Below, one piece after another: positions 1 to 64,000 of a stretch of 64,000 nucleotides of DNA. The notes under the pieces were generated by a model that ran no database searches, was not told where the DNA came from, and saw only the letters and a program-made list of their open reading frames with translations. Origin of the DNA: Nitrosopumilus sp. (GTDB lineage Archaea; Thermoproteota; Nitrososphaeria; Nitrososphaerales; Nitrosopumilaceae). The stretch is from assembly GCA_965204345.1 (NCBI GenBank), contig OZ241981.1, positions 1,974,536 to 2,038,535 of the forward strand, in the 5' to 3' direction. A program made the position numbers and the translations under genes. Position 1 is the first letter of the stretch. Every line of letters starts with the position of its first letter.

Positions 1-189
1 ACAATTTTCTTCTTTTGAAATTTTTCTTATGACCCATCCATTTCCACATCCTATGTCTAAGAATGTAAATTTCTTCTCAAATGATATTGTCTTTAAAAAT
101 TTTAAAACATTCTTCCCGTGCTCTATCTCCATTGATTCTGCCTTTCCGTTTTTAGCCCACCTGTCAAAAGTTTCCCTGACTTTGTCCAT
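1..189 (-). CDS. Class I SAM-dependent methyltransferase, N-terminal part (runs off window edge)
   Basis: Manual translation from ATG at 189: MDKVRETFDRWAKNGKAESMEIEH...FLDIGCGNGWVIRKISKEENC; contains SAM-binding motif I (LDIGCGNG). Not in the ORF track. Confidence 0.85.
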   Translation of the reverse strand, partial: MDKVRETFDRWAKNGKAESMEIEHGKNVLKFLKTISFEKKFTFLDIGCGNGWVIRKISKEENC

Positions 190-311
190 TTACCTTGATT
201 AATTCATTCTCAATATAATCTTCATCTTGCTGGTCATTGCTATGGATGAATTGCTGTGTTTCTTATGTGCAATTTTGATGAATTATCTTCAAATAAGACT
301 GCCTGATGATA

Positions 312-413
312 CTAGTATTGCCTTTTGGGCAGTTACTATCTGGAATGGTGCATCTCATGAGAACATCTAGCATCCTGCAATGAATGCTAGTATTGCCTTT
401 TGGGCAGTTACTA
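312..413. repeat. Two identical 27-bp direct repeats with internal dyad symmetry, 48 bp apart
   Basis: CTAGTATTGCCTTTTGGGCAGTTACTA at 312-338 and 387-413. Confidence 0.9.
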
Positions 414-494
414 GGCCTGATTTGGTCCAATCTGACTATTATACATATCATAGCTGCTCAAGTTTTAAGTAATATGAGCCTCGATTTGATTCTT

Positions 495-3452
495 ATGAGG
501 AAAATTCCAATAGTTTTGAGTATCTTTGTGCTACTTTTAATGCCTGTTTATGCCTCTGCTCAAACCCCAGCTGGAATTACTATTCTTGAAAATTTTGGTG
601 ACTATAGCAATGGAGAACCGTTGTTTGTTTATGGTCAAATTGCCAATCCTGTAGATGATTCCTTTTTGATCATGCAAATTTTTAATCCTAATGAGGATCT
701 GTGCCAAATTCAACAGCTGATACCATTAGAAAATGGCGTCTTTATCACTGATGTAATTCCCCTAAAGGGTAGGATATGTGGAACTCCTGGAGAATATGAA
801 ATAAAATTATTTTATGGTGACATGTCCAAGTCTACGACATTTAATGTTTCATCTGATTCTTTTATAGAACCAGACACTGAACAAAAAATACTCTTGGCTC
901 AGAATTTAATTTCTGAACAAACAGCTATCATTGAGCAAATATCTGACATTTCTTTATCTTCATCAAATCCGGTTGCAAGTGATTTAGACACTTTAGAATC
1001 TGATTATGTATCTTTGTGGGGTGAGTTTTTTGTAGATGATTTAATTTTTGAAATCGATCCTTTGATCAGACCTGCCATAGAATCATCTTTAGATTCTGTA
1101 GAGAAAATGTTAGATGACGGTGAGATTTCTTTTGAGATTGCGCAATCCATTGATAATGTGTTATTTGCATCTGTTTTTTACTATGAAATTGGCGATAAAG
1201 CCAAAGCAATTGACCTGTTAGCTGATGCTTTTGTAGACATAAGAAATGCCAATCCAGAAAAAACAGCCACCCAAAGGATTCCTACTTTTGATGAATTAGA
1301 AGCAACGCTGCTAAATCTAATGACAAAATCTGACACCGTACTGAGCAAATCAGTTAAAAATGAAATTGGCTTTATTTTTGCTAGAGGTACTGCTCCTGTC
1401 TATACATATGAACTTGCTGAGCTTATTGATATTTTAACTAAATCTCGTTATCTTGACGTTGTATCTAGAAAGCAAAGTGATCTTTACAACTTGGTTCAAC
1501 GTGATTGGGAATCTCTAAAACTTTCTTTAATTGGCAAGGACTCCATTGAAGAGTTAATTCTCTCCATTGAGCGTGTCTCTAAACTGCATCAGGCTGCAAT
1601 TCTTTTACGTGAACTTGATAGCGTTGATAGGTTCATTTCTTCAGATTCTGAGGAAAACAGTGATCTTGCTAATCTCATTATGAATGATTGGGATGACCTA
1701 GAACGTGATTTATCTTTGGCATCTAACGTAGATGATATCCTCGAATCTGAATCAAAAATCAATCAAATGGCACAAGTTATTGATATTTCATCTAGAATTC
1801 ACAAAAGTGTTGAAATTTCACAAAGCAACGGTGTTGACCCCAAGCTTGCAAGTAGTTGGAGTCTGCTTTTAGAACAAGTTGAAAATGCTAATTCTGTAGA
1901 TGATGTTTTACAAATTGTGTCTGAATTTAATCAATCCATGACTGAACTTAGAGAAAAACGAAATCCATTGACTGTATTAAAACTCCAATATGACAGCATG
2001 AAAGAAACTGCAAAACTTCAGGCTGATTATGAAAATTTGGTTTTAATTGATAATGCACTACAGATTCTAAAGACTGCTAAAGAAATGGAATCTGGCAATC
2101 CTTCCATAACTAGGATTGATCGAATTGAGGTTTTGCTAACTTGGGTTAGTGAAAAGGCCCCCTTGATAAAAAGTGATTTAGACGCATATAATAAAGACAC
2201 ATACAAAGTCCGGGCAAGTGATATTTTACAGCGTGCAAAATCCCTTGAAAATTTAGCTGAACTAAGTTTAACAAAGAACAAGTTCCTGCCAAAATATGTT
2301 GAATTTGCTGAAACGTTCAATGAAAAAATTGACAATGCTAGGGATCTTGTAATTAAAAACCAGCTTAATGAAGCTGATAAACTAGTTGATGCCTTATTTG
2401 ACGAATGGACTATGGTTTCAAAAGCATATACTGATGATCCATTCGGTTCTAATACCGGATATAACCTAGATGAAATCAAGCGAATTGAATTTTATGAAAA
2501 ATTAGATGGCTTTTCAAACATGGTATCTACTTTCCACAATGCCGATTTTTCTGAATATGTCGATGAATATGAACAGAAAATGAGTGACGCTAATGATTTG
2601 ATCGAGATTGCCAATTTTGTGGATGCTGAATCAAAAATTTTAGAAATTGGCTCGTATCTTAGTGAACATTTGGTATTAAATGATGAAAATATCATGTTTG
2701 ACATTTCATTTGATACTGAAAAAGATATCTGGATAATCTCTGGCGCTACTGACAAATCTACTTTTGATAGACGTGAAAATCTGTATGTAACAGTATACAA
2801 CATGGATGGTACCACTCATAGCAGTCTTGAATTTACTGATACCAAGCAAGGAAACTTTTTGACCCAATGGGTTGCCCCTACTGATTCTGGATTGTACGTT
2901 GTAATGCTACAGTACAAAGATTCACAGGCTACACAAATTGTAAATGTTGAAGAAAAATTTGACTATGAATATACTGCATCTGATTTAGACATGGTTGATT
3001 TGGCACGCGAATTTGGTGAATTAGAATCATTTGCTGAAAATTTCGGCGGTAATTCCTTTTATGATAATCCACGATTTTCTTCTGTGATTAATGAAATCAA
3101 ACTTGCATTTGGTAACAAAGATGAGAAACGCATAGATGATAACCTGGAAGAACTAAAAACGTTAATTGAGCGCTATCTGCCTGTTCGTTCTCGTTCTGCT
3201 GTAGTTGAGGTTGCCTATGACAATGATAAATTAGTTGTATCCGGCGCAGTCGAAAAAGCTGTGACGTTTAGGGAAGATTTGTTTGTTGATGTATATGATC
3301 AAAGAGGTGAATTGGTTGAGGCGATTGCTCTTAAGGACAATCCATCTGGTCTATTTACTGAAGTTGTTCCACGCTCACTTGATTCAGGCATTTATGTTGC
3401 ACAATTACAATATCATGACATGTTGGTAACTGATTTCTTTAATGTAAACTAG
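495..3452 (+). CDS. Large exported acidic protein (signal peptide, probable beta-sandwich termini, helical middle); function unknown
   Basis: ORF 384-3452; likely start at ATG 495 (MRKIPIVLSIFVLLLMPVYASA, signal peptide). The two C-terminal segments resemble each other (GLYVVMLQY / GIYVAQLQY). Confidence 0.75.
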   Translation: MRKIPIVLSIFVLLLMPVYASAQTPAGITILENFGDYSNGEPLFVYGQIANPVDDSFLIMQIFNPNEDLCQIQQLIPLENGVFITDVIPLKGRICGTPGEYEIKLFYGDMSKSTTFNVSSDSFIEPDTEQKILLAQNLISEQTAIIEQISDISLSSSNPVASDLDTLESDYVSLWGEFFVDDLIFEIDPLIRPAIESSLDSVEKMLDDGEISFEIAQSIDNVLFASVFYYEIGDKAKAIDLLADAFVDIRNANPEKTATQRIPTFDELEATLLNLMTKSDTVLSKSVKNEIGFIFARGTAPVYTYELAELIDILTKSRYLDVVSRKQSDLYNLVQRDWESLKLSLIGKDSIEELILSIERVSKLHQAAILLRELDSVDRFISSDSEENSDLANLIMNDWDDLERDLSLASNVDDILESESKINQMAQVIDISSRIHKSVEISQSNGVDPKLASSWSLLLEQVENANSVDDVLQIVSEFNQSMTELREKRNPLTVLKLQYDSMKETAKLQADYENLVLIDNALQILKTAKEMESGNPSITRIDRIEVLLTWVSEKAPLIKSDLDAYNKDTYKVRASDILQRAKSLENLAELSLTKNKFLPKYVEFAETFNEKIDNARDLVIKNQLNEADKLVDALFDEWTMVSKAYTDDPFGSNTGYNLDEIKRIEFYEKLDGFSNMVSTFHNADFSEYVDEYEQKMSDANDLIEIANFVDAESKILEIGSYLSEHLVLNDENIMFDISFDTEKDIWIISGATDKSTFDRRENLYVTVYNMDGTTHSSLEFTDTKQGNFLTQWVAPTDSGLYVVMLQYKDSQATQIVNVEEKFDYEYTASDLDMVDLAREFGELESFAENFGGNSFYDNPRFSSVINEIKLAFGNKDEKRIDDNLEELKTLIERYLPVRSRSAVVEVAYDNDKLVVSGAVEKAVTFREDLFVDVYDQRGELVEAIALKDNPSGLFTEVVPRSLDSGIYVAQLQYHDMLVTDFFNVN

Positions 3453-4670
3453 TCAGTTTTTTCTTTTCACCAAACTGAATAATTGCCTTACTGCAAGTTT
3501 GGGGTGATGGGCAGCTAGTTTGATCATATTTGATATTCCAAAATCTGCCTTAATGAAATCGATAAACTCCTCGGACTTTAACTCCCTAATGATATCAAGT
3601 TCTTTATCCCATTGTACATCTGTCAGTCCCATCCATCTGTCTTGTACCTTGCTTGCAGAGTTTATTTTTGATTCAATCTCTTTTCTCCAATTTTCTTCAT
3701 ATGAGTAAAGGGCTTCCTTGTCAGTTTTCCCTTTTTTTATTGCATCTGATGCCACCTTGCCTGCTACCCTGCCAAATTTTATTGCGTATCTGATTCCTTC
3801 TAGCACCAATGGGTTTGCTTGTCCGGCCGAATCTCCGACTAGCATCAAATTATTGAAAACCGTCTGTCTTGATAGCCCATCATTTGGAATTAGTCCATAA
3901 TGAAACTCAACTTTTGTTATCCTGCCCAATTTTTTGATAGGCCCTGTCTGTTTTTCCATTAGTTCGTCTAGTCTTTCTCTGGGGTCTACATCTGACTCTG
4001 GCTTTCCTACTCCCACTCCGATTCTTACCGTATCCTTGCCTAGTGGAAAGATCCACGCATAGCCTGCCGGAGAATATTCTTGCCCTACCATCAACCACCA
4101 CGTATCTGAATCTACATTTTCTGCTTTAGCTTCATATTCTGCACCAGCTCCAAATCTTTCCCATTGTCTTACAAATCCCATTGCCTTACAAACCGTTGAT
4201 GCAAATCCGGTTGCATCAATTACAACTTTGGAATGAAATGTTATTTTTTCCCTCCCCGCTCCTGTGCCCGTAACTCCAACTATGTCTTCCTTTTCATTCT
4301 TTATGACATTGCTGATGTTTGTCTTAACAAAAATATCTGCTCCTGCATTTTTGGCTTGATCTGCTAGCCATCTATATGTTTTTCTTACATCCAATACTGC
4401 GGCCCGCGAAATTGGGTCACTTATTGTTACCTCATTATTTGGCGAACAAAATGAAAAATTCTTGATTGGATTAAAGCAATCATCTGGAATTCCAAAGTCT
4501 TTGATATTTTGAATCCATGTCACTCCGCTTGTTCTTACTGTCTCTGCTATGGTGCTTTCTTTTTCCAATAATGCAACCTTGACTCCGTTTTTTGCAGCCG
4601 CATATGCTGCTGATGACCCTGCCGGACCTCCCCCGACAATTACTAAATCATAATGATACTCTTCATCCAT
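3453..4670 (-). CDS. Geranylgeranyl reductase family FAD-dependent oxidoreductase (digeranylgeranylglycerophospholipid reductase-like)
   Basis: GGGPAG FAD motif, GYAWIFP, VGDSAGQANPLVLEGI. Confidence 0.85.
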   Translation of the reverse strand: MDEEYHYDLVIVGGGPAGSSAAYAAAKNGVKVALLEKESTIAETVRTSGVTWIQNIKDFGIPDDCFNPIKNFSFCSPNNEVTISDPISRAAVLDVRKTYRWLADQAKNAGADIFVKTNISNVIKNEKEDIVGVTGTGAGREKITFHSKVVIDATGFASTVCKAMGFVRQWERFGAGAEYEAKAENVDSDTWWLMVGQEYSPAGYAWIFPLGKDTVRIGVGVGKPESDVDPRERLDELMEKQTGPIKKLGRITKVEFHYGLIPNDGLSRQTVFNNLMLVGDSAGQANPLVLEGIRYAIKFGRVAGKVASDAIKKGKTDKEALYSYEENWRKEIESKINSASKVQDRWMGLTDVQWDKELDIIRELKSEEFIDFIKADFGISNMIKLAAHHPKLAVRQLFSLVKRKN

Positions 4671-4721
4671 TCTGTCTAACCTATAATGACCCGTGATATA
4701 ATTTTGAGGTCTGATTGACTT

Positions 4722-4931
4722 TTATTTTTTTAATACTGGGGTTCCGGTAGCATCGTTTTCCCTTTCTGCATCAAATGTTTCCATATGTGCCGGATCCCTG
4801 TGCATGAAACTGTGTGTTTCTCCTTCTGTTTTTCTACAGAATTTTGAGTGAATGGTCTCCTCAACCTTTAGGGTTGTTTCATTTTCATGAAATAGTCGTT
4901 TTCCACAGTCAGGACACACAAATTCAGGCAT
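4722..4931 (-). CDS. Small zinc-finger-like protein
   Basis: Likely start at MPEFVCPDCG; CxxC...HxxxC ligands. Confidence 0.6.
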   Translation of the reverse strand: MPEFVCPDCGKRLFHENETTLKVEETIHSKFCRKTEGETHSFMHRDPAHMETFDAERENDATGTPVLKK

Positions 4932-5023
4932 AAATTTGGTCTGTATCAAATCTATTTAGATGTTTCATGCTTGGCCCCTGTCATGGGGATAAACTTTAGA
5001 TGTCAATCCCGTTATTGTAAAAT

Positions 5024-5140
5024 ATGGACGAATCTGAATTCATTCCTTTTATTATGTGGTCCGCAGTTACCGGGATTATAATGGCAGTTACTGGGCTTAG
5101 CTACAGGGTTTATTTGAAGAAAAATAATTCCTACTCTTGA
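5024..5140 (+). CDS. Small single-TM membrane protein (38 aa)
   Basis: Manual translation MDESEFIPFIMWSAVTGIIMAVTGLSYRVYLKKNNSYS; hydrophobic helix followed by basic residues. Confidence 0.5.
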   Translation: MDESEFIPFIMWSAVTGIIMAVTGLSYRVYLKKNNSYS

Positions 5141-5621
5141 TTTAAATATCTTCTAATCAGGCATGGAATTTAATTTTGTTGTATTGTGCCATGTCTTTAT
5201 TTTGTCTTTTTCTGACTCTCTTTTTTTGGGAATTGTTCTCTTTGACTTCCTATGTTCATATATTATGTGACAATTGTAAATTCTTTTGCTGTCAATTAAG
5301 TTACAAATATTATGATATGAGATCTCTTAAATCCTTGATGCCTCTTGATAGTCCTTGAACTGTTTGATAATTTTTGGAGAAACTACAAATCTCCAAAGTT
5401 TCTGGATTGGCAAAATCAACTATTAATTGAACGCGGCTTTTTGATAATGGCAGTTATGAATTAACTCTTGAGATCAACAAAATTAAAAAATACCAATCTT
5501 TGCCTGATGGTGCGGATATTAGCATTGACAACAAGTTACTGTAAACGTGCAATTTGCTGAAAAATATCATTTCACAGGGTTCTATGCTGGAAACTGCTTA
5601 TGCTCAAAGATTCTTTGGATA

Positions 5622-6383
5622 TTATCCTTCAGAAGCCGTTTTTCCACCGTCTACGTTCAAAATGACTCCGGTAACCCAGCTTGCCTCCTCTGATGCTAGA
5701 TATAATGCGGCATTTGCAACATCTATTGGTTCTCCGACCCGTGCAAGTGGTAATCTTTCTTCTAGTACCTTGCGTGCTTGAGAATCATCCAGGTATGGCT
5801 TTATCATCCCTGAGTTAATTATTCCAGGGTTTACACAGTTGCATCTGATATTTCTTCTTGCATACTCGACTGCAATTGATTTTGTGAACATTGCTATTGC
5901 AGCTTTGGTTGATGAATATACTGCTAGGTGCACTCTTGGTATTGCTCTTTCACTTGAGGTGGAACCTATGTTTACTATCGACCCGTTTTTCACTTCTGAC
6001 ATTTTTGATAAAACATATCTTGTCATGTGAAATACCCCTGTTAGATTCACATCAATTAATTTTTTGATTTCCGTGTCTTGCATATTGTGAAAGTGTATTG
6101 GATCATTTATCGTTCCCGCGTTGTTTACCAGTATGTCTATTTTCCCATATGTGTCCATAATCTGATTTACGGACTGTGATACTTGAGACTCGTCAGTTAA
6201 ATCGCATGATATTGACGCAGTTGATTCTTCGTTTCCTATCTCTTTTCTAGCTGCCTCTAGCTGTTCTAGATTTCTTGCAATTAGGATTACCTTGGCTCCC
6301 TCGTCTGAAAATCTCTTTGCAATTCCCTTTCCAATGTCGCTTGATGCCCCGGTAACAATGGCAACTTTTTCACTTAATCGCAT
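5622..6383 (-). CDS. Classical short-chain dehydrogenase/reductase (FabG-like)
   Basis: [17 protein letters not shown] (YxxxK), NVDGG. Confidence 0.9.
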
Positions 6384-6448
6384 ACTGTTGTATAGTGCTC
6401 ATAACTTATAGAATTTATGCTGAATTTTATTCGTGAATTTAAAATATT

Positions 6449-7321
6449 TTACTGATTAATTTTTTTGATATATTCTATGATTCCTGTATAATCTATCTCT
6501 CCAAATCCTTCTTTGACTGCATCTGAGTACACTTCTTCTGCCTTTGCAATCATTGGCAGCTTGATGCCTAATTCGTTTGCAGTGTTTGTCATGGTGGCTA
6601 TGTCTTTTTTTAAATTTGCAAGCGTAAATGTTGGATCGTATCTGCCCTCAATCATTTTGTATGCCTTTTTTTCACTCATGCCTGTTCTGAAATATGTCGA
6701 GTTTAGAATTTCAAGAAATATTTTTGGATTTACATCTGCTTTTTTTACCAGGGTGATGCCTTCAGATAGTGCCAATGCTAACATGGTGATTTGTAGATTC
6801 ATGGCCAGTTTCACACAATGGGCAACTCCGTTCTCTCCCAAGTAAAACACCTTGTTTGCAATTGTATCCAGGACTTTTTGACATTCCTGAAAACTCTTTT
6901 CGTTTCCTGATACCATCATTACTAAATCTCCTGAGATGGCAACGTTTGGCCCTCCCATTACCGGAATGTCCAGCTTAGTTATGCCGTATTCTTTAAATTT
7001 TTTTGAAATATCTTTTGACTCTGTAGGATTTATTGTACTCATGTCTGCAACAATCAAATTCTTGTGTCTTCCCTCTATGATTCCATCTTTTTCAAAGGAA
7101 ATCTGTTTTACTGCATCTGAATCCTTTACTACTATTATTGCCAGGTCTGAATTCTCTGCTACTTCTTTAGGCGATGCTGCAATCTTTGCTCCTTTGTTTT
7201 TTAATTCTAGCGTTTTTTCCTTTGTCCTGTTGTATGCTGTAACTTCAAAACCCGAATCCAGCAAATGTGCTGCTACTGCATTGCCTAGCATCCCTAATCC
7301 TATTATGCCTATTTTCTTCAT
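6449..7321 (-). CDS. Beta-hydroxyacid dehydrogenase (3-hydroxyisobutyrate dehydrogenase family)
   Basis: IGIIGLGMLG, DIPVMGG, KLAMN, KKD motifs. Confidence 0.85.
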   Translation of the reverse strand: MKKIGIIGLGMLGNAVAAHLLDSGFEVTAYNRTKEKTLELKNKGAKIAASPKEVAENSDLAIIVVKDSDAVKQISFEKDGIIEGRHKNLIVADMSTINPTESKDISKKFKEYGITKLDIPVMGGPNVAISGDLVMMVSGNEKSFQECQKVLDTIANKVFYLGENGVAHCVKLAMNLQITMLALALSEGITLVKKADVNPKIFLEILNSTYFRTGMSEKKAYKMIEGRYDPTFTLANLKKDIATMTNTANELGIKLPMIAKAEEVYSDAVKEGFGEIDYTGIIEYIKKINQ

Positions 7322-7333
7322 TGCGTGTCTTCC

Positions 7334-7744
7334 CTAGTGTCTTTCTTCATTTTGAACTTCCCACTGGCTATTTCCAAATCTTGAGGCGACAAATTCTAAC
7401 TGACCTATTGTTTTGTCCCCCTTCTTAACTTTGGCATAATCTAATCTCTTCATTTTGAATATCTTCTCCTTTGGCTTGTATCCGCCCTCTATTACTTTGA
7501 TTTTGAATCTCTTACTTGCCTTGATAATCATTTTTCTTGCACCCTGAACATTGCCAATCCATGAAAACATTTCAAATTCCCCAAAGTTCTCAGTAGATAC
7601 GTTATAGCCGTATAATCTAGCCTCAAGCTTGATTGAATGTGTCCTTGCCTGCTCGTTTAACCATGCAATGACTTTTTCACCGTGTCCCTTCTCGACTCCA
7701 AATGTCTCTGAATCCCCCATAATTACATCTGAGATACTAATCAA
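7334..7744 (-). CDS. Hypothetical protein
   Basis: 136-aa ORF co-oriented with and 12 bp from the dehydrogenase; true start may be MGDSETF. Confidence 0.65.
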   Translation of the reverse strand: MISISDVIMGDSETFGVEKGHGEKVIAWLNEQARTHSIKLEARLYGYNVSTENFGEFEMFSWIGNVQGARKMIIKASKRFKIKVIEGGYKPKEKIFKMKRLDYAKVKKGDKTIGQLEFVASRFGNSQWEVQNEERH

Positions 7745-7801
7745 TAATAATCATTTTCAAACTATTGTTAAACTAAAATATTCATTAAATTATCATATTT
7801 T

Positions 7802-8182
7802 ATGCTCACAATTGATTGCAAGGATGTTGTTTCGATTAAAAATGATTTGCTTGTCTATGTTGCAGATCAGGTCGCTGCCCTCCCGACCTTGAAACATGAT
7901 CAGTTCACTCTGTCTTCTTTGGATGATGATGATGAAATAATTGACACTGTCAAAGTAATTTCTGCAATAAAAGAATATTTGAACTCTATAAATGAGGAAA
8001 AAAACTTTGCAATTACATCAAATAACGATCTCATCAACATTACTTCTATTTCTGGAAAGATAATTGAGACGCCTGCCAATGGCGATGAGCCAAAACATGA
8101 GCTGTTTTCATGCACTCATTGTGGTTTTGTAACCCAGTACCAAGCTGAGTTGACAGTCCACATGAGAATTCACTACATCTAG
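7802..8182 (+). CDS. C2H2 zinc-finger protein
   Basis: C-terminal CTHC...HMRIH. Confidence 0.75.
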   Translation: MLTIDCKDVVSIKNDLLVYVADQVAALPTLKHDQFTLSSLDDDDEIIDTVKVISAIKEYLNSINEEKNFAITSNNDLINITSISGKIIETPANGDEPKHELFSCTHCGFVTQYQAELTVHMRIHYI

Positions 8183-8510
8183 TTTTTTAGGATTTCGTTG
8201 TCTTTTTAACTACCGACATTTCTGCTACTATTGCAAAATATGATGTGAAAATACATTTTGATATTCTGATACATTACTACTTGGCACTTTGTATGTTTTG
8301 AAATTTGTCCTAATTCCTTACTGCTTGCCTGATTTCCAAAAATATCCCTGATGATTATTTTACATTGGTTTTGTTTTATTGCATGTCTTTTACTATACTA
8401 TAAAATTCCAAATGCTGCCACAAAAAAGCCTGTCATACATTCATCGGCCATCTTCCTCATATCCTGATTTTCAGCAGGATCTTTATAAGCACTAATTCCC
8501 CAAATATCGT

Positions 8511-8699
8511 GTGAAAAGACCTTTTAAAAATAATACGATTAGGGTATATTGTGAAAAATGTGATCTAATTTTTGAATCTCGGGAAAAATTTGACAGGCAT
8601 CTTGACTCTCATTCTTCTAATGTGGCATGTGAGGTATGTCCCATTGATACGATAATTTCCAAATTTGCCAATATTTTAAAAAAAGCCTTCTTCCCGTAA
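8511..8699 (+). CDS. Small C2H2 zinc-finger protein
   Basis: CEKC...HLDSH followed by CEVC. Confidence 0.7.
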   Translation: MKRPFKNNTIRVYCEKCDLIFESREKFDRHLDSHSSNVACEVCPIDTIISKFANILKKAFFP

Positions 8700-8741
8700 T
8701 TTGGAATAAGTTTTTTTAACCGATTATTTCTGATTCTAATT

Positions 8742-9407
8742 ATGAATAAAAAAGGCCTAGTTGTAGGTGCCGTAATTATTGCAGCTATAGTTGGAATTGC
8801 AGCATCGGCGTCTTTGTCCTCATCATCTGAAACTGCTAATCTTGCCATGGGTAGGGAGCACGGAACTATCTCTACTGCCATGGGCTCTCCCATCTTGGGT
8901 GATCCAGATGCACCGATTACTATTGTAGAATTTGGTGATTATCAGTGCCATCAATGTTACAATTGGTTTCATAACACCAAGCCTGCAATAATGCGTGAGT
9001 ATATTGAAACTGGAAAAGCAAATCTGGTCTTTGTTGACTTGGCATTTTTGGGACGTGATTCTCCAAAAGCTGCTCAGGCAACTTATTGTGCTGAGGACCA
9101 GCAAATGTATTGGCAATATCACGAGATGCTCTACAATTCCCAAGAACCTACAATCGATGGCGGATGGGCAAACTCAGAGCGACTAAAGGCATTTGCATTT
9201 GCCTTGGGACTCGATATGGGCTTGTTTGAGAGCTGCCTTGATTCTAATAAATATTCAAAGCGTGTTCAGTATAATTCACAGCAGGCAAGAGATCATGATG
9301 TAAGAGGAACTCCTGGATTTTTTGTTGTAGGTCCTGATGGACAAGAACAGCTCGGAGGCGCACAACCATTTTCAGTATTCAAACAAGTACTGGATGCAAT
9401 GGTCTAA
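8742..9407 (+). CDS. DsbA-family thiol-disulfide oxidoreductase, membrane-anchored
   Basis: N-terminal TM, LGDPDAPITIVEFGDYQCHQC (CxxC), GTP cis-Pro motif, GAQP. Confidence 0.9.
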   Translation: MNKKGLVVGAVIIAAIVGIAASASLSSSSETANLAMGREHGTISTAMGSPILGDPDAPITIVEFGDYQCHQCYNWFHNTKPAIMREYIETGKANLVFVDLAFLGRDSPKAAQATYCAEDQQMYWQYHEMLYNSQEPTIDGGWANSERLKAFAFALGLDMGLFESCLDSNKYSKRVQYNSQQARDHDVRGTPGFFVVGPDGQEQLGGAQPFSVFKQVLDAMV

Positions 9408-9892
9408 TGATACCTGCAACTAAACTGGTATTTTCAAACCCAAAATATTTTCTTTTATCTTTTGCCATTTTCACTTCCATGTCTGTTGGCCTGTTGATTT
9501 TATCAGAGTATATTTTCTTGGAACCTTATGTTGTTAGCCATCTTCCATCTGGCACAGAATTTGGATTTGCACTGATAATAGTAATTTCGGTGTTATCTGC
9601 ACTGGTCCTGCCTATGAATATCTTTAGAATAAACATCTTGAAAAAATCTAAACAAAAAATGGGCGGTGGCATGTTTGGCTCTATAATTGGCGCAGCAGCT
9701 GGTGCATGCAGCTGTGGGCCGGTTGGATTTGCCGTAATCTCCACTTTTGGTTCAGTAGGTGCCACTGCAACTGCATTTCTAACCAATTATGAAATGCCGA
9801 TTCGAATAATTGCAATCGGAATTCTGGTTATTACCTATTTTACCACTGTAAAATCACTAAAAACTGAATGCAAGTTTGATCCGTCTTCTTAA
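9407..9892 (+). CDS. Four-TM membrane protein with CSCGP motif, translationally coupled to DsbA
   Basis: TAATG stop/start overlap at 9405-9409; hydrophobic segments. Confidence 0.75.
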   Translation: MIPATKLVFSNPKYFLLSFAIFTSMSVGLLILSEYIFLEPYVVSHLPSGTEFGFALIIVISVLSALVLPMNIFRINILKKSKQKMGGGMFGSIIGAAAGACSCGPVGFAVISTFGSVGATATAFLTNYEMPIRIIAIGILVITYFTTVKSLKTECKFDPSS

Positions 9893-10573
9893 TGAGCTAG
9901 AAATTACCCATTAGGCAAACTTTTGGATATTGTTGATACCTTTTAGTACATTTGAAATTATACTCTTTTATGCGTAAAGTAGATCAAATTTCAGAAGATG
10001 ATGCATGGGATAATTTTATTTCGATGATTAGCAATGACAAGACACAAAATATCCCTGCTGTTTCGTAACTGGGATATCTTTTTTAGGATTTTTTTTTCGC
10101 TCAGAATTAACCGCATCTATTCCATTTAGAGTGTTCAAATAGTCAGCATAAATCCCCATGGTCTTCAAAAGAGTGTTGTGAAACTTTTCAATAAACTAAA
10201 TTTAAAAATTGAGAAAGTGGTAGACATTCGTAATAAGATGGATGCAGAATTGAAAATGTTTTAAAAAATACAGATAAACAAATTTTAAAAATCTAATATT
10301 TGTGCCTTTATTATCTGAAGGTTCTTCTTCAGAAGTTAATTCTACAACAGTTTCAGATGCTTCTTCTTCATCATCATCATACGTAATTTCTATATTTGAT
10401 TGCTCTTGAACATGTTTTACTAAAAACAAATGTGGCCTCTAACCAAAGCCAAGAAAACTAGTTCATTTTTCCTTGTTCTTTAATTCAAAAGTGAACTTTG
10501 GTATCAATTATGCACTAAATAGGCAAATTTTTACAACCTTGGAATGTATCTTCTAGTCTTTTGAACTGTTACC

Positions 10574-10651
10574 ATGACATTCATTTATGTTCCAATTAGG
10601 CCTAGTAGGAGAGATCCTGAAGCTGACGAAATAGAAGATGCTGAAGATTAA
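10574..10651 (+). CDS. Micropeptide MTFIYVPIRPSRRDPEADEIEDAED (25 aa), paralogue 1
   Basis: Manual translation; protein-level match to 12871-12936 despite different codons. Confidence 0.65.
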   Translation: MTFIYVPIRPSRRDPEADEIEDAED

Positions 10652-10741
10652 GGCATCTCCTCCAAATTTCCATTCTGGTCTGGCATATTTTCAAAACCAT
10701 CAAGGTTGTGATATTTATTTGCCTTTTTCAAATTCAACGCA

Positions 10742-11680
10742 ATGCAGAATTGGAGTCTGATCTTTGGGATTATCATAGCTTCCAGTCCGATTCTTTTTGC
10801 AATGGCTGCGTTTCCTGATTCCATAGCCTGGAGCTGGAATGAAGGAAGGGGCGGTTATTTCTTTGCCCTTATCTTTGTTGTAGCTGAGTTAATTGGATTA
10901 AAAATTGTAATCTCAAGAAAAAAACTGCTATCTGTAATCCCTATAGCCCTTGTAGTTGTTGGCTATCTTGTTTCCCTAGAGTATGGTCTGCGAGAATACA
11001 TTATTGCTTCTGCAGAATCCTTTGACGTTCAGCTAATTGACTCTTGGACCTGGATGTGGGACTTTGTTGTTATGGCAATCTTTGTAGTTGTTGCCTTGAG
11101 TATCTTTTTTGGAAGGCGTTGGATTCGAATTGCCCCTGCGGGACCTATATTTCTGACCGGTACTGCAATAATTCTCTCACTTGATGCATTTTTCCCATAT
11201 GACACGCTTGGTCCCTTACAATATGTCGTCCCATACTTTGTCCAAGCAAATGTTTGGATAATCACTGCACTTGATCTTGGAACCGCAATTGCCCGTGATA
11301 ATGTGATGTTCTTGCGTGGTGATCATGGCTCGATGGCGCTTCAGGTATTTTGGCCATCAGCCGGCGTTCACAGCATAGTCATCTTTTCACTGGTAATTGG
11401 TGCCTTTATGTTAAAACTCAATATCCCAAGACATCGAAAATCCATCTATTTTGTTTTGGGAATCATCGGGACCATAATTGTCAACCTGATTCGAATATTC
11501 TCTCTGTCTTGGTATGCTCTCAAGGTTACCACTGATCCTGTTGCTTGGGAGGAATATCACAAAATTGCAGGCGAAATCATGTTCTTGCCTTGGCTATTTG
11601 CCTTTATTCTGGTTGTAATTTTGATAGAATCCAGGCGACTCAAAAAATCTGAAAAACAACCCTCTAAAAGTATGACGTAA
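10742..11680 (+). CDS. artG: Thaumarchaeosortase (archaeosortase/exosortase family, Ser in place of catalytic Cys)
   Basis: Multi-TM; VFWPSAGVHS at the active-site position, NLIRI and late His (EEYH) match the family triad. Confidence 0.8.
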   Translation: MQNWSLIFGIIIASSPILFAMAAFPDSIAWSWNEGRGGYFFALIFVVAELIGLKIVISRKKLLSVIPIALVVVGYLVSLEYGLREYIIASAESFDVQLIDSWTWMWDFVVMAIFVVVALSIFFGRRWIRIAPAGPIFLTGTAIILSLDAFFPYDTLGPLQYVVPYFVQANVWIITALDLGTAIARDNVMFLRGDHGSMALQVFWPSAGVHSIVIFSLVIGAFMLKLNIPRHRKSIYFVLGIIGTIIVNLIRIFSLSWYALKVTTDPVAWEEYHKIAGEIMFLPWLFAFILVVILIESRRLKKSEKQPSKSMT

Positions 11681-12764
11681 TATCGCTCTGTCCCTGAATC
11701 CCTGTTAGTTCTGCAACCCTTACGCCCAGTCTTCTAATTGTCATGGCCTGATCTTCTAATGCCTCCTTTAGCAGCTGTTCTGCTGTTTTTTCCAACTCCT
11801 CTATGCTTGCTGTGGGACTGCGCAACATTCTTGATTTTGATTTGTTTGATAAATCAGACTGTACAAAATGTATTCCTACTGATTTGAACATTTGATTGTT
11901 TTTTTTCACAACCTCATGCACTTGTTGACATAATACTTTGATATTTTCTGATAAGAACTGATGATCTTTTGAATCCTTTTTTAGCGTTGTAATTTTACTG
12001 TACTGTATTCTTGCCTCTCTCTCTTTAACCGGCTCTCTGTCTATCCCTCTTGCTGCGTTGTAGATGTATGCCCCTGTTTTTCTACCAAACACATTATTCA
12101 GGGTAAAAATATCAATCTTTTTTAAATCTTGTATGGTTTCCAAACTCATCCCTGAAAGTTTTTCCTCTATTTTCTTACCGATACCAGGTATTGCTCTGAT
12201 TTTTAATGAGTCTAAAAATACCTCAACTTTTTCTGGCGATACTGCTGTTAACCCATCTGGCTTTTGATAGTCTGATGCAATTTTTGAGATTAATTTGTTT
12301 GGTGAAATTCCTATTGAGCAGCTAAGTCTTATCCTGTCTCTTATGGAGTTTTTTATCTGCTGTGCTAAGTGATTTGCTTTTTCATAACTCCCTTCTGTTC
12401 TTTTGGTTACATCCAAGTATGCCTCATCCCTTCCAACATATTCAAAAATATCTGCGCTGTCTTTCATAATCTCCATTGCCTTTTCAGACATGTCTGAATA
12501 GAAATCAAAATCCACTGACAGAAACACTGCATCCTTTCTTTCCCCTAGTCTTTTTTTTGCAAAAACTATCGGAATTCCTGATTTTACCCCGTATTTTCTG
12601 GCTGTATAGTTTGCTGTTGCAATTGCACCGCTATCCCCGCCCCTGTCTGAAAAAACACAAACACATACCGGCTTTGATTTTAACTCCGGGGCTCTTACTT
12701 CTTCACATTGGGCATAAAAATAGTCAAAATCTATGTGGAAAACTATTCTTGTTTCCAATACCAT
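11664..12764 (-). CDS. dinB: Y-family DNA polymerase IV (DinB/Dbh)
   Basis: HIDFDYFYAQCE, ANYTARKYGVKSG, DEAYLD, KPDG; C-terminal PIP-like QSDITSYF. Confidence 0.95.
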   Translation of the reverse strand: MVLETRIVFHIDFDYFYAQCEEVRAPELKSKPVCVCVFSDRGGDSGAIATANYTARKYGVKSGIPIVFAKKRLGERKDAVFLSVDFDFYSDMSEKAMEIMKDSADIFEYVGRDEAYLDVTKRTEGSYEKANHLAQQIKNSIRDRIRLSCSIGISPNKLISKIASDYQKPDGLTAVSPEKVEVFLDSLKIRAIPGIGKKIEEKLSGMSLETIQDLKKIDIFTLNNVFGRKTGAYIYNAARGIDREPVKEREARIQYSKITTLKKDSKDHQFLSENIKVLCQQVHEVVKKNNQMFKSVGIHFVQSDLSNKSKSRMLRSPTASIEELEKTAEQLLKEALEDQAMTIRRLGVRVAELTGIQGQSDITSYF

Positions 12765-12870
12765 GCTGATTCTTTTTGATTATTATTATATTGTGTCCCT
12801 TTTAACCTCTCTTTTTTAAAAAGTACGATTTCTACGTCTCTATTAAATACAAATTTGTACAATCTCTCAT

Positions 12871-12936
12871 ATGACAGTAATGTACATACCGATTCGGCCC
12901 TCTAGAAGAGACGACGACGACGAATCCGAAGACTGA
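12871..12936 (+). CDS. Micropeptide MTVMYIPIRPSRRDDDDESED (21 aa), paralogue 2
   Basis: Manual translation; TATA-like TTAAATA about 25 nt upstream, consistent with a leaderless transcript; matches 10574-10651. Confidence 0.65.
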   Translation: MTVMYIPIRPSRRDDDDESED

Positions 12937-12946
12937 TCTCCGGGTT

Positions 12947-13399
12947 TTATCTTGGCGGTTCCTTTTTGATTCTGTAGATGTTTTTCTTTGATATCACAAT
13001 GACCTCATTATCCTGTGTCGTTCCTTCACAATCTATTGAGATTTTTCCATACGTATCATCAATATCCTCTTTTTGCGACAGTGTAAATTTTAGTTTCAAT
13101 ACCTGATCTGTGTACAGTGGCTTGAGAAACCTGGTGTTTCTGTTCTCCCATTTTGCATCTCCGTCTGTACCTAGAAAAACTATATGATTCCCATAAACTT
13201 GATTCAATCTTGTAAATTCCCCCTCCATTCTTGAAAGAATTGCCCTTCCTGATACTAGATGCCTGCTATCGTTTTTTCTGTCTTCTAAAAAAGCATTTTT
13301 GACTCTTGAAAATTTTAGATACTCTTCAAGCTCTTTATCTGATATGCTGCATGTGGAATAAAATGATTCTCCTACCTGAAATTCTGAAAATTTTTTCAT
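12947..13399 (-). CDS. MaoC-like hotdog-fold protein
   Basis: FSEFQVGESF N-terminus and RFLKPLYTDQ resemble hotdog dehydratase patterns. Confidence 0.6.
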   Translation of the reverse strand: MKKFSEFQVGESFYSTCSISDKELEEYLKFSRVKNAFLEDRKNDSRHLVSGRAILSRMEGEFTRLNQVYGNHIVFLGTDGDAKWENRNTRFLKPLYTDQVLKLKFTLSQKEDIDDTYGKISIDCEGTTQDNEVIVISKKNIYRIKKEPPR

Positions 13400-13401
13400 T
13401 G

Positions 13402-15168
13402 TTACCTTGACTCATCAACACAGAAAATTACTTCTGATGATGAATTGGAACTATCTGTAACTAGGAAATTAAACGCCTCTGCAATTTTTTGATTATCTGG
13501 CTCTGTTCCCGTAACTGAGCCTGGGAAAATTGTAAAGATTCTGATCTGTGATTTTAGGACATCGCTGAGTTCTTGATTAACTGTGGTTGTAAACGGCCTT
13601 AGTGCCCCCCTGAATACCTCTATCTGTGCCCTTTGTGTTCCTGTAACCTTTCTTCCCACCGGGAGGTCAGGGCCAATTATCATGATGGAACCTGTTGTGT
13701 CTTTGAAGAGCCTTGGATCTTTTCCTCCGCCTGGAACAAACTCTTCAAGCGCTCTTTGGGCAACAGTTGCAGGAGTTGAGATGAATTTTGCAACCAGTTC
13801 TTCCCATTCTGTCCTGTTTAACTCTGTCAATTTTTCAATTTTTGGCAATTTTCCTGTAACGTGAATTACCCCTAGAATCTCCCCAATGTTGGTTTTGGCC
13901 GTGTTTAGCCATCTTTCAACTTGTTCTGGATTGGCAATGTCTACAACATGTGAGTGGAATTTTCCGCTAATTTGTTCTTGCAAGTTTGCAGGCGTTGTCT
14001 GTGAGATAAAACATGCGACTTTTCCTCCGTTCTTTTCAACATGCCCTGCCAAATACTCTACCCTATCTGCATCTGTTTTGTCAGTCGCGTCAATTGTGAA
14101 TACTATTGTCTTTCCACCAAAGTCTGGCTGATGTACTCCCGGGGCAGCAGTTCCAATGTGTGCCTTTACTGGATAAAATACTCTGTCCCCTGGAATGACT
14201 TTGCCGTTGATGATCTTTGCAATTTTATCATCACACAAATTAAGGACTGATTCTGCAACCTGTGCTTGTGATAAAAATTCCCGATTGGCAATCATGTGAG
14301 ATGTGTTGTTTTGAACCTTTTCTGCAATTGTTTGAATCTTTGTCAATAGGCCAGTTAATGTCCCTGTAAGTTTGGCAACATCTTTTCCATTTGCCACTTT
14401 TTCTGCCACTTTAGCGATTCCTTCCTTATCGATCCCATCAGCTAAAATACATTCTAACAAGTCATCTTTTACTTCCTCTACTTTTACTGGGGACAAATCC
14501 TCAAATCCGCTAACTCTCATAAACTCTGCTGCAGCTTTTGGATATACTGTCTTGTAAATCCTATCTGAATGGACCGGACCTGGATTTGTTGCAATTGATA
14601 TGATTCCTCTCTCAGCTAGTTCCCATGACATGCATTCAGCCAGTCTGTTCTTTGCACCCTGTGATGCCGTATACGGACTTCTGAACCTATACGGTCTCTG
14701 TTCTAATGGCCTTTCTTCAGTAAAGAACGTAGATATTGTGATTATTTTTCCTCCCTCCTTCATTACTTTTAGTGCCTGAACCGAACCCCAGAATGTTCCA
14801 GTAAGATGAATTCCTACGGTGCTCTTAAATTCGTCAAGTGGGGAGTTTGCAAAGCAAGTTACAGGACCGGAGACTCCTGCGTTGTTAATTATGTAATCCA
14901 ATGTAATGTTTTGACTCTTCAATGTGTCAAACATGCTGTTGATTGCCCCCTCGTCTGCAACATCCACTCCTGCAAAAATCCTCACCGTGGCATTTACTGA
15001 TTGTGGGATCTTGCCTTTAAGCTCTTTTGCTGCTGCCTCTAATGGCTCTTTTCTTCTTCCAAGAATGATTACGCTGGCGCCTTCTTCGATAAACTTGGTG
15101 GCAATGGCCTTGCCAATCCCTGTTCCGCTTCCTGTAATCAGAGCAATCTTGTTCTGGAATTTTGACAT
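13402..15168 (-). CDS. Two-domain SDR oxidoreductase resembling the N-terminal region of Chloroflexus-type malonyl-CoA reductase
   Basis: TGSGTGIG, NNAGVSGP, RSPY, PGPVHSDRI; second degenerate Rossmann domain. MCR resemblance is from recalled motifs. Confidence 0.75.
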   Translation of the reverse strand: MSKFQNKIALITGSGTGIGKAIATKFIEEGASVIILGRRKEPLEAAAKELKGKIPQSVNATVRIFAGVDVADEGAINSMFDTLKSQNITLDYIINNAGVSGPVTCFANSPLDEFKSTVGIHLTGTFWGSVQALKVMKEGGKIITISTFFTEERPLEQRPYRFRSPYTASQGAKNRLAECMSWELAERGIISIATNPGPVHSDRIYKTVYPKAAAEFMRVSGFEDLSPVKVEEVKDDLLECILADGIDKEGIAKVAEKVANGKDVAKLTGTLTGLLTKIQTIAEKVQNNTSHMIANREFLSQAQVAESVLNLCDDKIAKIINGKVIPGDRVFYPVKAHIGTAAPGVHQPDFGGKTIVFTIDATDKTDADRVEYLAGHVEKNGGKVACFISQTTPANLQEQISGKFHSHVVDIANPEQVERWLNTAKTNIGEILGVIHVTGKLPKIEKLTELNRTEWEELVAKFISTPATVAQRALEEFVPGGGKDPRLFKDTTGSIMIIGPDLPVGRKVTGTQRAQIEVFRGALRPFTTTVNQELSDVLKSQIRIFTIFPGSVTGTEPDNQKIAEAFNFLVTDSSNSSSEVIFCVDESR

Positions 15169-15267
15169 GAATAAAGTCTCCCTTCATCTGTGATATTTAT
15201 TTGGATTGATCTCCGAGGCGATTCTTTTCTTGATATCTTTATTTGTGGGTATGATTGATGATTCTTA

Positions 15268-15504
15268 ATGCATGATACAGAATCAGACACATTTGTCTAT
15301 CAATCATGGCCTGAAAAATTTGCCATAATGCTAAAAGAGATTGGTATAGATGCTGAATCCAAAGAAATTGGAACCGATGAAATTGAAAATGATGACTATT
15401 ACAGTAGATATTTTGCTCAGACGCCCAGAATGGTGACTAACAAGGGATGTATTGACGTTAGGAATTCAAATATTGACGCAGTACAAATTATTCAAAAGGG
15501 ATAA
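15268..15504 (+). CDS. Hypothetical protein
   Basis: 78-aa ATG ORF, 2 bp from the next gene. Confidence 0.65.
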   Translation: MHDTESDTFVYQSWPEKFAIMLKEIGIDAESKEIGTDEIENDDYYSRYFAQTPRMVTNKGCIDVRNSNIDAVQIIQKG

Positions 15505-15506
15505 TC

Positions 15507-15884
15507 ATGCAAGATCCTAATCCGCTTCCATGGGGTGCACTAGATAGATTTCAGGCTCAGTTTATCGTAAGAAAATCTGCTGGCTCTGCTTTTAACAATT
15601 ATGTTGCAAAAACCAAACTTACCACCCGGGGTCATTTTGCCTCCAAATCAGTAGTTAAGGTAGAATGGAATGGCTCTGGAAGCTTGGCCTCCATACTAAA
15701 TGATGATGCTGAGTTAAACGGCTTGATTGCAAGGCAGTCCGTAAAGGATGCAACCATCTATGTCGAGCCCACAGAGGTAGCAGTCAGAATCAGAGGCAAA
15801 TGGGATAATCACATTGCTTTTGGAATTACAAAGGAACTTTTTGAAATCTATGACAGAATAGCAGGTCACATTAAATCCGTTTAG
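15507..15884 (+). CDS. Hypothetical protein
   Basis: 125-aa ATG ORF, operon-like spacing. Confidence 0.7.
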   Translation: MQDPNPLPWGALDRFQAQFIVRKSAGSAFNNYVAKTKLTTRGHFASKSVVKVEWNGSGSLASILNDDAELNGLIARQSVKDATIYVEPTEVAVRIRGKWDNHIAFGITKELFEIYDRIAGHIKSV

Positions 15885-16417
15885 GCCTTCCACCAATCCA
15901 AGGCCAAAAAATCCACCTTGTCTTTGCCTTTTGGAATTGCCAAAATGAACTGCTTTCTAACCGTGGTTGCAAGCCTGCCTGCAAGAACTATTCCCGTGGA
16001 TGTGATTGACTCATTTCTTTTATACACCTGAATCAAGAACGGGGCATGATCTATGCCAGGACCTTTTTCATACACTGCAAAGTCACAGCCAAACTTTATC
16101 CCCGGATTTATGATGTATCCCTTGTCTCTGAAATTTTTATAGACTAGATATTTTTTATCAAATTCGTGAACCTCTTTTTTACAAATTGCAACTAATTTTT
16201 CTACAGTTATCCTTTTTTTGTATTGTATGACTGTTATTTTTTTATTCTCCAAAAGGTACAACCCTTCAATGAGATCTAAAATTAACGGCGCGTCTATTTC
16301 ACTGATCTTTGGTTTTGGTATGCCTATTGGTTTTCCATAGTACCCCCTGCTGAAAAGCTTTTTTGAGTCTTCAATATCCCATACGATTATCCTGTTTTCA
16401 ATTAATTCACTTTTCAT
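15881..16417 (-). CDS. endA: tRNA-intron endonuclease catalytic subunit
   Basis: LILDLIEGLYL, VYKNFRDKGY, GIKFGCDFAVY, H of DHAP, ATTVRK catalytic residues. Confidence 0.93.
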   Translation of the reverse strand: MKSELIENRIIVWDIEDSKKLFSRGYYGKPIGIPKPKISEIDAPLILDLIEGLYLLENKKITVIQYKKRITVEKLVAICKKEVHEFDKKYLVYKNFRDKGYIINPGIKFGCDFAVYEKGPGIDHAPFLIQVYKRNESITSTGIVLAGRLATTVRKQFILAIPKGKDKVDFLALDWWKA

Positions 16418-16513
16418 TGTTTTTACAAGTCACTATCTGTATATGAATTCTCTAGTACTGCAGGATTTTTTTTAAGCTAAAAATAAAGTAAAGTGGTGGG
16501 AATTTTAGTTTTA

Positions 16514-17167
16514 TTACAGGCTCAATGCCAATAATATGAAGGAATCCGATACTCTTTGGCATTTGTCTGCCATCTCCTCGATTCCCTCAATGACATCCTT
16601 GATCAACATCAACTCTTTTGTGTTTGTCACTTCTGTTAGAAGCTTCAATGTTGCCTGCCGGTATTTTATGTCAATTTCTCTTTCAATGGTCTGTGTTTCT
16701 TGGGCTAATTCAATGGCATTTGCTGTGTTTGTGTTCAGGCTGCGTATGATTTCATTTAGTTTGTAAACTTCGTCTACTACCAACTCTATGAGTACCGTAA
16801 TGTCCTTGTCCAGTTTTGCACTTTTCAGTGTTGAAATTTTTACATTTGATAGCTTAAATGAAATACCTGTGATGTAACCTGCAATTTCATCCATTGTATA
16901 AGCTGTGTTTAGAAGATTTTCCCTATTCATGATTAATCCTCCAACATCTGCAACTTCGCGTGTAATCTTTCTTCTCAAGTTTTCAACTTCTTCCTCAATT
17001 GTTGAGATTTGCTCAAGCGTGTTTTTGATTCCTGGCTTGTCTTTTTTCATCATTAGTTCAGGCAGTGTTGCAAGTTCTCTGGATGCATTTAGAATCCTGT
17101 TGATTTCGTCTTGTAAAACTGCGATAGCCTTTCTTTTTGCTTGAACCTCAAGCTCTCCGCTATACAT
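16514..17167 (-). CDS. DUF47/PhoU-like phosphate transport regulator
   Basis: Helical repeats IEEEVENLRR, IEREID, IEEMADKC. Confidence 0.8.
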   Translation of the reverse strand: MYSGELEVQAKRKAIAVLQDEINRILNASRELATLPELMMKKDKPGIKNTLEQISTIEEEVENLRRKITREVADVGGLIMNRENLLNTAYTMDEIAGYITGISFKLSNVKISTLKSAKLDKDITVLIELVVDEVYKLNEIIRSLNTNTANAIELAQETQTIEREIDIKYRQATLKLLTEVTNTKELMLIKDVIEGIEEMADKCQRVSDSFILLALSL

Positions 17168-17234
17168 AACATAAATGCAAAAACTTTGAGGTAATTTAAA
17201 TCCTCTACGGTTTTAGATATTTTTTGAGCACAAA

Positions 17235-19052
17235 TTACATCAAATTTTTGTCATGTGCCACTTTTTTTTGACCCTTGTACAACGTTATGACTTCCTCGTT
17301 TGTTGATGCGTCCTCTACTGCCTTTTCGATTCTGATCTTCCCTGTAAATTTTGGAAATCTCAGGGCCAATCCTGCATCTTTTCGAATTACATCCATGGCT
17401 GCCTTGTGAATTGGACTAAGTGTGATCTCTGATGCGACAACCTCAATGACTAGTTCCGGCTCAAACCACACGTCTGCCTCCATCTCACTTGTGATGCGCG
17501 GGTTTTTTTTGATTGTTACCTTTGGATAAAGAATCTGATATAACTGATCCAGGGATTCGTCTGAAAAACCCGTTCCAACCTTACATATGCTTGTGAACGT
17601 ATCATCATCTTCCTCATATGTTGCAAGCAGTAATGTCCCGTAACTTCCCGTCCTTCTGCCCTTGCCAAAAAATCCCCCTATCACTACCAGGTCTAGGCTA
17701 TCTCCCAGCTCGTTTCTGTATTCTCTTTTTAGTTTCAACCAATGACTGCCCCTTGATCCTGCCTGATACGGTTTGTCTAATCTCTTTAGCATCAATCCCT
17801 CGCTTCCCGCATTGATGCTGTTCTCCATAAAGTCTTCGACCTCGCTTTCATTTTTGACTATCTTCATGGGGATGTATTTTGCAAACTCATCTTCCTTGAC
17901 GTGCCTTTCTAATTTCTCTCTTCTTTCTTTGTAGCTTAGCTCTGCACAGCTTTTTCCATTACAGTACAACACATCAAAAAAGTTCACCGTAATTGGATAT
18001 TCTGCAACTGCCTTTTCTATCTTGTATTTCCTTCTCCTATGCATTAATTCCTGAAATGGCAAAAATTCCCCAGTGTTTTCATTTATTGCAACTGCCTCAG
18101 CCTCTAAGATAATGCTGTCAGCCTGAATGTTTTTTGGTATCTTTTCTATTATGTCCGGATAGTAGCTTTCAATGTTTTCTAAGCTTCTAGAAAACAATGC
18201 CACTTTTTCCCCTTTTATGTGGAGTTGAATCCTTTCTCCGTCTAGCTTGTATTCTGCAGCAAACTCATTTCCAAATTTCTCAATTACCTCCTCTTCACTT
18301 TTTACCCTGTCTGCCAACATTGGTCTAATGGGATTAAACAAGATGATTTCAAATTTCTCAATTCCTTCCAATCCTTTTACGGCAATTGTTTCTGCAACTT
18401 TGCCCAAGTCACTAGATACATTGTATGCGTGCTGTAATTTTTTTCTATTGTCTTTAGTTCCTGAGAATGCCATGGCCAATGCGTCCATTACCGTATTTTC
18501 TGCAACCCCCAATCGCAGTGTTCCTAGCAGTAACTTTGTAACAAATTTTACCTCAGTTGGCCTGGTTTTATTCCACAAGCTGGAGATAAAATTAATCTTT
18601 TTGTCTTGAATGTTTTTTCCTGCTCCCTCTAGCTGAGAAATTGCCCATAACACCTCGTAAACTCTTTCAACTGTGTTGGCCTTGGTATCAAAGATTGCCT
18701 CATCGTATGTGTCTGAATCAATTCCAAAATCAAATAATCCCGTCTGTGTCTTTTTCTCTAGTGTGTTTGAAATTGCAGTACCTAGATCCCCTGTTTTGTT
18801 CAGAGTCTCTATGATGTCTCTTTCATTAATTCCCAATGATTTTTTTGCCGCCCTTAACACCAGTTTTTCTGAAACTCCCAGCTCAATTCCTTCAAAATCC
18901 GGTCTTAGTTTTCCTTGAATGAGGTAAATTATTTTAGAAATTACTTCATTTGGTGTCTTTTCAAATAATTCCACTAAAAACTGTGTTAATTCCAATCTTT
19001 TTCTAGTCGATTCCATTTTGCTAAATGATTCAGCTAGTGTTGCAAACTCCAT
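17235..19052 (-). CDS. lig: ATP-dependent DNA ligase
   Basis: PMLA, EYKLDGER (motif I), EGLMLK, WLKLK, LRFP. Confidence 0.97.
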   Translation of the reverse strand: MEFATLAESFSKMESTRKRLELTQFLVELFEKTPNEVISKIIYLIQGKLRPDFEGIELGVSEKLVLRAAKKSLGINERDIIETLNKTGDLGTAISNTLEKKTQTGLFDFGIDSDTYDEAIFDTKANTVERVYEVLWAISQLEGAGKNIQDKKINFISSLWNKTRPTEVKFVTKLLLGTLRLGVAENTVMDALAMAFSGTKDNRKKLQHAYNVSSDLGKVAETIAVKGLEGIEKFEIILFNPIRPMLADRVKSEEEVIEKFGNEFAAEYKLDGERIQLHIKGEKVALFSRSLENIESYYPDIIEKIPKNIQADSIILEAEAVAINENTGEFLPFQELMHRRRKYKIEKAVAEYPITVNFFDVLYCNGKSCAELSYKERREKLERHVKEDEFAKYIPMKIVKNESEVEDFMENSINAGSEGLMLKRLDKPYQAGSRGSHWLKLKREYRNELGDSLDLVVIGGFFGKGRRTGSYGTLLLATYEEDDDTFTSICKVGTGFSDESLDQLYQILYPKVTIKKNPRITSEMEADVWFEPELVIEVVASEITLSPIHKAAMDVIRKDAGLALRFPKFTGKIRIEKAVEDASTNEEVITLYKGQKKVAHDKNLM

Positions 19053-19088
19053 TTTACTTCCATGTGTAATCCTGAATAAAGGTCTGAA

Positions 19089-19499
19089 TTAGATGTATCT
19101 GAAGATGGTTGGCTTGTCAGACTTTGGAAGATCTGAGACTAGCGCAAAATTGTAAAATGGATATGCGTCTTTGTACTGTTTCATAAAACTCCATGCCACA
19201 TCATGCGTCTTGAACTCTGTCCTTAATCCGGCAATCTCGCTTTTTTGGCCAAATACGTCAAATGGAACTATGGAGTATTTTTTAGGCCGATTATGCGGCT
19301 TTGCTTTTAGAAACCATGCCAGAGCAAAAATAAACACTGCCCCCAAAATAACATATTCTCCTGCTACCTTAAAGAATGTTAAAATGATGCTTGGGATGGT
19401 CTGTCCAAACAACACTGCCACAAAGCTTGAAAATGATATCACTGCAAGTGCTGTGAAAATATACGTCTTCCAATCAAATATCCTTTGAAAAGCATTCAT
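19089..19499 (-). CDS. Two-TM hypothetical membrane protein
   Basis: 136-aa ORF with two hydrophobic helices. Confidence 0.7.
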   Translation of the reverse strand: MNAFQRIFDWKTYIFTALAVISFSSFVAVLFGQTIPSIILTFFKVAGEYVILGAVFIFALAWFLKAKPHNRPKKYSIVPFDVFGQKSEIAGLRTEFKTHDVAWSFMKQYKDAYPFYNFALVSDLPKSDKPTIFRYI

Positions 19500-19564
19500 T
19501 GTCTAGATTGACTAGGATGTTTTTTGATTTAACTATTTCCTATGATTTGCACGATCTGAAATTA

Positions 19565-20698
19565 CTAGTCCGGATCTTCGTAATTCTCTTTCTTCTTGCC
19601 GCTATCTGTTTCTTCCATTGGCCTCATCTTGCCTTCTAGAACATCCATTCTTGCCCTGTATCCTTCGGCGTATTCCAATTCTGATGGAACAAGTGTTGCC
19701 GGATGAATAAAGCCCTGACTTCTAATTGCCATAGCTTTCCTTGTTGCATTTTCTCTGATATAGTCCCAATCCGGAGTTGAAAAGCCATCAAACGGTCCTG
19801 TCAGTTTTCCATTATGCATGCTAAATACCAGTGCCTCAACAATTGGAATACAAAAATTGATTGTAGCTGCCGAATTTAGCTTTACTGGCATCAAGGGCAT
19901 GTTGTGACTGCCTCTTGTGTTTCCTGCAACGTAATGGGGATTGTTAAATACACTTCCTACTTCCTCAGTTGCTGGAAAATTCTTTTGCGTTCTGACTACA
20001 CAAATTGGATCATCCTTTCCGACATATGTTCCCGCAATATTGTGCAGTCTGTCAGTTGATGCATCCAAAATTGGCTCACCGTCTTTTGTATAGACTGAAT
20101 CCACCACATATCTTCCCGGATACATTAGTGCTGCCTCGATAGTCGGCTTGTCTTCCCATAGATGTAACTCTGCAATCTGTGCTTTCTCTACATCCATAAT
20201 GTGAATCTTTACTCCGGCTGCAAGACTCTTGTTTACAATCAGTCCTGTGTTGCTTAGCGCATCTACAAACATTCTGTAAATTGGATAGTTGAATGCTCCC
20301 GGTTCTGTCTTGTCTGCTGCAAATACCGTGAATGCTTCGTTTGATCTTTCTTCGAATTCCATTTCTGCAACTCCCGGACCCATGCCTTTTACATTTCCTG
20401 AAAAAGAATCTTTTAGCAGATCTTGACCTGCCCCATAAAGGCCCTCTTCTTTTGCGACCTGAGTTCCTGCCATGAAAGCATCCCATGCCAGCTTGTGAAT
20501 TTGCTGATTATCTACTCCGTGGGTATGTGTCATTACGATGTGGGTATCGTCTCCACAATAACCAATGTAATAATCAATAAGCAAATCTGCTGAATTTTTG
20601 ACGGTATTTCTAATTGCTTCTACTAGTCCGTCACTTGGTTTTGTATGTCCGCCAACCCCGCCGACATCTGCCTTGATAACTGAAACTGTAATCCTCAT
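19565..20698 (-). CDS. fbp: Fructose-1,6-bisphosphate aldolase/phosphatase (FBPase class V)
   Basis: KADVG, GDD, GLYGAGQDLL, DKTEPGAFN, YVGKDDP, RGSH. Confidence 0.97.
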   Translation of the reverse strand: MRITVSVIKADVGGVGGHTKPSDGLVEAIRNTVKNSADLLIDYYIGYCGDDTHIVMTHTHGVDNQQIHKLAWDAFMAGTQVAKEEGLYGAGQDLLKDSFSGNVKGMGPGVAEMEFEERSNEAFTVFAADKTEPGAFNYPIYRMFVDALSNTGLIVNKSLAAGVKIHIMDVEKAQIAELHLWEDKPTIEAALMYPGRYVVDSVYTKDGEPILDASTDRLHNIAGTYVGKDDPICVVRTQKNFPATEEVGSVFNNPHYVAGNTRGSHNMPLMPVKLNSAATINFCIPIVEALVFSMHNGKLTGPFDGFSTPDWDYIRENATRKAMAIRSQGFIHPATLVPSELEYAEGYRARMDVLEGKMRPMEETDSGKKKENYEDPD

Positions 20699-20828
20699 AT
20701 GATTGGTTTTTCTACCTTTGATTTATGTGCTTTTAGCAGAGTTTTATGATCTGTAATTTATTGATCTTTTTTGGGTTTTTCTTCAAAAATTCATAACAGT
20801 AATAAATGCCCTCAGCAAGCCATCTCAT

Positions 20829-22127
20829 ATGGCAGATAAACCCCACTTGAACCTGATTGTTACAGGACATATTGATAATGGAAAATCAACTACTATGGGT
20901 CATTTTTTGATGGATCTTGGAGTTGTAGATGAGAGAACTATTGCAGCCCACGGTGCAGAATCCGAGAAAACCGGAAAAGGTGATACCTTCAAGTACGCCT
21001 GGGTCATGGATAACATTAAGGATGAAAGAGAGAGGGGCATTACTATAGATCTTGCCTTCCAAAAATTTGAATCTCCAAAGTACTTTTTTACTCTGATTGA
21101 CGCACCTGGTCACAGGGACTTTATTAAAAACATGATTACTGGTGCTTCTGAGGCAGATGCTGCCATTTTAGTACTTTCAGCCAAAGAAAGTGAAACTGAC
21201 ACTGCAATTGCAGCAGGCGGGCAAGCAAGAGAACACGCATTCTTGCTAAAGACGCTTGGTGTAAGCCAAATCATCATTGCAATCAACAAGATGGATGCAG
21301 TTGAATACAAGGAAGACGCATTTAATGCCGCCAAAGAAAAGGGTGAAAAACTAGCAAAATCTGTTGGTTACAAATTAGATAATGTTCCAATCATTCCAGT
21401 CTCTGGATGGAAGGGAGATAATCTTGTTAAAAGATCTGAGAACATGGATTGGTACAAGGGTAAGACACTGCTTGAAGCATTTGACGACTTTATAGTGGCA
21501 GAAAAGCCAGTTGGCAAGCCACTGCGTGTTCCGATCCAGGATGTCTACACCATCACCGGTGTTGGCACTGTACCTGTAGGCAGAGTTGAAACAGGAGTGA
21601 TGAAGGCAGGTGACAAAATTATTGTAATGCCCTCAGGTGCTCCTGGTGAAATAAAGTCCATTGAAACCCACCACACAGAGATGCCATCTGCAGAAGCAGG
21701 TGACAATATTGGTTTTAACTTGAGAGGTGTTGAAAAGAAAGATATCAAGAGAGGGGATGTTCTTGGTACTCCTGATGCTCCTCCAAATGTTGCAAAGGAA
21801 TTCAAAGCCCAAATTATTGTGATTCACCACCCAACAGCAATTGCTCCCGGTTATACACCGGTAATGCACGCACATACTACACAAGTTGCAGCAACTGTTA
21901 CTGAATTCCTACAAAAAATCAATCCGGCAACTGGTGCCGTTGAAGAAGAAAACCCAAAGTTCCTTAAAGTTGGAGATTCTGCAATTGTCAAAGTTAGGCC
22001 TGTAAGACCAACTTGTATTGAAACCTTCCAAGACTTCCCTGAGATGGGTAGATTTGCCCTCAGAGATATGGGTGCAACTATTGCAGCAGGCATTGTAAAG
22101 GAAATCACTGAAGAGTACAAACCATAG
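20829..22127 (+). CDS. tuf: Translation elongation factor EF-1alpha
   Basis: GHIDNGKST, RERGITID, DAPGHRDF, NKMD, GRFALRD. Confidence 0.99.
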   Translation: MADKPHLNLIVTGHIDNGKSTTMGHFLMDLGVVDERTIAAHGAESEKTGKGDTFKYAWVMDNIKDERERGITIDLAFQKFESPKYFFTLIDAPGHRDFIKNMITGASEADAAILVLSAKESETDTAIAAGGQAREHAFLLKTLGVSQIIIAINKMDAVEYKEDAFNAAKEKGEKLAKSVGYKLDNVPIIPVSGWKGDNLVKRSENMDWYKGKTLLEAFDDFIVAEKPVGKPLRVPIQDVYTITGVGTVPVGRVETGVMKAGDKIIVMPSGAPGEIKSIETHHTEMPSAEAGDNIGFNLRGVEKKDIKRGDVLGTPDAPPNVAKEFKAQIIVIHHPTAIAPGYTPVMHAHTTQVAATVTEFLQKINPATGAVEEENPKFLKVGDSAIVKVRPVRPTCIETFQDFPEMGRFALRDMGATIAAGIVKEITEEYKP

Positions 22128-22137
22128 GCGGATTTTT

Positions 22138-22446
22138 ATGACACAAACCGCCCGTGTTAAACTCACTTCTACCAGCCTCCCAAAACTAGATGGCGTATGC
22201 GGGGAGATCATGGGAATCGGTAAAAAAACTGGCGTTAAAGTCAAGGGTCCAACTCCGCTTCCTGTAAAAAGGCTGCATGTTGCTACTAGAAAATCCCCAT
22301 GCGGTAGCGGCACGGAAACCTATGAAAAATGGGAAATGAAAATGCATCGAAGAATTATCAATATTAACGCCGATGACAAAGCAATCAGACAACTAATGAG
22401 ACTGAAAATCCCTGACGATGTCTACGTTGAGCTCTCACTAACCTGA
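22138..22446 (+). CDS. rpsJ: 30S ribosomal protein S10 (uS10)
   Basis: GPTPLP, RKSPCG, HRRII; follows EF-1alpha. Confidence 0.98.
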   Translation: MTQTARVKLTSTSLPKLDGVCGEIMGIGKKTGVKVKGPTPLPVKRLHVATRKSPCGSGTETYEKWEMKMHRRIININADDKAIRQLMRLKIPDDVYVELSLT

Positions 22447-22474
22447 TCTGCTTAATCCTTAAATTATAGAAATT

Positions 22475-22684
22475 TTGATGATAAGTATGGTTGAAGACAC
22501 TTTTGATGAGGTAGAAGAAGAATCCCAAGTTGAGACTTTTGAAGTAAACTATTCCTGCCTGAGGTGTGGTACCCTTGTTTCAAATACTGAATTATCAAGA
22601 TTGCCTGAAATCAAATGCATTTGTGGATTCAGAGTTTTTACTAAAGCAAGGCCTCCTGTAGTAAAGACAGTAAAGGCAATTTAG
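22475..22684 (+). CDS. rpoP: RNA polymerase subunit P (Rpo12)
   Basis: YSCLRCG...IKCICGFRVFTKARP zinc ribbon; start may be a downstream ATG. Confidence 0.88.
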   Translation: MMISMVEDTFDEVEEESQVETFEVNYSCLRCGTLVSNTELSRLPEIKCICGFRVFTKARPPVVKTVKAI

Positions 22685-22918
22685 TTATCTGTCCTTTTTG
22701 TAACTGTGCACCCTTTGCAAATGGGTTCTCATATCCTCCATGTTTGAAAAATATTTGTCACATTCTTTGCAATCATACTGTAAATCTTTTCCATGAACAA
22801 TTTGCTTATGGTTCATCAATTCTTCCTCTCTTGAGAATTTTTTTTCACAGATTTCACATTTGATTCTTTTAAAAAATCCCAAACTTATCCAAACTCTGCC
22901 TTCTTTTCGTCCCAACAC
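22685..22918 (-). CDS. Double C2H2 zinc-finger protein
   Basis: CEIC...HKQIVH and CKEC...HLQRVH; true start is probably TTG at LGFFKR. Confidence 0.8.
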   Translation of the reverse strand: MLGRKEGRVWISLGFFKRIKCEICEKKFSREEELMNHKQIVHGKDLQYDCKECDKYFSNMEDMRTHLQRVHSYKKDR

Positions 22919-23295
22919 TTTCTACATAACTGTCCCTTTATCTTCCAATTTCCTTTCGGGTTGTATCTGATTAATCCCATTTTGCCATTACATATGGAAC
23001 AAAAATTTTTCCGTTTACTGTGCGATTCTTCCTTTTCATCAAAGCATTTTTTGCATAACAGTCCTTCCATGTCCCATTGCCATCTAGGTTCCCACAAATC
23101 CGTAATTTTTTGCGTGATCCCGCAGACAACACATGGCTGTCTGACTTTGCCTTCATAGTATTCCCTTGATTTTTCAAAATGACAGTCCCCGCAAAGAGAT
23201 CCCTTGATATTCCATTCTCTCTTTGGTTTGTGCCTGTGAGTCAGTTCTTTGTTACATACTGCACAAAACGACGGTTTTCTGCTAAATAATCCCAT
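22885..23295 (-). CDS. Cys-rich protein with three CxxC...LCxxC repeats
   Basis: CAVC/LCGDC, CVVC/LCKKC, CSIC/LCRKC. Confidence 0.8.
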   Translation of the reverse strand: MGLFSRKPSFCAVCNKELTHRHKPKREWNIKGSLCGDCHFEKSREYYEGKVRQPCVVCGITQKITDLWEPRWQWDMEGLLCKKCFDEKEESHSKRKNFCSICNGKMGLIRYNPKGNWKIKGQLCRKCWDEKKAEFG

Positions 23296-23365
23296 TTTCT
23301 TAGATCCTCAAAATACGACATATTCTATAAATGTAAACAAAATAAAAATAACAAAAAAAAAATGA

Positions 23366-23488
23366 TTATTTATCTAAGATTTTTTCAAGGGCCTGACTGG
23401 CATTTAGCATACCGTTTCTCTTGGCAAACTCTTCGATCATTTTGTATTGTTTTTCAGTAAAACATACCGGCATTGAACGACTTTCCAT
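23366..23488 (-). CDS. Small ribbon-helix-helix-like protein (40 aa)
   Basis: Manual translation MESRSMPVCFTEKQYKMIEEFAKRNGMLNASQALEKILDK; CopG/RHH-like pattern. Confidence 0.6.
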   Translation of the reverse strand: MESRSMPVCFTEKQYKMIEEFAKRNGMLNASQALEKILDK

Positions 23489-23565
23489 GAACAATGTTTG
23501 ATATTTTTACCTAATATCTTTTTCCCTTGGAAAGATATTTGAATTGTTTTTATTTTTCCTCTAGT

Positions 23566-24081
23566 ATGGGAAAGAAGCGACAAATTTTGGTCATTGGAAA
23601 CAATACTAATGGGTGTACTCCAAAACACGAACAAATTGCATATGATGTGGGTGTAGAGATTGCAAAATCCGACTCTGTTTTGGTCAACGGGGGATTAGGT
23701 GGCGTAATGCATGCTGCATCTCATGGCGCACATGATGCAAATGGCCTAACTGTTGGAATAATTCCTCAGGATGACTCTTCTGCAGCCAATGAATTTTGTG
23801 ACATTGTAGTTCCTACCGGCATGGGTCTTACTCGTGATTATCTCAATGCGTTAAGTGCTGATGGTGTTATCATCGTTGGCGGGGGGTCAGGCACTTTATC
23901 TGAAGCATGTGCATCATACATGTACAAAAAACCTATGGTTGCCGTCAGAAATCTTGGAAGTTCTGTGGATCCATACATAGATGGATTTATTGATCATCGA
24001 AAGAATGTCAAAATCGTTGGCGTTGATACTCCTCGGGAAGCAGTCAGGAAAATTTTAGAACTGATTGCTCAAAAGCGATAG
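23566..24081 (+). CDS. LOG/DprA-like Rossmann-fold nucleotide-binding protein
   Basis: GGLGGVM, TVGIIP, TGMGLTR, GGGSGTLSE; start placed at MGKKRQ. Confidence 0.85.
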   Translation: MGKKRQILVIGNNTNGCTPKHEQIAYDVGVEIAKSDSVLVNGGLGGVMHAASHGAHDANGLTVGIIPQDDSSAANEFCDIVVPTGMGLTRDYLNALSADGVIIVGGGSGTLSEACASYMYKKPMVAVRNLGSSVDPYIDGFIDHRKNVKIVGVDTPREAVRKILELIAQKR

Positions 24082-24444
24082 TTAATTATTTTTTTGTTCA
24101 TTTCTGTACAATTTGGCGTGACTGTCTCTATTGGATAGTTTTCTTGATTGACAATGTTTGCAATAATGAAGGTTACTATAATTCCACGTACAGACAAAAC
24201 AAATGACTTTTTTTCATTATCTGTTAAAACATGCAAAATTACGCCTTTATCGATACTAAATTTCCTAGATGATTTACTCATACTTGTATAGTTGGCCTAT
24301 GTTTATTGATTGGCAATGTCCTCATATGGCTATTCAAATAGTTCACAAAGGATTTTTTTTAACGGTTATGGTTTCCAACACAACCATTTAACGTATAATT
24401 AAACTCCGTAAAAGCCTGCTGGCATGTCATTTTTTGTCAAATTG

Positions 24445-25584
24445 TTACTGCATAGATACTAGCAGCGGGTCTGGTTTGTAAAATTCGCCATGTTCCTCAG
24501 CAAGTCTGTTTAGCTCATCTACAATTTCTTTAATTCCTATCTCTTTTGCTGTCTCAAACAATGGCTTTTTTAACCCCAGTCCTAACTGTGCGGCTTTTTC
24601 AATTTCCTGTATGTCACTTACGCCGTTTGTGACAAGCCATGCTGCATTGTTAAGTACATTTGCAACCATTTGAATTGGATTGCACTTTTCTGCCAATTCT
24701 TCTGAGAGTGCCACTCTTTCATATTTGTCATCTGAATATCTGTAATACCCTTCCCCTGACTTTTGTCCTAGCTTTTGCTCCTCAAACATCTTTTCTACTA
24801 GCTTGTGCGGATTGATTACCTTTTTGTCTCGCAAGTACATTTCTGTAGTGGCCTTGTGAATTACATCCATTCCTGTAAAGTCTGCCAGCTCAAATATTCC
24901 CATTGGAAATCCTAACTTGAATTTCACCGCAGAATCAATCTCTTCAAGTGTTGCACCAGTTCTGTCTTTTACAAAACATGCTTCATGTACCATTGGTATG
25001 AATAATCGATTTATTATGAATCCTGGCACATCTTTTCTACACAACACTGTCTGCTTGTTCAGTGATTTTACATATTCCTTGGTTATCTCTGTAATTTCCT
25101 GTGATGTTTTTTCACCTGGAATCACTTCTACTAGTTTCATTAGCTGTGGCGGATTGAAAAAATGAATTCCTATGAATTTTTCAGGGCGTGATGTTGTATT
25201 TGCTATTTCAGTAATTGGGAGTGTGCTTGTATTTGATGCAAAAATTACTTTTGATGCGGCGACTTGATCCAATTCTGCATAGACTTTTTTCTTTAAATCC
25301 ATTATTTCCGGAACAACCTCTATTACCATTTCTGCGTCTTTTACTGCCTCATTCAAGTCTACTATTGGGGAGATTCTAGAATAAACTGAATCACCTTCTT
25401 CTTTTGTGATCCTTTGTTTTGTGACCAGTTTATCCAAACTCCATTTTATCTTCTCCATTGCCCTGTCTAAGAATTCTTGCTTGATATCTCGTAAAACCAC
25501 ATTGTATCCTGCGGTTGCAGAAACCTGTGCAATGCCATGGCCCATGACTCCTGAGCCTAAAACTGTGATGTTTTTTATTGCCAT
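24445..25584 (-). CDS. 3-hydroxyacyl-CoA dehydrogenase, probably the (S)-3-hydroxybutyryl-CoA dehydrogenase of the HP/HB carbon-fixation cycle
   Basis: GSGVMGHGIA, SNTSTL, HFFNP, PGFIINR, PMGIFELAD. Pathway role is inferred from the organism. Confidence 0.9.
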   Translation of the reverse strand: MAIKNITVLGSGVMGHGIAQVSATAGYNVVLRDIKQEFLDRAMEKIKWSLDKLVTKQRITKEEGDSVYSRISPIVDLNEAVKDAEMVIEVVPEIMDLKKKVYAELDQVAASKVIFASNTSTLPITEIANTTSRPEKFIGIHFFNPPQLMKLVEVIPGEKTSQEITEITKEYVKSLNKQTVLCRKDVPGFIINRLFIPMVHEACFVKDRTGATLEEIDSAVKFKLGFPMGIFELADFTGMDVIHKATTEMYLRDKKVINPHKLVEKMFEEQKLGQKSGEGYYRYSDDKYERVALSEELAEKCNPIQMVANVLNNAAWLVTNGVSDIQEIEKAAQLGLGLKKPLFETAKEIGIKEIVDELNRLAEEHGEFYKPDPLLVSMQ

Positions 25585-25638
25585 GACTACTCGAAAATCG
25601 AGTATCCTTTATAATGTATTTCAAAATTTTATAAGGTA

Positions 25639-25806
25639 ATGGGCCTGTTTAATCGAAAAAAGGAGGATCAAATCAAAACCAAGTGTGATACATGCGGTAC
25701 AGAGTTGCATGATCCTGAGCGCTTGAAAAGACATATGAAAAAAGCACATGGCAACATACCTGCAAAAAAATTGGATCCAAATGCAGGTGATGGCGGAACT
25801 TGGTAA
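25639..25806 (+). CDS. Small C2H2 zinc-finger protein (55 aa)
   Basis: Manual translation MGLFNRKKEDQIKTKCDTCGTELHDPERLKRHMKKAH...GGTW; stop overlaps the next start (TAATG). Confidence 0.75.
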   Translation: MGLFNRKKEDQIKTKCDTCGTELHDPERLKRHMKKAHGNIPAKKLDPNAGDGGTW

Positions 25807-26084
25807 TGGAAATCAGTTCTAGTCAAAAAACCGCCTTGATATTTGTGGGTGCTTTTCTTACTGCTGGCATTGTTTTGTCCGTCCTGGTTTTCCCCTTTTG
25901 GAATCTTATTCGTGAGGATGTATATGAGGAAGTGGTTATTTTGACAAATGATAACGGTGTATGTTATGTTGAAACATCTGATAATATTCCAAAAACCATC
26001 GAAGACTGCCCACTAAATCCTGGCGATAAAACCACCGTAAAATTTGGAGATGGACTTGCATGGGCAACTATTGTCAACCCCTAA
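25806..26084 (+). CDS. Single-TM hypothetical protein
   Basis: N-terminal TM and small domain with two Cys; coupled start at 25806. Confidence 0.7.
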   Translation: MEISSSQKTALIFVGAFLTAGIVLSVLVFPFWNLIREDVYEEVVILTNDNGVCYVETSDNIPKTIEDCPLNPGDKTTVKFGDGLAWATIVNP

Positions 26085-26121
26085 TCGATGATTTAATATC
26101 CTAAAATTTTAATGGTTAACT

Positions 26122-26529
26122 ATGAACTGTATTTTTTGCAAAATTGTCTCCGGTGATATACCTTCTAAATTTCTTAAGGAAACTCCCTACTCTGTATCTT
26201 TTTTAGACGCATTCCCTCTTGCAAAAGGCCACGTACTTGTTATTCCAAAAAAACATCATGAAAAACTTCAAGATATGAGTCCTGATGAAAATACTGATTT
26301 GTTTTCTCTTACCCGTGAGATGATTTCCAAAGTTGATTCTCTTACTGGTTCAACCTTGCTTGCAATTCATAATGGAAGGGAATCGGGTCAGGAGATACCT
26401 CACGTTCATGTGCACCTGGTGCCTAGAAGTAAGGATGATTCTGCCGGTGCAATTCACAGCATGTTTGACTCTACTTTGAGATTGTCTGATTCTGAAATGA
26501 ACAAACTTTATGAGCAGCTTAAAAGCTAG
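26122..26529 (+). CDS. HIT family hydrolase
   Basis: [19 protein letters not shown] histidine triad. Confidence 0.95.
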
Positions 26530-27242
26530 TATGGGAATAGTTTTTCCTTTGTGATTAAATTTTCTACTTTAATTGCTTTTGTTGGACATGTTTTGGCGGC
26601 GTTCATGATTTTATTGACTCCTGCTCCTTTTTGATTAATTACTGATGATTTTGGATTTGATTGTTTGATCTTGTCTATCTCAAATACTTCTGGTGCAATA
26701 ATTTCACAACTGCAACATCCGATGCATAAACTCTTGTCTACATCGACAAACAGGTCTGGCTGTTTCTTTGGTTCCTGTGCTTTTTCATATTCTCCATTTC
26801 TGCCATCTGCACGCACACGTGCGTTATAGTCCTCCCAAAATTTACGCTCATATTCTTTCCAAAATTCAGGATCCCCTTCTTCAAATTCTCTTGTATATTT
26901 GCCCCAGTCTTGTTCTGGAATATTTCCCTCATCTGGAGCTCCCCACTGTGGTTTTCTTTTGAAACCTGATTTTGTTTTGTCTTGATGTGTCCCTTGGTTA
27001 GGTGAGCTGTCTTTTTGGGCTTGGTTTTTTTTCAGATGGTTGTATGCCTCTGTAATTTTTTTAAATTCTGCACCGTCCTCCTTTGTGTCTTGATTTTTAT
27101 CTGGATGCAATTCCAATGCTAATTTCCTATAAGCTGATTTGATCTCTTCTTGTGATGCATTCGATTCTACTCTTAGTATTCTTTGTGCCTGATACGTGTT
27201 CACTGTTGATGGTAACTTGTTATACGTTAAAAATAATTGCAT
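26526..27242 (-). CDS. DnaJ-ferredoxin fusion protein
   Basis: J-domain HPD motif; C-terminal CIGCCSC...CP ferredoxin motif. True start is probably GTG near 27203. Confidence 0.9.
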
Positions 27243-27263
27243 GTGGATTTTGATCTGATTTAT

Positions 27264-27626
27264 CTATTCTAACGCTATTTCCTCGCTTAATTTCCATGCT
27301 GGCTCTACAATGCATAAAAACCTCAAATTTTGGGTTCCTGTATTTCTGATAAATTGCTTTGATTCTGGGGGAACATATGCAGAATCATCCTTTTCTAAAT
27401 TGTATATCTTTCCTTCTACGTTTAATTCTCCTCTTCTCTCTAAGACATAATAAATCTCAGATGACTTTAATTTGTGTAATTTTGATTTTTTATCTATCTC
27501 TAGTGTGAATTCCGCCAAACTGTACTTGATTCCATTTGATGTGTTATGTGGGTGAAAATACTGCTTTACTTTGGTCCCTTCGTTGCCTTGAATTGAATTT
27601 ATTTGAGAATTTCTACGTAATGACAT
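27264..27626 (-). CDS. Cupin-domain protein
   Basis: HKLKSSEIYYVL, YVPP...IRN cupin motifs. Confidence 0.8.
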   Translation of the reverse strand: MSLRRNSQINSIQGNEGTKVKQYFHPHNTSNGIKYSLAEFTLEIDKKSKLHKLKSSEIYYVLERRGELNVEGKIYNLEKDDSAYVPPESKQFIRNTGTQNLRFLCIVEPAWKLSEEIALE

Positions 27627-27630
27627 TTTA

Positions 27631-28086
27631 TTAAATTATTTTTGAAACTTTGGATTTAAAATCTGACTCGTACCATGTTGTTTTATACGCTGATCTTTTT
27701 TGTGGCAAGATGTTAATTGCAATGTGTGAAAATTCTTTTTTCTTGTCTATTGATCCATGAGTGTGGAGTGTCTTTGTTGGAATGTGTACAATATCCCCCT
27801 CATTGAGACTAACTTTTTGTATTCTTTTAATCTTAAAATTATTTTTACCAGTACCATATTTTTTAAAAATTTCCAAACTCCCTTTTCCTTTTACTCCAAT
27901 TAACACCTGGTTCCCATTGTGACTGTGTAGCTTTGTTCTTGATCCTTTCTCAAAATGAACATGGTAAATGTCTTGATCTTTTGATTTGATTTTTTCTGAA
28001 AGTATCTTCATCCATGTCTTATTTGTAAACCAGTTTGGATTCAGCTTTCGTCTGTCTCCGGTTCCTGAGATGTTTGTTTTTTTCAA
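27631..28086 (-). CDS. Cupin-domain protein
   Basis: HSH...QVL, GDIVHIP...HTHG, HIAI. Confidence 0.85.
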   Translation of the reverse strand: MKKTNISGTGDRRKLNPNWFTNKTWMKILSEKIKSKDQDIYHVHFEKGSRTKLHSHNGNQVLIGVKGKGSLEIFKKYGTGKNNFKIKRIQKVSLNEGDIVHIPTKTLHTHGSIDKKKEFSHIAINILPQKRSAYKTTWYESDFKSKVSKII

Positions 28087-28087
28087 A

Positions 28088-28450
28088 TTATATCCTACCC
28101 AAAATCTTCTTCTTTTTTGCCTGGAATTCCCTATCCGTAATTATCCCTGACTTTTTTAGTTTCCCAAGTTTTTCTAGTATTTCTAAATCCTCCTGTGTGT
28201 TTGATGATACTTTCTTTGCAGCTGCTATGCCTTTGTTTAATTTTTTTATTCCTTTTTCTTGCAATATTCTTTTTTCTTTTTCAGCCTGTTTACGAATATC
28301 TTTACTTGTTTTTAGTGCTTGTTTTGCAGTCATTGCTCCAAAATCCACTGCATCTTCTAGTACTGCATCAGCTTTCTTCACGCCTTCTTGCAATGCCTTG
28401 TCTGCTTTTTTGAGAAATTTGTCTATGTACCCTCTTTTTTTGTCTTCCAT
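28088..28450 (-). CDS. Helical protein with C-terminal SHOCT domain
   Basis: LEKLGKLKKSGIITDREFQAKKKKIL. Confidence 0.8.
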   Translation of the reverse strand: MEDKKRGYIDKFLKKADKALQEGVKKADAVLEDAVDFGAMTAKQALKTSKDIRKQAEKEKRILQEKGIKKLNKGIAAAKKVSSNTQEDLEILEKLGKLKKSGIITDREFQAKKKKILGRI

Positions 28451-28531
28451 ACTAGTACAGTATTTTCAAATCTATTATTTCTTTCTTATGTAAATTGATT
28501 TAATAGATGGGTCGCTGTATTTTATATAGTC

Positions 28532-29239
28532 TTGGCAATCCCCCCTCATGGTGTAAAAATTGTTGTTTTGAGAAAAAATATCCAAGAAAATGATGCTATG
28601 GATATTGTTGAGCAAAAGAAAACAGCTCCTTTCAAGTCCCTATTATCTCGTCCAAAAAAAGAGAATGTTCACATTCATTCTCTGAAGTTATATTATGAGT
28701 GTACATTGATGGTATCAGGAAAATATATTGCAGATTATTTTAGAAAGTCAACTCATACCATCTCTGTTGATTCTAATGTGCATGAAGTTGCCCTCGGCGA
28801 TGGCTTGTTTCCCATTCGTTCTAAATCTGGAATTACCAAAGCATTTGCAGGTAAACGTGGTAAAAATAAAATTGATTTAGACTTGGAAGAACATGTTTTT
28901 GTTGAAGAAGAAGAAGAATTAGCCTTTGATCACCATGGAAGAAATACCAAATTCACACTTAAAACAAATTCCAAGACAGTTGAAAACTATCCTAAAAAAT
29001 TACTAGAAAAAAATATTTCAAATGTTAAAAAATCTGAAATGACTCATGATGAGGCCATTGACAGGCTGCAATCTCACTTGAAAAAACCTCTTGAGACTGA
29101 TGTTCGTCAACTGCATGAAGAATTTATTTTACATGCAATCACAGAGACATACATTCCAATTTTTGAGGCAAGGCTGATTGGTCCTAAAAAGAAAGTTGGG
29201 ATTATTCGAATTGATGCTGTAAGAAAAAAGATTCTGTGA
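28532..29239 (+). CDS. Hypothetical protein
   Basis: 235-aa ORF with TTG start and TATA-like TTTATATA nearby upstream. Confidence 0.7.
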   Translation: MAIPPHGVKIVVLRKNIQENDAMDIVEQKKTAPFKSLLSRPKKENVHIHSLKLYYECTLMVSGKYIADYFRKSTHTISVDSNVHEVALGDGLFPIRSKSGITKAFAGKRGKNKIDLDLEEHVFVEEEEELAFDHHGRNTKFTLKTNSKTVENYPKKLLEKNISNVKKSEMTHDEAIDRLQSHLKKPLETDVRQLHEEFILHAITETYIPIFEARLIGPKKKVGIIRIDAVRKKIL

Positions 29240-29768
29240 TTTTCTTGTATTGTGCCTAAAATTATGTCCTTCAAAAATTAGACTATTTTTTTTGGTTTTA
29301 GTGGAGAATCTTGCCCTTTAATGGTATTGAATCAAAAATTTTGGAAGTGATTGGATGATTCCAATTATGAACATTGGCGAATTCTTGATGGTTTGTATTT
29401 TTGCATTCATTGTGGATCTGATTTATAAGATATACTTTTGAAAAGTATCATACTATGTCCTCTTTAAATGATTTTTAAAGTGATTTGAATCACTACAAAT
29501 CATAGCAAATAAAAAACAAAAAACAATTGTCAAACTATTTTGTTCTGATTGGCTTGTTTTTGGGCAGTATTGGCGTGATATCAGTTCACTCTGTCATAAC
29601 ACAATCAAACGAAGATGTATCCTGATCTTTATAAAAATCTATGAAGATCTTGAGGAACAACTGATGCAATTCTACTCTCTTTTGAATTTAATGAGACGTG
29701 ACTCTGATGACTTATGTAGATGATGAATAATCACTACTTTTTTTATTTATTTTATTTTTAATCAGTTT

Positions 29769-30590
29769 TTAGATTTTTATCAGTTTTCTGAATTCATCAC
29801 TTGAGAGTAGTTTTGCAAACATTGGTTCTGCCTGTGCCCATTTTCTGATCATTTTAGGATTTTTTGATATTGATTGTTTTAACAATTTCAGTGCTTCTGG
29901 ATGCCTTCCTAATGCCGCACTACTTCTTGATTTGGCGTAAATGACATTTACATTGTCCTTATGTTTTGATAATATTTGATCAAAAATCCCAATTGCCTTT
30001 TCATGTTTTTCTAGTTCTGCCAATTCAATTCCTTTATGAAACCATGCATCCATGTGACCGGGATGATCTTTGTGTACTTTATCAAAACAATTTAATGATT
30101 CTTCATGTTTTTTTAATTTACCTAGAATAATTCCTTTGTAAAACAACGCATTTGGTTTTCTTGGTTCAATTGTAATTGCTTTTTCTAAAACTTTTATCGC
30201 TTCTTTGTGTTCTTGTAGTTTATCCAGTAACACACCCTTGTTAAAATATGATGCAGCATTTTTTGGATCTGCCTCAATTGCTTTATCATAACATTCTGCA
30301 GCAGCTTGAATATTGCCATTTTCTGCCATTGCAATTCCTTTATTATTCCATGCTTGAGAATCTTTTGGCTTTACCTCTAATAATATGTCAAAACAAGTGA
30401 TTGCATCACTGTATTTTTTTATCTGATTTAATGCCAAACCTTTGTTGAATAACGCTCCTGTGTTCTTTGCATCTTGTTTTAGAACCTTGTTAAATGATGA
30501 TATTGCTCCCTTTGGTTGGTTTTTTTCCATTAGTGACATTGCTTCATATATTAAATCATCTGGATTTTTTTTGGAACTAAATAATCCCAT
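29769..30590 (-). CDS. Tetratricopeptide-repeat protein
   Basis: Tandem 34-aa repeats (ALFNKG, AWNNKG, SYFNKG, ALFYKG, AWFHKG). Confidence 0.93.
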   Translation of the reverse strand: MGLFSSKKNPDDLIYEAMSLMEKNQPKGAISSFNKVLKQDAKNTGALFNKGLALNQIKKYSDAITCFDILLEVKPKDSQAWNNKGIAMAENGNIQAAAECYDKAIEADPKNAASYFNKGVLLDKLQEHKEAIKVLEKAITIEPRKPNALFYKGIILGKLKKHEESLNCFDKVHKDHPGHMDAWFHKGIELAELEKHEKAIGIFDQILSKHKDNVNVIYAKSRSSAALGRHPEALKLLKQSISKNPKMIRKWAQAEPMFAKLLSSDEFRKLIKI

Positions 30591-30867
30591 AATTTCTTAA
30601 TAATGGTATTGCTAATGAAAGTTTGGTTTAGTTTAATGATTTGAATTTTTTTATTGATTTTTTTGCCATATTTTCTTGTTGATCTACTGATGTATTTGTG
30701 GAATCTACTGTTACATATGCCTCTTTTTCATCTTTTTTCTTTTCCATATGTTGCATGGTTGTTATTTTATAAAAATTTGAATTTTTTTAAAAAATACGAT
30801 TAATTTGATTTAGGCATATTTTTACACATATCTGATTCTGAATCGATCTATTTTGTAGATAAAGTGC

Positions 30868-31086
30868 ATGTTCATAGATGGCATCAGGATTCTTTTATTT
30901 GAGAGTGTATTGATTTCATTATTAATTTTTGTCTGTTCGGAATTTATTTTATTATGTTATTTTGAAACCGTGTGGCAGGTTGTTGGATTGTTAATGGCAC
31001 TGTTCATATCATCATCAATCTTGCAGGCAATATTTTTGCTCATCGTATATGTTATGATTTATAAAAAAACAAAAAAAGAGATCTGA
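30868..31086 (+). CDS. Small two-TM membrane protein; its 3' part is the left boundary of the repeat array
   Basis: 72-aa hydrophobic ORF; sequence from 31004 onward recurs in every repeat unit. Confidence 0.6.
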   Translation: MFIDGIRILLFESVLISLLIFVCSEFILLCYFETVWQVVGLLMALFISSSILQAIFLLIVYVMIYKKTKKEI

Positions 31087-31101
31087 TAGGGTGAGAGATA
31101 G

Positions 31102-31854
31102 ATGGCCTATACTAAAATAATGTCTTGTTTTGTGATGGTCTGGTTTGTTGTCGTTGTTATTAGCATTATTGTTGTTCAACCCAGTTATGCGAATCTTCAA
31201 GATAATCTGATAGGAGGCAGTGATTTTGAAAAGTTAAAAATTCTTGAATATGACAAGAATCGCTTTGGCCTGTTTGGCTCTGATCAGTTAAAATGGATCA
31301 TAAACTGGAATGGTGAGAGTTGGCAAGAGGAAACCCTGTTTGTTCAAGCAAGTAGCACTGCGTCCAAAATAACGTTTCTTGCCAGTGGAACTGACCGTCT
31401 TCATTTGGATGATATTGCACTGTCAAAAACATCGCTTGGGAAAAATTCAAACGAGTTTGCATTGGATTTAATTCCTCAAAAAAGAGCTATTACAAACGAG
31501 CAAGATGCGCCGTTTCTGCTTGAGATAAACCCGATCTCTTTGGATTCCACCTCTGCTGCTGCCACTCCCATGATACAACTAGACGTTGTTTATGATCAAA
31601 ATGATTTCAAAGAAATATCCGTAAATCCCGACAGCGGGATTCCCCCATTCAAATCAGTCATTTTGGTCCATCCAGCACAAACTTCTGGAATAAAAAACTT
31701 CACCATACTTTCGCAGGATAGTCTTGATAATAATGTACAGGTTGTGGGAACCGTTGAAATACAAGAACCAAAAAACACATTTCTCTGGAATTTAATCATT
31801 GGCATACTGACAATTTTATTGGCATTGGGACTGTTCAAAGTAATCAAGAAATAA
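31102..31854 (+). CDS. 250-aa exported protein with C-terminal TM anchor, copy 1 (VVYDQ allele)
   Basis: N-terminal signal peptide (...QPSYA), C-terminal hydrophobic helix plus FKVIKK. Confidence 0.8.
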   Translation: MAYTKIMSCFVMVWFVVVVISIIVVQPSYANLQDNLIGGSDFEKLKILEYDKNRFGLFGSDQLKWIINWNGESWQEETLFVQASSTASKITFLASGTDRLHLDDIALSKTSLGKNSNEFALDLIPQKRAITNEQDAPFLLEINPISLDSTSAAATPMIQLDVVYDQNDFKEISVNPDSGIPPFKSVILVHPAQTSGIKNFTILSQDSLDNNVQVVGTVEIQEPKNTFLWNLIIGILTILLALGLFKVIKK

Positions 31855-31887
31855 AAATTCTTCTGTATTGGCAGCGCGTACTGCTGT

Positions 31888-34506
31888 CTATGTTTTCACT
31901 TTGAATAAGGCAGCTTCACCTTCTCTAATGACTAATTGCAATTGAGGATTATCCTCAAAGAGGGCTATTCGTTCAGAAGTACTTATGTGAAGAGCTGGAA
32001 ATACTGGTAGAAGCTGGTTCACATCCGATTGTTGTCTGTCTTGCGGATCACCGCCAGTAATTAACACATATTCAATACCATACTTGTCCAATATTTCCAT
32101 CATTTTCATGTCTCCGGGATGGTGTAATACAAGGTTAGCCTCATATGCTCTCTCTTTTAGAAATGTATCATCTAACACAACACTACTGTGTATTCTTCTC
32201 CACATTTCTCTGTTATTAGTTATATCAAATATCTTTATTGATGAAAGCCACATTCCTTCACCAGTTCTATCCTCAAGGATGGTTGTATTTGAATCAAGAT
32301 TGTCATTCATCCAACCCATCACTTTTAATTCATTGCTTGTAGGTAAATATCCTAGCAAATTATCTTTATACTCGTATGAAATATGAGTATCAAGACTTGG
32401 AGTTAGTGCAATAAAAACCAACGAGTAAATCGCTATGGACAAGACTGATTTTGAACGTAATGAAATTTCGCGTTTGTTAAACCTAGTTGCAAGTTTATCA
32501 AAAATATCAACCCCTGCTAAAATTATTCCTATTTGAGAGATGATAGCTCCTAGTAAAACAAGTCTGTCAGGATACATAAACCAGAAAAGATTCTCGTAAA
32601 TTACTTTATTTGATATTGTTCCAAACACTAGGGAAAACATTACAATCAAAAATAAACTAAACTCTCGATTGGATTTAAACAACCAAATTGCAGAAAGAAC
32701 CCCCCCTAGTAATAAAATAAAATAAGGAAAATATATAGAATCCATGTTGTATATGTCTGCATCCTCTAATAATAGCCAAAAATAGTCGATAAGAATATTA
32801 TTTATCTTCTGCAATTCATCTGCAAAATAAACCAGTGATGCGCCTGATGTTACTACCAAAATAATTAACGCCAATCGTAAAATAAGCATATAGTTTTTTA
32901 TCTTAAATTTCCCGACTCGCAGTCCATTTGTTTTGGAGTTTATGGGGGATTTTAAGAGTATTAATTTAATAATTATAAACAAAACAAAGGGAACGATCAT
33001 GATAGTATATGTGATAAATATTACAACTGACAATAGCGAATAAATAATAAAATTAGAATTATTTTTATTATTAATAACTATGCTGATAAAAAGCAAAAGT
33101 ATGCAAGTAAATGTAGCAAATACAAAAGTTCCTGTAGATAATGGAGTAAGTAGTACATCATGAGAAATTACAAAATAACCTACTTCATTTCCTGGAATAA
33201 AAAACAATGCTCCAAATGCAATGCTTGCCAAGTAATACGATTTGGTTTTTTTGTATATTATTGAAAAACAGATGGGCGGCAAGAGTGCAACAATTGTTAC
33301 TGTGACGGCATATTGGGATATTGGCAGCATGACGTTTGTAATCAAAGAAAAAAATGCAGTCAAAGCATGAAATCCCTGAGGATAAACTGTCATTCCATAT
33401 GGCAAATCAAAAAATGGCCAATTATTGTTAAACACACTCGTATGATACATTATAAATTGCGAAGCGTGACCATGGTATTGCGAATCAAAAACAGGCGGCC
33501 AGTTCATATTTTCTGCAATTATAAAAAAGTGAGTCAGTGACAGAATTATGAGTATGCCTGCAATCAGATTTGGAAGAACTTTTTCATTTTTAATTTCAGA
33601 CAGAATTTTAGCTCTGTCTCTGAAAATCAAGTAAGAGCCAACCATCATAAACGAAAAGAAGGCTGTCAGAACAGTAGTCTGTGTAAAGTGAAGCATTGCC
33701 AGAAAAATCGCCAAAAGAATCAGCAATACCAAGCCAAAGGCAGAGTACAGGGAAAAATTAATTACAAATCCAAAATTCAGCTTGTATCGGATAATTTTTA
33801 ATAGAAAATACCCCATAATAACTGAAGACGACAAATAAACAATCATGGATGTCAGTATCTCGTTTTTAAAATTCGACCTGTCTGAACCTATTTTGCTGTC
33901 AAATAATTCAGGCACTACCTCTGCATCTGTAATGAGCGTGGTCTGGGAATAAGAGTCCCCTCCGTTTACAAATGTAATTCTAAGAGACTTGACATTGCCA
34001 GGATCAAAGCCAGGTTTATTTTGAACGTAATTGGAGGGATCTACAATAACTTTTGCCCAAGTGCCATCTTCTAAACCAAACCACTGTGGCAAATTCCAAA
34101 AAGGACGCTGTATATCATTTGCATCAACCATGATCAAAAATGCATTAGCCCTCCATGCTTCATGAGTACTTTTATTTATTCCAGCCACATTTTCAAGATT
34201 CATCCAAAATCGTAATCCTTGGCCCGTAGACAGATCCACAGGCTTGGAAAAACGGCACTCAAGAACTGCTGTTTCTGTGGCATCACTGCTGGAAAAATAA
34301 CTATAGGTAAAATCGCTATCATCATCATCATCATCACTATTCATATTCAGAGATTTGTCCAAAAAACTAGACTCTGAATCCCACGTACAGTTATTCTCAC
34401 TGTCAGACTCGAAAACATAAAAATCATGAAGATTTTCGGCAAATACAATTGATGGCAACGCACATAATACCAACAAAACAAGTGCTATCCCACTAACAAG
34501 AAACAA
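31888..34506 (-). CDS. Polytopic membrane protein, putative carbohydrate-binding domain + GT-C-fold glycosyltransferase, copy L1
   Basis: Signal peptide; DLSTGQGLRFWM...FDPGNVKSLRITF (CBM11/galactose-binding-like); many TM helices; loop DxQYH and YPQGFH; PDR; C-terminal WMNDN...YGIEYVL domain. Family call is inferred from motifs. Confidence 0.7.
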   Translation of the reverse strand: MFLVSGIALVLLVLCALPSIVFAENLHDFYVFESDSENNCTWDSESSFLDKSLNMNSDDDDDDSDFTYSYFSSSDATETAVLECRFSKPVDLSTGQGLRFWMNLENVAGINKSTHEAWRANAFLIMVDANDIQRPFWNLPQWFGLEDGTWAKVIVDPSNYVQNKPGFDPGNVKSLRITFVNGGDSYSQTTLITDAEVVPELFDSKIGSDRSNFKNEILTSMIVYLSSSVIMGYFLLKIIRYKLNFGFVINFSLYSAFGLVLLILLAIFLAMLHFTQTTVLTAFFSFMMVGSYLIFRDRAKILSEIKNEKVLPNLIAGILIILSLTHFFIIAENMNWPPVFDSQYHGHASQFIMYHTSVFNNNWPFFDLPYGMTVYPQGFHALTAFFSLITNVMLPISQYAVTVTIVALLPPICFSIIYKKTKSYYLASIAFGALFFIPGNEVGYFVISHDVLLTPLSTGTFVFATFTCILLLFISIVINNKNNSNFIIYSLLSVVIFITYTIMIVPFVLFIIIKLILLKSPINSKTNGLRVGKFKIKNYMLILRLALIILVVTSGASLVYFADELQKINNILIDYFWLLLEDADIYNMDSIYFPYFILLLGGVLSAIWLFKSNREFSLFLIVMFSLVFGTISNKVIYENLFWFMYPDRLVLLGAIISQIGIILAGVDIFDKLATRFNKREISLRSKSVLSIAIYSLVFIALTPSLDTHISYEYKDNLLGYLPTSNELKVMGWMNDNLDSNTTILEDRTGEGMWLSSIKIFDITNNREMWRRIHSSVVLDDTFLKERAYEANLVLHHPGDMKMMEILDKYGIEYVLITGGDPQDRQQSDVNQLLPVFPALHISTSERIALFEDNPQLQLVIREGEAALFKVKT

Positions 34507-34710
34507 CAGATTCTAAAATTTTCTTGTTTATTTATCTTTTCTTTATAAGATTAGGAATTTTGTTTTTTAATAAAAAATTACGTGGAAGATTTTTGATTGT
34601 CAATAGCATGGGTCATATCATCATCAATCTTGCAGGCAATATTTTTGCTCATCGTATATGTTATGATTTATAAAAAAACAAAAAAAGAGATCTGATAGGG
34701 TGAGAGATAG

Positions 34711-35463
34711 ATGGCCTATACTAAAATAATGTCTTGTTTTGTGATGGTCTGGTTTGTTGTCGTTGTTATTAGCATTATTGTTGTTCAACCCAGTTATGCG
34801 AATCTTCAAGATAATCTGATAGGAGGCAGTGATTTTGAAAAGTTAAAAATTCTTGAATATGACAAGAATCGCTTTGGCCTGTTTGGCTCTGATCAGTTAA
34901 AATGGATCATAAACTGGAATGGTGAGAGTTGGCAAGAGGAAACCCTGTTTGTTCAAGCAAGTAGCACTGCGTCCAAAATAACGTTTCTTGCCAGTGGAAC
35001 TGACCGTCTTCATTTGGATGATATTGCACTGTCAAAAACATCGCTTGGGAAAAATTCAAACGAGTTTGCATTGGATTTAATTCCTCAAAAAAGAGCTATT
35101 ACAAACGAGCAAGATGCGCCGTTTCTGCTTGAGATAAACCCGATCTCTTTGGATTCCACCTCTGCTGCTGCCACTCCCATGATACAACTAGACGTTGTTT
35201 ATGAGCAAAATGATTTCAAAGAAATATCCGTAAATCCCGACAGCGGGATTCCCCCATTCAAATCAGTCATTTTGGTCCATCCAGCACAAACTTCTGGAAT
35301 AAAAAACTTCACCATACTTTCGCAGGATAGTCTTGATAATAATGTACAGGTTGTGGGAACCGTTGAAATACAAGAACCAAAAAACACATTTCTCTGGAAT
35401 TTAATCATTGGCATACTGACAATTTTATTGGCATTGGGACTGTTCAAAGTAATCAAGAAATAA
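34711..35463 (+). CDS. 250-aa exported anchored protein, copy 2 (VVYEQ allele)
   Basis: Identical to copy 1 except one D/E change. Confidence 0.8.
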   Translation: MAYTKIMSCFVMVWFVVVVISIIVVQPSYANLQDNLIGGSDFEKLKILEYDKNRFGLFGSDQLKWIINWNGESWQEETLFVQASSTASKITFLASGTDRLHLDDIALSKTSLGKNSNEFALDLIPQKRAITNEQDAPFLLEINPISLDSTSAAATPMIQLDVVYEQNDFKEISVNPDSGIPPFKSVILVHPAQTSGIKNFTILSQDSLDNNVQVVGTVEIQEPKNTFLWNLIIGILTILLALGLFKVIKK

Positions 35464-35496
35464 AAATTCTTCTGTATTGGCAGCGCGTACTGCTGT

Positions 35497-38115
35497 CTAT
35501 GTTTTCACTTTGAATAAGGCAGCTTCACCTTCTCTAATGACTAATTGCAATTGAGGATTATCCTCAAAGAGGGCTATTCGTTCAGAAGTACTTATGTGAA
35601 GAGCTGGAAATACTGGTAGAAGATAGTACACACTAGAGGGGTGTCTGTCTTGCGTATAACCGCCAGTAATCAACACATATTCAATACCATACTTGTCCAA
35701 TATTTCCATCATTTTCATGTCTCCGGGATGGTGTAATACAAGGTTAGCCTCATATGCTCTCTCTTTTAGAAATGTATCATCTAACACAACACTACTGTGT
35801 ATTTTTCTCCACATTTCTCTGTTATTAGTTATATCAAATATCTTTATTGATGAAAGCCACATTCCTTCAGTAGTTCTATCCTGAAGGATGGTTGTATTTG
35901 AATCAAGATTGTCATTCATCCAACCCATCACTTTTAATTCATTGCTTGTAGGTAAATATCCTAGCAAACCATCGTCATACTCGTATGAAATATGAGTATC
36001 AAGACTTGGAATTAGTGCAATAAAAACCAACGAGCAAATCGCTATGGACAAGACTGATTTTGAACGTAATGAAATTTCGCGTTTGTTAAACCTAGTTGCA
36101 AGTTTATCAAAAATATCAACCCCTGCTAAAATTATTCCTATTTGAGAGATGATAGCTCCTAGTAAAACAAGTCTGTCAGGATACATAAACCAGAAAAGAT
36201 TTTCAAAAATTACTTTATTTGATATTGTTCCAAACACTAGGGAAAACATTACAATCAAAAATAAACTAAACTCTCGATTGGATTTAAACAACCAAGTTGC
36301 AGAAAGAACCCCCCCTAGTAATAAAATAAAATAAGGAAAATATATAGAATCTATGTTGTATATGTCCATCTCTTCGAATAATAGCCAAAAATAGTCGATA
36401 GGAAGATTATGTTTCTTCTGCAATTCATCTGCAAAATAAACCAGTGATGCGCCTGATGTTACTACCAAAATAATTAACGCCAATCGTAAAATAAGCATAT
36501 AGTTTTTTATCTTAAATTTCCCGACTCGCAGTCCATTTGTTTTGGAGTTTATGGGGGATTTTAAGAGTATTAATTTAATAATTATAAACAAAACAAAGGG
36601 AACGATCATGATAGTATATGTGATAAATATTACAACTGACAATAGCGAATAAATAATAAAATTAGAATTATTTTTATTATTAATAACTATGCTGATAAAA
36701 AGCAAAAGTATGCAAGTAAATGTAGCAAATACAAAAGTTCCTGTAGAGAATATAGTAAGTAGTACATCATGAGAAATTACAAAATAACCTAATTCATTTC
36801 CTGGAATAAAAAACAATGCTCCAAATGCAATGCTTGCCAAGTAATACGATTTGGTTTTTTTGTATATTATTGAAAAACAGATGGGCGGCAAGAGTGCAAC
36901 AATTGTTACTGTGACGGCATATTGGGATATTGGCAGCATGACGTTTGTAATCAAAGAAAAAAATGCAGTCAAAGCATGAAATCCCTGAGGATAAACTGTC
37001 ATTCCATATGGCAAATCAAAAAATGGCCAATTATTGTTAAACACACTCGTATGATACATTATAAATTGCGAAGCGTGACCATGGTATTGCGGATCAAAAA
37101 CAGGCGGCCAGTTCATATTTTCTGCAATTATAAAAAAGTGAGTCAGTGACAGAATTATGAGTATGCCTGCAATCAGATTTGGAAGAACTTTTTCATTTTT
37201 AATTTCAGACAGAATTTTAGCTCTGTCTCTGAAAATCAAGTAAGAGCCAACCATCATAAACGAAAAGAAGGCTGTCAGAACAGTAGTCTGTGTAAAGTGA
37301 AGCATTGCCAGAAAAATCGCCAAAAGAATCAGCAATACCAAGCCAAAGGCAGAGTACAGGGAAAAATTAATTACAAATCCAAAATTCAGCTTGTATCGGA
37401 TAATTTTTAATAGAAAATACCCCATAATAACTGAAGACGACAAATAAACAATCATGGATGTCAGTATCTCGTTTTTAAAATTCGACCTGTCTGAACCTAT
37501 TTTGCTGTCAAATAATCCAGGCACTACCTCTGCATCTGTAATGAGCGTGGTCTGGGAATAAGAGTCCCCTCCGTTTACAAATGTAATTCTAAGAGACTTG
37601 ACATTGCCAGGATCAAAGCCAGGTTTATTTTGAACGTAATTGGAGGGATCTACAATAACTTTTGCCCAAGTGCCATCTTCTAAACCAAACCACTGTGGCA
37701 AATTCCAAAAAGGACGCTGTATATCATTTGCATCAACCATGATCAAAAATGCATTAGCCCTCCATGCTTCATGAGTACTTTTATTTATTCCAGCCACATT
37801 TTCAAGATTCATCCAAAATCGTAATCCTTGGCCCGTAGACAGATCCACAGGCTTGGAAAAACGGCACTCAAGAACTGCTGTTTCTGTGGCATCACTGCTG
37901 GAAAAATAACTATAGGTAAAATCGCTATCATCATCATCATCATCACTATTCATATTCAGAGATTTGTCCAAAAAACTAGACTCTGAATCCCACGTACAGT
38001 TATTCTCACTGTCAGACTCGAAAACATAAAAATCATGAAGATTTTCGGCAAATACAATTGATGGCAACGCACATAATACCAACAAAACAAGTGCTATCCC
38101 ACTAACAAGAAACAA
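35497..38115 (-). CDS. Putative CBM + GT-C membrane glycosyltransferase, copy L2
   Basis: 872 aa; variant segments KKHNLPIDYF, DDGLL, QDRTTEG, GYTQDRHPSSVYY. Confidence 0.7.
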   Translation of the reverse strand: MFLVSGIALVLLVLCALPSIVFAENLHDFYVFESDSENNCTWDSESSFLDKSLNMNSDDDDDDSDFTYSYFSSSDATETAVLECRFSKPVDLSTGQGLRFWMNLENVAGINKSTHEAWRANAFLIMVDANDIQRPFWNLPQWFGLEDGTWAKVIVDPSNYVQNKPGFDPGNVKSLRITFVNGGDSYSQTTLITDAEVVPGLFDSKIGSDRSNFKNEILTSMIVYLSSSVIMGYFLLKIIRYKLNFGFVINFSLYSAFGLVLLILLAIFLAMLHFTQTTVLTAFFSFMMVGSYLIFRDRAKILSEIKNEKVLPNLIAGILIILSLTHFFIIAENMNWPPVFDPQYHGHASQFIMYHTSVFNNNWPFFDLPYGMTVYPQGFHALTAFFSLITNVMLPISQYAVTVTIVALLPPICFSIIYKKTKSYYLASIAFGALFFIPGNELGYFVISHDVLLTIFSTGTFVFATFTCILLLFISIVINNKNNSNFIIYSLLSVVIFITYTIMIVPFVLFIIIKLILLKSPINSKTNGLRVGKFKIKNYMLILRLALIILVVTSGASLVYFADELQKKHNLPIDYFWLLFEEMDIYNIDSIYFPYFILLLGGVLSATWLFKSNREFSLFLIVMFSLVFGTISNKVIFENLFWFMYPDRLVLLGAIISQIGIILAGVDIFDKLATRFNKREISLRSKSVLSIAICSLVFIALIPSLDTHISYEYDDGLLGYLPTSNELKVMGWMNDNLDSNTTILQDRTTEGMWLSSIKIFDITNNREMWRKIHSSVVLDDTFLKERAYEANLVLHHPGDMKMMEILDKYGIEYVLITGGYTQDRHPSSVYYLLPVFPALHISTSERIALFEDNPQLQLVIREGEAALFKVKT

Positions 38116-38319
38116 CAGATTCTAAAATTTTCTTGTTTATTTATCTTTTCTTTATAAGATTAGGAATTTTGTTTTTTAATAAAAAATTACGTGGAAGATT
38201 TTTGATTGTCAATAGCATGGGTCATATCATCATCAATCTTGCAGGCAATATTTTTGCTCATCGTATATGTTATGATTTATAAAAAAACAAAAAAAGAGAT
38301 CTGATAGGGTGAGAGATAG

Positions 38320-39072
38320 ATGGCCTATACTAAAATAATGTCTTGTTTTGTGATGGTCTGGTTTGTTGTCGTTGTTATTAGCATTATTGTTGTTCAACCC
38401 AGTTATGCGAATCTTCAAGATAATCTGATAGGAGGCAGTGATTTTGAAAAGTTAAAAATTCTTGAATATGACAAGAATCGCTTTGGCCTGTTTGGCTCTG
38501 ATCAGTTAAAATGGATCATAAACTGGAATGGTGAGAGTTGGCAAGAGGAAACCCTGTTTGTTCAAGCAAGTAGCACTGCGTCCAAAATAACGTTTCTTGC
38601 CAGTGGAACTGACCGTCTTCATTTGGATGATATTGCACTGTCAAAAACATCGCTTGGGAAAAATTCAAACGAGTTTGCATTGGATTTAATTCCTCAAAAA
38701 AGAGCTATTACAAACGAGCAAGATGCGCCGTTTCTGCTTGAGATAAACCCGATCTCTTTGGATTCCACCTCTGCTGCTGCCACTCCCATGATACAACTAG
38801 ACGTTGTTTATGATCAAAATGATTTCAAAGAAATATCCGTAAATCCCGACAGCGGGATTCCCCCATTCAAATCAGTCATTTTGGTCCATCCAGCACAAAC
38901 TTCTGGAATAAAAAACTTCACCATACTTTCGCAGGATAGTCTTGATAATAATGTACAGGTTGTGGGAACCGTTGAAATACAAGAACCAAAAAACACATTT
39001 CTCTGGAATTTAATCATTGGCATACTGACAATTTTATTGGCATTGGGACTGTTCAAAGTAATCAAGAAATAA
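38320..39072 (+). CDS. 250-aa exported anchored protein, copy 3 (VVYDQ allele)
   Basis: Protein identical to copy 1. Confidence 0.8.
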   Translation: MAYTKIMSCFVMVWFVVVVISIIVVQPSYANLQDNLIGGSDFEKLKILEYDKNRFGLFGSDQLKWIINWNGESWQEETLFVQASSTASKITFLASGTDRLHLDDIALSKTSLGKNSNEFALDLIPQKRAITNEQDAPFLLEINPISLDSTSAAATPMIQLDVVYDQNDFKEISVNPDSGIPPFKSVILVHPAQTSGIKNFTILSQDSLDNNVQVVGTVEIQEPKNTFLWNLIIGILTILLALGLFKVIKK

Positions 39073-39105
39073 AAATTCTTCTGTATTGGCAGCGCGTACT
39101 GCTGT

Positions 39106-41724
39106 CTATGTTTTCACTTTGAATAAGGCAGCTTCACCTTCTCTAATGACTAATTGCAATTGAGGATTATCCTCAAAGAGGGCTATTCGTTCAGAAGTAC
39201 TTATGTGAAGAGCTGGAAATACTGGTAGAAGCTGGTTCACATCCGATTGTTGTCTGTCTTGCGGATCACCGCCAGTAATTAACACATATTCAATACCATA
39301 CTTGTCCAATATTTCCATCATTTTCATGTCTCCGGGATGGTGTAATACAAGGTTAGCCTCATATGCTCTCTCTTTTAGAAATGTATCATCTAACACAACA
39401 CTACTGTGTATTCTTCTCCACATTTCTCTGTTATTAGTTATATCAAATATCTTTATTGATGAAAGCCACATTCCTTCACCAGTTCTATCCTCAAGGATGG
39501 TTGTATTTGAATCAAGATTGTCATTCATCCAACCCATCACTTTTAATTCATTGCTTGTAGGTAAATATCCTAGCAAATTATCTTTATACTCGTATGAAAT
39601 ATGAGTATCAAGACTTGGAGTTAGTGCAATAAAAACCAACGAGTAAATCGCTATGGACAAGACTGATTTTGAACGTAATGAAATTTCGCGTTTGTTAAAC
39701 CTAGTTGCAAGTTTATCAAAAATATCAACCCCTGCTAAAATTATTCCTATTTGAGAGATGATAGCTCCTAGTAAAACAAGTCTGTCAGGATACATAAACC
39801 AGAAAAGATTCTCGTAAATTACTTTATTTGATATTGTTCCAAACACTAGGGAAAACATTACAATCAAAAATAAACTAAACTCTCGATTGGATTTAAACAA
39901 CCAAATTGCAGAAAGAACCCCCCCTAGTAATAAAATAAAATAAGGAAAATATATAGAATCCATGTTGTATATGTCTGCATCCTCTAATAATAGCCAAAAA
40001 TAGTCGATAAGAATATTATTTATCTTCTGCAATTCATCTGCAAAATAAACCAGTGATGCGCCTGATGTTACTACCAAAATAATTAACGCCAATCGTAAAA
40101 TAAGCATATAGTTTTTTATCTTAAATTTCCCGACTCGCAGTCCATTTGTTTTGGAGTTTATGGGGGATTTTAAGAGTATTAATTTAATAATTATAAACAA
40201 AACAAAGGGAACGATCATGATAGTATATGTGATAAATATTACAACTGACAATAGCGAATAAATAATAAAATTAGAATTATTTTTATTATTAATAACTATG
40301 CTGATAAAAAGCAAAAGTATGCAAGTAAATGTAACAAATACAAAAGTTCCTGTAGATAATGGAGTAAGTAGTACATCATGAGAAATTACAAAATAACCTA
40401 CTTCATTTCCTGGAATAAAAAACAATGCTCCAAATGCAATGCTTGCCAAGTAATACGATTTGGTTTTTTTGTATATTATTGAAAAACAGATGGGCGGCAA
40501 GAGTGCAACAATTGTTACTGTGACGGCATATTGGGATATTGGCAGCATGACGTTTGTAATCAAAGAAAAAAATGCAGTCAAAGCATGAAATCCCTGAGGA
40601 TAAACTGTCATTCCATATGGCAAATCAAAAAATGGCCAATTATTGTTAAACACACTCGTATGATACATTATAAATTGCGAAGCGTGACCATGGTATTGCG
40701 AATCAAAAACAGGCGGCCAGCTCATATTTTCTGCAATTATAAAAAAGTGAGTCAGTGACAGAATTATGAGTATGCCTGCAATCAGATTTGGAAGAACTTT
40801 TTCATTTTTAATTTCAGACAGAATTTTAGCTCTGTCTCTGAAAATCAAGTAAGAGCCAACCATCATAAACGAAAAGAAGGCTGTCAGAACAGTAGTCTGT
40901 GTAAAGTGAAGCATTGCCAGAAAAATCGCCAAAAGAATCAGCAATACCAAGCCAAAGGCAGAGTACAGGGAAAAATTAATTACAAATCCAAAATTCAGCT
41001 TGTATCGGATAATTTTTAATAGAAAATACCCCATAATAACTGAAGACGACAAATAAACAATCATGGATGTCAGTATCTCGTTTTTAAAATTCGACCTGTC
41101 TGAACCTATTTTGCTGTCAAATAATTCAGGCACTACCTCTGCATCTGTAATGAGCGTGGTCTGGGAATAAGAGTCCCCTCCGTTTACAAATGTAATTCTA
41201 AGAGACTTGACATTGCCAGGATCAAAGCCAGGTTTATTTTGAACGTAATTGGAGGGATCTACAATAACTTTTGCCCAAGTGCCATCTTCTAAACCAAACC
41301 ACTGTGGCAAATTCCAAAAAAGACGCTGTATATCATTTGCATCAACCATGATCAAAAATGCATTAGCCCTCCATGCTTCAGGAGTACTTTTATTTATTCC
41401 AGCCACATTTTCAAGATTCATCCAAAATCGTAATCCTTGGCCCGTAGACAGATCCACAGGCTTGGAAAAACGGCACTCAAGAACTGCTGTTTCTGTGGCA
41501 TCACTGCTGGAAAAATAACTATAGGTAAAATCGCTATCATCATCATCATCATCACTATTCATATTCAGAGATTTGTCCAAAAAACTAGACTCTGAATCCC
41601 ACGTACAGTTATTCTCACTGTCAGACTCGAAAACATAAAAATCATGAAGATTTTCGGCAAATACAATTGATGGCAACGCACATAATACCAACAAAACAAG
41701 TGCTATCCCACTAACAAGAAACAA
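39106..41724 (-). CDS. Putative CBM + GT-C membrane glycosyltransferase, copy L3
   Basis: 872 aa; like L1 but with STPEA, QRLFW, MSWPP, FVFVTF. Confidence 0.7.
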   Translation of the reverse strand: MFLVSGIALVLLVLCALPSIVFAENLHDFYVFESDSENNCTWDSESSFLDKSLNMNSDDDDDDSDFTYSYFSSSDATETAVLECRFSKPVDLSTGQGLRFWMNLENVAGINKSTPEAWRANAFLIMVDANDIQRLFWNLPQWFGLEDGTWAKVIVDPSNYVQNKPGFDPGNVKSLRITFVNGGDSYSQTTLITDAEVVPELFDSKIGSDRSNFKNEILTSMIVYLSSSVIMGYFLLKIIRYKLNFGFVINFSLYSAFGLVLLILLAIFLAMLHFTQTTVLTAFFSFMMVGSYLIFRDRAKILSEIKNEKVLPNLIAGILIILSLTHFFIIAENMSWPPVFDSQYHGHASQFIMYHTSVFNNNWPFFDLPYGMTVYPQGFHALTAFFSLITNVMLPISQYAVTVTIVALLPPICFSIIYKKTKSYYLASIAFGALFFIPGNEVGYFVISHDVLLTPLSTGTFVFVTFTCILLLFISIVINNKNNSNFIIYSLLSVVIFITYTIMIVPFVLFIIIKLILLKSPINSKTNGLRVGKFKIKNYMLILRLALIILVVTSGASLVYFADELQKINNILIDYFWLLLEDADIYNMDSIYFPYFILLLGGVLSAIWLFKSNREFSLFLIVMFSLVFGTISNKVIYENLFWFMYPDRLVLLGAIISQIGIILAGVDIFDKLATRFNKREISLRSKSVLSIAIYSLVFIALTPSLDTHISYEYKDNLLGYLPTSNELKVMGWMNDNLDSNTTILEDRTGEGMWLSSIKIFDITNNREMWRRIHSSVVLDDTFLKERAYEANLVLHHPGDMKMMEILDKYGIEYVLITGGDPQDRQQSDVNQLLPVFPALHISTSERIALFEDNPQLQLVIREGEAALFKVKT

Positions 41725-41918
41725 CAGATTCTAAAATTTTCTTGTTTATTTATCTTTTCTTTATAAGATTAGGAATTTTGTTTTTTAATAAAAAATTACG
41801 TGGAAGATTTTTGATTGTCAATAGCATGGGTCATATCATCATCAATCTTGCAGGCAATATTTTTGCTCATCGTATATGTTATGATTTATTAAAAACAGAG
41901 TTAGCTAATCTCATAAAG

Positions 41919-42236
41919 GGTTCTGTTGCGTTTATGGGGGATAGACATGAGAGATAAATTTGGAACATTGTTTAATCTTGGGGTGTCCTGATTTTCAAAC
42001 TGATGTTCATTTAGTGTAGTGAGATTGTTTCTCTGACATTGATCAAGGAACTAAGGAAACAACCACACCAAAGCAAATCTTGATGATTTTAAGATGAATA
42101 CGGTAAATGCAACGGACAATTCTGGTAAATTTCGATGATCTGATCACTGGAATTTATCAGTGCCATTTGTAGGTCTTGATTAAAACGTGTGCGATCAAAC
42201 AGATTCGTGTCTATCCCTCATGAATGCAACAGAACC
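41919..42236. mobile_element. 318-bp non-autonomous MITE-like element with 32-bp imperfect terminal inverted repeats (IS6-like ends)
   Basis: Left GGTTCTGTTGCGTTTATGGGGGATAGACATGA (41919-41950) vs right TCGTGTCTATCCCTCATGAATGCAACAGAACC (42205-42236): 28/32 complementary. Flanks TCATAAAG / TCATAACA (6/8, possible decayed 8-bp target duplication). No transposase ORF. Confidence 0.65.
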
Positions 42237-42278
42237 TCATAACAAAAAAGTAAATAAACAAGAAAATTTTAGAATCTG

Positions 42279-44969
42279 TTGTTTCTTGTTAGTGGGATAG
42301 CACTTGTTTTGTTGGTATTATGTGCGTTGCCATCAATTGTATTTGCCGAAAATCTTCATGATTTTTATGTTTTCGAGTCTGACAGTGAGAATAACTGTAC
42401 GTGGGATTCAGAGTCTAGTTTTTTGGACAAATCTCTGAATATGAATAGTGATGATGATGATGATGATAGCGATTTTACCTATAGTTATTTTTCCAGCAGT
42501 GATGCCACAGAAACAGCAGTTCTTGAGTGCCGTTTTTCCAAGCCTGTGGATCTGTCTACGGGCCAAGGATTACGATTTTGGATGAATCTTGAAAATGTGG
42601 CTGGAATAAATAAAAGTACTCATGAAGCATGGAGGGCTAATGCATTTTTGATCATGGTTGATGCAAATGATATACAGCGTCCTTTTTGGAATTTGCCACA
42701 GTGGTTTGGTTTAGAAGATGGCACTTGGGCAAAAGTTATTGTAGATCCCTCCAATTACGTTCAAAATAAACCTGGCTTTGATCCTGGCAATGTCAAGTCT
42801 CTTAGAATTACATTTGTAAACGGAGGGGACTCTTATTCCCAGACCACGCTCATTACAGATGCAGAGGTAGTGCCTGGATTATTTGATGTAGAATATCACG
42901 CACAGCTAGCACAGCGCCTGAACATTGCAAATGCAGAGGTAGTGCCTGAATTATTTGACAGCAAAATAGGTTCAGACAGGTCGAATTTTAAAAACGAGAT
43001 ACTGACATCCATGATTGTTTATTTGTCGTCTTCAGTTATTATGGGGTATTTTCTATTAAAAATTATCCGATACAAGCTGAATTTTGGATTTGTAATTAAT
43101 TTTTCCCTGTACTCTGCCTTTGGCTTGGTATTGCTGATTCTTTTGGCGATTTTTCTGGCAATGCTTCACTTTACACAGACTACTGTTCTGACAGCCTTCT
43201 TTTCGTTTATGATGGTTGGCTCTTACTTGATTTTCAGAGACAGAGCTAAAATTCTGTCTGAAATTAAAAATGAAAAAGTTCTTCCAAATCTGATTGCAGG
43301 CATACTCATAATTCTGTCACTGACTCACTTTTTTATAATTGCAGAAAATATGAACTGGCCGCCTGTTTTTGATCCGCAATACCATGGTCACGCTTCGCAA
43401 TTTATAATGTATCATACGAGTGTGTTTAACAATAATTGGCCATTTTTTGATTTGCCATATGGAATGACAGTTTATCCTCAGGGATTTCATGCTTTGACTG
43501 CATTTTTTTCTTTGATTACAAACGTCATGCTGCCAATATCCCAATATGCCGTCACAGTAACAATTGTTGCACTCTTGCCGCCCATCTGTTTTTCAATAAT
43601 ATACAAAAAAACCAAATCGTATTACTTGGCAAGCATTGCATTTGGAGCATTGTTTTTTATTCCAGGAAATGAAGTAGGTTATTTTGTAATTTCTCATGAT
43701 GTACTACTTACTATATTCTCTACAGGAACTTTTGTATTTGCTACATTTACTTGCATACTTTTGCTTTTTATCAGCATAGTTATTAATAATAAAAATAATT
43801 CTAATTTTATTATTTATTCGCTATTGTCAGTTGTAATATTTATCACATATACTATCATGATCGTTCCCTTTGTTTTGTTTATAATTATTAAATTAATACT
43901 CTTAAAATCCCCCATAAACTCCAAAACAAATGGACTGCGAGTCGGGAAATTTAAGATAAAAAACTATATGCTTATTTTACGATTGGCGTTAATTATTTTG
44001 GTAGTAACATCAGGCGCATCACTGGTTTATTTTGCAGATGAATTGCAGAAGAAACATAATCTTGATATCGACTATGCTTGGCTATTATTCGAAGAGATGG
44101 ACATATACAACATAGATTCTATATATTTTCCTTATTTTATTTTATTACTAGGGGGGGTTCTTTCTGCAATTTGGTTGTTTAAATCCAATCGAGAGTTTAG
44201 TTTATTTTTGATTGTAATGTTTTCCCTAGTGTTTGGAACAATATCAAATAAAGTAATTTTTGAAAATCTTTTCTGGTTTATGTATCCTGACAGACTTGTT
44301 TTACTAGGAGCTATCATCTCTCAAATAGGAATAATTTTAGCAGGGGTTGATATTTTTGATAAACTTGCAACTAGGTTTAACAAACGCGAAATTTCATTAC
44401 GTTCAAAATCAGTCTTGTCCATAGCGATTTGCTCGTTGGTTTTTATTGCACTAACTCCAAGTCTTGATACTCATATTTCATACGAGTATGACGATGATTT
44501 GCTAGGATATTTACCTACAAGCAATGAATTAAAAGTGATGGGTTGGATGAATGACAATCTTGATTCAAATACAACCATCCTTGAGGATAGAACTGGTGAA
44601 GGAATGTGGCTTTCATCAATAAAGATATTTGATATAACTAATAACAGAGAAATGTGGAGAAAAATACACAGTAGTGTTGTGTTAGATGATACATTTCTAA
44701 AAGAGAGAGCATATGAGGCTAACCTTGTATTACACCATCCCGGAGACATGAAAATGATGGAAATATTGGACAAGTATGGTATTGAATATGTGTTGATTAC
44801 TGGCGGTAATCCGAGAGACAGACAACAATCGGAGGTGTACCAGCTTCTACCAGTATTTCCAGCTCTTCACATAAGTACTTCTGAACGAATAGCCCTCTTT
44901 GAGGATAATCCTCAATTGCAATTAGTCATTAGAGAAGGTGAAGCTGCCTTATTCAAAGTGAAAACATAG
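42279..44969 (+). CDS. Putative CBM + GT-C membrane glycosyltransferase, copy R1 (896 aa, 24-aa longer linker)
   Basis: Carries VVPGLFD-VEYHAQLAQRLNIANAE-VVPELFD. Confidence 0.7.
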   Translation: MFLVSGIALVLLVLCALPSIVFAENLHDFYVFESDSENNCTWDSESSFLDKSLNMNSDDDDDDSDFTYSYFSSSDATETAVLECRFSKPVDLSTGQGLRFWMNLENVAGINKSTHEAWRANAFLIMVDANDIQRPFWNLPQWFGLEDGTWAKVIVDPSNYVQNKPGFDPGNVKSLRITFVNGGDSYSQTTLITDAEVVPGLFDVEYHAQLAQRLNIANAEVVPELFDSKIGSDRSNFKNEILTSMIVYLSSSVIMGYFLLKIIRYKLNFGFVINFSLYSAFGLVLLILLAIFLAMLHFTQTTVLTAFFSFMMVGSYLIFRDRAKILSEIKNEKVLPNLIAGILIILSLTHFFIIAENMNWPPVFDPQYHGHASQFIMYHTSVFNNNWPFFDLPYGMTVYPQGFHALTAFFSLITNVMLPISQYAVTVTIVALLPPICFSIIYKKTKSYYLASIAFGALFFIPGNEVGYFVISHDVLLTIFSTGTFVFATFTCILLLFISIVINNKNNSNFIIYSLLSVVIFITYTIMIVPFVLFIIIKLILLKSPINSKTNGLRVGKFKIKNYMLILRLALIILVVTSGASLVYFADELQKKHNLDIDYAWLLFEEMDIYNIDSIYFPYFILLLGGVLSAIWLFKSNREFSLFLIVMFSLVFGTISNKVIFENLFWFMYPDRLVLLGAIISQIGIILAGVDIFDKLATRFNKREISLRSKSVLSIAICSLVFIALTPSLDTHISYEYDDDLLGYLPTSNELKVMGWMNDNLDSNTTILEDRTGEGMWLSSIKIFDITNNREMWRKIHSSVVLDDTFLKERAYEANLVLHHPGDMKMMEILDKYGIEYVLITGGNPRDRQQSEVYQLLPVFPALHISTSERIALFEDNPQLQLVIREGEAALFKVKT
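42859..42958 (+). repeat. 28-bp direct repeat pair, 72-bp period, within R1
   Basis: ATGCAGAGGTAGTGCCTG[G/A]ATTATTTGA at 42859-42886 and 42931-42958. Confidence 0.92.
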
Positions 44970-45002
44970 ACAGCAGTACGCGCTGCCAATACAGAAGAAT
45001 TT

Positions 45003-45755
45003 TTATTTCTTGATTACTTTGAACAGTCCCAATGCCAATAAAATTGTCAGTATGCCAATGATTAAATTCCAGAGAAATGTGTTTTTTGGTTCTTGTATTT
45101 CAACGGTTCCCACAACCTGTACATTATTATCAAGACTATCCTGCGAAAGTATGGTGAAGTTTTTTATTCCAGAAGTTTGTGCTGGATGGACCAAAATGAC
45201 TGATTTGAATGGGGGAATCCCGCTGTCGGGATTTACGGATATTTCTTTGAAATCATTTTGATCATAAACAACGTCTAGTTGTATCATGGGAGTGGCAGCA
45301 GCAGAGGTGGAATCCAAAGAGATCGGGTTTATCTCAAGCAGAAACGGCGCATCTTGCTCGTTTGTAATAGCTCTTTTTTGAGGAATTAAATCCAATGCAA
45401 ACTCGTTTGAATTTTTCCCAAGCGATGTTTTTGACAGTGCAATATCATCCAAATGAAGACGGTCAGTTCCACTGGCAAGAAACGTTATTTTGGACGCAGT
45501 GCTACTTGCTTGAACAAACAGGGTTTCCTCTTGCCAACTCTCACCATTCCAGTTTATGATCCATTTTAACTGATCAGAGCCAAACAGGCCAAAGCGATTC
45601 TTGTCATATTCAAGAATTTTTAACTTTTCAAAATCACTGCCTCCTATCAGATTATCTTGAAGATTCGCATAACTGGGTTGAACAACAATAATGCTAATAA
45701 CAACGACAACAAACCAGACCATCACAAAACAAGACATTATTTTAGTATAGGCCAT
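45003..45755 (-). CDS. 250-aa exported anchored protein, copy 4 (VVYDQ allele)
   Basis: Protein identical to copy 1. Confidence 0.8.
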   Translation of the reverse strand: MAYTKIMSCFVMVWFVVVVISIIVVQPSYANLQDNLIGGSDFEKLKILEYDKNRFGLFGSDQLKWIINWNGESWQEETLFVQASSTASKITFLASGTDRLHLDDIALSKTSLGKNSNEFALDLIPQKRAITNEQDAPFLLEINPISLDSTSAAATPMIQLDVVYDQNDFKEISVNPDSGIPPFKSVILVHPAQTSGIKNFTILSQDSLDNNVQVVGTVEIQEPKNTFLWNLIIGILTILLALGLFKVIKK

Positions 45756-45959
45756 CTATCTCTCACCCTATCAGATCTCTTTTTTTGTTTTTTTATAAAT
45801 CATAACATATACGATGAGCAAAAATATTGCCTGCAAGATTGATGATGATATGACCCATGCTATTGACAATCAAAAATCTTCCACGTAATTTTTTATTAAA
45901 AAACAAAATTCCTAATCTTATAAAGAAAAGATAAATAAACAAGAAAATTTTAGAATCTG

Positions 45960-48578
45960 TTGTTTCTTGTTAGTGGGATAGCACTTGTTTTGTTGGTATT
46001 ATGTGCGTTGCCATCAATTGTATTTGCCGAAAATCTTCATGATTTTTATGTTTTCGAGTCTGACAGTGAGAATAACTGTACGTGGGATTCAGAGTCTAGT
46101 TTTTTGGACAAATCTCTGAATATGAATAGTGATGATGATGATGATGATAGCGATTTTACCTATAGTTATTTTTCCAGCAGTGATGCCACAGAAACAGCAG
46201 TTCTTGAGTGCCGTTTTTCCAAGCCTGTGGATCTGTCTACGGGCCAAGGATTACGATTTTGGATGAATCTTGAAAATGTGGCTGGAATAAATAAAAGTAC
46301 TCATGAAGCATGGAGGGCTAATGCATTTTTGATCATGGTTGATGCAAATGATATACAGCGTCCTTTTTGGAATTTGCCACAGTGGTTTGGTTTAGAAGAT
46401 GGCACTTGGGCAAAAGTTATTGTAGATCCCTCCAATTACGCTCTAAATAAACCTGGCTTTGATCCTGGCAATGTCAAGTCTCTTAGAATTACATTTGTAA
46501 ACGGAGGGGACTCTTATTCCCAGACCACGCTCATTACAGATGCAGAGGTAGTGCCTGAATTATTTGACAGCAAAATAGGTTCAGACAGGTCGAATTTTAA
46601 AAACGAGATACTGACATCCATGATTGTTTATTTGTCGTCTTCAGTTATTATGGGGTATTTTCTATTAAAAATTATCCGATACAAGCTGAATTTTGGATTT
46701 GTAATTAATTTTTCCCTGTACTCTGCCTTTGGCTTGGTATTGCTGATTCTTTTGGCGATTTTTCTGGCAATGCTTCACTTTACACAGACTACTGTTCTGA
46801 CAGCCTTCTTTTCGTTTATGATGGTTGGCTCTTACTTGATTTTCAGAGACAGAGCTAAAATTCTGTCTGAAATTAAAAATGAAAAAGTTCTTCCAAATCT
46901 GATTGCAGGCATACTCATAATTCTGTCACTGACTCACTTTTTTATAATTGCAGAAAATATGAACTGGCCGCCTGTTTTTGATCCGCAATACCATGGTCAC
47001 GCTTCGCAATTTATAATGTATCATACGAGTGTGTTTAACAATAATTGGCCATTTTTTGATTTGCCATATGGAATGACAGTTTATCCTCAGGGATTTCATG
47101 CTTTGACTGCATTTTTTTCTTTGATTACAAACGTCATGCTGCCAATATCCCAATATGCCGTCACAGTAACAATTGTTGCACTCTTGCCGCCCATCTGTTT
47201 TTCAATAATATACAAAAAAACCAAATCGTATTACTTGGCAAGCATTGCATTTGGAGCATTGTTTTTTATTCCAGGAAATGAATTAGGTTATTTTGTAATT
47301 TCTCATGATGTACTACTTACTATATTCTCTACAGGAACTTTTGTATTTGCTACATTTACTTGCATACTTTTGCTTTTTATCAGCATAGTTATTAATAATA
47401 AAAATAATTCTAATTTTATTATTTATTCGCTATTGTCAGTTGTAATATTTATCACATATACTATCATGATCGTTCCCTTTGTTTTGTTTATAATTATTAA
47501 ATTAATACTCTTAAAATCCCCCATAAACTCCAAAACAAATGGACTGCGAGTCGGGAAATTTAAGATAAAAAACTATATGCTTATTTTACGATTGGCGTTA
47601 ATTATTTTGGTAGTAACATCAGGCGCATCACTGGTTTATTTTGCAGATGAATTGCAGAAGAAACATAATCTTCCTATCGACTATTTTTGGCTATTATTCG
47701 AAGAGATGGACATATACAACATAGATTCTATATATTTTCCTTATTTTATTTTATTACTAGGGGGGGTTCTTTCTGCAATTTGGTTGTTTAAATCCAATCG
47801 AGAGTTTAGTTTATTTTTGATTGTAATGTTTTCCCTAGTGTTTGGAACAATATCAAATAAAGTAATTTTTGAAAATCTTTTCTGGTTTATGTATCCTGAC
47901 AGACTTGTTTTACTAGGAGCTATCATCTCTCAAATAGGAATAATTTTAGCAGGGGTTGATATTTTTGATAAACTTGCAACTAGGTTTAACAAACGCGAAA
48001 TTTCATTACGTTCAAAATCAGTCTTGTCCATAGCGATTTGCTCGTTGGTTTTTATTGCACTAATTCCAAGTCTTGATACTCATATTTCATACGAGTATGA
48101 CGATGGTTTGCTAGGATATTTACCTACAAGCAATGAATTAAAAGTGATGGGTTGGATGAATGACAATCTTGATTCAAATACAACCATCCTTCAGGATAGA
48201 ACTACTGAAGGAATGTGGCTTTCATCAATAAAGATATTTGATATAACTAATAACAGAGAAATGTGGAGAAAAATACACAGTAGTGTTGTGTTAGATGATA
48301 CATTTCTAAAAGAGAGAGCATATGAGGCTAACCTTGTATTACACCATCCCGGAGACATGAAAATGATGGAAATATTGGACAAGTATGGTATTGAATATGT
48401 GTTGATTACTGGCGGTTATACGCAAGACAGACACCCCTCTAGTGTGTACTATCTTCTACCAGTATTTCCAGCTCTTCACATAAGTACTTCTGAACGAATA
48501 GCCCTCTTTGAGGATAATCCTCAATTGCAATTAGTCATTAGAGAAGGTGAAGCTGCCTTATTCAAAGTGAAAACATAG
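45960..48578 (+). CDS. Putative CBM + GT-C membrane glycosyltransferase, copy R2
   Basis: 872 aa; shares the L2 variant haplotype except NYAL, PELF and SAIW. Confidence 0.7.
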   Translation: MFLVSGIALVLLVLCALPSIVFAENLHDFYVFESDSENNCTWDSESSFLDKSLNMNSDDDDDDSDFTYSYFSSSDATETAVLECRFSKPVDLSTGQGLRFWMNLENVAGINKSTHEAWRANAFLIMVDANDIQRPFWNLPQWFGLEDGTWAKVIVDPSNYALNKPGFDPGNVKSLRITFVNGGDSYSQTTLITDAEVVPELFDSKIGSDRSNFKNEILTSMIVYLSSSVIMGYFLLKIIRYKLNFGFVINFSLYSAFGLVLLILLAIFLAMLHFTQTTVLTAFFSFMMVGSYLIFRDRAKILSEIKNEKVLPNLIAGILIILSLTHFFIIAENMNWPPVFDPQYHGHASQFIMYHTSVFNNNWPFFDLPYGMTVYPQGFHALTAFFSLITNVMLPISQYAVTVTIVALLPPICFSIIYKKTKSYYLASIAFGALFFIPGNELGYFVISHDVLLTIFSTGTFVFATFTCILLLFISIVINNKNNSNFIIYSLLSVVIFITYTIMIVPFVLFIIIKLILLKSPINSKTNGLRVGKFKIKNYMLILRLALIILVVTSGASLVYFADELQKKHNLPIDYFWLLFEEMDIYNIDSIYFPYFILLLGGVLSAIWLFKSNREFSLFLIVMFSLVFGTISNKVIFENLFWFMYPDRLVLLGAIISQIGIILAGVDIFDKLATRFNKREISLRSKSVLSIAICSLVFIALIPSLDTHISYEYDDGLLGYLPTSNELKVMGWMNDNLDSNTTILQDRTTEGMWLSSIKIFDITNNREMWRKIHSSVVLDDTFLKERAYEANLVLHHPGDMKMMEILDKYGIEYVLITGGYTQDRHPSSVYYLLPVFPALHISTSERIALFEDNPQLQLVIREGEAALFKVKT

Positions 48579-48611
48579 ACAGCAGTACGCGCTGCCAATA
48601 CAGAAGAATTT

Positions 48612-49364
48612 TTATTTCTTGATTACTTTGAACAGTCCCAATGCCAATAAAATTGTCAGTATGCCAATGATTAAATTCCAGAGAAATGTGTTTTTTGGTT
48701 CTTGTATTTCAACGGTTCCCACAACCTGTACATTATTATCAAGACTATCCTGCGAAAGTATGGTGAAGTTTTTTATTCCAGAAGTTTGTGCTGGATGGAC
48801 CAAAATGACTGATTTGAATGGGGGAATCCCGCTGTCGGGATTTACGGATATTTCTTTGAAATCATTTTGCTCATAAACAACGTCTAGTTGTATCATGGGA
48901 GTGGCAGCAGCAGAGGTGGAATCCAAAGAGATCGGGTTTATCTCAAGCAGAAACGGCGCATCTTGCTCGTTTGTAATAGCTCTTTTTTGAGGAATTAAAT
49001 CCAATGCAAACTCGTTTGAATTTTTCCCAAGCGATGTTTTTGACAGTGCAATATCATCCAAATGAAGACGGTCAGTTCCACTGGCAAGAAACGTTATTTT
49101 GGACGCAGTGCTACTTGCTTGAACAAACAGGGTTTCCTCTTGCCAACTCTCACCATTCCAGTTTATGATCCATTTTAACTGATCAGAGCCAAACAGGCCA
49201 AAGCGATTCTTGTCATATTCAAGAATTTTTAACTTTTCAAAATCACTGCCTCCTATCAGATTATCTTGAAGATTCGCATAACTGGGTTGAACAACAATAA
49301 TGCTAATAACAACGACAACAAACCAGACCATCACAAAACAAGACATTATTTTAGTATAGGCCAT
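48612..49364 (-). CDS. 250-aa exported anchored protein, copy 5 (VVYEQ allele)
   Basis: Protein identical to copy 2. Confidence 0.8.
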   Translation of the reverse strand: MAYTKIMSCFVMVWFVVVVISIIVVQPSYANLQDNLIGGSDFEKLKILEYDKNRFGLFGSDQLKWIINWNGESWQEETLFVQASSTASKITFLASGTDRLHLDDIALSKTSLGKNSNEFALDLIPQKRAITNEQDAPFLLEINPISLDSTSAAATPMIQLDVVYEQNDFKEISVNPDSGIPPFKSVILVHPAQTSGIKNFTILSQDSLDNNVQVVGTVEIQEPKNTFLWNLIIGILTILLALGLFKVIKK

Positions 49365-49568
49365 CTATCTCTCACCCTATCAGATCTCTTTTTTTGTTTT
49401 TTTATAAATCATAACATATACGATGAGCAAAAATATTGCCTGCAAGATTGATGATGATATGACCCATGCTATTGACAATCAAAAATCTTCCACGTAATTT
49501 TTTATTAAAAAACAAAATTCCTAATCTTATAAAGAAAAGATAAATAAACAAGAAAATTTTAGAATCTG

Positions 49569-52187
49569 TTGTTTCTTGTTAGTGGGATAGCACTTGTTTT
49601 GTTGGTATTATGTGCGTTGCCATCAATTGTATTTGCCGAAAATCTTCATGATTTTTATGTTTTCGAGTCTGACAGTGAGAATAACTGTACGTGGGATTCA
49701 GAGTCTAGTTTTTTGGACAAATCTCTGAATATGAATAGTGATGATGATGATGATGATAGCGATTTTACCTATAGTTATTTTTCCAGCAGTGATGCCACAG
49801 AAACAGCAGTTCTTGAGTGCCGTTTTTCCAAGCCTGTGGATCTGTCTACGGGCCAAGGATTACGATTTTGGATGAATCTTGAAAATGTGGCTGGAATAAA
49901 TAAAAGTACTCATGAAGCATGGAGGGCTAATGCATTTTTGATCATGGTTGATGCAAATGATATACAGCGTCCTTTTTGGAATTTGCCACAGTGGTTTGGT
50001 TTAGAAGATGGCACTTGGGCAAAAGTTATTGTAGATCCCTCCAATTACGTTCAAAATAAACCTGGCTTTGATCCTGGCAATGTCAAGTCTCTTAGAATTA
50101 CATTTGTAAACGGAGGGGACTCTTATTCCCAGACCACGCTCATTACAGATGCAGAGGTAGTGCCTGGATTATTTGACAGCAAAATAGGTTCAGACAGGTC
50201 GAATTTTAAAAACGAGATACTGACATCCATGATTGTTTATTTGTCGTCTTCAGTTATTATGGGGTATTTTCTATTAAAAATTATCCGATACAAGCTGAAT
50301 TTTGGATTTGTAATTAATTTTTCCCTGTACTCTGCCTTTGGCTTGGTATTGCTGATTCTTTTGGCGATTTTTCTGGCAATGCTTCACTTTACACAGACTA
50401 CTGTTCTGACAGCCTTCTTTTCGTTTATGATGGTTGGCTCTTACTTGATTTTCAGAGACAGAGCTAAAATTCTGTCTGAAATTAAAAATGAAAAAGTTCT
50501 TCCAAATCTGATTGCAGGCATACTCATAATTCTGTCACTGACTCACTTTTTTATAATTGCAGAAAATATGAACTGGCCGCCTGTTGTTGATCCGCAATAC
50601 CATGGTCACGCTTCGCAATTTATAATGTATCATACGAGTGTGTTTAACAATAATTGGCCATTTTTTGATTTGCCATATGGAATGACAGTTTATCCTCAGG
50701 GATTTCATGCTTTGACTGCATTTTTTTCTTTGATTACAAACGTCATGCTGCCAATATCCCAATATGCCGTCACAGTAACAATTGTTGCACTCTTGCCGCC
50801 CATCTGTTTTTCAATAATATACAAAAAAACCAAATCGTATTACTTGGCAAGCATTGCATTTGGAGCATTGTTTTTTATTCCAGGAAATGAAGTAGGTTAT
50901 TTTGTAATTTCTCATGATGTACTACTTACTATATTCTCTACAGGAACTTTTGTATTTGCTACATTTACTTGCATACTTTTGCTTTTTATCAGCATAGTTA
51001 TTAATAATAAAAATAATTCTAATTTTATTATTTATTCGCTATTGTCAGTTGTAATATTTATCACATATACTATCATGATCGTTCCCTTTGTTTTGTTTAT
51101 AATTATTAAATTAATACTCTTAAAATCCCCCATAAACTCCAAAACAAATGGACTGCGAGTCGGGAAATTTAAGATAAAAAACTATATGCTTATTTTACGA
51201 TTGGCGTTAATTATTTTGGTAGTAACATCAGGCGCATCACTGGTTTATTTTGCAGATGAATTGCAGAAGAAACATAATCTTGATATCGACTATGTTTGGC
51301 TATTATTCGAAGAGATGGACATATACAACATAGATTCTATATATTTTCCTTATTTTATTTTATTACTAGGGGGGGTTCTTTCTGCAATTTGGTTGTTTAA
51401 ATCCAATCTAGAGTTTAGTTTATTTTTGATTGTAATGTTTTCCCTAGTGTTTGGAATAATATCAAATAAAGTAATTTTTGAAAATCTTTTCTGGTTTATG
51501 TATCCTGACAGACTTGTTTTACTAGGAGCTATCATCTCTCAAATAGGAATAATTTTAGCAGGGGTTGATATTTTTGATAAACTTGTAACTAGGTTTAACA
51601 AACGCAAAATTTCATTACGTTCAAAATCAGTCTTGTCCATAGCGATTTGCTCGTTGGTTTTTATTGCACTAATTCCAAGTCTTGATACTCATATTTCATA
51701 CGAGTATGACGATGATTTGCTAGGATATTTACCTACAAGCAATGAATTAAAAGTGATGGGTTGGATGAATGACAATCTTGATTCAAATACAACCATCCTT
51801 GAGGATAGAACTGGTGAAGGAATGTGGCTTTCATCAATAAAGATATTTGATATAACTAATAACAGAGAAATGTGGAGAAAAATACACAGTAGTGTTGTGT
51901 TAGATGATACATTTCTAAAAGAGAGAGCATATGAGGCTAACCTTGTATTACACCATCCCGGAGACATGAAAATGATGGAAATATTGGACAAGTATGGTAT
52001 TGAATATGTGTTGATTACAGGCGGTAATCCGAGAGACAGACAACAATCGGATGTGTACCAGCTTCTACCAGTATTTCCAGCTCTTCACATAAGTACTTCT
52101 GAACGAATAGCCCTCTTTGAGGATAATCCTCAATTGCAATTAGTCATTAGAGAAGGTGAAGCTGCCTTATTCAAAGTGAAAACATAG
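49569..52187 (+). CDS. Putative CBM + GT-C membrane glycosyltransferase, copy R3
   Basis: 872 aa; PVVDPQ, DIDYVW, KLVTRFNKRK, NPRDRQQSDVYQ. Confidence 0.7.
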   Translation: MFLVSGIALVLLVLCALPSIVFAENLHDFYVFESDSENNCTWDSESSFLDKSLNMNSDDDDDDSDFTYSYFSSSDATETAVLECRFSKPVDLSTGQGLRFWMNLENVAGINKSTHEAWRANAFLIMVDANDIQRPFWNLPQWFGLEDGTWAKVIVDPSNYVQNKPGFDPGNVKSLRITFVNGGDSYSQTTLITDAEVVPGLFDSKIGSDRSNFKNEILTSMIVYLSSSVIMGYFLLKIIRYKLNFGFVINFSLYSAFGLVLLILLAIFLAMLHFTQTTVLTAFFSFMMVGSYLIFRDRAKILSEIKNEKVLPNLIAGILIILSLTHFFIIAENMNWPPVVDPQYHGHASQFIMYHTSVFNNNWPFFDLPYGMTVYPQGFHALTAFFSLITNVMLPISQYAVTVTIVALLPPICFSIIYKKTKSYYLASIAFGALFFIPGNEVGYFVISHDVLLTIFSTGTFVFATFTCILLLFISIVINNKNNSNFIIYSLLSVVIFITYTIMIVPFVLFIIIKLILLKSPINSKTNGLRVGKFKIKNYMLILRLALIILVVTSGASLVYFADELQKKHNLDIDYVWLLFEEMDIYNIDSIYFPYFILLLGGVLSAIWLFKSNLEFSLFLIVMFSLVFGIISNKVIFENLFWFMYPDRLVLLGAIISQIGIILAGVDIFDKLVTRFNKRKISLRSKSVLSIAICSLVFIALIPSLDTHISYEYDDDLLGYLPTSNELKVMGWMNDNLDSNTTILEDRTGEGMWLSSIKIFDITNNREMWRKIHSSVVLDDTFLKERAYEANLVLHHPGDMKMMEILDKYGIEYVLITGGNPRDRQQSDVYQLLPVFPALHISTSERIALFEDNPQLQLVIREGEAALFKVKT

Positions 52188-52220
52188 ACAGCAGTACGCG
52201 CTGCCAATACAGAAGAATTT

Positions 52221-52973
52221 TTATTTCTTGATTACTTTGAACAGTCCCAATGCCAATAAAATTGTCAGTATGCCAATGATTAAATTCCAGAGAAATGTGT
52301 TTTTTGGTTCTTGTATTTCAACGGTTCCCACAACCTGTACATTATTATCAAGACTATCCTGCGAAAGTATGGTGAAGTTTTTTATTCCAGAAGTTTGTGC
52401 TGGATGGACCAAAATGACTGATTTGAATGGGGGAATCCCGCTGTCGGGATTTACGGATATTTCTTTGAAATCATTTTGCTCATAAACAACGTCTAGTTGT
52501 ATCATGGGAGTGGCAGCAGCAGAGGTGGAATCCAAAGAGATCGGGTTTATCTCAAGCAGAAACGGCGCATCTTGCTCGTTTGTAATAGCTCTTTTTTGAG
52601 GAATTAAATCCAATGCAAACTCGTTTGAATTTTTCCCAAGCGATGTTTTTGACAGTGCAATATCATCCAAATGAAGACGGTCAGTTCCACTGGCAAGAAA
52701 CGTTATTTTGGACGCAGTGCTACTTGCTTGAACAAACAGGGTTTCCTCTTGCCAACTCTCACCATTCCAGTTTATGATCCATTTTAACTGATCAGAGCCA
52801 AACAGGCCAAAGCGATTCTTGTCATATTCAAGAATTTTTAACTTTTCAAAATCACTGCCTCCTATCAGATTATCTTGAAGATTCGCATAACTGGGTTGAA
52901 CAACAATAATGCTAATAACAACGACAACAAACCAGACCATCACAAAACAAGACATTATTTTAGTATAGGCCAT
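52221..52973 (-). CDS. 250-aa exported anchored protein, copy 6 (VVYEQ allele)
   Basis: Protein identical to copy 2. Confidence 0.8.
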   Translation of the reverse strand: MAYTKIMSCFVMVWFVVVVISIIVVQPSYANLQDNLIGGSDFEKLKILEYDKNRFGLFGSDQLKWIINWNGESWQEETLFVQASSTASKITFLASGTDRLHLDDIALSKTSLGKNSNEFALDLIPQKRAITNEQDAPFLLEINPISLDSTSAAATPMIQLDVVYEQNDFKEISVNPDSGIPPFKSVILVHPAQTSGIKNFTILSQDSLDNNVQVVGTVEIQEPKNTFLWNLIIGILTILLALGLFKVIKK

Positions 52974-53177
52974 CTATCTCTCACCCTATCAGATCTCTTT
53001 TTTTGTTTTTTTATAAATCATAACATATACGATGAGCAAAAATATTGCCTGCAAGATTGATGATGATATGACCCATGCTATTGACAATCAAAAATCTTCC
53101 ACGTAATTTTTTATTAAAAAACAAAATTCCTAATCTTATAAAGAAAAGATAAATAAACAAGAAAATTTTAGAATCTG

Positions 53178-55796
53178 TTGTTTCTTGTTAGTGGGATAGC
53201 ACTTGTTTTGTTGGTATTATGTGCGTTGCCATCAATTGTATTTGCCGAAAATCTTCATGATTTTTATGTTTTCGAGTCTGACAGTGAGAATAACTGTACG
53301 TGGGATTCAGAGTCTAGTTTTTTGGACAAATCTCTGAATATGAATAGTGATGATGATGATGATGATAGCGATTTTACCTATAGTTATTTTTCCAGCAGTG
53401 ATGCCACAGAAACAGCAGTTCTTGAGTGCCGTTTTTCCAAGCCTGTGGATCTGTCTACGGGCCAAGGATTACGATTTTGGATGAATCTTGAAAATGTGGC
53501 TGGAATAAATAAAAGTACTCATGAAGCATGGAGGGCTAATGCATTTTTGATCATGGTTGATGCAAATGATATACAGCGTCCTTTTTGGAATTTGCCACAG
53601 TGGTTTGGTTTAGAAGATGGCACTTGGGCAAAAGTTATTGTAGATCCCTCCAATTACGTTCAAAATAAACCTGGCTTTGATCCTGGCAATGTCAAGTCTC
53701 TTAGAATTACATTTGTAAACGGAGGGGACTCTTATTCCCAGACCACGCTCATTACAGATGCAGAGGTAGTGCCTGGATTATTTGACAGCAAAATAGGTTC
53801 AGACAGGTCGAATTTTAAAAACGAGATACTGACATCCATGATTGTTTATTTGTCGTCTTCAGTTATTATGGGGTATTTTCTATTAAAAATTATCCGATAC
53901 AAGCTGAATTTTGGATTTGTAATTAATTTTTCCCTGTACTCTGCCTTTGGCTTGGTATTGCTGATTCTTTTGGCGATTTTTCTGGCAATGCTTCACTTTA
54001 CACAGACTACTGTTCTGACAGCCTTCTTTTCGTTTATGATGGTTGGCTCTTACTTGATTTTCAGAGACAGAGCTAAAATTCTGTCTGAAATTAAAAATGA
54101 AAAAGTTCTTCCAAATCTGATTGCAGGCATACTCATAATTCTGTCACTGACTCACTTTTTTATAATTGCAGAAAATATGAACTGGCCGCCTGTTGTTGAT
54201 CCGCAATACCATGGTCACGCTTCGCAATTTATAATGTATCATACGAGTGTGTTTAACAATAATTGGCCATTTTTTGATTTGCCATATGGAATGACAGTTT
54301 ATCCTCAGGGATTTCATGCTTTGACTGCATTTTTTTCTTTGATTACAAACGTCATGCTGCCAATATCCCAATATGCCGTCACAGTAACAATTGTTGCACT
54401 CTTGCCGCCCATCTGTTTTTCAATAATATACAAAAAAACCAAATCGTATTACTTGGCAAGCATTGCATTTGGAGCATTGTTTTTTATTCCAGGAAATGAA
54501 GTAGGTTATTTTGTAATTTCTCATGATGTACTACTTACTATATTCTCTACAGGAACTTTTGTATTTGCTACATTTACTTGCATACTTTTGCTTTTTATCA
54601 GCATAGTTATTAATAATAAAAATAATTCTAATTTTATTATTTATTCGCTATTGTCAGTTGTAATATTTATCACATATACTATCATGATCGTTCCCTTTGT
54701 TTTGTTTATAATTATTAAATTAATACTCTTAAAATCCCCCATAAACTCCAAAACAAATGGACTGCGAGTCGGGAAATTTAAGATAAAAAACTATATGCTT
54801 ATTTTACGATTGGCGTTAATTATTTTGGTAGTAACATCAGGCGCATCACTGGTTTATTTTGCAGATGAATTGCAGAAGAAACATAATCTTGATATCGACT
54901 ATGTTTGGCTATTATTCGAAGAGATGGACATATACAACATAGATTCTATATATTTTCCTTATTTTATTTTATTACTAGGGGGGGTTCTTTCTGCAATTTG
55001 GTTGTTTAAATCCAATCTAGAGTTTAGTTTATTTTTGATTGTAATGTTTTCCCTAGTGTTTGGAATAATATCAAATAAAGTAATTTTTGAAAATCTTTTC
55101 TGGTTTATGTATCCTGACAGACTTGTTTTACTAGGAGCTATCATCTCTCAAATAGGAATAATTTTAGCAGGGGTTGATATTTTTGATAAACTTGTAACTA
55201 GGTTTAACAAACGCAAAATTTCATTACGTTCAAAATCAGTCTTGTCCATAGCGATTTGCTCGTTGGTTTTTATTGCACTAATTCCAAGTCTTGATACTCA
55301 TATTTCATACGAGTATGACGATGATTTGCTAGGATATTTACCTACAAGCAATGAATTAAAAGTGATGGGTTGGATGAATGACAATCTTGATTCAAATACA
55401 ACCATCCTTGAGGATAGAACTGGTGAAGGAATGTGGCTTTCATCAATAAAGATATTTGATATAACTAATAACAGAGAAATGTGGAGAAAAATACACAGTA
55501 GTGTTGTGTTAGATGATACATTTCTAAAAGAGAGAGCATATGAGGCTAACCTTGTATTACACCATCCCGGAGACATGAAAATGATGGAAATATTGGACAA
55601 GTATGGTATTGAATATGTGTTGATTACAGGCGGTAATCCGAGAGACAGACAACAATCGGATGTGTACCAGCTTCTACCAGTATTTCCAGCTCTTCACATA
55701 AGTACTTCTGAACGAATAGCCCTCTTTGAGGATAATCCTCAATTGCAATTAGTCATTAGAGAAGGTGAAGCTGCCTTATTCAAAGTGAAAACATAG
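53178..55796 (+). CDS. Putative CBM + GT-C membrane glycosyltransferase, copy R4
   Basis: Protein appears identical to R3. Confidence 0.65.
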   Translation: MFLVSGIALVLLVLCALPSIVFAENLHDFYVFESDSENNCTWDSESSFLDKSLNMNSDDDDDDSDFTYSYFSSSDATETAVLECRFSKPVDLSTGQGLRFWMNLENVAGINKSTHEAWRANAFLIMVDANDIQRPFWNLPQWFGLEDGTWAKVIVDPSNYVQNKPGFDPGNVKSLRITFVNGGDSYSQTTLITDAEVVPGLFDSKIGSDRSNFKNEILTSMIVYLSSSVIMGYFLLKIIRYKLNFGFVINFSLYSAFGLVLLILLAIFLAMLHFTQTTVLTAFFSFMMVGSYLIFRDRAKILSEIKNEKVLPNLIAGILIILSLTHFFIIAENMNWPPVVDPQYHGHASQFIMYHTSVFNNNWPFFDLPYGMTVYPQGFHALTAFFSLITNVMLPISQYAVTVTIVALLPPICFSIIYKKTKSYYLASIAFGALFFIPGNEVGYFVISHDVLLTIFSTGTFVFATFTCILLLFISIVINNKNNSNFIIYSLLSVVIFITYTIMIVPFVLFIIIKLILLKSPINSKTNGLRVGKFKIKNYMLILRLALIILVVTSGASLVYFADELQKKHNLDIDYVWLLFEEMDIYNIDSIYFPYFILLLGGVLSAIWLFKSNLEFSLFLIVMFSLVFGIISNKVIFENLFWFMYPDRLVLLGAIISQIGIILAGVDIFDKLVTRFNKRKISLRSKSVLSIAICSLVFIALIPSLDTHISYEYDDDLLGYLPTSNELKVMGWMNDNLDSNTTILEDRTGEGMWLSSIKIFDITNNREMWRKIHSSVVLDDTFLKERAYEANLVLHHPGDMKMMEILDKYGIEYVLITGGNPRDRQQSDVYQLLPVFPALHISTSERIALFEDNPQLQLVIREGEAALFKVKT

Positions 55797-55829
55797 ACAG
55801 CAGTACGCGCTGCCAATACAGAAGAATTT

Positions 55830-56582
55830 TTATTTCTTGATTACTTTGAACAGTCCCAATGCCAATAAAATTGTCAGTATGCCAATGATTAAATTCCAGA
55901 GAAATGTGTTTTTTGGTTCTTGTATTTCAACGGTTCCCACAACCTGTACATTATTATCAAGACTATCCTGCGAAAGTATGGTGAAGTTTTTTATTCCAGA
56001 AGTTTGTGCTGGATGGACCAAAATGACTGATTTGAATGGGGGAATCCCGCTGTCGGGATTTACGGATATTTCTTTGAAATCATTTTGCTCATAAACAACG
56101 TCTAGTTGTATCATGGGAGTGGCAGCAGCAGAGGTGGAATCCAAAGAGATCGGGTTTATCTCAAGCAGAAACGGCGCATCTTGCTCGTTTGTAATAGCTC
56201 TTTTTTGAGGAATTAAATCCAATGCAAACTCGTTTGAATTTTTCCCAAGCGATGTTTTTGACAGTGCAATATCATCCAAATGAAGACGGTCAGTTCCACT
56301 GGCAAGAAACGTTATTTTGGACGCAGTGCTACTTGCTTGAACAAACAGGGTTTCCTCTTGCCAACTCTCACCATTCCAGTTTATGATCCATTTTAACTGA
56401 TCAGAGCCAAACAGGCCAAAGCGATTCTTGTCATATTCAAGAATTTTTAACTTTTCAAAATCACTGCCTCCTATCAGATTATCTTGAAGATTCGCATAAC
56501 TGGGTTGAACAACAATAATGCTAATAACAACGACAACAAACCAGACCATCACAAAACAAGACATTATTTTAGTATAGGCCAT
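55830..56582 (-). CDS. 250-aa exported anchored protein, copy 7 (VVYEQ allele)
   Basis: Protein identical to copy 2. Confidence 0.8.
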   Translation of the reverse strand: MAYTKIMSCFVMVWFVVVVISIIVVQPSYANLQDNLIGGSDFEKLKILEYDKNRFGLFGSDQLKWIINWNGESWQEETLFVQASSTASKITFLASGTDRLHLDDIALSKTSLGKNSNEFALDLIPQKRAITNEQDAPFLLEINPISLDSTSAAATPMIQLDVVYEQNDFKEISVNPDSGIPPFKSVILVHPAQTSGIKNFTILSQDSLDNNVQVVGTVEIQEPKNTFLWNLIIGILTILLALGLFKVIKK

Positions 56583-56786
56583 CTATCTCTCACCCTATCA
56601 GATCTCTTTTTTTGTTTTTTTATAAATCATAACATATACGATGAGCAAAAATATTGCCTGCAAGATTGATGATGATATGACCCATGCTATTGACAATCAA
56701 AAATCTTCCACGTAATTTTTTATTAAAAAACAAAATTCCTAATCTTATAAAGAAAAGATAAATAAACAAGAAAATTTTAGAATCTG

Positions 56787-59405
56787 TTGTTTCTTGTTAG
56801 TGGGATAGCACTTGTTTTGTTGGTATTATGTGCGTTGCCATCAATTGTATTTGCCGAAAATCTTCATGATTTTTATGTTTTCGAGTCTGACAGTGAGAAT
56901 AACTGTACGTGGGATTCAGAGTCTAGTTTTTTGGACAAATCTCTGAATATGAATAGTGATGATGATGATGATGATAGCGATTTTACCTATAGTTATTTTT
57001 CCAGCAGTGATGCCACAGAAACAGCAGTTCTTGAGTGCCGTTTTTCCAAGCCTGTGGATCTGTCTACGGGCCAAGGATTACGATTTTGGATGAATCTTGA
57101 AAATGTGGCTGGAATAAATAAAAGTACTCCTGAAGCATGGAGGGCTAATGCATTTTTGATCATGGTTGATGCAAATGATATACAGCGTCCTTTTTGGAAT
57201 TTGCCACAGTGGTTTGGTTTAGAAGATGGCACTTGGGCAAAAGTTATTGTAGATCCCTCCAATTACGCTCTAAATAAACCTGGCTTTGATCCTGGCAATG
57301 TCAAGTCTCTTAGAATTACATTTGTAAACGGAGGGGACTCTTATTCCCAGACCACGCTCATTACAGATGCAGAGGTAGTGCCTGGATTATTTGACAGCAA
57401 AATAGGTTCAGACAGGTCGAATTTTAAAAACGAGATACTGACATCCATGATTGTTTATTTGTCGTCTTCAGTTATTATGGGGTATTTTCTATTAAAAATT
57501 ATCCGATACAAGCTGAATTTTGGATTTGTAATTAATTTTTCCCTGTACTCTGCCTTTGGCTTGGTATTGCTGATTCTTTTGGCGATTTTTCTGGCAATGC
57601 TTCACTTTACACAGACTACTGTTCTGACAGCCTTCTTTTCGTTTATGATGGTTGGCTCTTACTTGATTTTCAGAGACAGAGCTAAAATTCTGTCTGAAAT
57701 TAAAAATGAAAAAGTTCTTCCAAATCTGATTGCAGGCATACTCATAATTCTGTCACTGATTCACTTTTTTATAATTGCAGAAAATATGAGATGGCCGCCT
57801 GTTATTGATCCGCAATACCATGGTCACGCTTCGCAATTTATAATGTATCATACGAGTGTGTTTAACAATAATTGGCCATTTTTTGATTTGCCATATGGAA
57901 TGACAGTTTATCCTCAGGGATTTCATGCTTTGACTGCATTTTTTTCTTTGATTACAAACGTCATGCTGCCAATATCCCAATATGCCGTCACAGCAACAAT
58001 TGTTGCACTCTTGCCGCCCATCTGTTTTTCAATAATATACAAAAAAACCAAATCGTATTACTTGGCAAGCATTGCATTTGGAGCATTGTTTTTTATTCCA
58101 GGAAATGAAGTAGGTTATTTTGTAATTTCTCATGATGTACTACTTACTCCATTATCTACAGGAACTTTTGTATTTGCTACATTTACTTGCATACTTTTGC
58201 TTTTTATCAGCATAGTTATTAATAATAAAAATAATTCTAATTTTATTATTTATTCGCTATTGTCAGTTGTAATATTTATCACATATACTATCATGATCGT
58301 TCCCTTTGTTTTGTTTATAATTATTAAATTAATACTCTTAAAATCCCCCATAAACTCCAAAACAAATGGACTGCGAGTCGGGAAATTTAAGATAAAAAAC
58401 TATATGCTTATTTTACGATTGGCGTTAATTATTTTGGTAGTAACATCAGGCGCATCACTGGTTTATTTTGCAGATGAATTGCAGAAGATAAATAATCTTC
58501 TTATCGACTATTTTTGGCTATTATTCGAAGAGATGGACATATACAACATGGATTCTATATATTTTCCTTATTTTATTTTATTACTAGGGGGGGTTCTTTC
58601 TGCAATTTGGTTGTTTAAATCCAATCTAGAGTTTAGTTTATTTTTGATTGTAATGTTTTCCCTAGTGTTTGGAATAATATCAAATAAAGTAATTTACGAG
58701 AATCTTTTCTGGTTTATGTATCCTGACAGACTTGTTTTACTAGGAGCTATCATCTCTCAAATAGGAATAATTTTAGCAGGGGTTGATATTTTTGATAAAC
58801 TTGCAACTAGGTTTAACAAACGCGAAATTTCATTACGTTCAAAATCAGTCTTGTCCATAGCGATTTGCTCGTTGGTTTTTATTGCACTAATTCCAAGTCT
58901 TGATACTCATATTTCATACGAGTATGACGATGATTTGCTAGGATATTTACCTACAAGCAATGAATTAAAAGTGATGGGTTGGATGAATGACAATCTTGAT
59001 TCAAATACAACCATCCTTGAGGATAGAACTGGTGAAGGAATGTGGCTTTCATCAATAAAGATATTTGATATAACTAATAACAGAGAAATGTGGAGAAAAA
59101 TACACAGTAGTGTTGTGTTAGATGATACATTTCTAAAAGAGAGAGCATATGAGGCTAACCTTGTATTACACCATCCCGGAGACATGAAAATGATGGAAAT
59201 ATTGGACAAGTATGGTATTGAATATGTGTTAATTACAGGCGGTAATCCTCTAGACAGACAACAAGCGGGACGGCCACAGCTTCTACCAGTATTTCCAGCT
59301 CTTCACATAAGTACTTCTGAACGAATAGCCCTCTTTGAGGATAATCCTCAATTGCAATTAGTCATTAGAGAAGGTGAAGCTGCCTTATTCAAAGTGAAAA
59401 CATAG
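56787..59405 (+). CDS. Putative CBM + GT-C membrane glycosyltransferase, copy R5
   Basis: 872 aa; MRWPPVIDPQ, KINNLLIDYF, NPLDRQQAGRPQ. Confidence 0.7.
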   Translation: MFLVSGIALVLLVLCALPSIVFAENLHDFYVFESDSENNCTWDSESSFLDKSLNMNSDDDDDDSDFTYSYFSSSDATETAVLECRFSKPVDLSTGQGLRFWMNLENVAGINKSTPEAWRANAFLIMVDANDIQRPFWNLPQWFGLEDGTWAKVIVDPSNYALNKPGFDPGNVKSLRITFVNGGDSYSQTTLITDAEVVPGLFDSKIGSDRSNFKNEILTSMIVYLSSSVIMGYFLLKIIRYKLNFGFVINFSLYSAFGLVLLILLAIFLAMLHFTQTTVLTAFFSFMMVGSYLIFRDRAKILSEIKNEKVLPNLIAGILIILSLIHFFIIAENMRWPPVIDPQYHGHASQFIMYHTSVFNNNWPFFDLPYGMTVYPQGFHALTAFFSLITNVMLPISQYAVTATIVALLPPICFSIIYKKTKSYYLASIAFGALFFIPGNEVGYFVISHDVLLTPLSTGTFVFATFTCILLLFISIVINNKNNSNFIIYSLLSVVIFITYTIMIVPFVLFIIIKLILLKSPINSKTNGLRVGKFKIKNYMLILRLALIILVVTSGASLVYFADELQKINNLLIDYFWLLFEEMDIYNMDSIYFPYFILLLGGVLSAIWLFKSNLEFSLFLIVMFSLVFGIISNKVIYENLFWFMYPDRLVLLGAIISQIGIILAGVDIFDKLATRFNKREISLRSKSVLSIAICSLVFIALIPSLDTHISYEYDDDLLGYLPTSNELKVMGWMNDNLDSNTTILEDRTGEGMWLSSIKIFDITNNREMWRKIHSSVVLDDTFLKERAYEANLVLHHPGDMKMMEILDKYGIEYVLITGGNPLDRQQAGRPQLLPVFPALHISTSERIALFEDNPQLQLVIREGEAALFKVKT

Positions 59406-59438
59406 ACAGCAGTACGCGCTGCCAATACAGAAGAATTT

Positions 59439-59587
59439 TTATTTCTTGATTACTTTGAACAGTCCCAATGCCAATAAAATTGTCAGTATGCCAATGATTA
59501 AATTCCAGAGAAATGTGTTTTTTGGTTCTTGTATTTCAACGGTTCCCACAACCTGTACATTATTGTCACGATTATCATGCGAAAATA
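59439..59587 (-). pseudogene. 3' remnant of the 250-aa anchored protein
   Basis: Only the C-terminal ~49 codons remain; FSHDNRDNN is diverged from LSQDSLDNN, then homology stops. Confidence 0.8.
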
Positions 59588-59627
59588 ACATCCAAATAAT
59601 GCGATTTACGTGAAAAGACAAACTGTG

Positions 59628-60176
59628 CTAGGATTGCACAAGACGTTGATATCGTTTTTCATGCTGCCGCCTTATTGGAGGAATTGACTTTACAGCCAAA
59701 TATACTATGCCTGTTTTTACAATTGAATGTATGTCTTTTGACAATGATCTTATGCCTGCCTTGACTACCTCCTCAAACGGCAGAATGTCTAATGCATACT
59801 TTATCTGATACAGATAATCTGAAATTAGCCTCTCATTTGGATTTCTTAAGATCATAATTATCTTGGCATTGGGATTCTTTGCATGTATAGCTCCCGGGGA
59901 ATCGGGGTCCATAAAGTACGTTACGCTGCCTTCCCCTATTATCTGATCCTCTCTTGCGTGCGCAAATAATGACAGGTATTCTTTTTCGGTTTTTATTGGA
60001 CTTACAATCAGATTCGTCTGCCGTTTAATGTTTGGCGAAAAATAATGCGACTCTTTGCGCTTTGGCATAAATATTTTGGGATTCTGTTTCAAATACTTGT
60101 ACAGTGATGTAGTTCCTGACCTTGGAGCTCCGACAATAAAGAAATCTGGAAACCGCATGTCCAAAAATATTTTCAA
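59628..60176 (-). CDS. PAPS-dependent sulfotransferase, probably C-terminally truncated
   Basis: PDFFIVGAPRSGTTSL (5'PSB), KESHYF, ILRNPNERLIS (3'PB); only 182 aa. Confidence 0.8.
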   Translation of the reverse strand: MKIFLDMRFPDFFIVGAPRSGTTSLYKYLKQNPKIFMPKRKESHYFSPNIKRQTNLIVSPIKTEKEYLSLFAHAREDQIIGEGSVTYFMDPDSPGAIHAKNPNAKIIMILRNPNERLISDYLYQIKYALDILPFEEVVKAGIRSLSKDIHSIVKTGIVYLAVKSIPPIRRQHEKRYQRLVQS

Positions 60177-60288
60177 AAGTTAATATCTCTTTCCTGATTT
60201 TTTATAAAAAAGGCATTCTCCTCATTGTGTCTGAAGCCCAAACAGAATGATGTTTATGGTGTTATTTTGATTGCACGAATTTTTTTTG

Positions 60289-60307
60289 TATGTATGTATG
60301 TATGTAT
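60289..60307. repeat. (TATG)n microsatellite
   Basis: TATGTATGTATGTATGTAT between the GT4 and sulfotransferase genes. Confidence 0.8.
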
Positions 60308-60375
60308 TTAAATCATCATCCAATGCTGTACAATCCAAAATCATTCTAGGACATGCAGTATCTAAACACTCACTA

Positions 60376-61611
60376 TTATTTCTCTCTCTCCATACAGCTG
60401 TTTATCACCTTCATCAATCGCTTGCCAATCATCTCTATTGTTAGGTTCTCTAGAACGTACCTTCTTCCGTTTTGACCCAATTCCTCTGCAAGCTTCTCGT
60501 CTTTTACCAATTTCAAAATCAAATCCGAAACAGTCTTGGGATCCCTTGATGATGTTACAATGCCGCTTTTTGTCCTGTTTACATAGCGTTTTGATTCCCC
60601 CTTTGAGATACAAAAGATTGGCCTTCCAATCATTTGATAGTCCAATGTCTTTGTAATCAATTCATAGTCAAATCCCCTGACCGGACTTAGGGGCAATAAA
60701 AAAATATCCGCGCTGTTTAGTATCTCGTTATACTTTTCAAATTCGACAAATTTTGTATCTATTTTGACATTTGTAATTTTCTGCTGCTGAACCTGCTGTT
60801 TTAGATAATCCTCCCTGTCTCCCTCGCCCCTGATTATGAACTGTATCGGATACTGCTCTAAAATCTTGGCAGCCTGCAGTATTGTATCAAAATCATATCC
60901 GATACTTAGTGCGCCGGCATACATTAGAATTTTTTTCCTTCCACTTGGTCCGTCTTGGTGTTGCTCATCCCTTTTGTTTTCATTAGTCCTGAATTTTTCC
61001 GTATCTACGCCATGCTCAATAACTGTAATTTTTTCTCTTTTGATCTTATATTTTGACTCCAATACGTCTACAGAACCTTCACTTAGTGGCACCACTGCAC
61101 ACGAATTGTCATATGATTTTTGGGCAATATGGTCTAAAATCTTTCTGAAGATCCTCGACTTGACATATCCCAAGTCATACCATACTTCTGGCCACATGTC
61201 ATCGACATTACGAATATATTTTTTTTTCAGAAAAAAACTGTACACTGCAGCAGGAAATGAAACAAAAAAGCTCGGGTTTGATGCAAAAATTATGTCAGTA
61301 TCGCGAAATTTCTGCATTACCAACAGTGATGAGAGACAAAATGAAAGATGAATTATTACGCGTTTTAAAATGGACGAAAAAGCTAACTTGGGAACCCATG
61401 TTCTGTATATTGTCATGCCGTCAATCTGTTCTTTTGCAACTAGCTTGCCCCTGTATTTTTTTGGAATGTCCCCCTTTGGATAGTGTGGAAACGCAGATAC
61501 GACAGTTACGTTGTTGCCTTGGTTCTTTAATGCCTTAGCTGCATTGTGTGCTCTAGTCGATCCGCCGCCTATGTCTGGCCAGAACAGCTGTGCTATGATT
61601 AAAACATTCAT
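60376..61611 (-). CDS. Glycosyltransferase family 4 (WbuB-like)
   Basis: FWPDIGG, FPHYP, DMWPE, HGVD, YAGAL, GEG, ADIFLLP, ELGQNGRRYV. Confidence 0.92.
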   Translation of the reverse strand: MNVLIIAQLFWPDIGGGSTRAHNAAKALKNQGNNVTVVSAFPHYPKGDIPKKYRGKLVAKEQIDGMTIYRTWVPKLAFSSILKRVIIHLSFCLSSLLVMQKFRDTDIIFASNPSFFVSFPAAVYSFFLKKKYIRNVDDMWPEVWYDLGYVKSRIFRKILDHIAQKSYDNSCAVVPLSEGSVDVLESKYKIKREKITVIEHGVDTEKFRTNENKRDEQHQDGPSGRKKILMYAGALSIGYDFDTILQAAKILEQYPIQFIIRGEGDREDYLKQQVQQQKITNVKIDTKFVEFEKYNEILNSADIFLLPLSPVRGFDYELITKTLDYQMIGRPIFCISKGESKRYVNRTKSGIVTSSRDPKTVSDLILKLVKDEKLAEELGQNGRRYVLENLTIEMIGKRLMKVINSCMEREK

Positions 61612-61647
61612 GCTTATGCGCTAAAAAAATCATTATATATACATTAT

Positions 61648-61702
61648 AAGTTGCAGACATACATTGCAACTTGCTTCTTCCTTAAATTTTCTTAAGGAAG
61701 AA
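61648..61702. promoter_or_regulatory. Two adjacent inverted repeats upstream of the GT4 promoter (operators or terminator hairpins)
   Basis: AAGTTGCA-N9-TGCAACTT (61648-61672) and TTCTTCCTTAA-N6-TTAAGGAAGAA (61675-61702); TATATA tract at about 61634-61641. Confidence 0.5.
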
Positions 61703-61834
61703 AAACAAAAAGTCAAAAGACAAAAATGATTTATGTGCATGATGCTCAACCTCTAACTAAAAAATTAACAATCCTATGTCATGTCATTTTAAATAAAGGC
61801 AGCTAGTTTGCACCGTCTATTGTTTACTTACTTC

Positions 61835-62869
61835 TTACTTGCTCTCCCCTTCTCCCTGACTATCCACACTATTACCACTACCACTACTGCGGCCACGACG
61901 ACCCTCATTACTAATCCACTCTATGGTCTTTTTTAATCCTGTCAGTATATCGACTCTTGGGTTATACTTTAGGACATTTTGCATTTTGGACAAATCTGGC
62001 TGAAAGTATGCCGTCTGACCGCTTTGCTTAACCTGGTATTTTATTTTGATGTTCAAAGAAGAAGAAGAAGAAGAAGAAGAAGAAGAAGAGCTGCCAATCA
62101 AATCTGAGATTATCCTTGCCATCTCGTCAATCTTAAAGTTGTCCGTTGAGCAGAGGTTAAATGTCTCCTTTGAGAATTTTCCCTCTACTGTCAGCTCAAT
62201 GGCATCAATCAGGTCATCAATGTAAATAAAATTCAATGTCTGACCGCCTCCAAAGATAATGATCTCTTCGTTGATCAAGGCACTGTTGATCATCTCGTAC
62301 AATCCCGAAACCCTTCCATGCGGCCCATATACGTTTGTGGGCCGCAATATTATGTAATCAAGGTCATACATGTCTGAAAAATATCTGATCATATTTTCTG
62401 CAATCATCTTTGTAATTCCCAGTATGTTGTTTGGACACAGTGTATCGTTTTCGCTGCTGCATGCACCTTTTTGGCTTTCCCCGTAAACCTCTCTTGATGA
62501 TATGAAAATCAACTTTGAGTTTGATCTTAAACAGCCTTGGATGACGTTATATGTTCCATAGACATTGGTGCCAAACGTATCTGTTGGATTATCATTGCAG
62601 TTTTTGAGCCCGGTCTGACCTGCTGCATTAACTACAATATCGGGTTTGTACTTCTCCAAAAGTCCGATGATGCGGCTGTCTTTCATGTCGATTATTTCTG
62701 TCTTGTTGCCCTTCTCATCCTCCCTGTCTTTGCCTTTATCATCACCGTCTTTATCATGTCTGCCTCTTGAGTTTCGCGTAAAAACTATCACCTCATGTTT
62801 CTCTGAGAGTCTGCCAGCTAATTCTTTTCCAATAAAGCCGGTGCTGCCCCCAATTATCACAATCTTCAT
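61835..62869 (-). CDS. NAD-dependent epimerase/dehydratase family protein with low-complexity insertions
   Basis: GGSTGFIG, SSREVYG, RPTNVYGP, FIYIDDL; LGITK at the YxxxK position. Confidence 0.85.
   Translation of the reverse strand: MKIVIIGGSTGFIGKELAGRLSEKHEVIVFTRNSRGRHDKDGDDKGKDREDEKGNKTEIIDMKDSRIIGLLEKYKPDIVVNAAGQTGLKNCNDNPTDTFGTNVYGTYNVIQGCLRSNSKLIFISSREVYGESQKGACSSENDTLCPNNILGITKMIAENMIRYFSDMYDLDYIILRPTNVYGPHGRVSGLYEMINSALINEEIIIFGGGQTLNFIYIDDLIDAIELTVEGKFSKETFNLCSTDNFKIDEMARIISDLIGSSSSSSSSSSSSLNIKIKYQVKQSGQTAYFQPDLSKMQNVLKYNPRVDILTGLKKTIEWISNEGRRGRSSGSGNSVDSQGEGESK
62057..62089. repeat. (AGA)11 trinucleotide repeat encoding poly-Ser
   Basis: Eleven TCT codons on the minus strand within the epimerase ORF. 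Confidence 0.9.
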
Positions 62870-62963
62870 TATACTTTCACGATCATTGAATAATGCAAAC
62901 TCTCATAATAAAACTTTGAAGACACGTTAACTTTTTATATTGACATAGGAGGGTGAAGGTTAC

Positions 62964-63944
62964 TTGGATTCTGAGGAGTTTAAAGACCTTAATGTTTTAG
63001 TTACGGGAGCCGACGGCTTCATTCCAGGCCATGTCTGTGAAAGACTAGTTGAGTTAGGTGCAAATGTCACGGGACTGGTCCGAAGAAACTCAAGCAACGT
63101 ACTAAAGTCAATTCCTCACCTTATTGATAAAATTAATTTTAGATGGGGCGATATCACTGATTTGTCGTTACTGGCACGAGAGACCAAAGGGATTGACATC
63201 ATATATCACTTGGGTGCCCAGAGCCACGTCCAGTATTCACTGCATAATCCGCTTGAGACATACCAGACCAATGTCATGGGAACAATCAACGTCTTAGAAG
63301 CAGCCAGGCTAAATGATGTAAGGCGCGTGGTTCATGCGGGAAGTTCAGAAGTGTATGGCAAGCCTGAAACGGTTCCAATCACAGAGAACCATCCACTGGC
63401 CCCTCGCAGTCCGTATGCAGCAGGCAAGGTAGCCTCAGACAGGCTCTTGTTCTCTTACTATTGCACGTATGGAATGTCAGTTGTCACATCGAGGTTCTTT
63501 GGATATTACGGTCCAAGACAGAGCATAGAAAAGGCTATTCCAAAATTCATTTTAAACATTCACAACGGCATTCCTCCTACGGTTTACGGTGACGGCAGTC
63601 AGAGTCGTGACCTGATGTTTGTAACTGATGCTGCTGATGCCTATACGAGGCTGGGTCTGGCCGACAACGTTGATGGCAAGGTGCTCAACGTGGGAACCGG
63701 CGTGGAATCTACAATAAAGGATCTTGCCTTGTTGATTTTGAAATTGATGGATTCTAAGCTAGAGCCGGTCTTTACAAAGAACCTTCATCCTGGCGAGGCA
63801 GGCAGGCTTATCTCTGATCCTGCACCTGTAATGGAACTCTTGAACTGGAAGCCAAGCATAAGCCTGGAGGAAGGACTCAAGAGAACCATCGATTACTATC
63901 TGCAACACACACATCTATTCAAACACCTCAATGTCGTAGTATGA
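62964..63944 (+). CDS. Nucleotide-sugar 4,6-dehydratase/epimerase (extended SDR)
   Basis: TGADGFI, HLGAQSHV, SSEVYG, PRSPYAAGK (YxxxK), GDGSQSRD. Confidence 0.92.
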   Translation: MDSEEFKDLNVLVTGADGFIPGHVCERLVELGANVTGLVRRNSSNVLKSIPHLIDKINFRWGDITDLSLLARETKGIDIIYHLGAQSHVQYSLHNPLETYQTNVMGTINVLEAARLNDVRRVVHAGSSEVYGKPETVPITENHPLAPRSPYAAGKVASDRLLFSYYCTYGMSVVTSRFFGYYGPRQSIEKAIPKFILNIHNGIPPTVYGDGSQSRDLMFVTDAADAYTRLGLADNVDGKVLNVGTGVESTIKDLALLILKLMDSKLEPVFTKNLHPGEAGRLISDPAPVMELLNWKPSISLEEGLKRTIDYYLQHTHLFKHLNVVV

Positions 63945-64000
63945 CATGACATGACATGCATGCCCATTGATATTGTTACATGACGTTTTGATGATAATAT

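Follow-up and report, generated by a model that had tools for sequence, protein, structure and literature searches.

Variation among amplified copies of a predicted GT-C-fold (DUF6541) gene in a sponge-associated Nitrosopumilus suggests a maintained repertoire for the cell-surface sugar coat

Introduction

Prokaryotes usually vary their surface glycans by exchanging whole gene clusters, and cassette systems of antigenic variation (of the vlsE, pilS or msp2 type) combine partial cassettes that are silent with a single expression site. In enzymes of the GT-C fold, binding of the acceptor and of the lipid-linked donor takes place at the outer loops and the C-terminal domain. In Trypanosoma brucei, according to the available portions of PMC5724017 and PMC4351956, TbSTT3A, TbSTT3B and TbSTT3C differ in donor and acceptor specificity through residues close to the active site, and chimeras of the paralogs arise under lectin selection. 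Marine ammonia-oxidising archaea carry strain-variable, glycosyltransferase-rich islands (10.1101/2024.04.23.590705, in the portion available), and in that portion of the text neither 'duplicat' nor 'paralog' occurs. Divergence peaks under gene conversion are a known signature of selection (PMC3924837, available portion).

The present study deals with Nitrosopumilus sp., a sponge-associated archaeon whose genome contains 11 copies of a DUF6541 gene (the big gene), eight of them within one head-to-head array. The array lies in a stretch of 64,000 nucleotides, the window. That the copies differ chiefly in predicted outer loops suggests a repertoire that is kept in order to vary the sugar coat of the cell surface.

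Results

The array has a repeat period of 3609 bp, with identities of 98.1-99.6% across long self-BLAST alignments (Table 1). The arrangement given in the initial annotation, three copies on one strand and five on the other, head-to-head, is present in the assembly, and all eight big ORFs are open, as had also been stated; they comprise seven distinct CDSs specifying seven distinct proteins, R3 being identical to R4. An exact repeat of 5068 bp (48453-53520 and the same interval shifted by +3609) contains the R3 CDS. The 72-bp scar of R1 is positioned in the linker following the CBM-like domain and its size fits the CRISPR period of the genome; the insert is also found in the big-gene copy at C1:1400749. 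The centre (41896-42232, 337 bp) had been thought to be a unique spacer of about 360 bp but is largely a MITE-like repeat. Its 318-bp element has imperfect terminal inverted repeats of about 36 bp and six other near-full-length copies in the genome (89.6-92.5%), so that it is short, non-coding, bounded by terminal inverted repeats and dispersed, as MITEs are, and a related copy also lies upstream of the big-gene copy at C1:1437355.

Nor is the array a stand-alone locus, as first supposed, but a rearranged duplicate of a second glycosylation island, which holds the other three big-gene copies. The flippase remnant at the left junction corresponds to the terminal part of a Polysacc_synt protein of 430 aa, and the 115-bp fragment at the right junction presumably derives from a GDP-fucose-synthase-like gene. 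The right flank duplicates C1:1432685-1436962 over 4.3 kb at 99.86%, and the region runs past the contig end to another gene, which we take to be nucleotidyltransferase-like, and then to hemL (C1:1927-3219). Of the reported neighbours, the GT4 and nucleotide-sugar genes stand as described, while the sulfotransferase is not intact (182 aa versus 291 aa in the full form). In four of six relatives hemL follows the TPR gene within the compared stretch, in two of those four as the next large ORF, and the synteny of relatives anchors both flanks at one site. The genome, both islands included, is rich in recent duplications, IS relics and MITEs.

Table 1. Coordinates of the array, its gene copies and flanking features (window positions unless prefixed C1)
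Feature	Position	Strand	Remarks
Left arm	30972..41895	-	three 3609-bp units with big ORFs on -, self-BLAST
Right arm	42233-59587	+	five big ORFs on +
L1 big gene, predicted DUF6541 GT-C-fold protein, 872 aa	31888..34506	-	differs from L3 by 4 nt
L2 big gene	35497..38115	-	differs from R2 by 4 nt
L3 big gene	39106..41724	-	
R1 big gene, 896 aa	42279..44969	+	
R2 big gene, reference copy P0001	45960..48578	+	
R3 big gene	49569..52187	+	CDS identical to R4
R4 big gene	53178..55796	+	
R5 big gene	56787..59405	+	mosaic, own C-terminal loop allele
First whole copy of the small gene (7 in all), encoding a membrane-anchored protein of 250 aa	31102..31854	+	
Remaining whole small-gene copies	34711, 38320; 45003, 48612, 52221, 55830	+ (first two); - (last four)	
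Mirror-register tract	44839..50166	+	near-identical to left arm, 4 mismatches in 5328 bp
R1 in-frame insertion scar, 72 bp	42851..42959	+	~37-bp imperfect duplication and ~35-bp insert
Tandem junction	34507..34710		big-gene upstream joined to decayed flippase 3' end; 6/6 junctions identical
MITE-like element at head-to-head centre	41919..42236		318 bp, imperfect terminal inverted repeats
TPR gene, conserved left anchor	29769..30590	-	Pfam TPR
Wzx-like flippase gene 3' remnant, left junction	30906..31101	+	91.7% to C1:1397077-1397278
Right junction	59439..59702		small-gene 3' stub, then 115-bp gene fragment from C1:1421954-1422068
Truncated sulfotransferase	59628..60176	-	~156 native aa and foreign tail
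GT4, NDP-sugar epimerase and dehydratase genes	60376..63944		99.86% duplicate of second island
Further big-gene copies outside array	C1:1398059-1400749, C1:1403153-1405768, C1:1437355-1439973		second glycosylation island

The big protein matches DUF6541 (PF20176) at 53.7 bits against a cut-off of 29, which is exceeded by nine of the 11 copies listed, the other two being only partially scored; the Atlas hits were likewise to DUF6541 (0.96). Its AF2 model (pLDDT 86) has its best structural matches among STT3, PglB, DPY19 and AftA (Z 12-16), with Foldseek E-values down to 2e-7 and, for STT3, a VIA Z of 16.2 and an rmsd of 6.8 over 461 aa, and the N-terminal domain of 187 aa is CBM30/CBM11-like (Z 11-12). 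The protein is predicted, then, to consist of a GT-C fold (STT3/PglB/DPY19-like, Z 14-16) and a CBM-like domain, and appears to have the polytopic fold and extracytoplasmic C-terminal domain typical of GT-C enzymes. Such enzymes carry a conserved acidic residue in their first external loop and an arginine in a later short one; here these are D341 and R648, each conserved in 81 of 82 homologs, and both, like D746 (75 of 82), are invariant across all 11 copies. Judged by topology rather than by a residue-level overlay, D341 and R648 would be equivalent to D56 and R375 of PglB. E581, considered as a catalytic residue, is unconserved in homologs. The gene is not a duplicate of AglB, as WWDYG and W-x-D-x-G are absent from the protein, nor an oligosaccharyltransferase of the AglB/STT3 type, as an STT3 search matched three other loci and none of the 11 copies; the genome's own AglB is at C1:1294587. 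The initial annotation allowed for either surface-modifying enzymes or receptors, and because of the predicted GT-C fold the former is more likely and the latter less so; both the enzymatic activity and the substrate are putative.

The closest DUF6541 relatives are at most 31% identical to the big protein. At the one named relative locus compared, from Bathyarchaeota, a single copy lies in a GT2/GT4/epimerase cluster, and the taxonomic range of remote homologs is that given by Atlas and this locus. Among 300 other genomes of the family there was one weak partial match (E 5e-4), and an 83-sequence profile gave only weak partial matches in 11 of 150 other genomes of the genus, in frames of 650-757 aa that are collectively, not individually, taken to be AglB. 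A search of 5.8 billion proteins returned only this genome's own, a JGI metagenome protein scan gave 0 of 108 candidates, phage records gave no match, a PDB sequence search had none below E 0.5, NCBIfam gave 0 of 5, and the term DUF6541 was not found in a literature search. It is proposed that the GT-C (DUF6541) big gene is lineage-restricted.

The earlier picture of a two-gene module that diversifies does not extend to the small gene, which, judging from its sequence, is a near-invariant, internally deleted passenger: only one base of 753 varies among eight copies, and the protein is without about 120 aa that an 80%-identical relative has. The window has seven small ORFs, the right arm contributing four whole ones in addition to a 3' stub (59439-59587). 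A single-sequence structure model was unusable (pLDDT 41), an Atlas match to CBM_4_9 (0.78) is a lead only, and neither the protein nor its longer relative has a Pfam match.

Among the eight array copies of the big gene, 46 codons vary with an amino-acid change and four are silent-only (binomial p 0.009), and among all 11 copies the numbers are 80 and nine (p 0.003). As a control, 67 further pairs of near-identical genes in the assembly gave 1229 amino-acid-changing and 1090 silent codons, and the highest changing/silent ratio among those with at least 10 differences was 3.0, the pairs not being independent. The variable sites are clustered along the gene (p 1e-4), and among the residues that vary are 335-342, 442-458, 566-588, 714-716, 745-749, 770-778 and 820-831. 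The predicted outer parts, which by our own topology assignment make up 289 of 872 residues, hold 31 of the 46 changes (Fisher p 1e-6) and 53 of the 80 (2e-10). There are no stops among the 135 variable sites (0.2% expected by random simulation). Gene-wide pN/pS is 1.71 for eight copies and 1.33 for 11, and inside the outer loops only 1.18 and 0.98, because silent changes occupy the same patches, pS outside them being about 0.001. With a loop ratio near 1 and copies that are not independent, a simple dN/dS test is therefore not enough, taken alone, to demonstrate positive selection. Several patches adjoin family-conserved Asp and Arg residues in sequence and, from this adjacency and the topology assignment, may line the active site. 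A proximity test against five 'key' residues was set aside, since these had been picked post hoc, one was unconserved and clustering was ignored. Alleles of the array were also seen in public runs.

Apart from these mosaic patches the copies are homogenised. The Hudson-Kaplan minimum is 10 recombination events for eight copies and 21 for 11, and compatibility is higher between neighbouring sites than between sites far apart (p 0.004 and 0.0002, respectively). The minimum of 10 agrees with the view, already put forward, of a repertoire of surface-glycosylation-type enzyme variants reshuffled by recombination.

Discussion

It could be envisaged that a copy of the GT-C (DUF6541) gene passed from one glycosylation island to another locus, between the TPR gene and hemL, where head-to-tail amplification built up two opposed arms. 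The 11 copies would be held near-identical by unequal crossing-over and ectopic gene conversion, which would also shuffle short patches, and selection would retain diverged patches in two parts of the protein, the outer loops and the C-terminal domain. As these are the parts that bind donor and acceptor, the copies would be enzyme variants of differing specificity or activity that alter the surface glycan, the selective agent possibly being recognition by viruses or the sponge. That unequal recombination and gene conversion operate here, countered by selection retaining variant enzymes, has about an even chance of being correct. The fuller proposal, in which the symbiont keeps an immune-gene-like GT-C repertoire with fluctuating copy number, active-site loop alleles are shuffled within and between the palindromic arms, and variant glycans alter virus or sponge recognition, is offered tentatively and may well prove wrong.

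The protein could itself be the target, either a virus receptor or an antigen recognised by the host, with outer-loop variation providing escape and one activity unchanged. This would account for the strong enrichment of changes in outer parts, and extra copies could keep function while loops change, but variation in the 187-aa CBM-like domain, the part that is exposed most, does not exceed that in the membrane helices (5 and 7 sites), the small protein, although exposed, shows no variation, and the patches flank family-conserved residues, with consensus positions 340, 583 and 745 varying among copies. The target reading is considered unlikely. Quite unlikely, too, is dosage amplification (a gene accordion) or duplication driven by mobile elements under relaxed selection, which would make the variation non-adaptive. 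Such a history is in keeping with the richness of both islands in recent duplications, MITEs and IS relics, the loop pN/pS of about 1 and an apparent copy number that varies between samples; however, neutral drift predicts neither confinement to outer loops with pS near 0.001 elsewhere nor a complete lack of stops, and the passenger gene of the same 3609-bp unit has only one variable base.

It is distinctly improbable that X3, an operonic copy outside the array and downstream of a dehydratase gene, is the expressed one and the array an archive that donates patches. In the RNA run, the contig across the 5' half of the big gene is of X3 type although the X3 allele is a minority in DNA (190 of 694 depth, run X2), and the 11 copies have three upstream types. 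Every array copy is nevertheless full-length, seven of the eight share an intact upstream with a presumably TATA-like word, and an R1/R3/R4/R5-type contig is also present in the RNA data, which are one run of unstranded contigs whose cover gaps (43746-44162 and the tandem junction) prove no absence. A sigma-70 promoter scan gave chance level with a model unsuited to archaea.

The exact 3+5 order could in part be a product of the assembler, with strain variants of a shorter array having been joined. Five small contigs are strain haplotigs with long matches to C1 at 97-99.8%, and the 5068-bp exact repeat spans R3/R4. Other samples give depth ratios equivalent to some 3-9 copies, not 11, these being rough since contig depth is not copy number. 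The centre junction between L3 and the MITE was absent among the listed contig pieces of four public runs, which proves no absence, and had no hits in an exact JGI metagenome search. Because this junction is unseen outside the assembly and the depths are rough, the exact order and count are assembly-based only and unproven. The tandem junction is spanned by contigs in three of three DNA-type or untyped public runs, from three studies, and the right-end junction is present as a loose end in the single RNA run compared (X14). The left junction needs the big gene on the minus strand and the right junction on the plus strand, with flanks at one site, and therefore at least one head-to-head switch; moreover, the assembly values of 0.73 (small/big) and 0.75 (junction/small) agree with depth ratios of 0.73-0.76 and 0.62-0.93. 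An assembler origin is likewise distinctly improbable, and would touch the count, not the existence of a multi-copy family. Lastly, a diversity-generating retroelement, suggested by multi-state codons in the C-terminal patch (aa 820-831), is ruled out, and other templated mutagenesis has next to no likelihood, because one family model gave no RVT_1 match in the 99.7%-complete genome and a template repeat was absent for four of four patches searched, while A is among the states at just 60-63% of variable sites and the patches are spread along the gene.

Under the preferred reading of a recombining repertoire of enzyme variants, variation would sit inside one enzyme, with many alleles per chromosome. 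Should the products of the variants differ, this would be a new archaeal route to surface variation, and it would open to testing the means by which sponge symbionts evade viruses or digestion by the host. The GT-C family concerned is uncharacterised; its ten natural variants here indicate the residues that probably set specificity, and DUF6541 thereby gains its first functional hypothesis.

A homogenised background with local peaks of divergence is shared with opsins and families of the MHC and R-gene type (PMC3924837, available portion), and a literature search found no description of such conversion-shaped peaks for an archaeal membrane enzyme. With STT3/AglB/PglB, DPY19 and AftA the big protein shares the predicted fold, an outer C-terminal domain, a Pro-x-Arg loop and a conserved Asp that follows the first core helix (the latter two compared from the available part of PMC6801728), but it is only 10-15% identical to them, lacks WWDYG, and has an extra N-terminal CBM-like domain and helices. 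It resembles other DUF6541 (PF20176) proteins, such as those of Bathyarchaeota, in profile score and glycosylation-cluster context, although the Bathyarchaeota genome has one copy and this one 11. Like TbSTT3A/B/C, it belongs to a set of several GT-C paralogs; those, however, are three true OSTs of a eukaryote with proven activity, whereas here there are 11 archaeal copies of an uncharacterised family, in opposed arms. Finally, the islands of marine ammonia-oxidising archaea vary by gene content, whereas here one gene has been amplified and varies by patches.

Architecture and origin of the array

Self-BLAST and ORF comparison of the assembly bear out the array proposed in the initial annotation: two opposed arms, with a period of 3609 bp and ~98–99.6% identity, carry eight open genes for a large DUF6541 protein (the big gene), seven of 872 aa and one (R1) of 896 aa, together with seven whole ORFs for a convergent, membrane-anchored 250-aa protein (the small gene). 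Seven distinct big proteins are specified, R3 and R4 being the same and lying within a 5068-bp exact repeat. The central spacer, at first thought unique, is a MITE-like element with six more near-full copies in the 2.12-Mb genome (nine contigs; completeness 99.7%), one of them immediately upstream of the big gene at C1:1437355. A second glycosylation island contributes three further copies of the big gene (near 1.40 and 1.44 Mb), for a genome total of 11 and ten distinct proteins; two of the three are likewise head-to-head, with inverted transposase relics between them that we take to be of the IS481 family.

The second island is the native context of both genes, with the order flippase, small gene, convergent big gene. 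A decayed flippase 3' end occurs in the left junction of the array and in all six identical tandem junctions. The right end is composite: a small-gene stub is followed by a 115-bp piece from a different nucleotide-sugar gene, then by a sulfotransferase gene that is truncated, and finally by a 4.3-kb duplicate, which is 99.86% identical to the second island and runs on across the contig end. In four of the six relatives compared, hemL comes after the TPR gene that here borders the array on its left side, inside the stretch retrieved, and in two of these four no other large ORF intervenes; the remaining two relatives have other insertions after the TPR gene and no hemL within 20 kb. In the present genome hemL lies near the start of C1. 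The ~34-kb block has thus been inserted into a circular chromosome at a conserved position. Duplications have also arisen repeatedly and recently in the second island: two transposase relics are enclosed by an almost perfect inverted repeat of 1702 bp, heptose-pathway-like genes form an exact tandem repeat (3598-bp period), and there is a 4.2-kb inverted duplication of genes for a 719-aa STT3-like protein and a GDP-mannose dehydratase-like protein.

The 72-bp insert of R1 is in frame, lies within a linker and is common to R1 and outside copy X1, marking exchange between the islands. The insert and the CRISPR array of this genome have equal periods. Among isolated direct repeats, 72 is the commonest period, with 21 matches (some of them duplicated loci, repeats in coding sequence or units of the CRISPR array) against 0–7 at each other period from 50 to 100, and duplication-plus-insert scars with the CRISPR period (70–72) are found across C1.

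Features of the window and of contig OZ241981.1 (C1); positions are those of the window unless prefixed C1
Position	Feature	Remarks
384-3452	1022-aa ORF	faint Ig-like match only; start adjoins period-75 repeat
11664-12764	DinB/Dpo4-type Y-family polymerase gene	
30972-41895	left arm (-)	big genes L1-L3
41919-42236	MITE-like element	array centre
42233-59587	right arm (+)	big genes R1-R5
42851-42959	72-bp insert of R1	~37-bp imperfect duplication plus ~35 bp
C1:1927-3219	hemL	
C1:448243-459017	giant ORF, at least 4000 aa	1.5-kb internal repeats at 97-99%
C1:1395963-1446000	second island	
C1:1398059-1400749	big gene, copy X1	
C1:1403153-1405768	big gene	
C1:1405900-1406370	~65 His codons	trinucleotide run expanded within transposase relic; 2-8 in other copies
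C1:1437355-1439973	big gene	
C1:1759930-1774142 and 1840443-1854616	giant surface-protein genes	14-kb inverted duplication (97%)

The encoded proteins

The big protein matches DUF6541 over the cut-off and has 96 remote homologs, with at most 31% identity across long alignments; related Atlas clusters are mostly archaeal, and no clear homolog was found among 300 genomes of the family. The one named relative retrieved occurs once in its genome, within a glycosylation cluster of Bathyarchaeota. An AF2 model (83-sequence alignment; pLDDT 86, pTM 0.87) matches STT3, PglB, DPY19, AglB and AftA (Z 11–16, rmsd 6–9), and residues ~30–205 match CBM30/CBM11 jelly rolls (Z 11–12). D341, R648 and D746 vary in none of the copies and hardly at all within the DUF6541 family, as GT-C catalytic loops would lead one to expect (PMC6801728). 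The protein is thus predicted to be a GT-C enzyme, with putative activity, donor and acceptor. It is not AglB: the WWDYG motif is missing, and AglB is encoded elsewhere in the genome, as in N. piranensis, which has one aglB (PMC12153357).

The small protein has hydrophobic helices at both termini, and its gene shows one variable base in 753 among eight copies. A JGI relative (80% identical) contains ~120 residues that it lacks. We read it as a passenger.

Variation among copies

Variable codons of the big gene are amino-acid-changing in 46 cases and silent-only in 4 (eight copies), or 80 and 9 (11 copies); across 67 other gene pairs of the assembly that are likewise nearly identical, the counts are 1229 and 1090. 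No variant has a stop codon. Variable sites are clustered (p 1e-4), in patches adjoining D341, D450/G459, position 583 and D746, and the copies are mosaic (Rm 10 for eight copies, 21 for 11). Changes fall disproportionately in the C-terminal domain and the predicted outer loops (31/46 and 53/80, on our own topology from sequence and the AF2 model), and the CBM-like domain shows no such excess. Because silent changes share these patches (pN/pS 1.18 for eight copies, 0.98 for 11), with a pS of 0 to 0.001 outside them, the signature is that of a homogenised gene with local peaks of divergence rather than plain replacement excess; such peaks are a known mark of selection against conversion (PMC3924837). 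One mirror-register tract between the arms has 4 mismatches in 5328 bp (~1% in other registers), consistent with a recent exchange or conversion event between the two arms; the assembler may alternatively have used the same reads twice.

The most likely explanation, held with about as much confidence as doubt, is that the big gene has been amplified and converted, and that selection would keep loop variants of a predicted surface glycosyltransferase. That the big protein is itself a receptor, as the concentration of changes in its outer loops might suggest, is rather unlikely. Neutral or dosage amplification, favoured by the silent changes in the same patches and disfavoured by the confinement of variation to those patches, is also rather unlikely. 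An archive of copies serving one expression site, to which one weak RNA hint points, is improbable.

Copy number and independent support

Runs with a habitat label that contain the sequence are mostly sponge or marine metagenomes. Contigs from four of 21 listed runs were compared with positions 41800–45960. The tandem junction is bridged in runs X1, X2 and X3, from three studies, and a loose contig end in RNA run X14 equals the right-end junction of the array, which occurs once in the genome. Of 37 run differences checked, 34 match an allele of one of the 11 copies, and three become existing alleles after two listed indels are applied. Since a big gene must lie on the minus strand at the left junction but on the plus strand at the right one, the orientation would have to switch head-to-head between them if both flanks share a molecule, as synteny indicates. 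The junction of L3 with the MITE-like element, and the window's own MITE alleles, are absent among the contig pieces listed for the four runs, and an exact search of JGI metagenomes gave no match to that junction.

Internal depth ratios agree with the assembly. Rough big-copy estimates, from contig depth that does not equal copy number, are 6.5, 6.2 and 8.9 by median single-copy contigs and ~6, 5–6 and 3 with a flippase-type contig as yardstick, versus 11 assembled. On this evidence the multi-copy tandem family is real, and the exact 3+5 arrangement, in which R3 and R4 share the 5068-bp exact repeat, is either strain-specific or partly assembler-made. As a rival to the main reading, a copy count that is partly artefactual is improbable. 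Contigs C3, C5, C6, C7 and C8 are alternative haplotypes of C1 regions (97–99.8% flanks), showing a strain mixture in the source. A diversity-generating retroelement (DGR) is very improbable: the genome gave no RVT_1 match, and no template repeat turned up for the four patches searched.

Relation to known systems

The big genes are a genuine multigene family that varies among strains, codes for a predicted GT-C enzyme and shows a pattern of variation like that of immune genes. DUF6541 is mentioned in none of the literature searched, which covers few subscription journals, nor is such an array in archaea described in the titles and abstract openings listed there; supplements might contain the genes under the label of hypothetical proteins. 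Among working systems, the set of STT3 paralogs in trypanosomes is the nearest analogue of the big-gene family.
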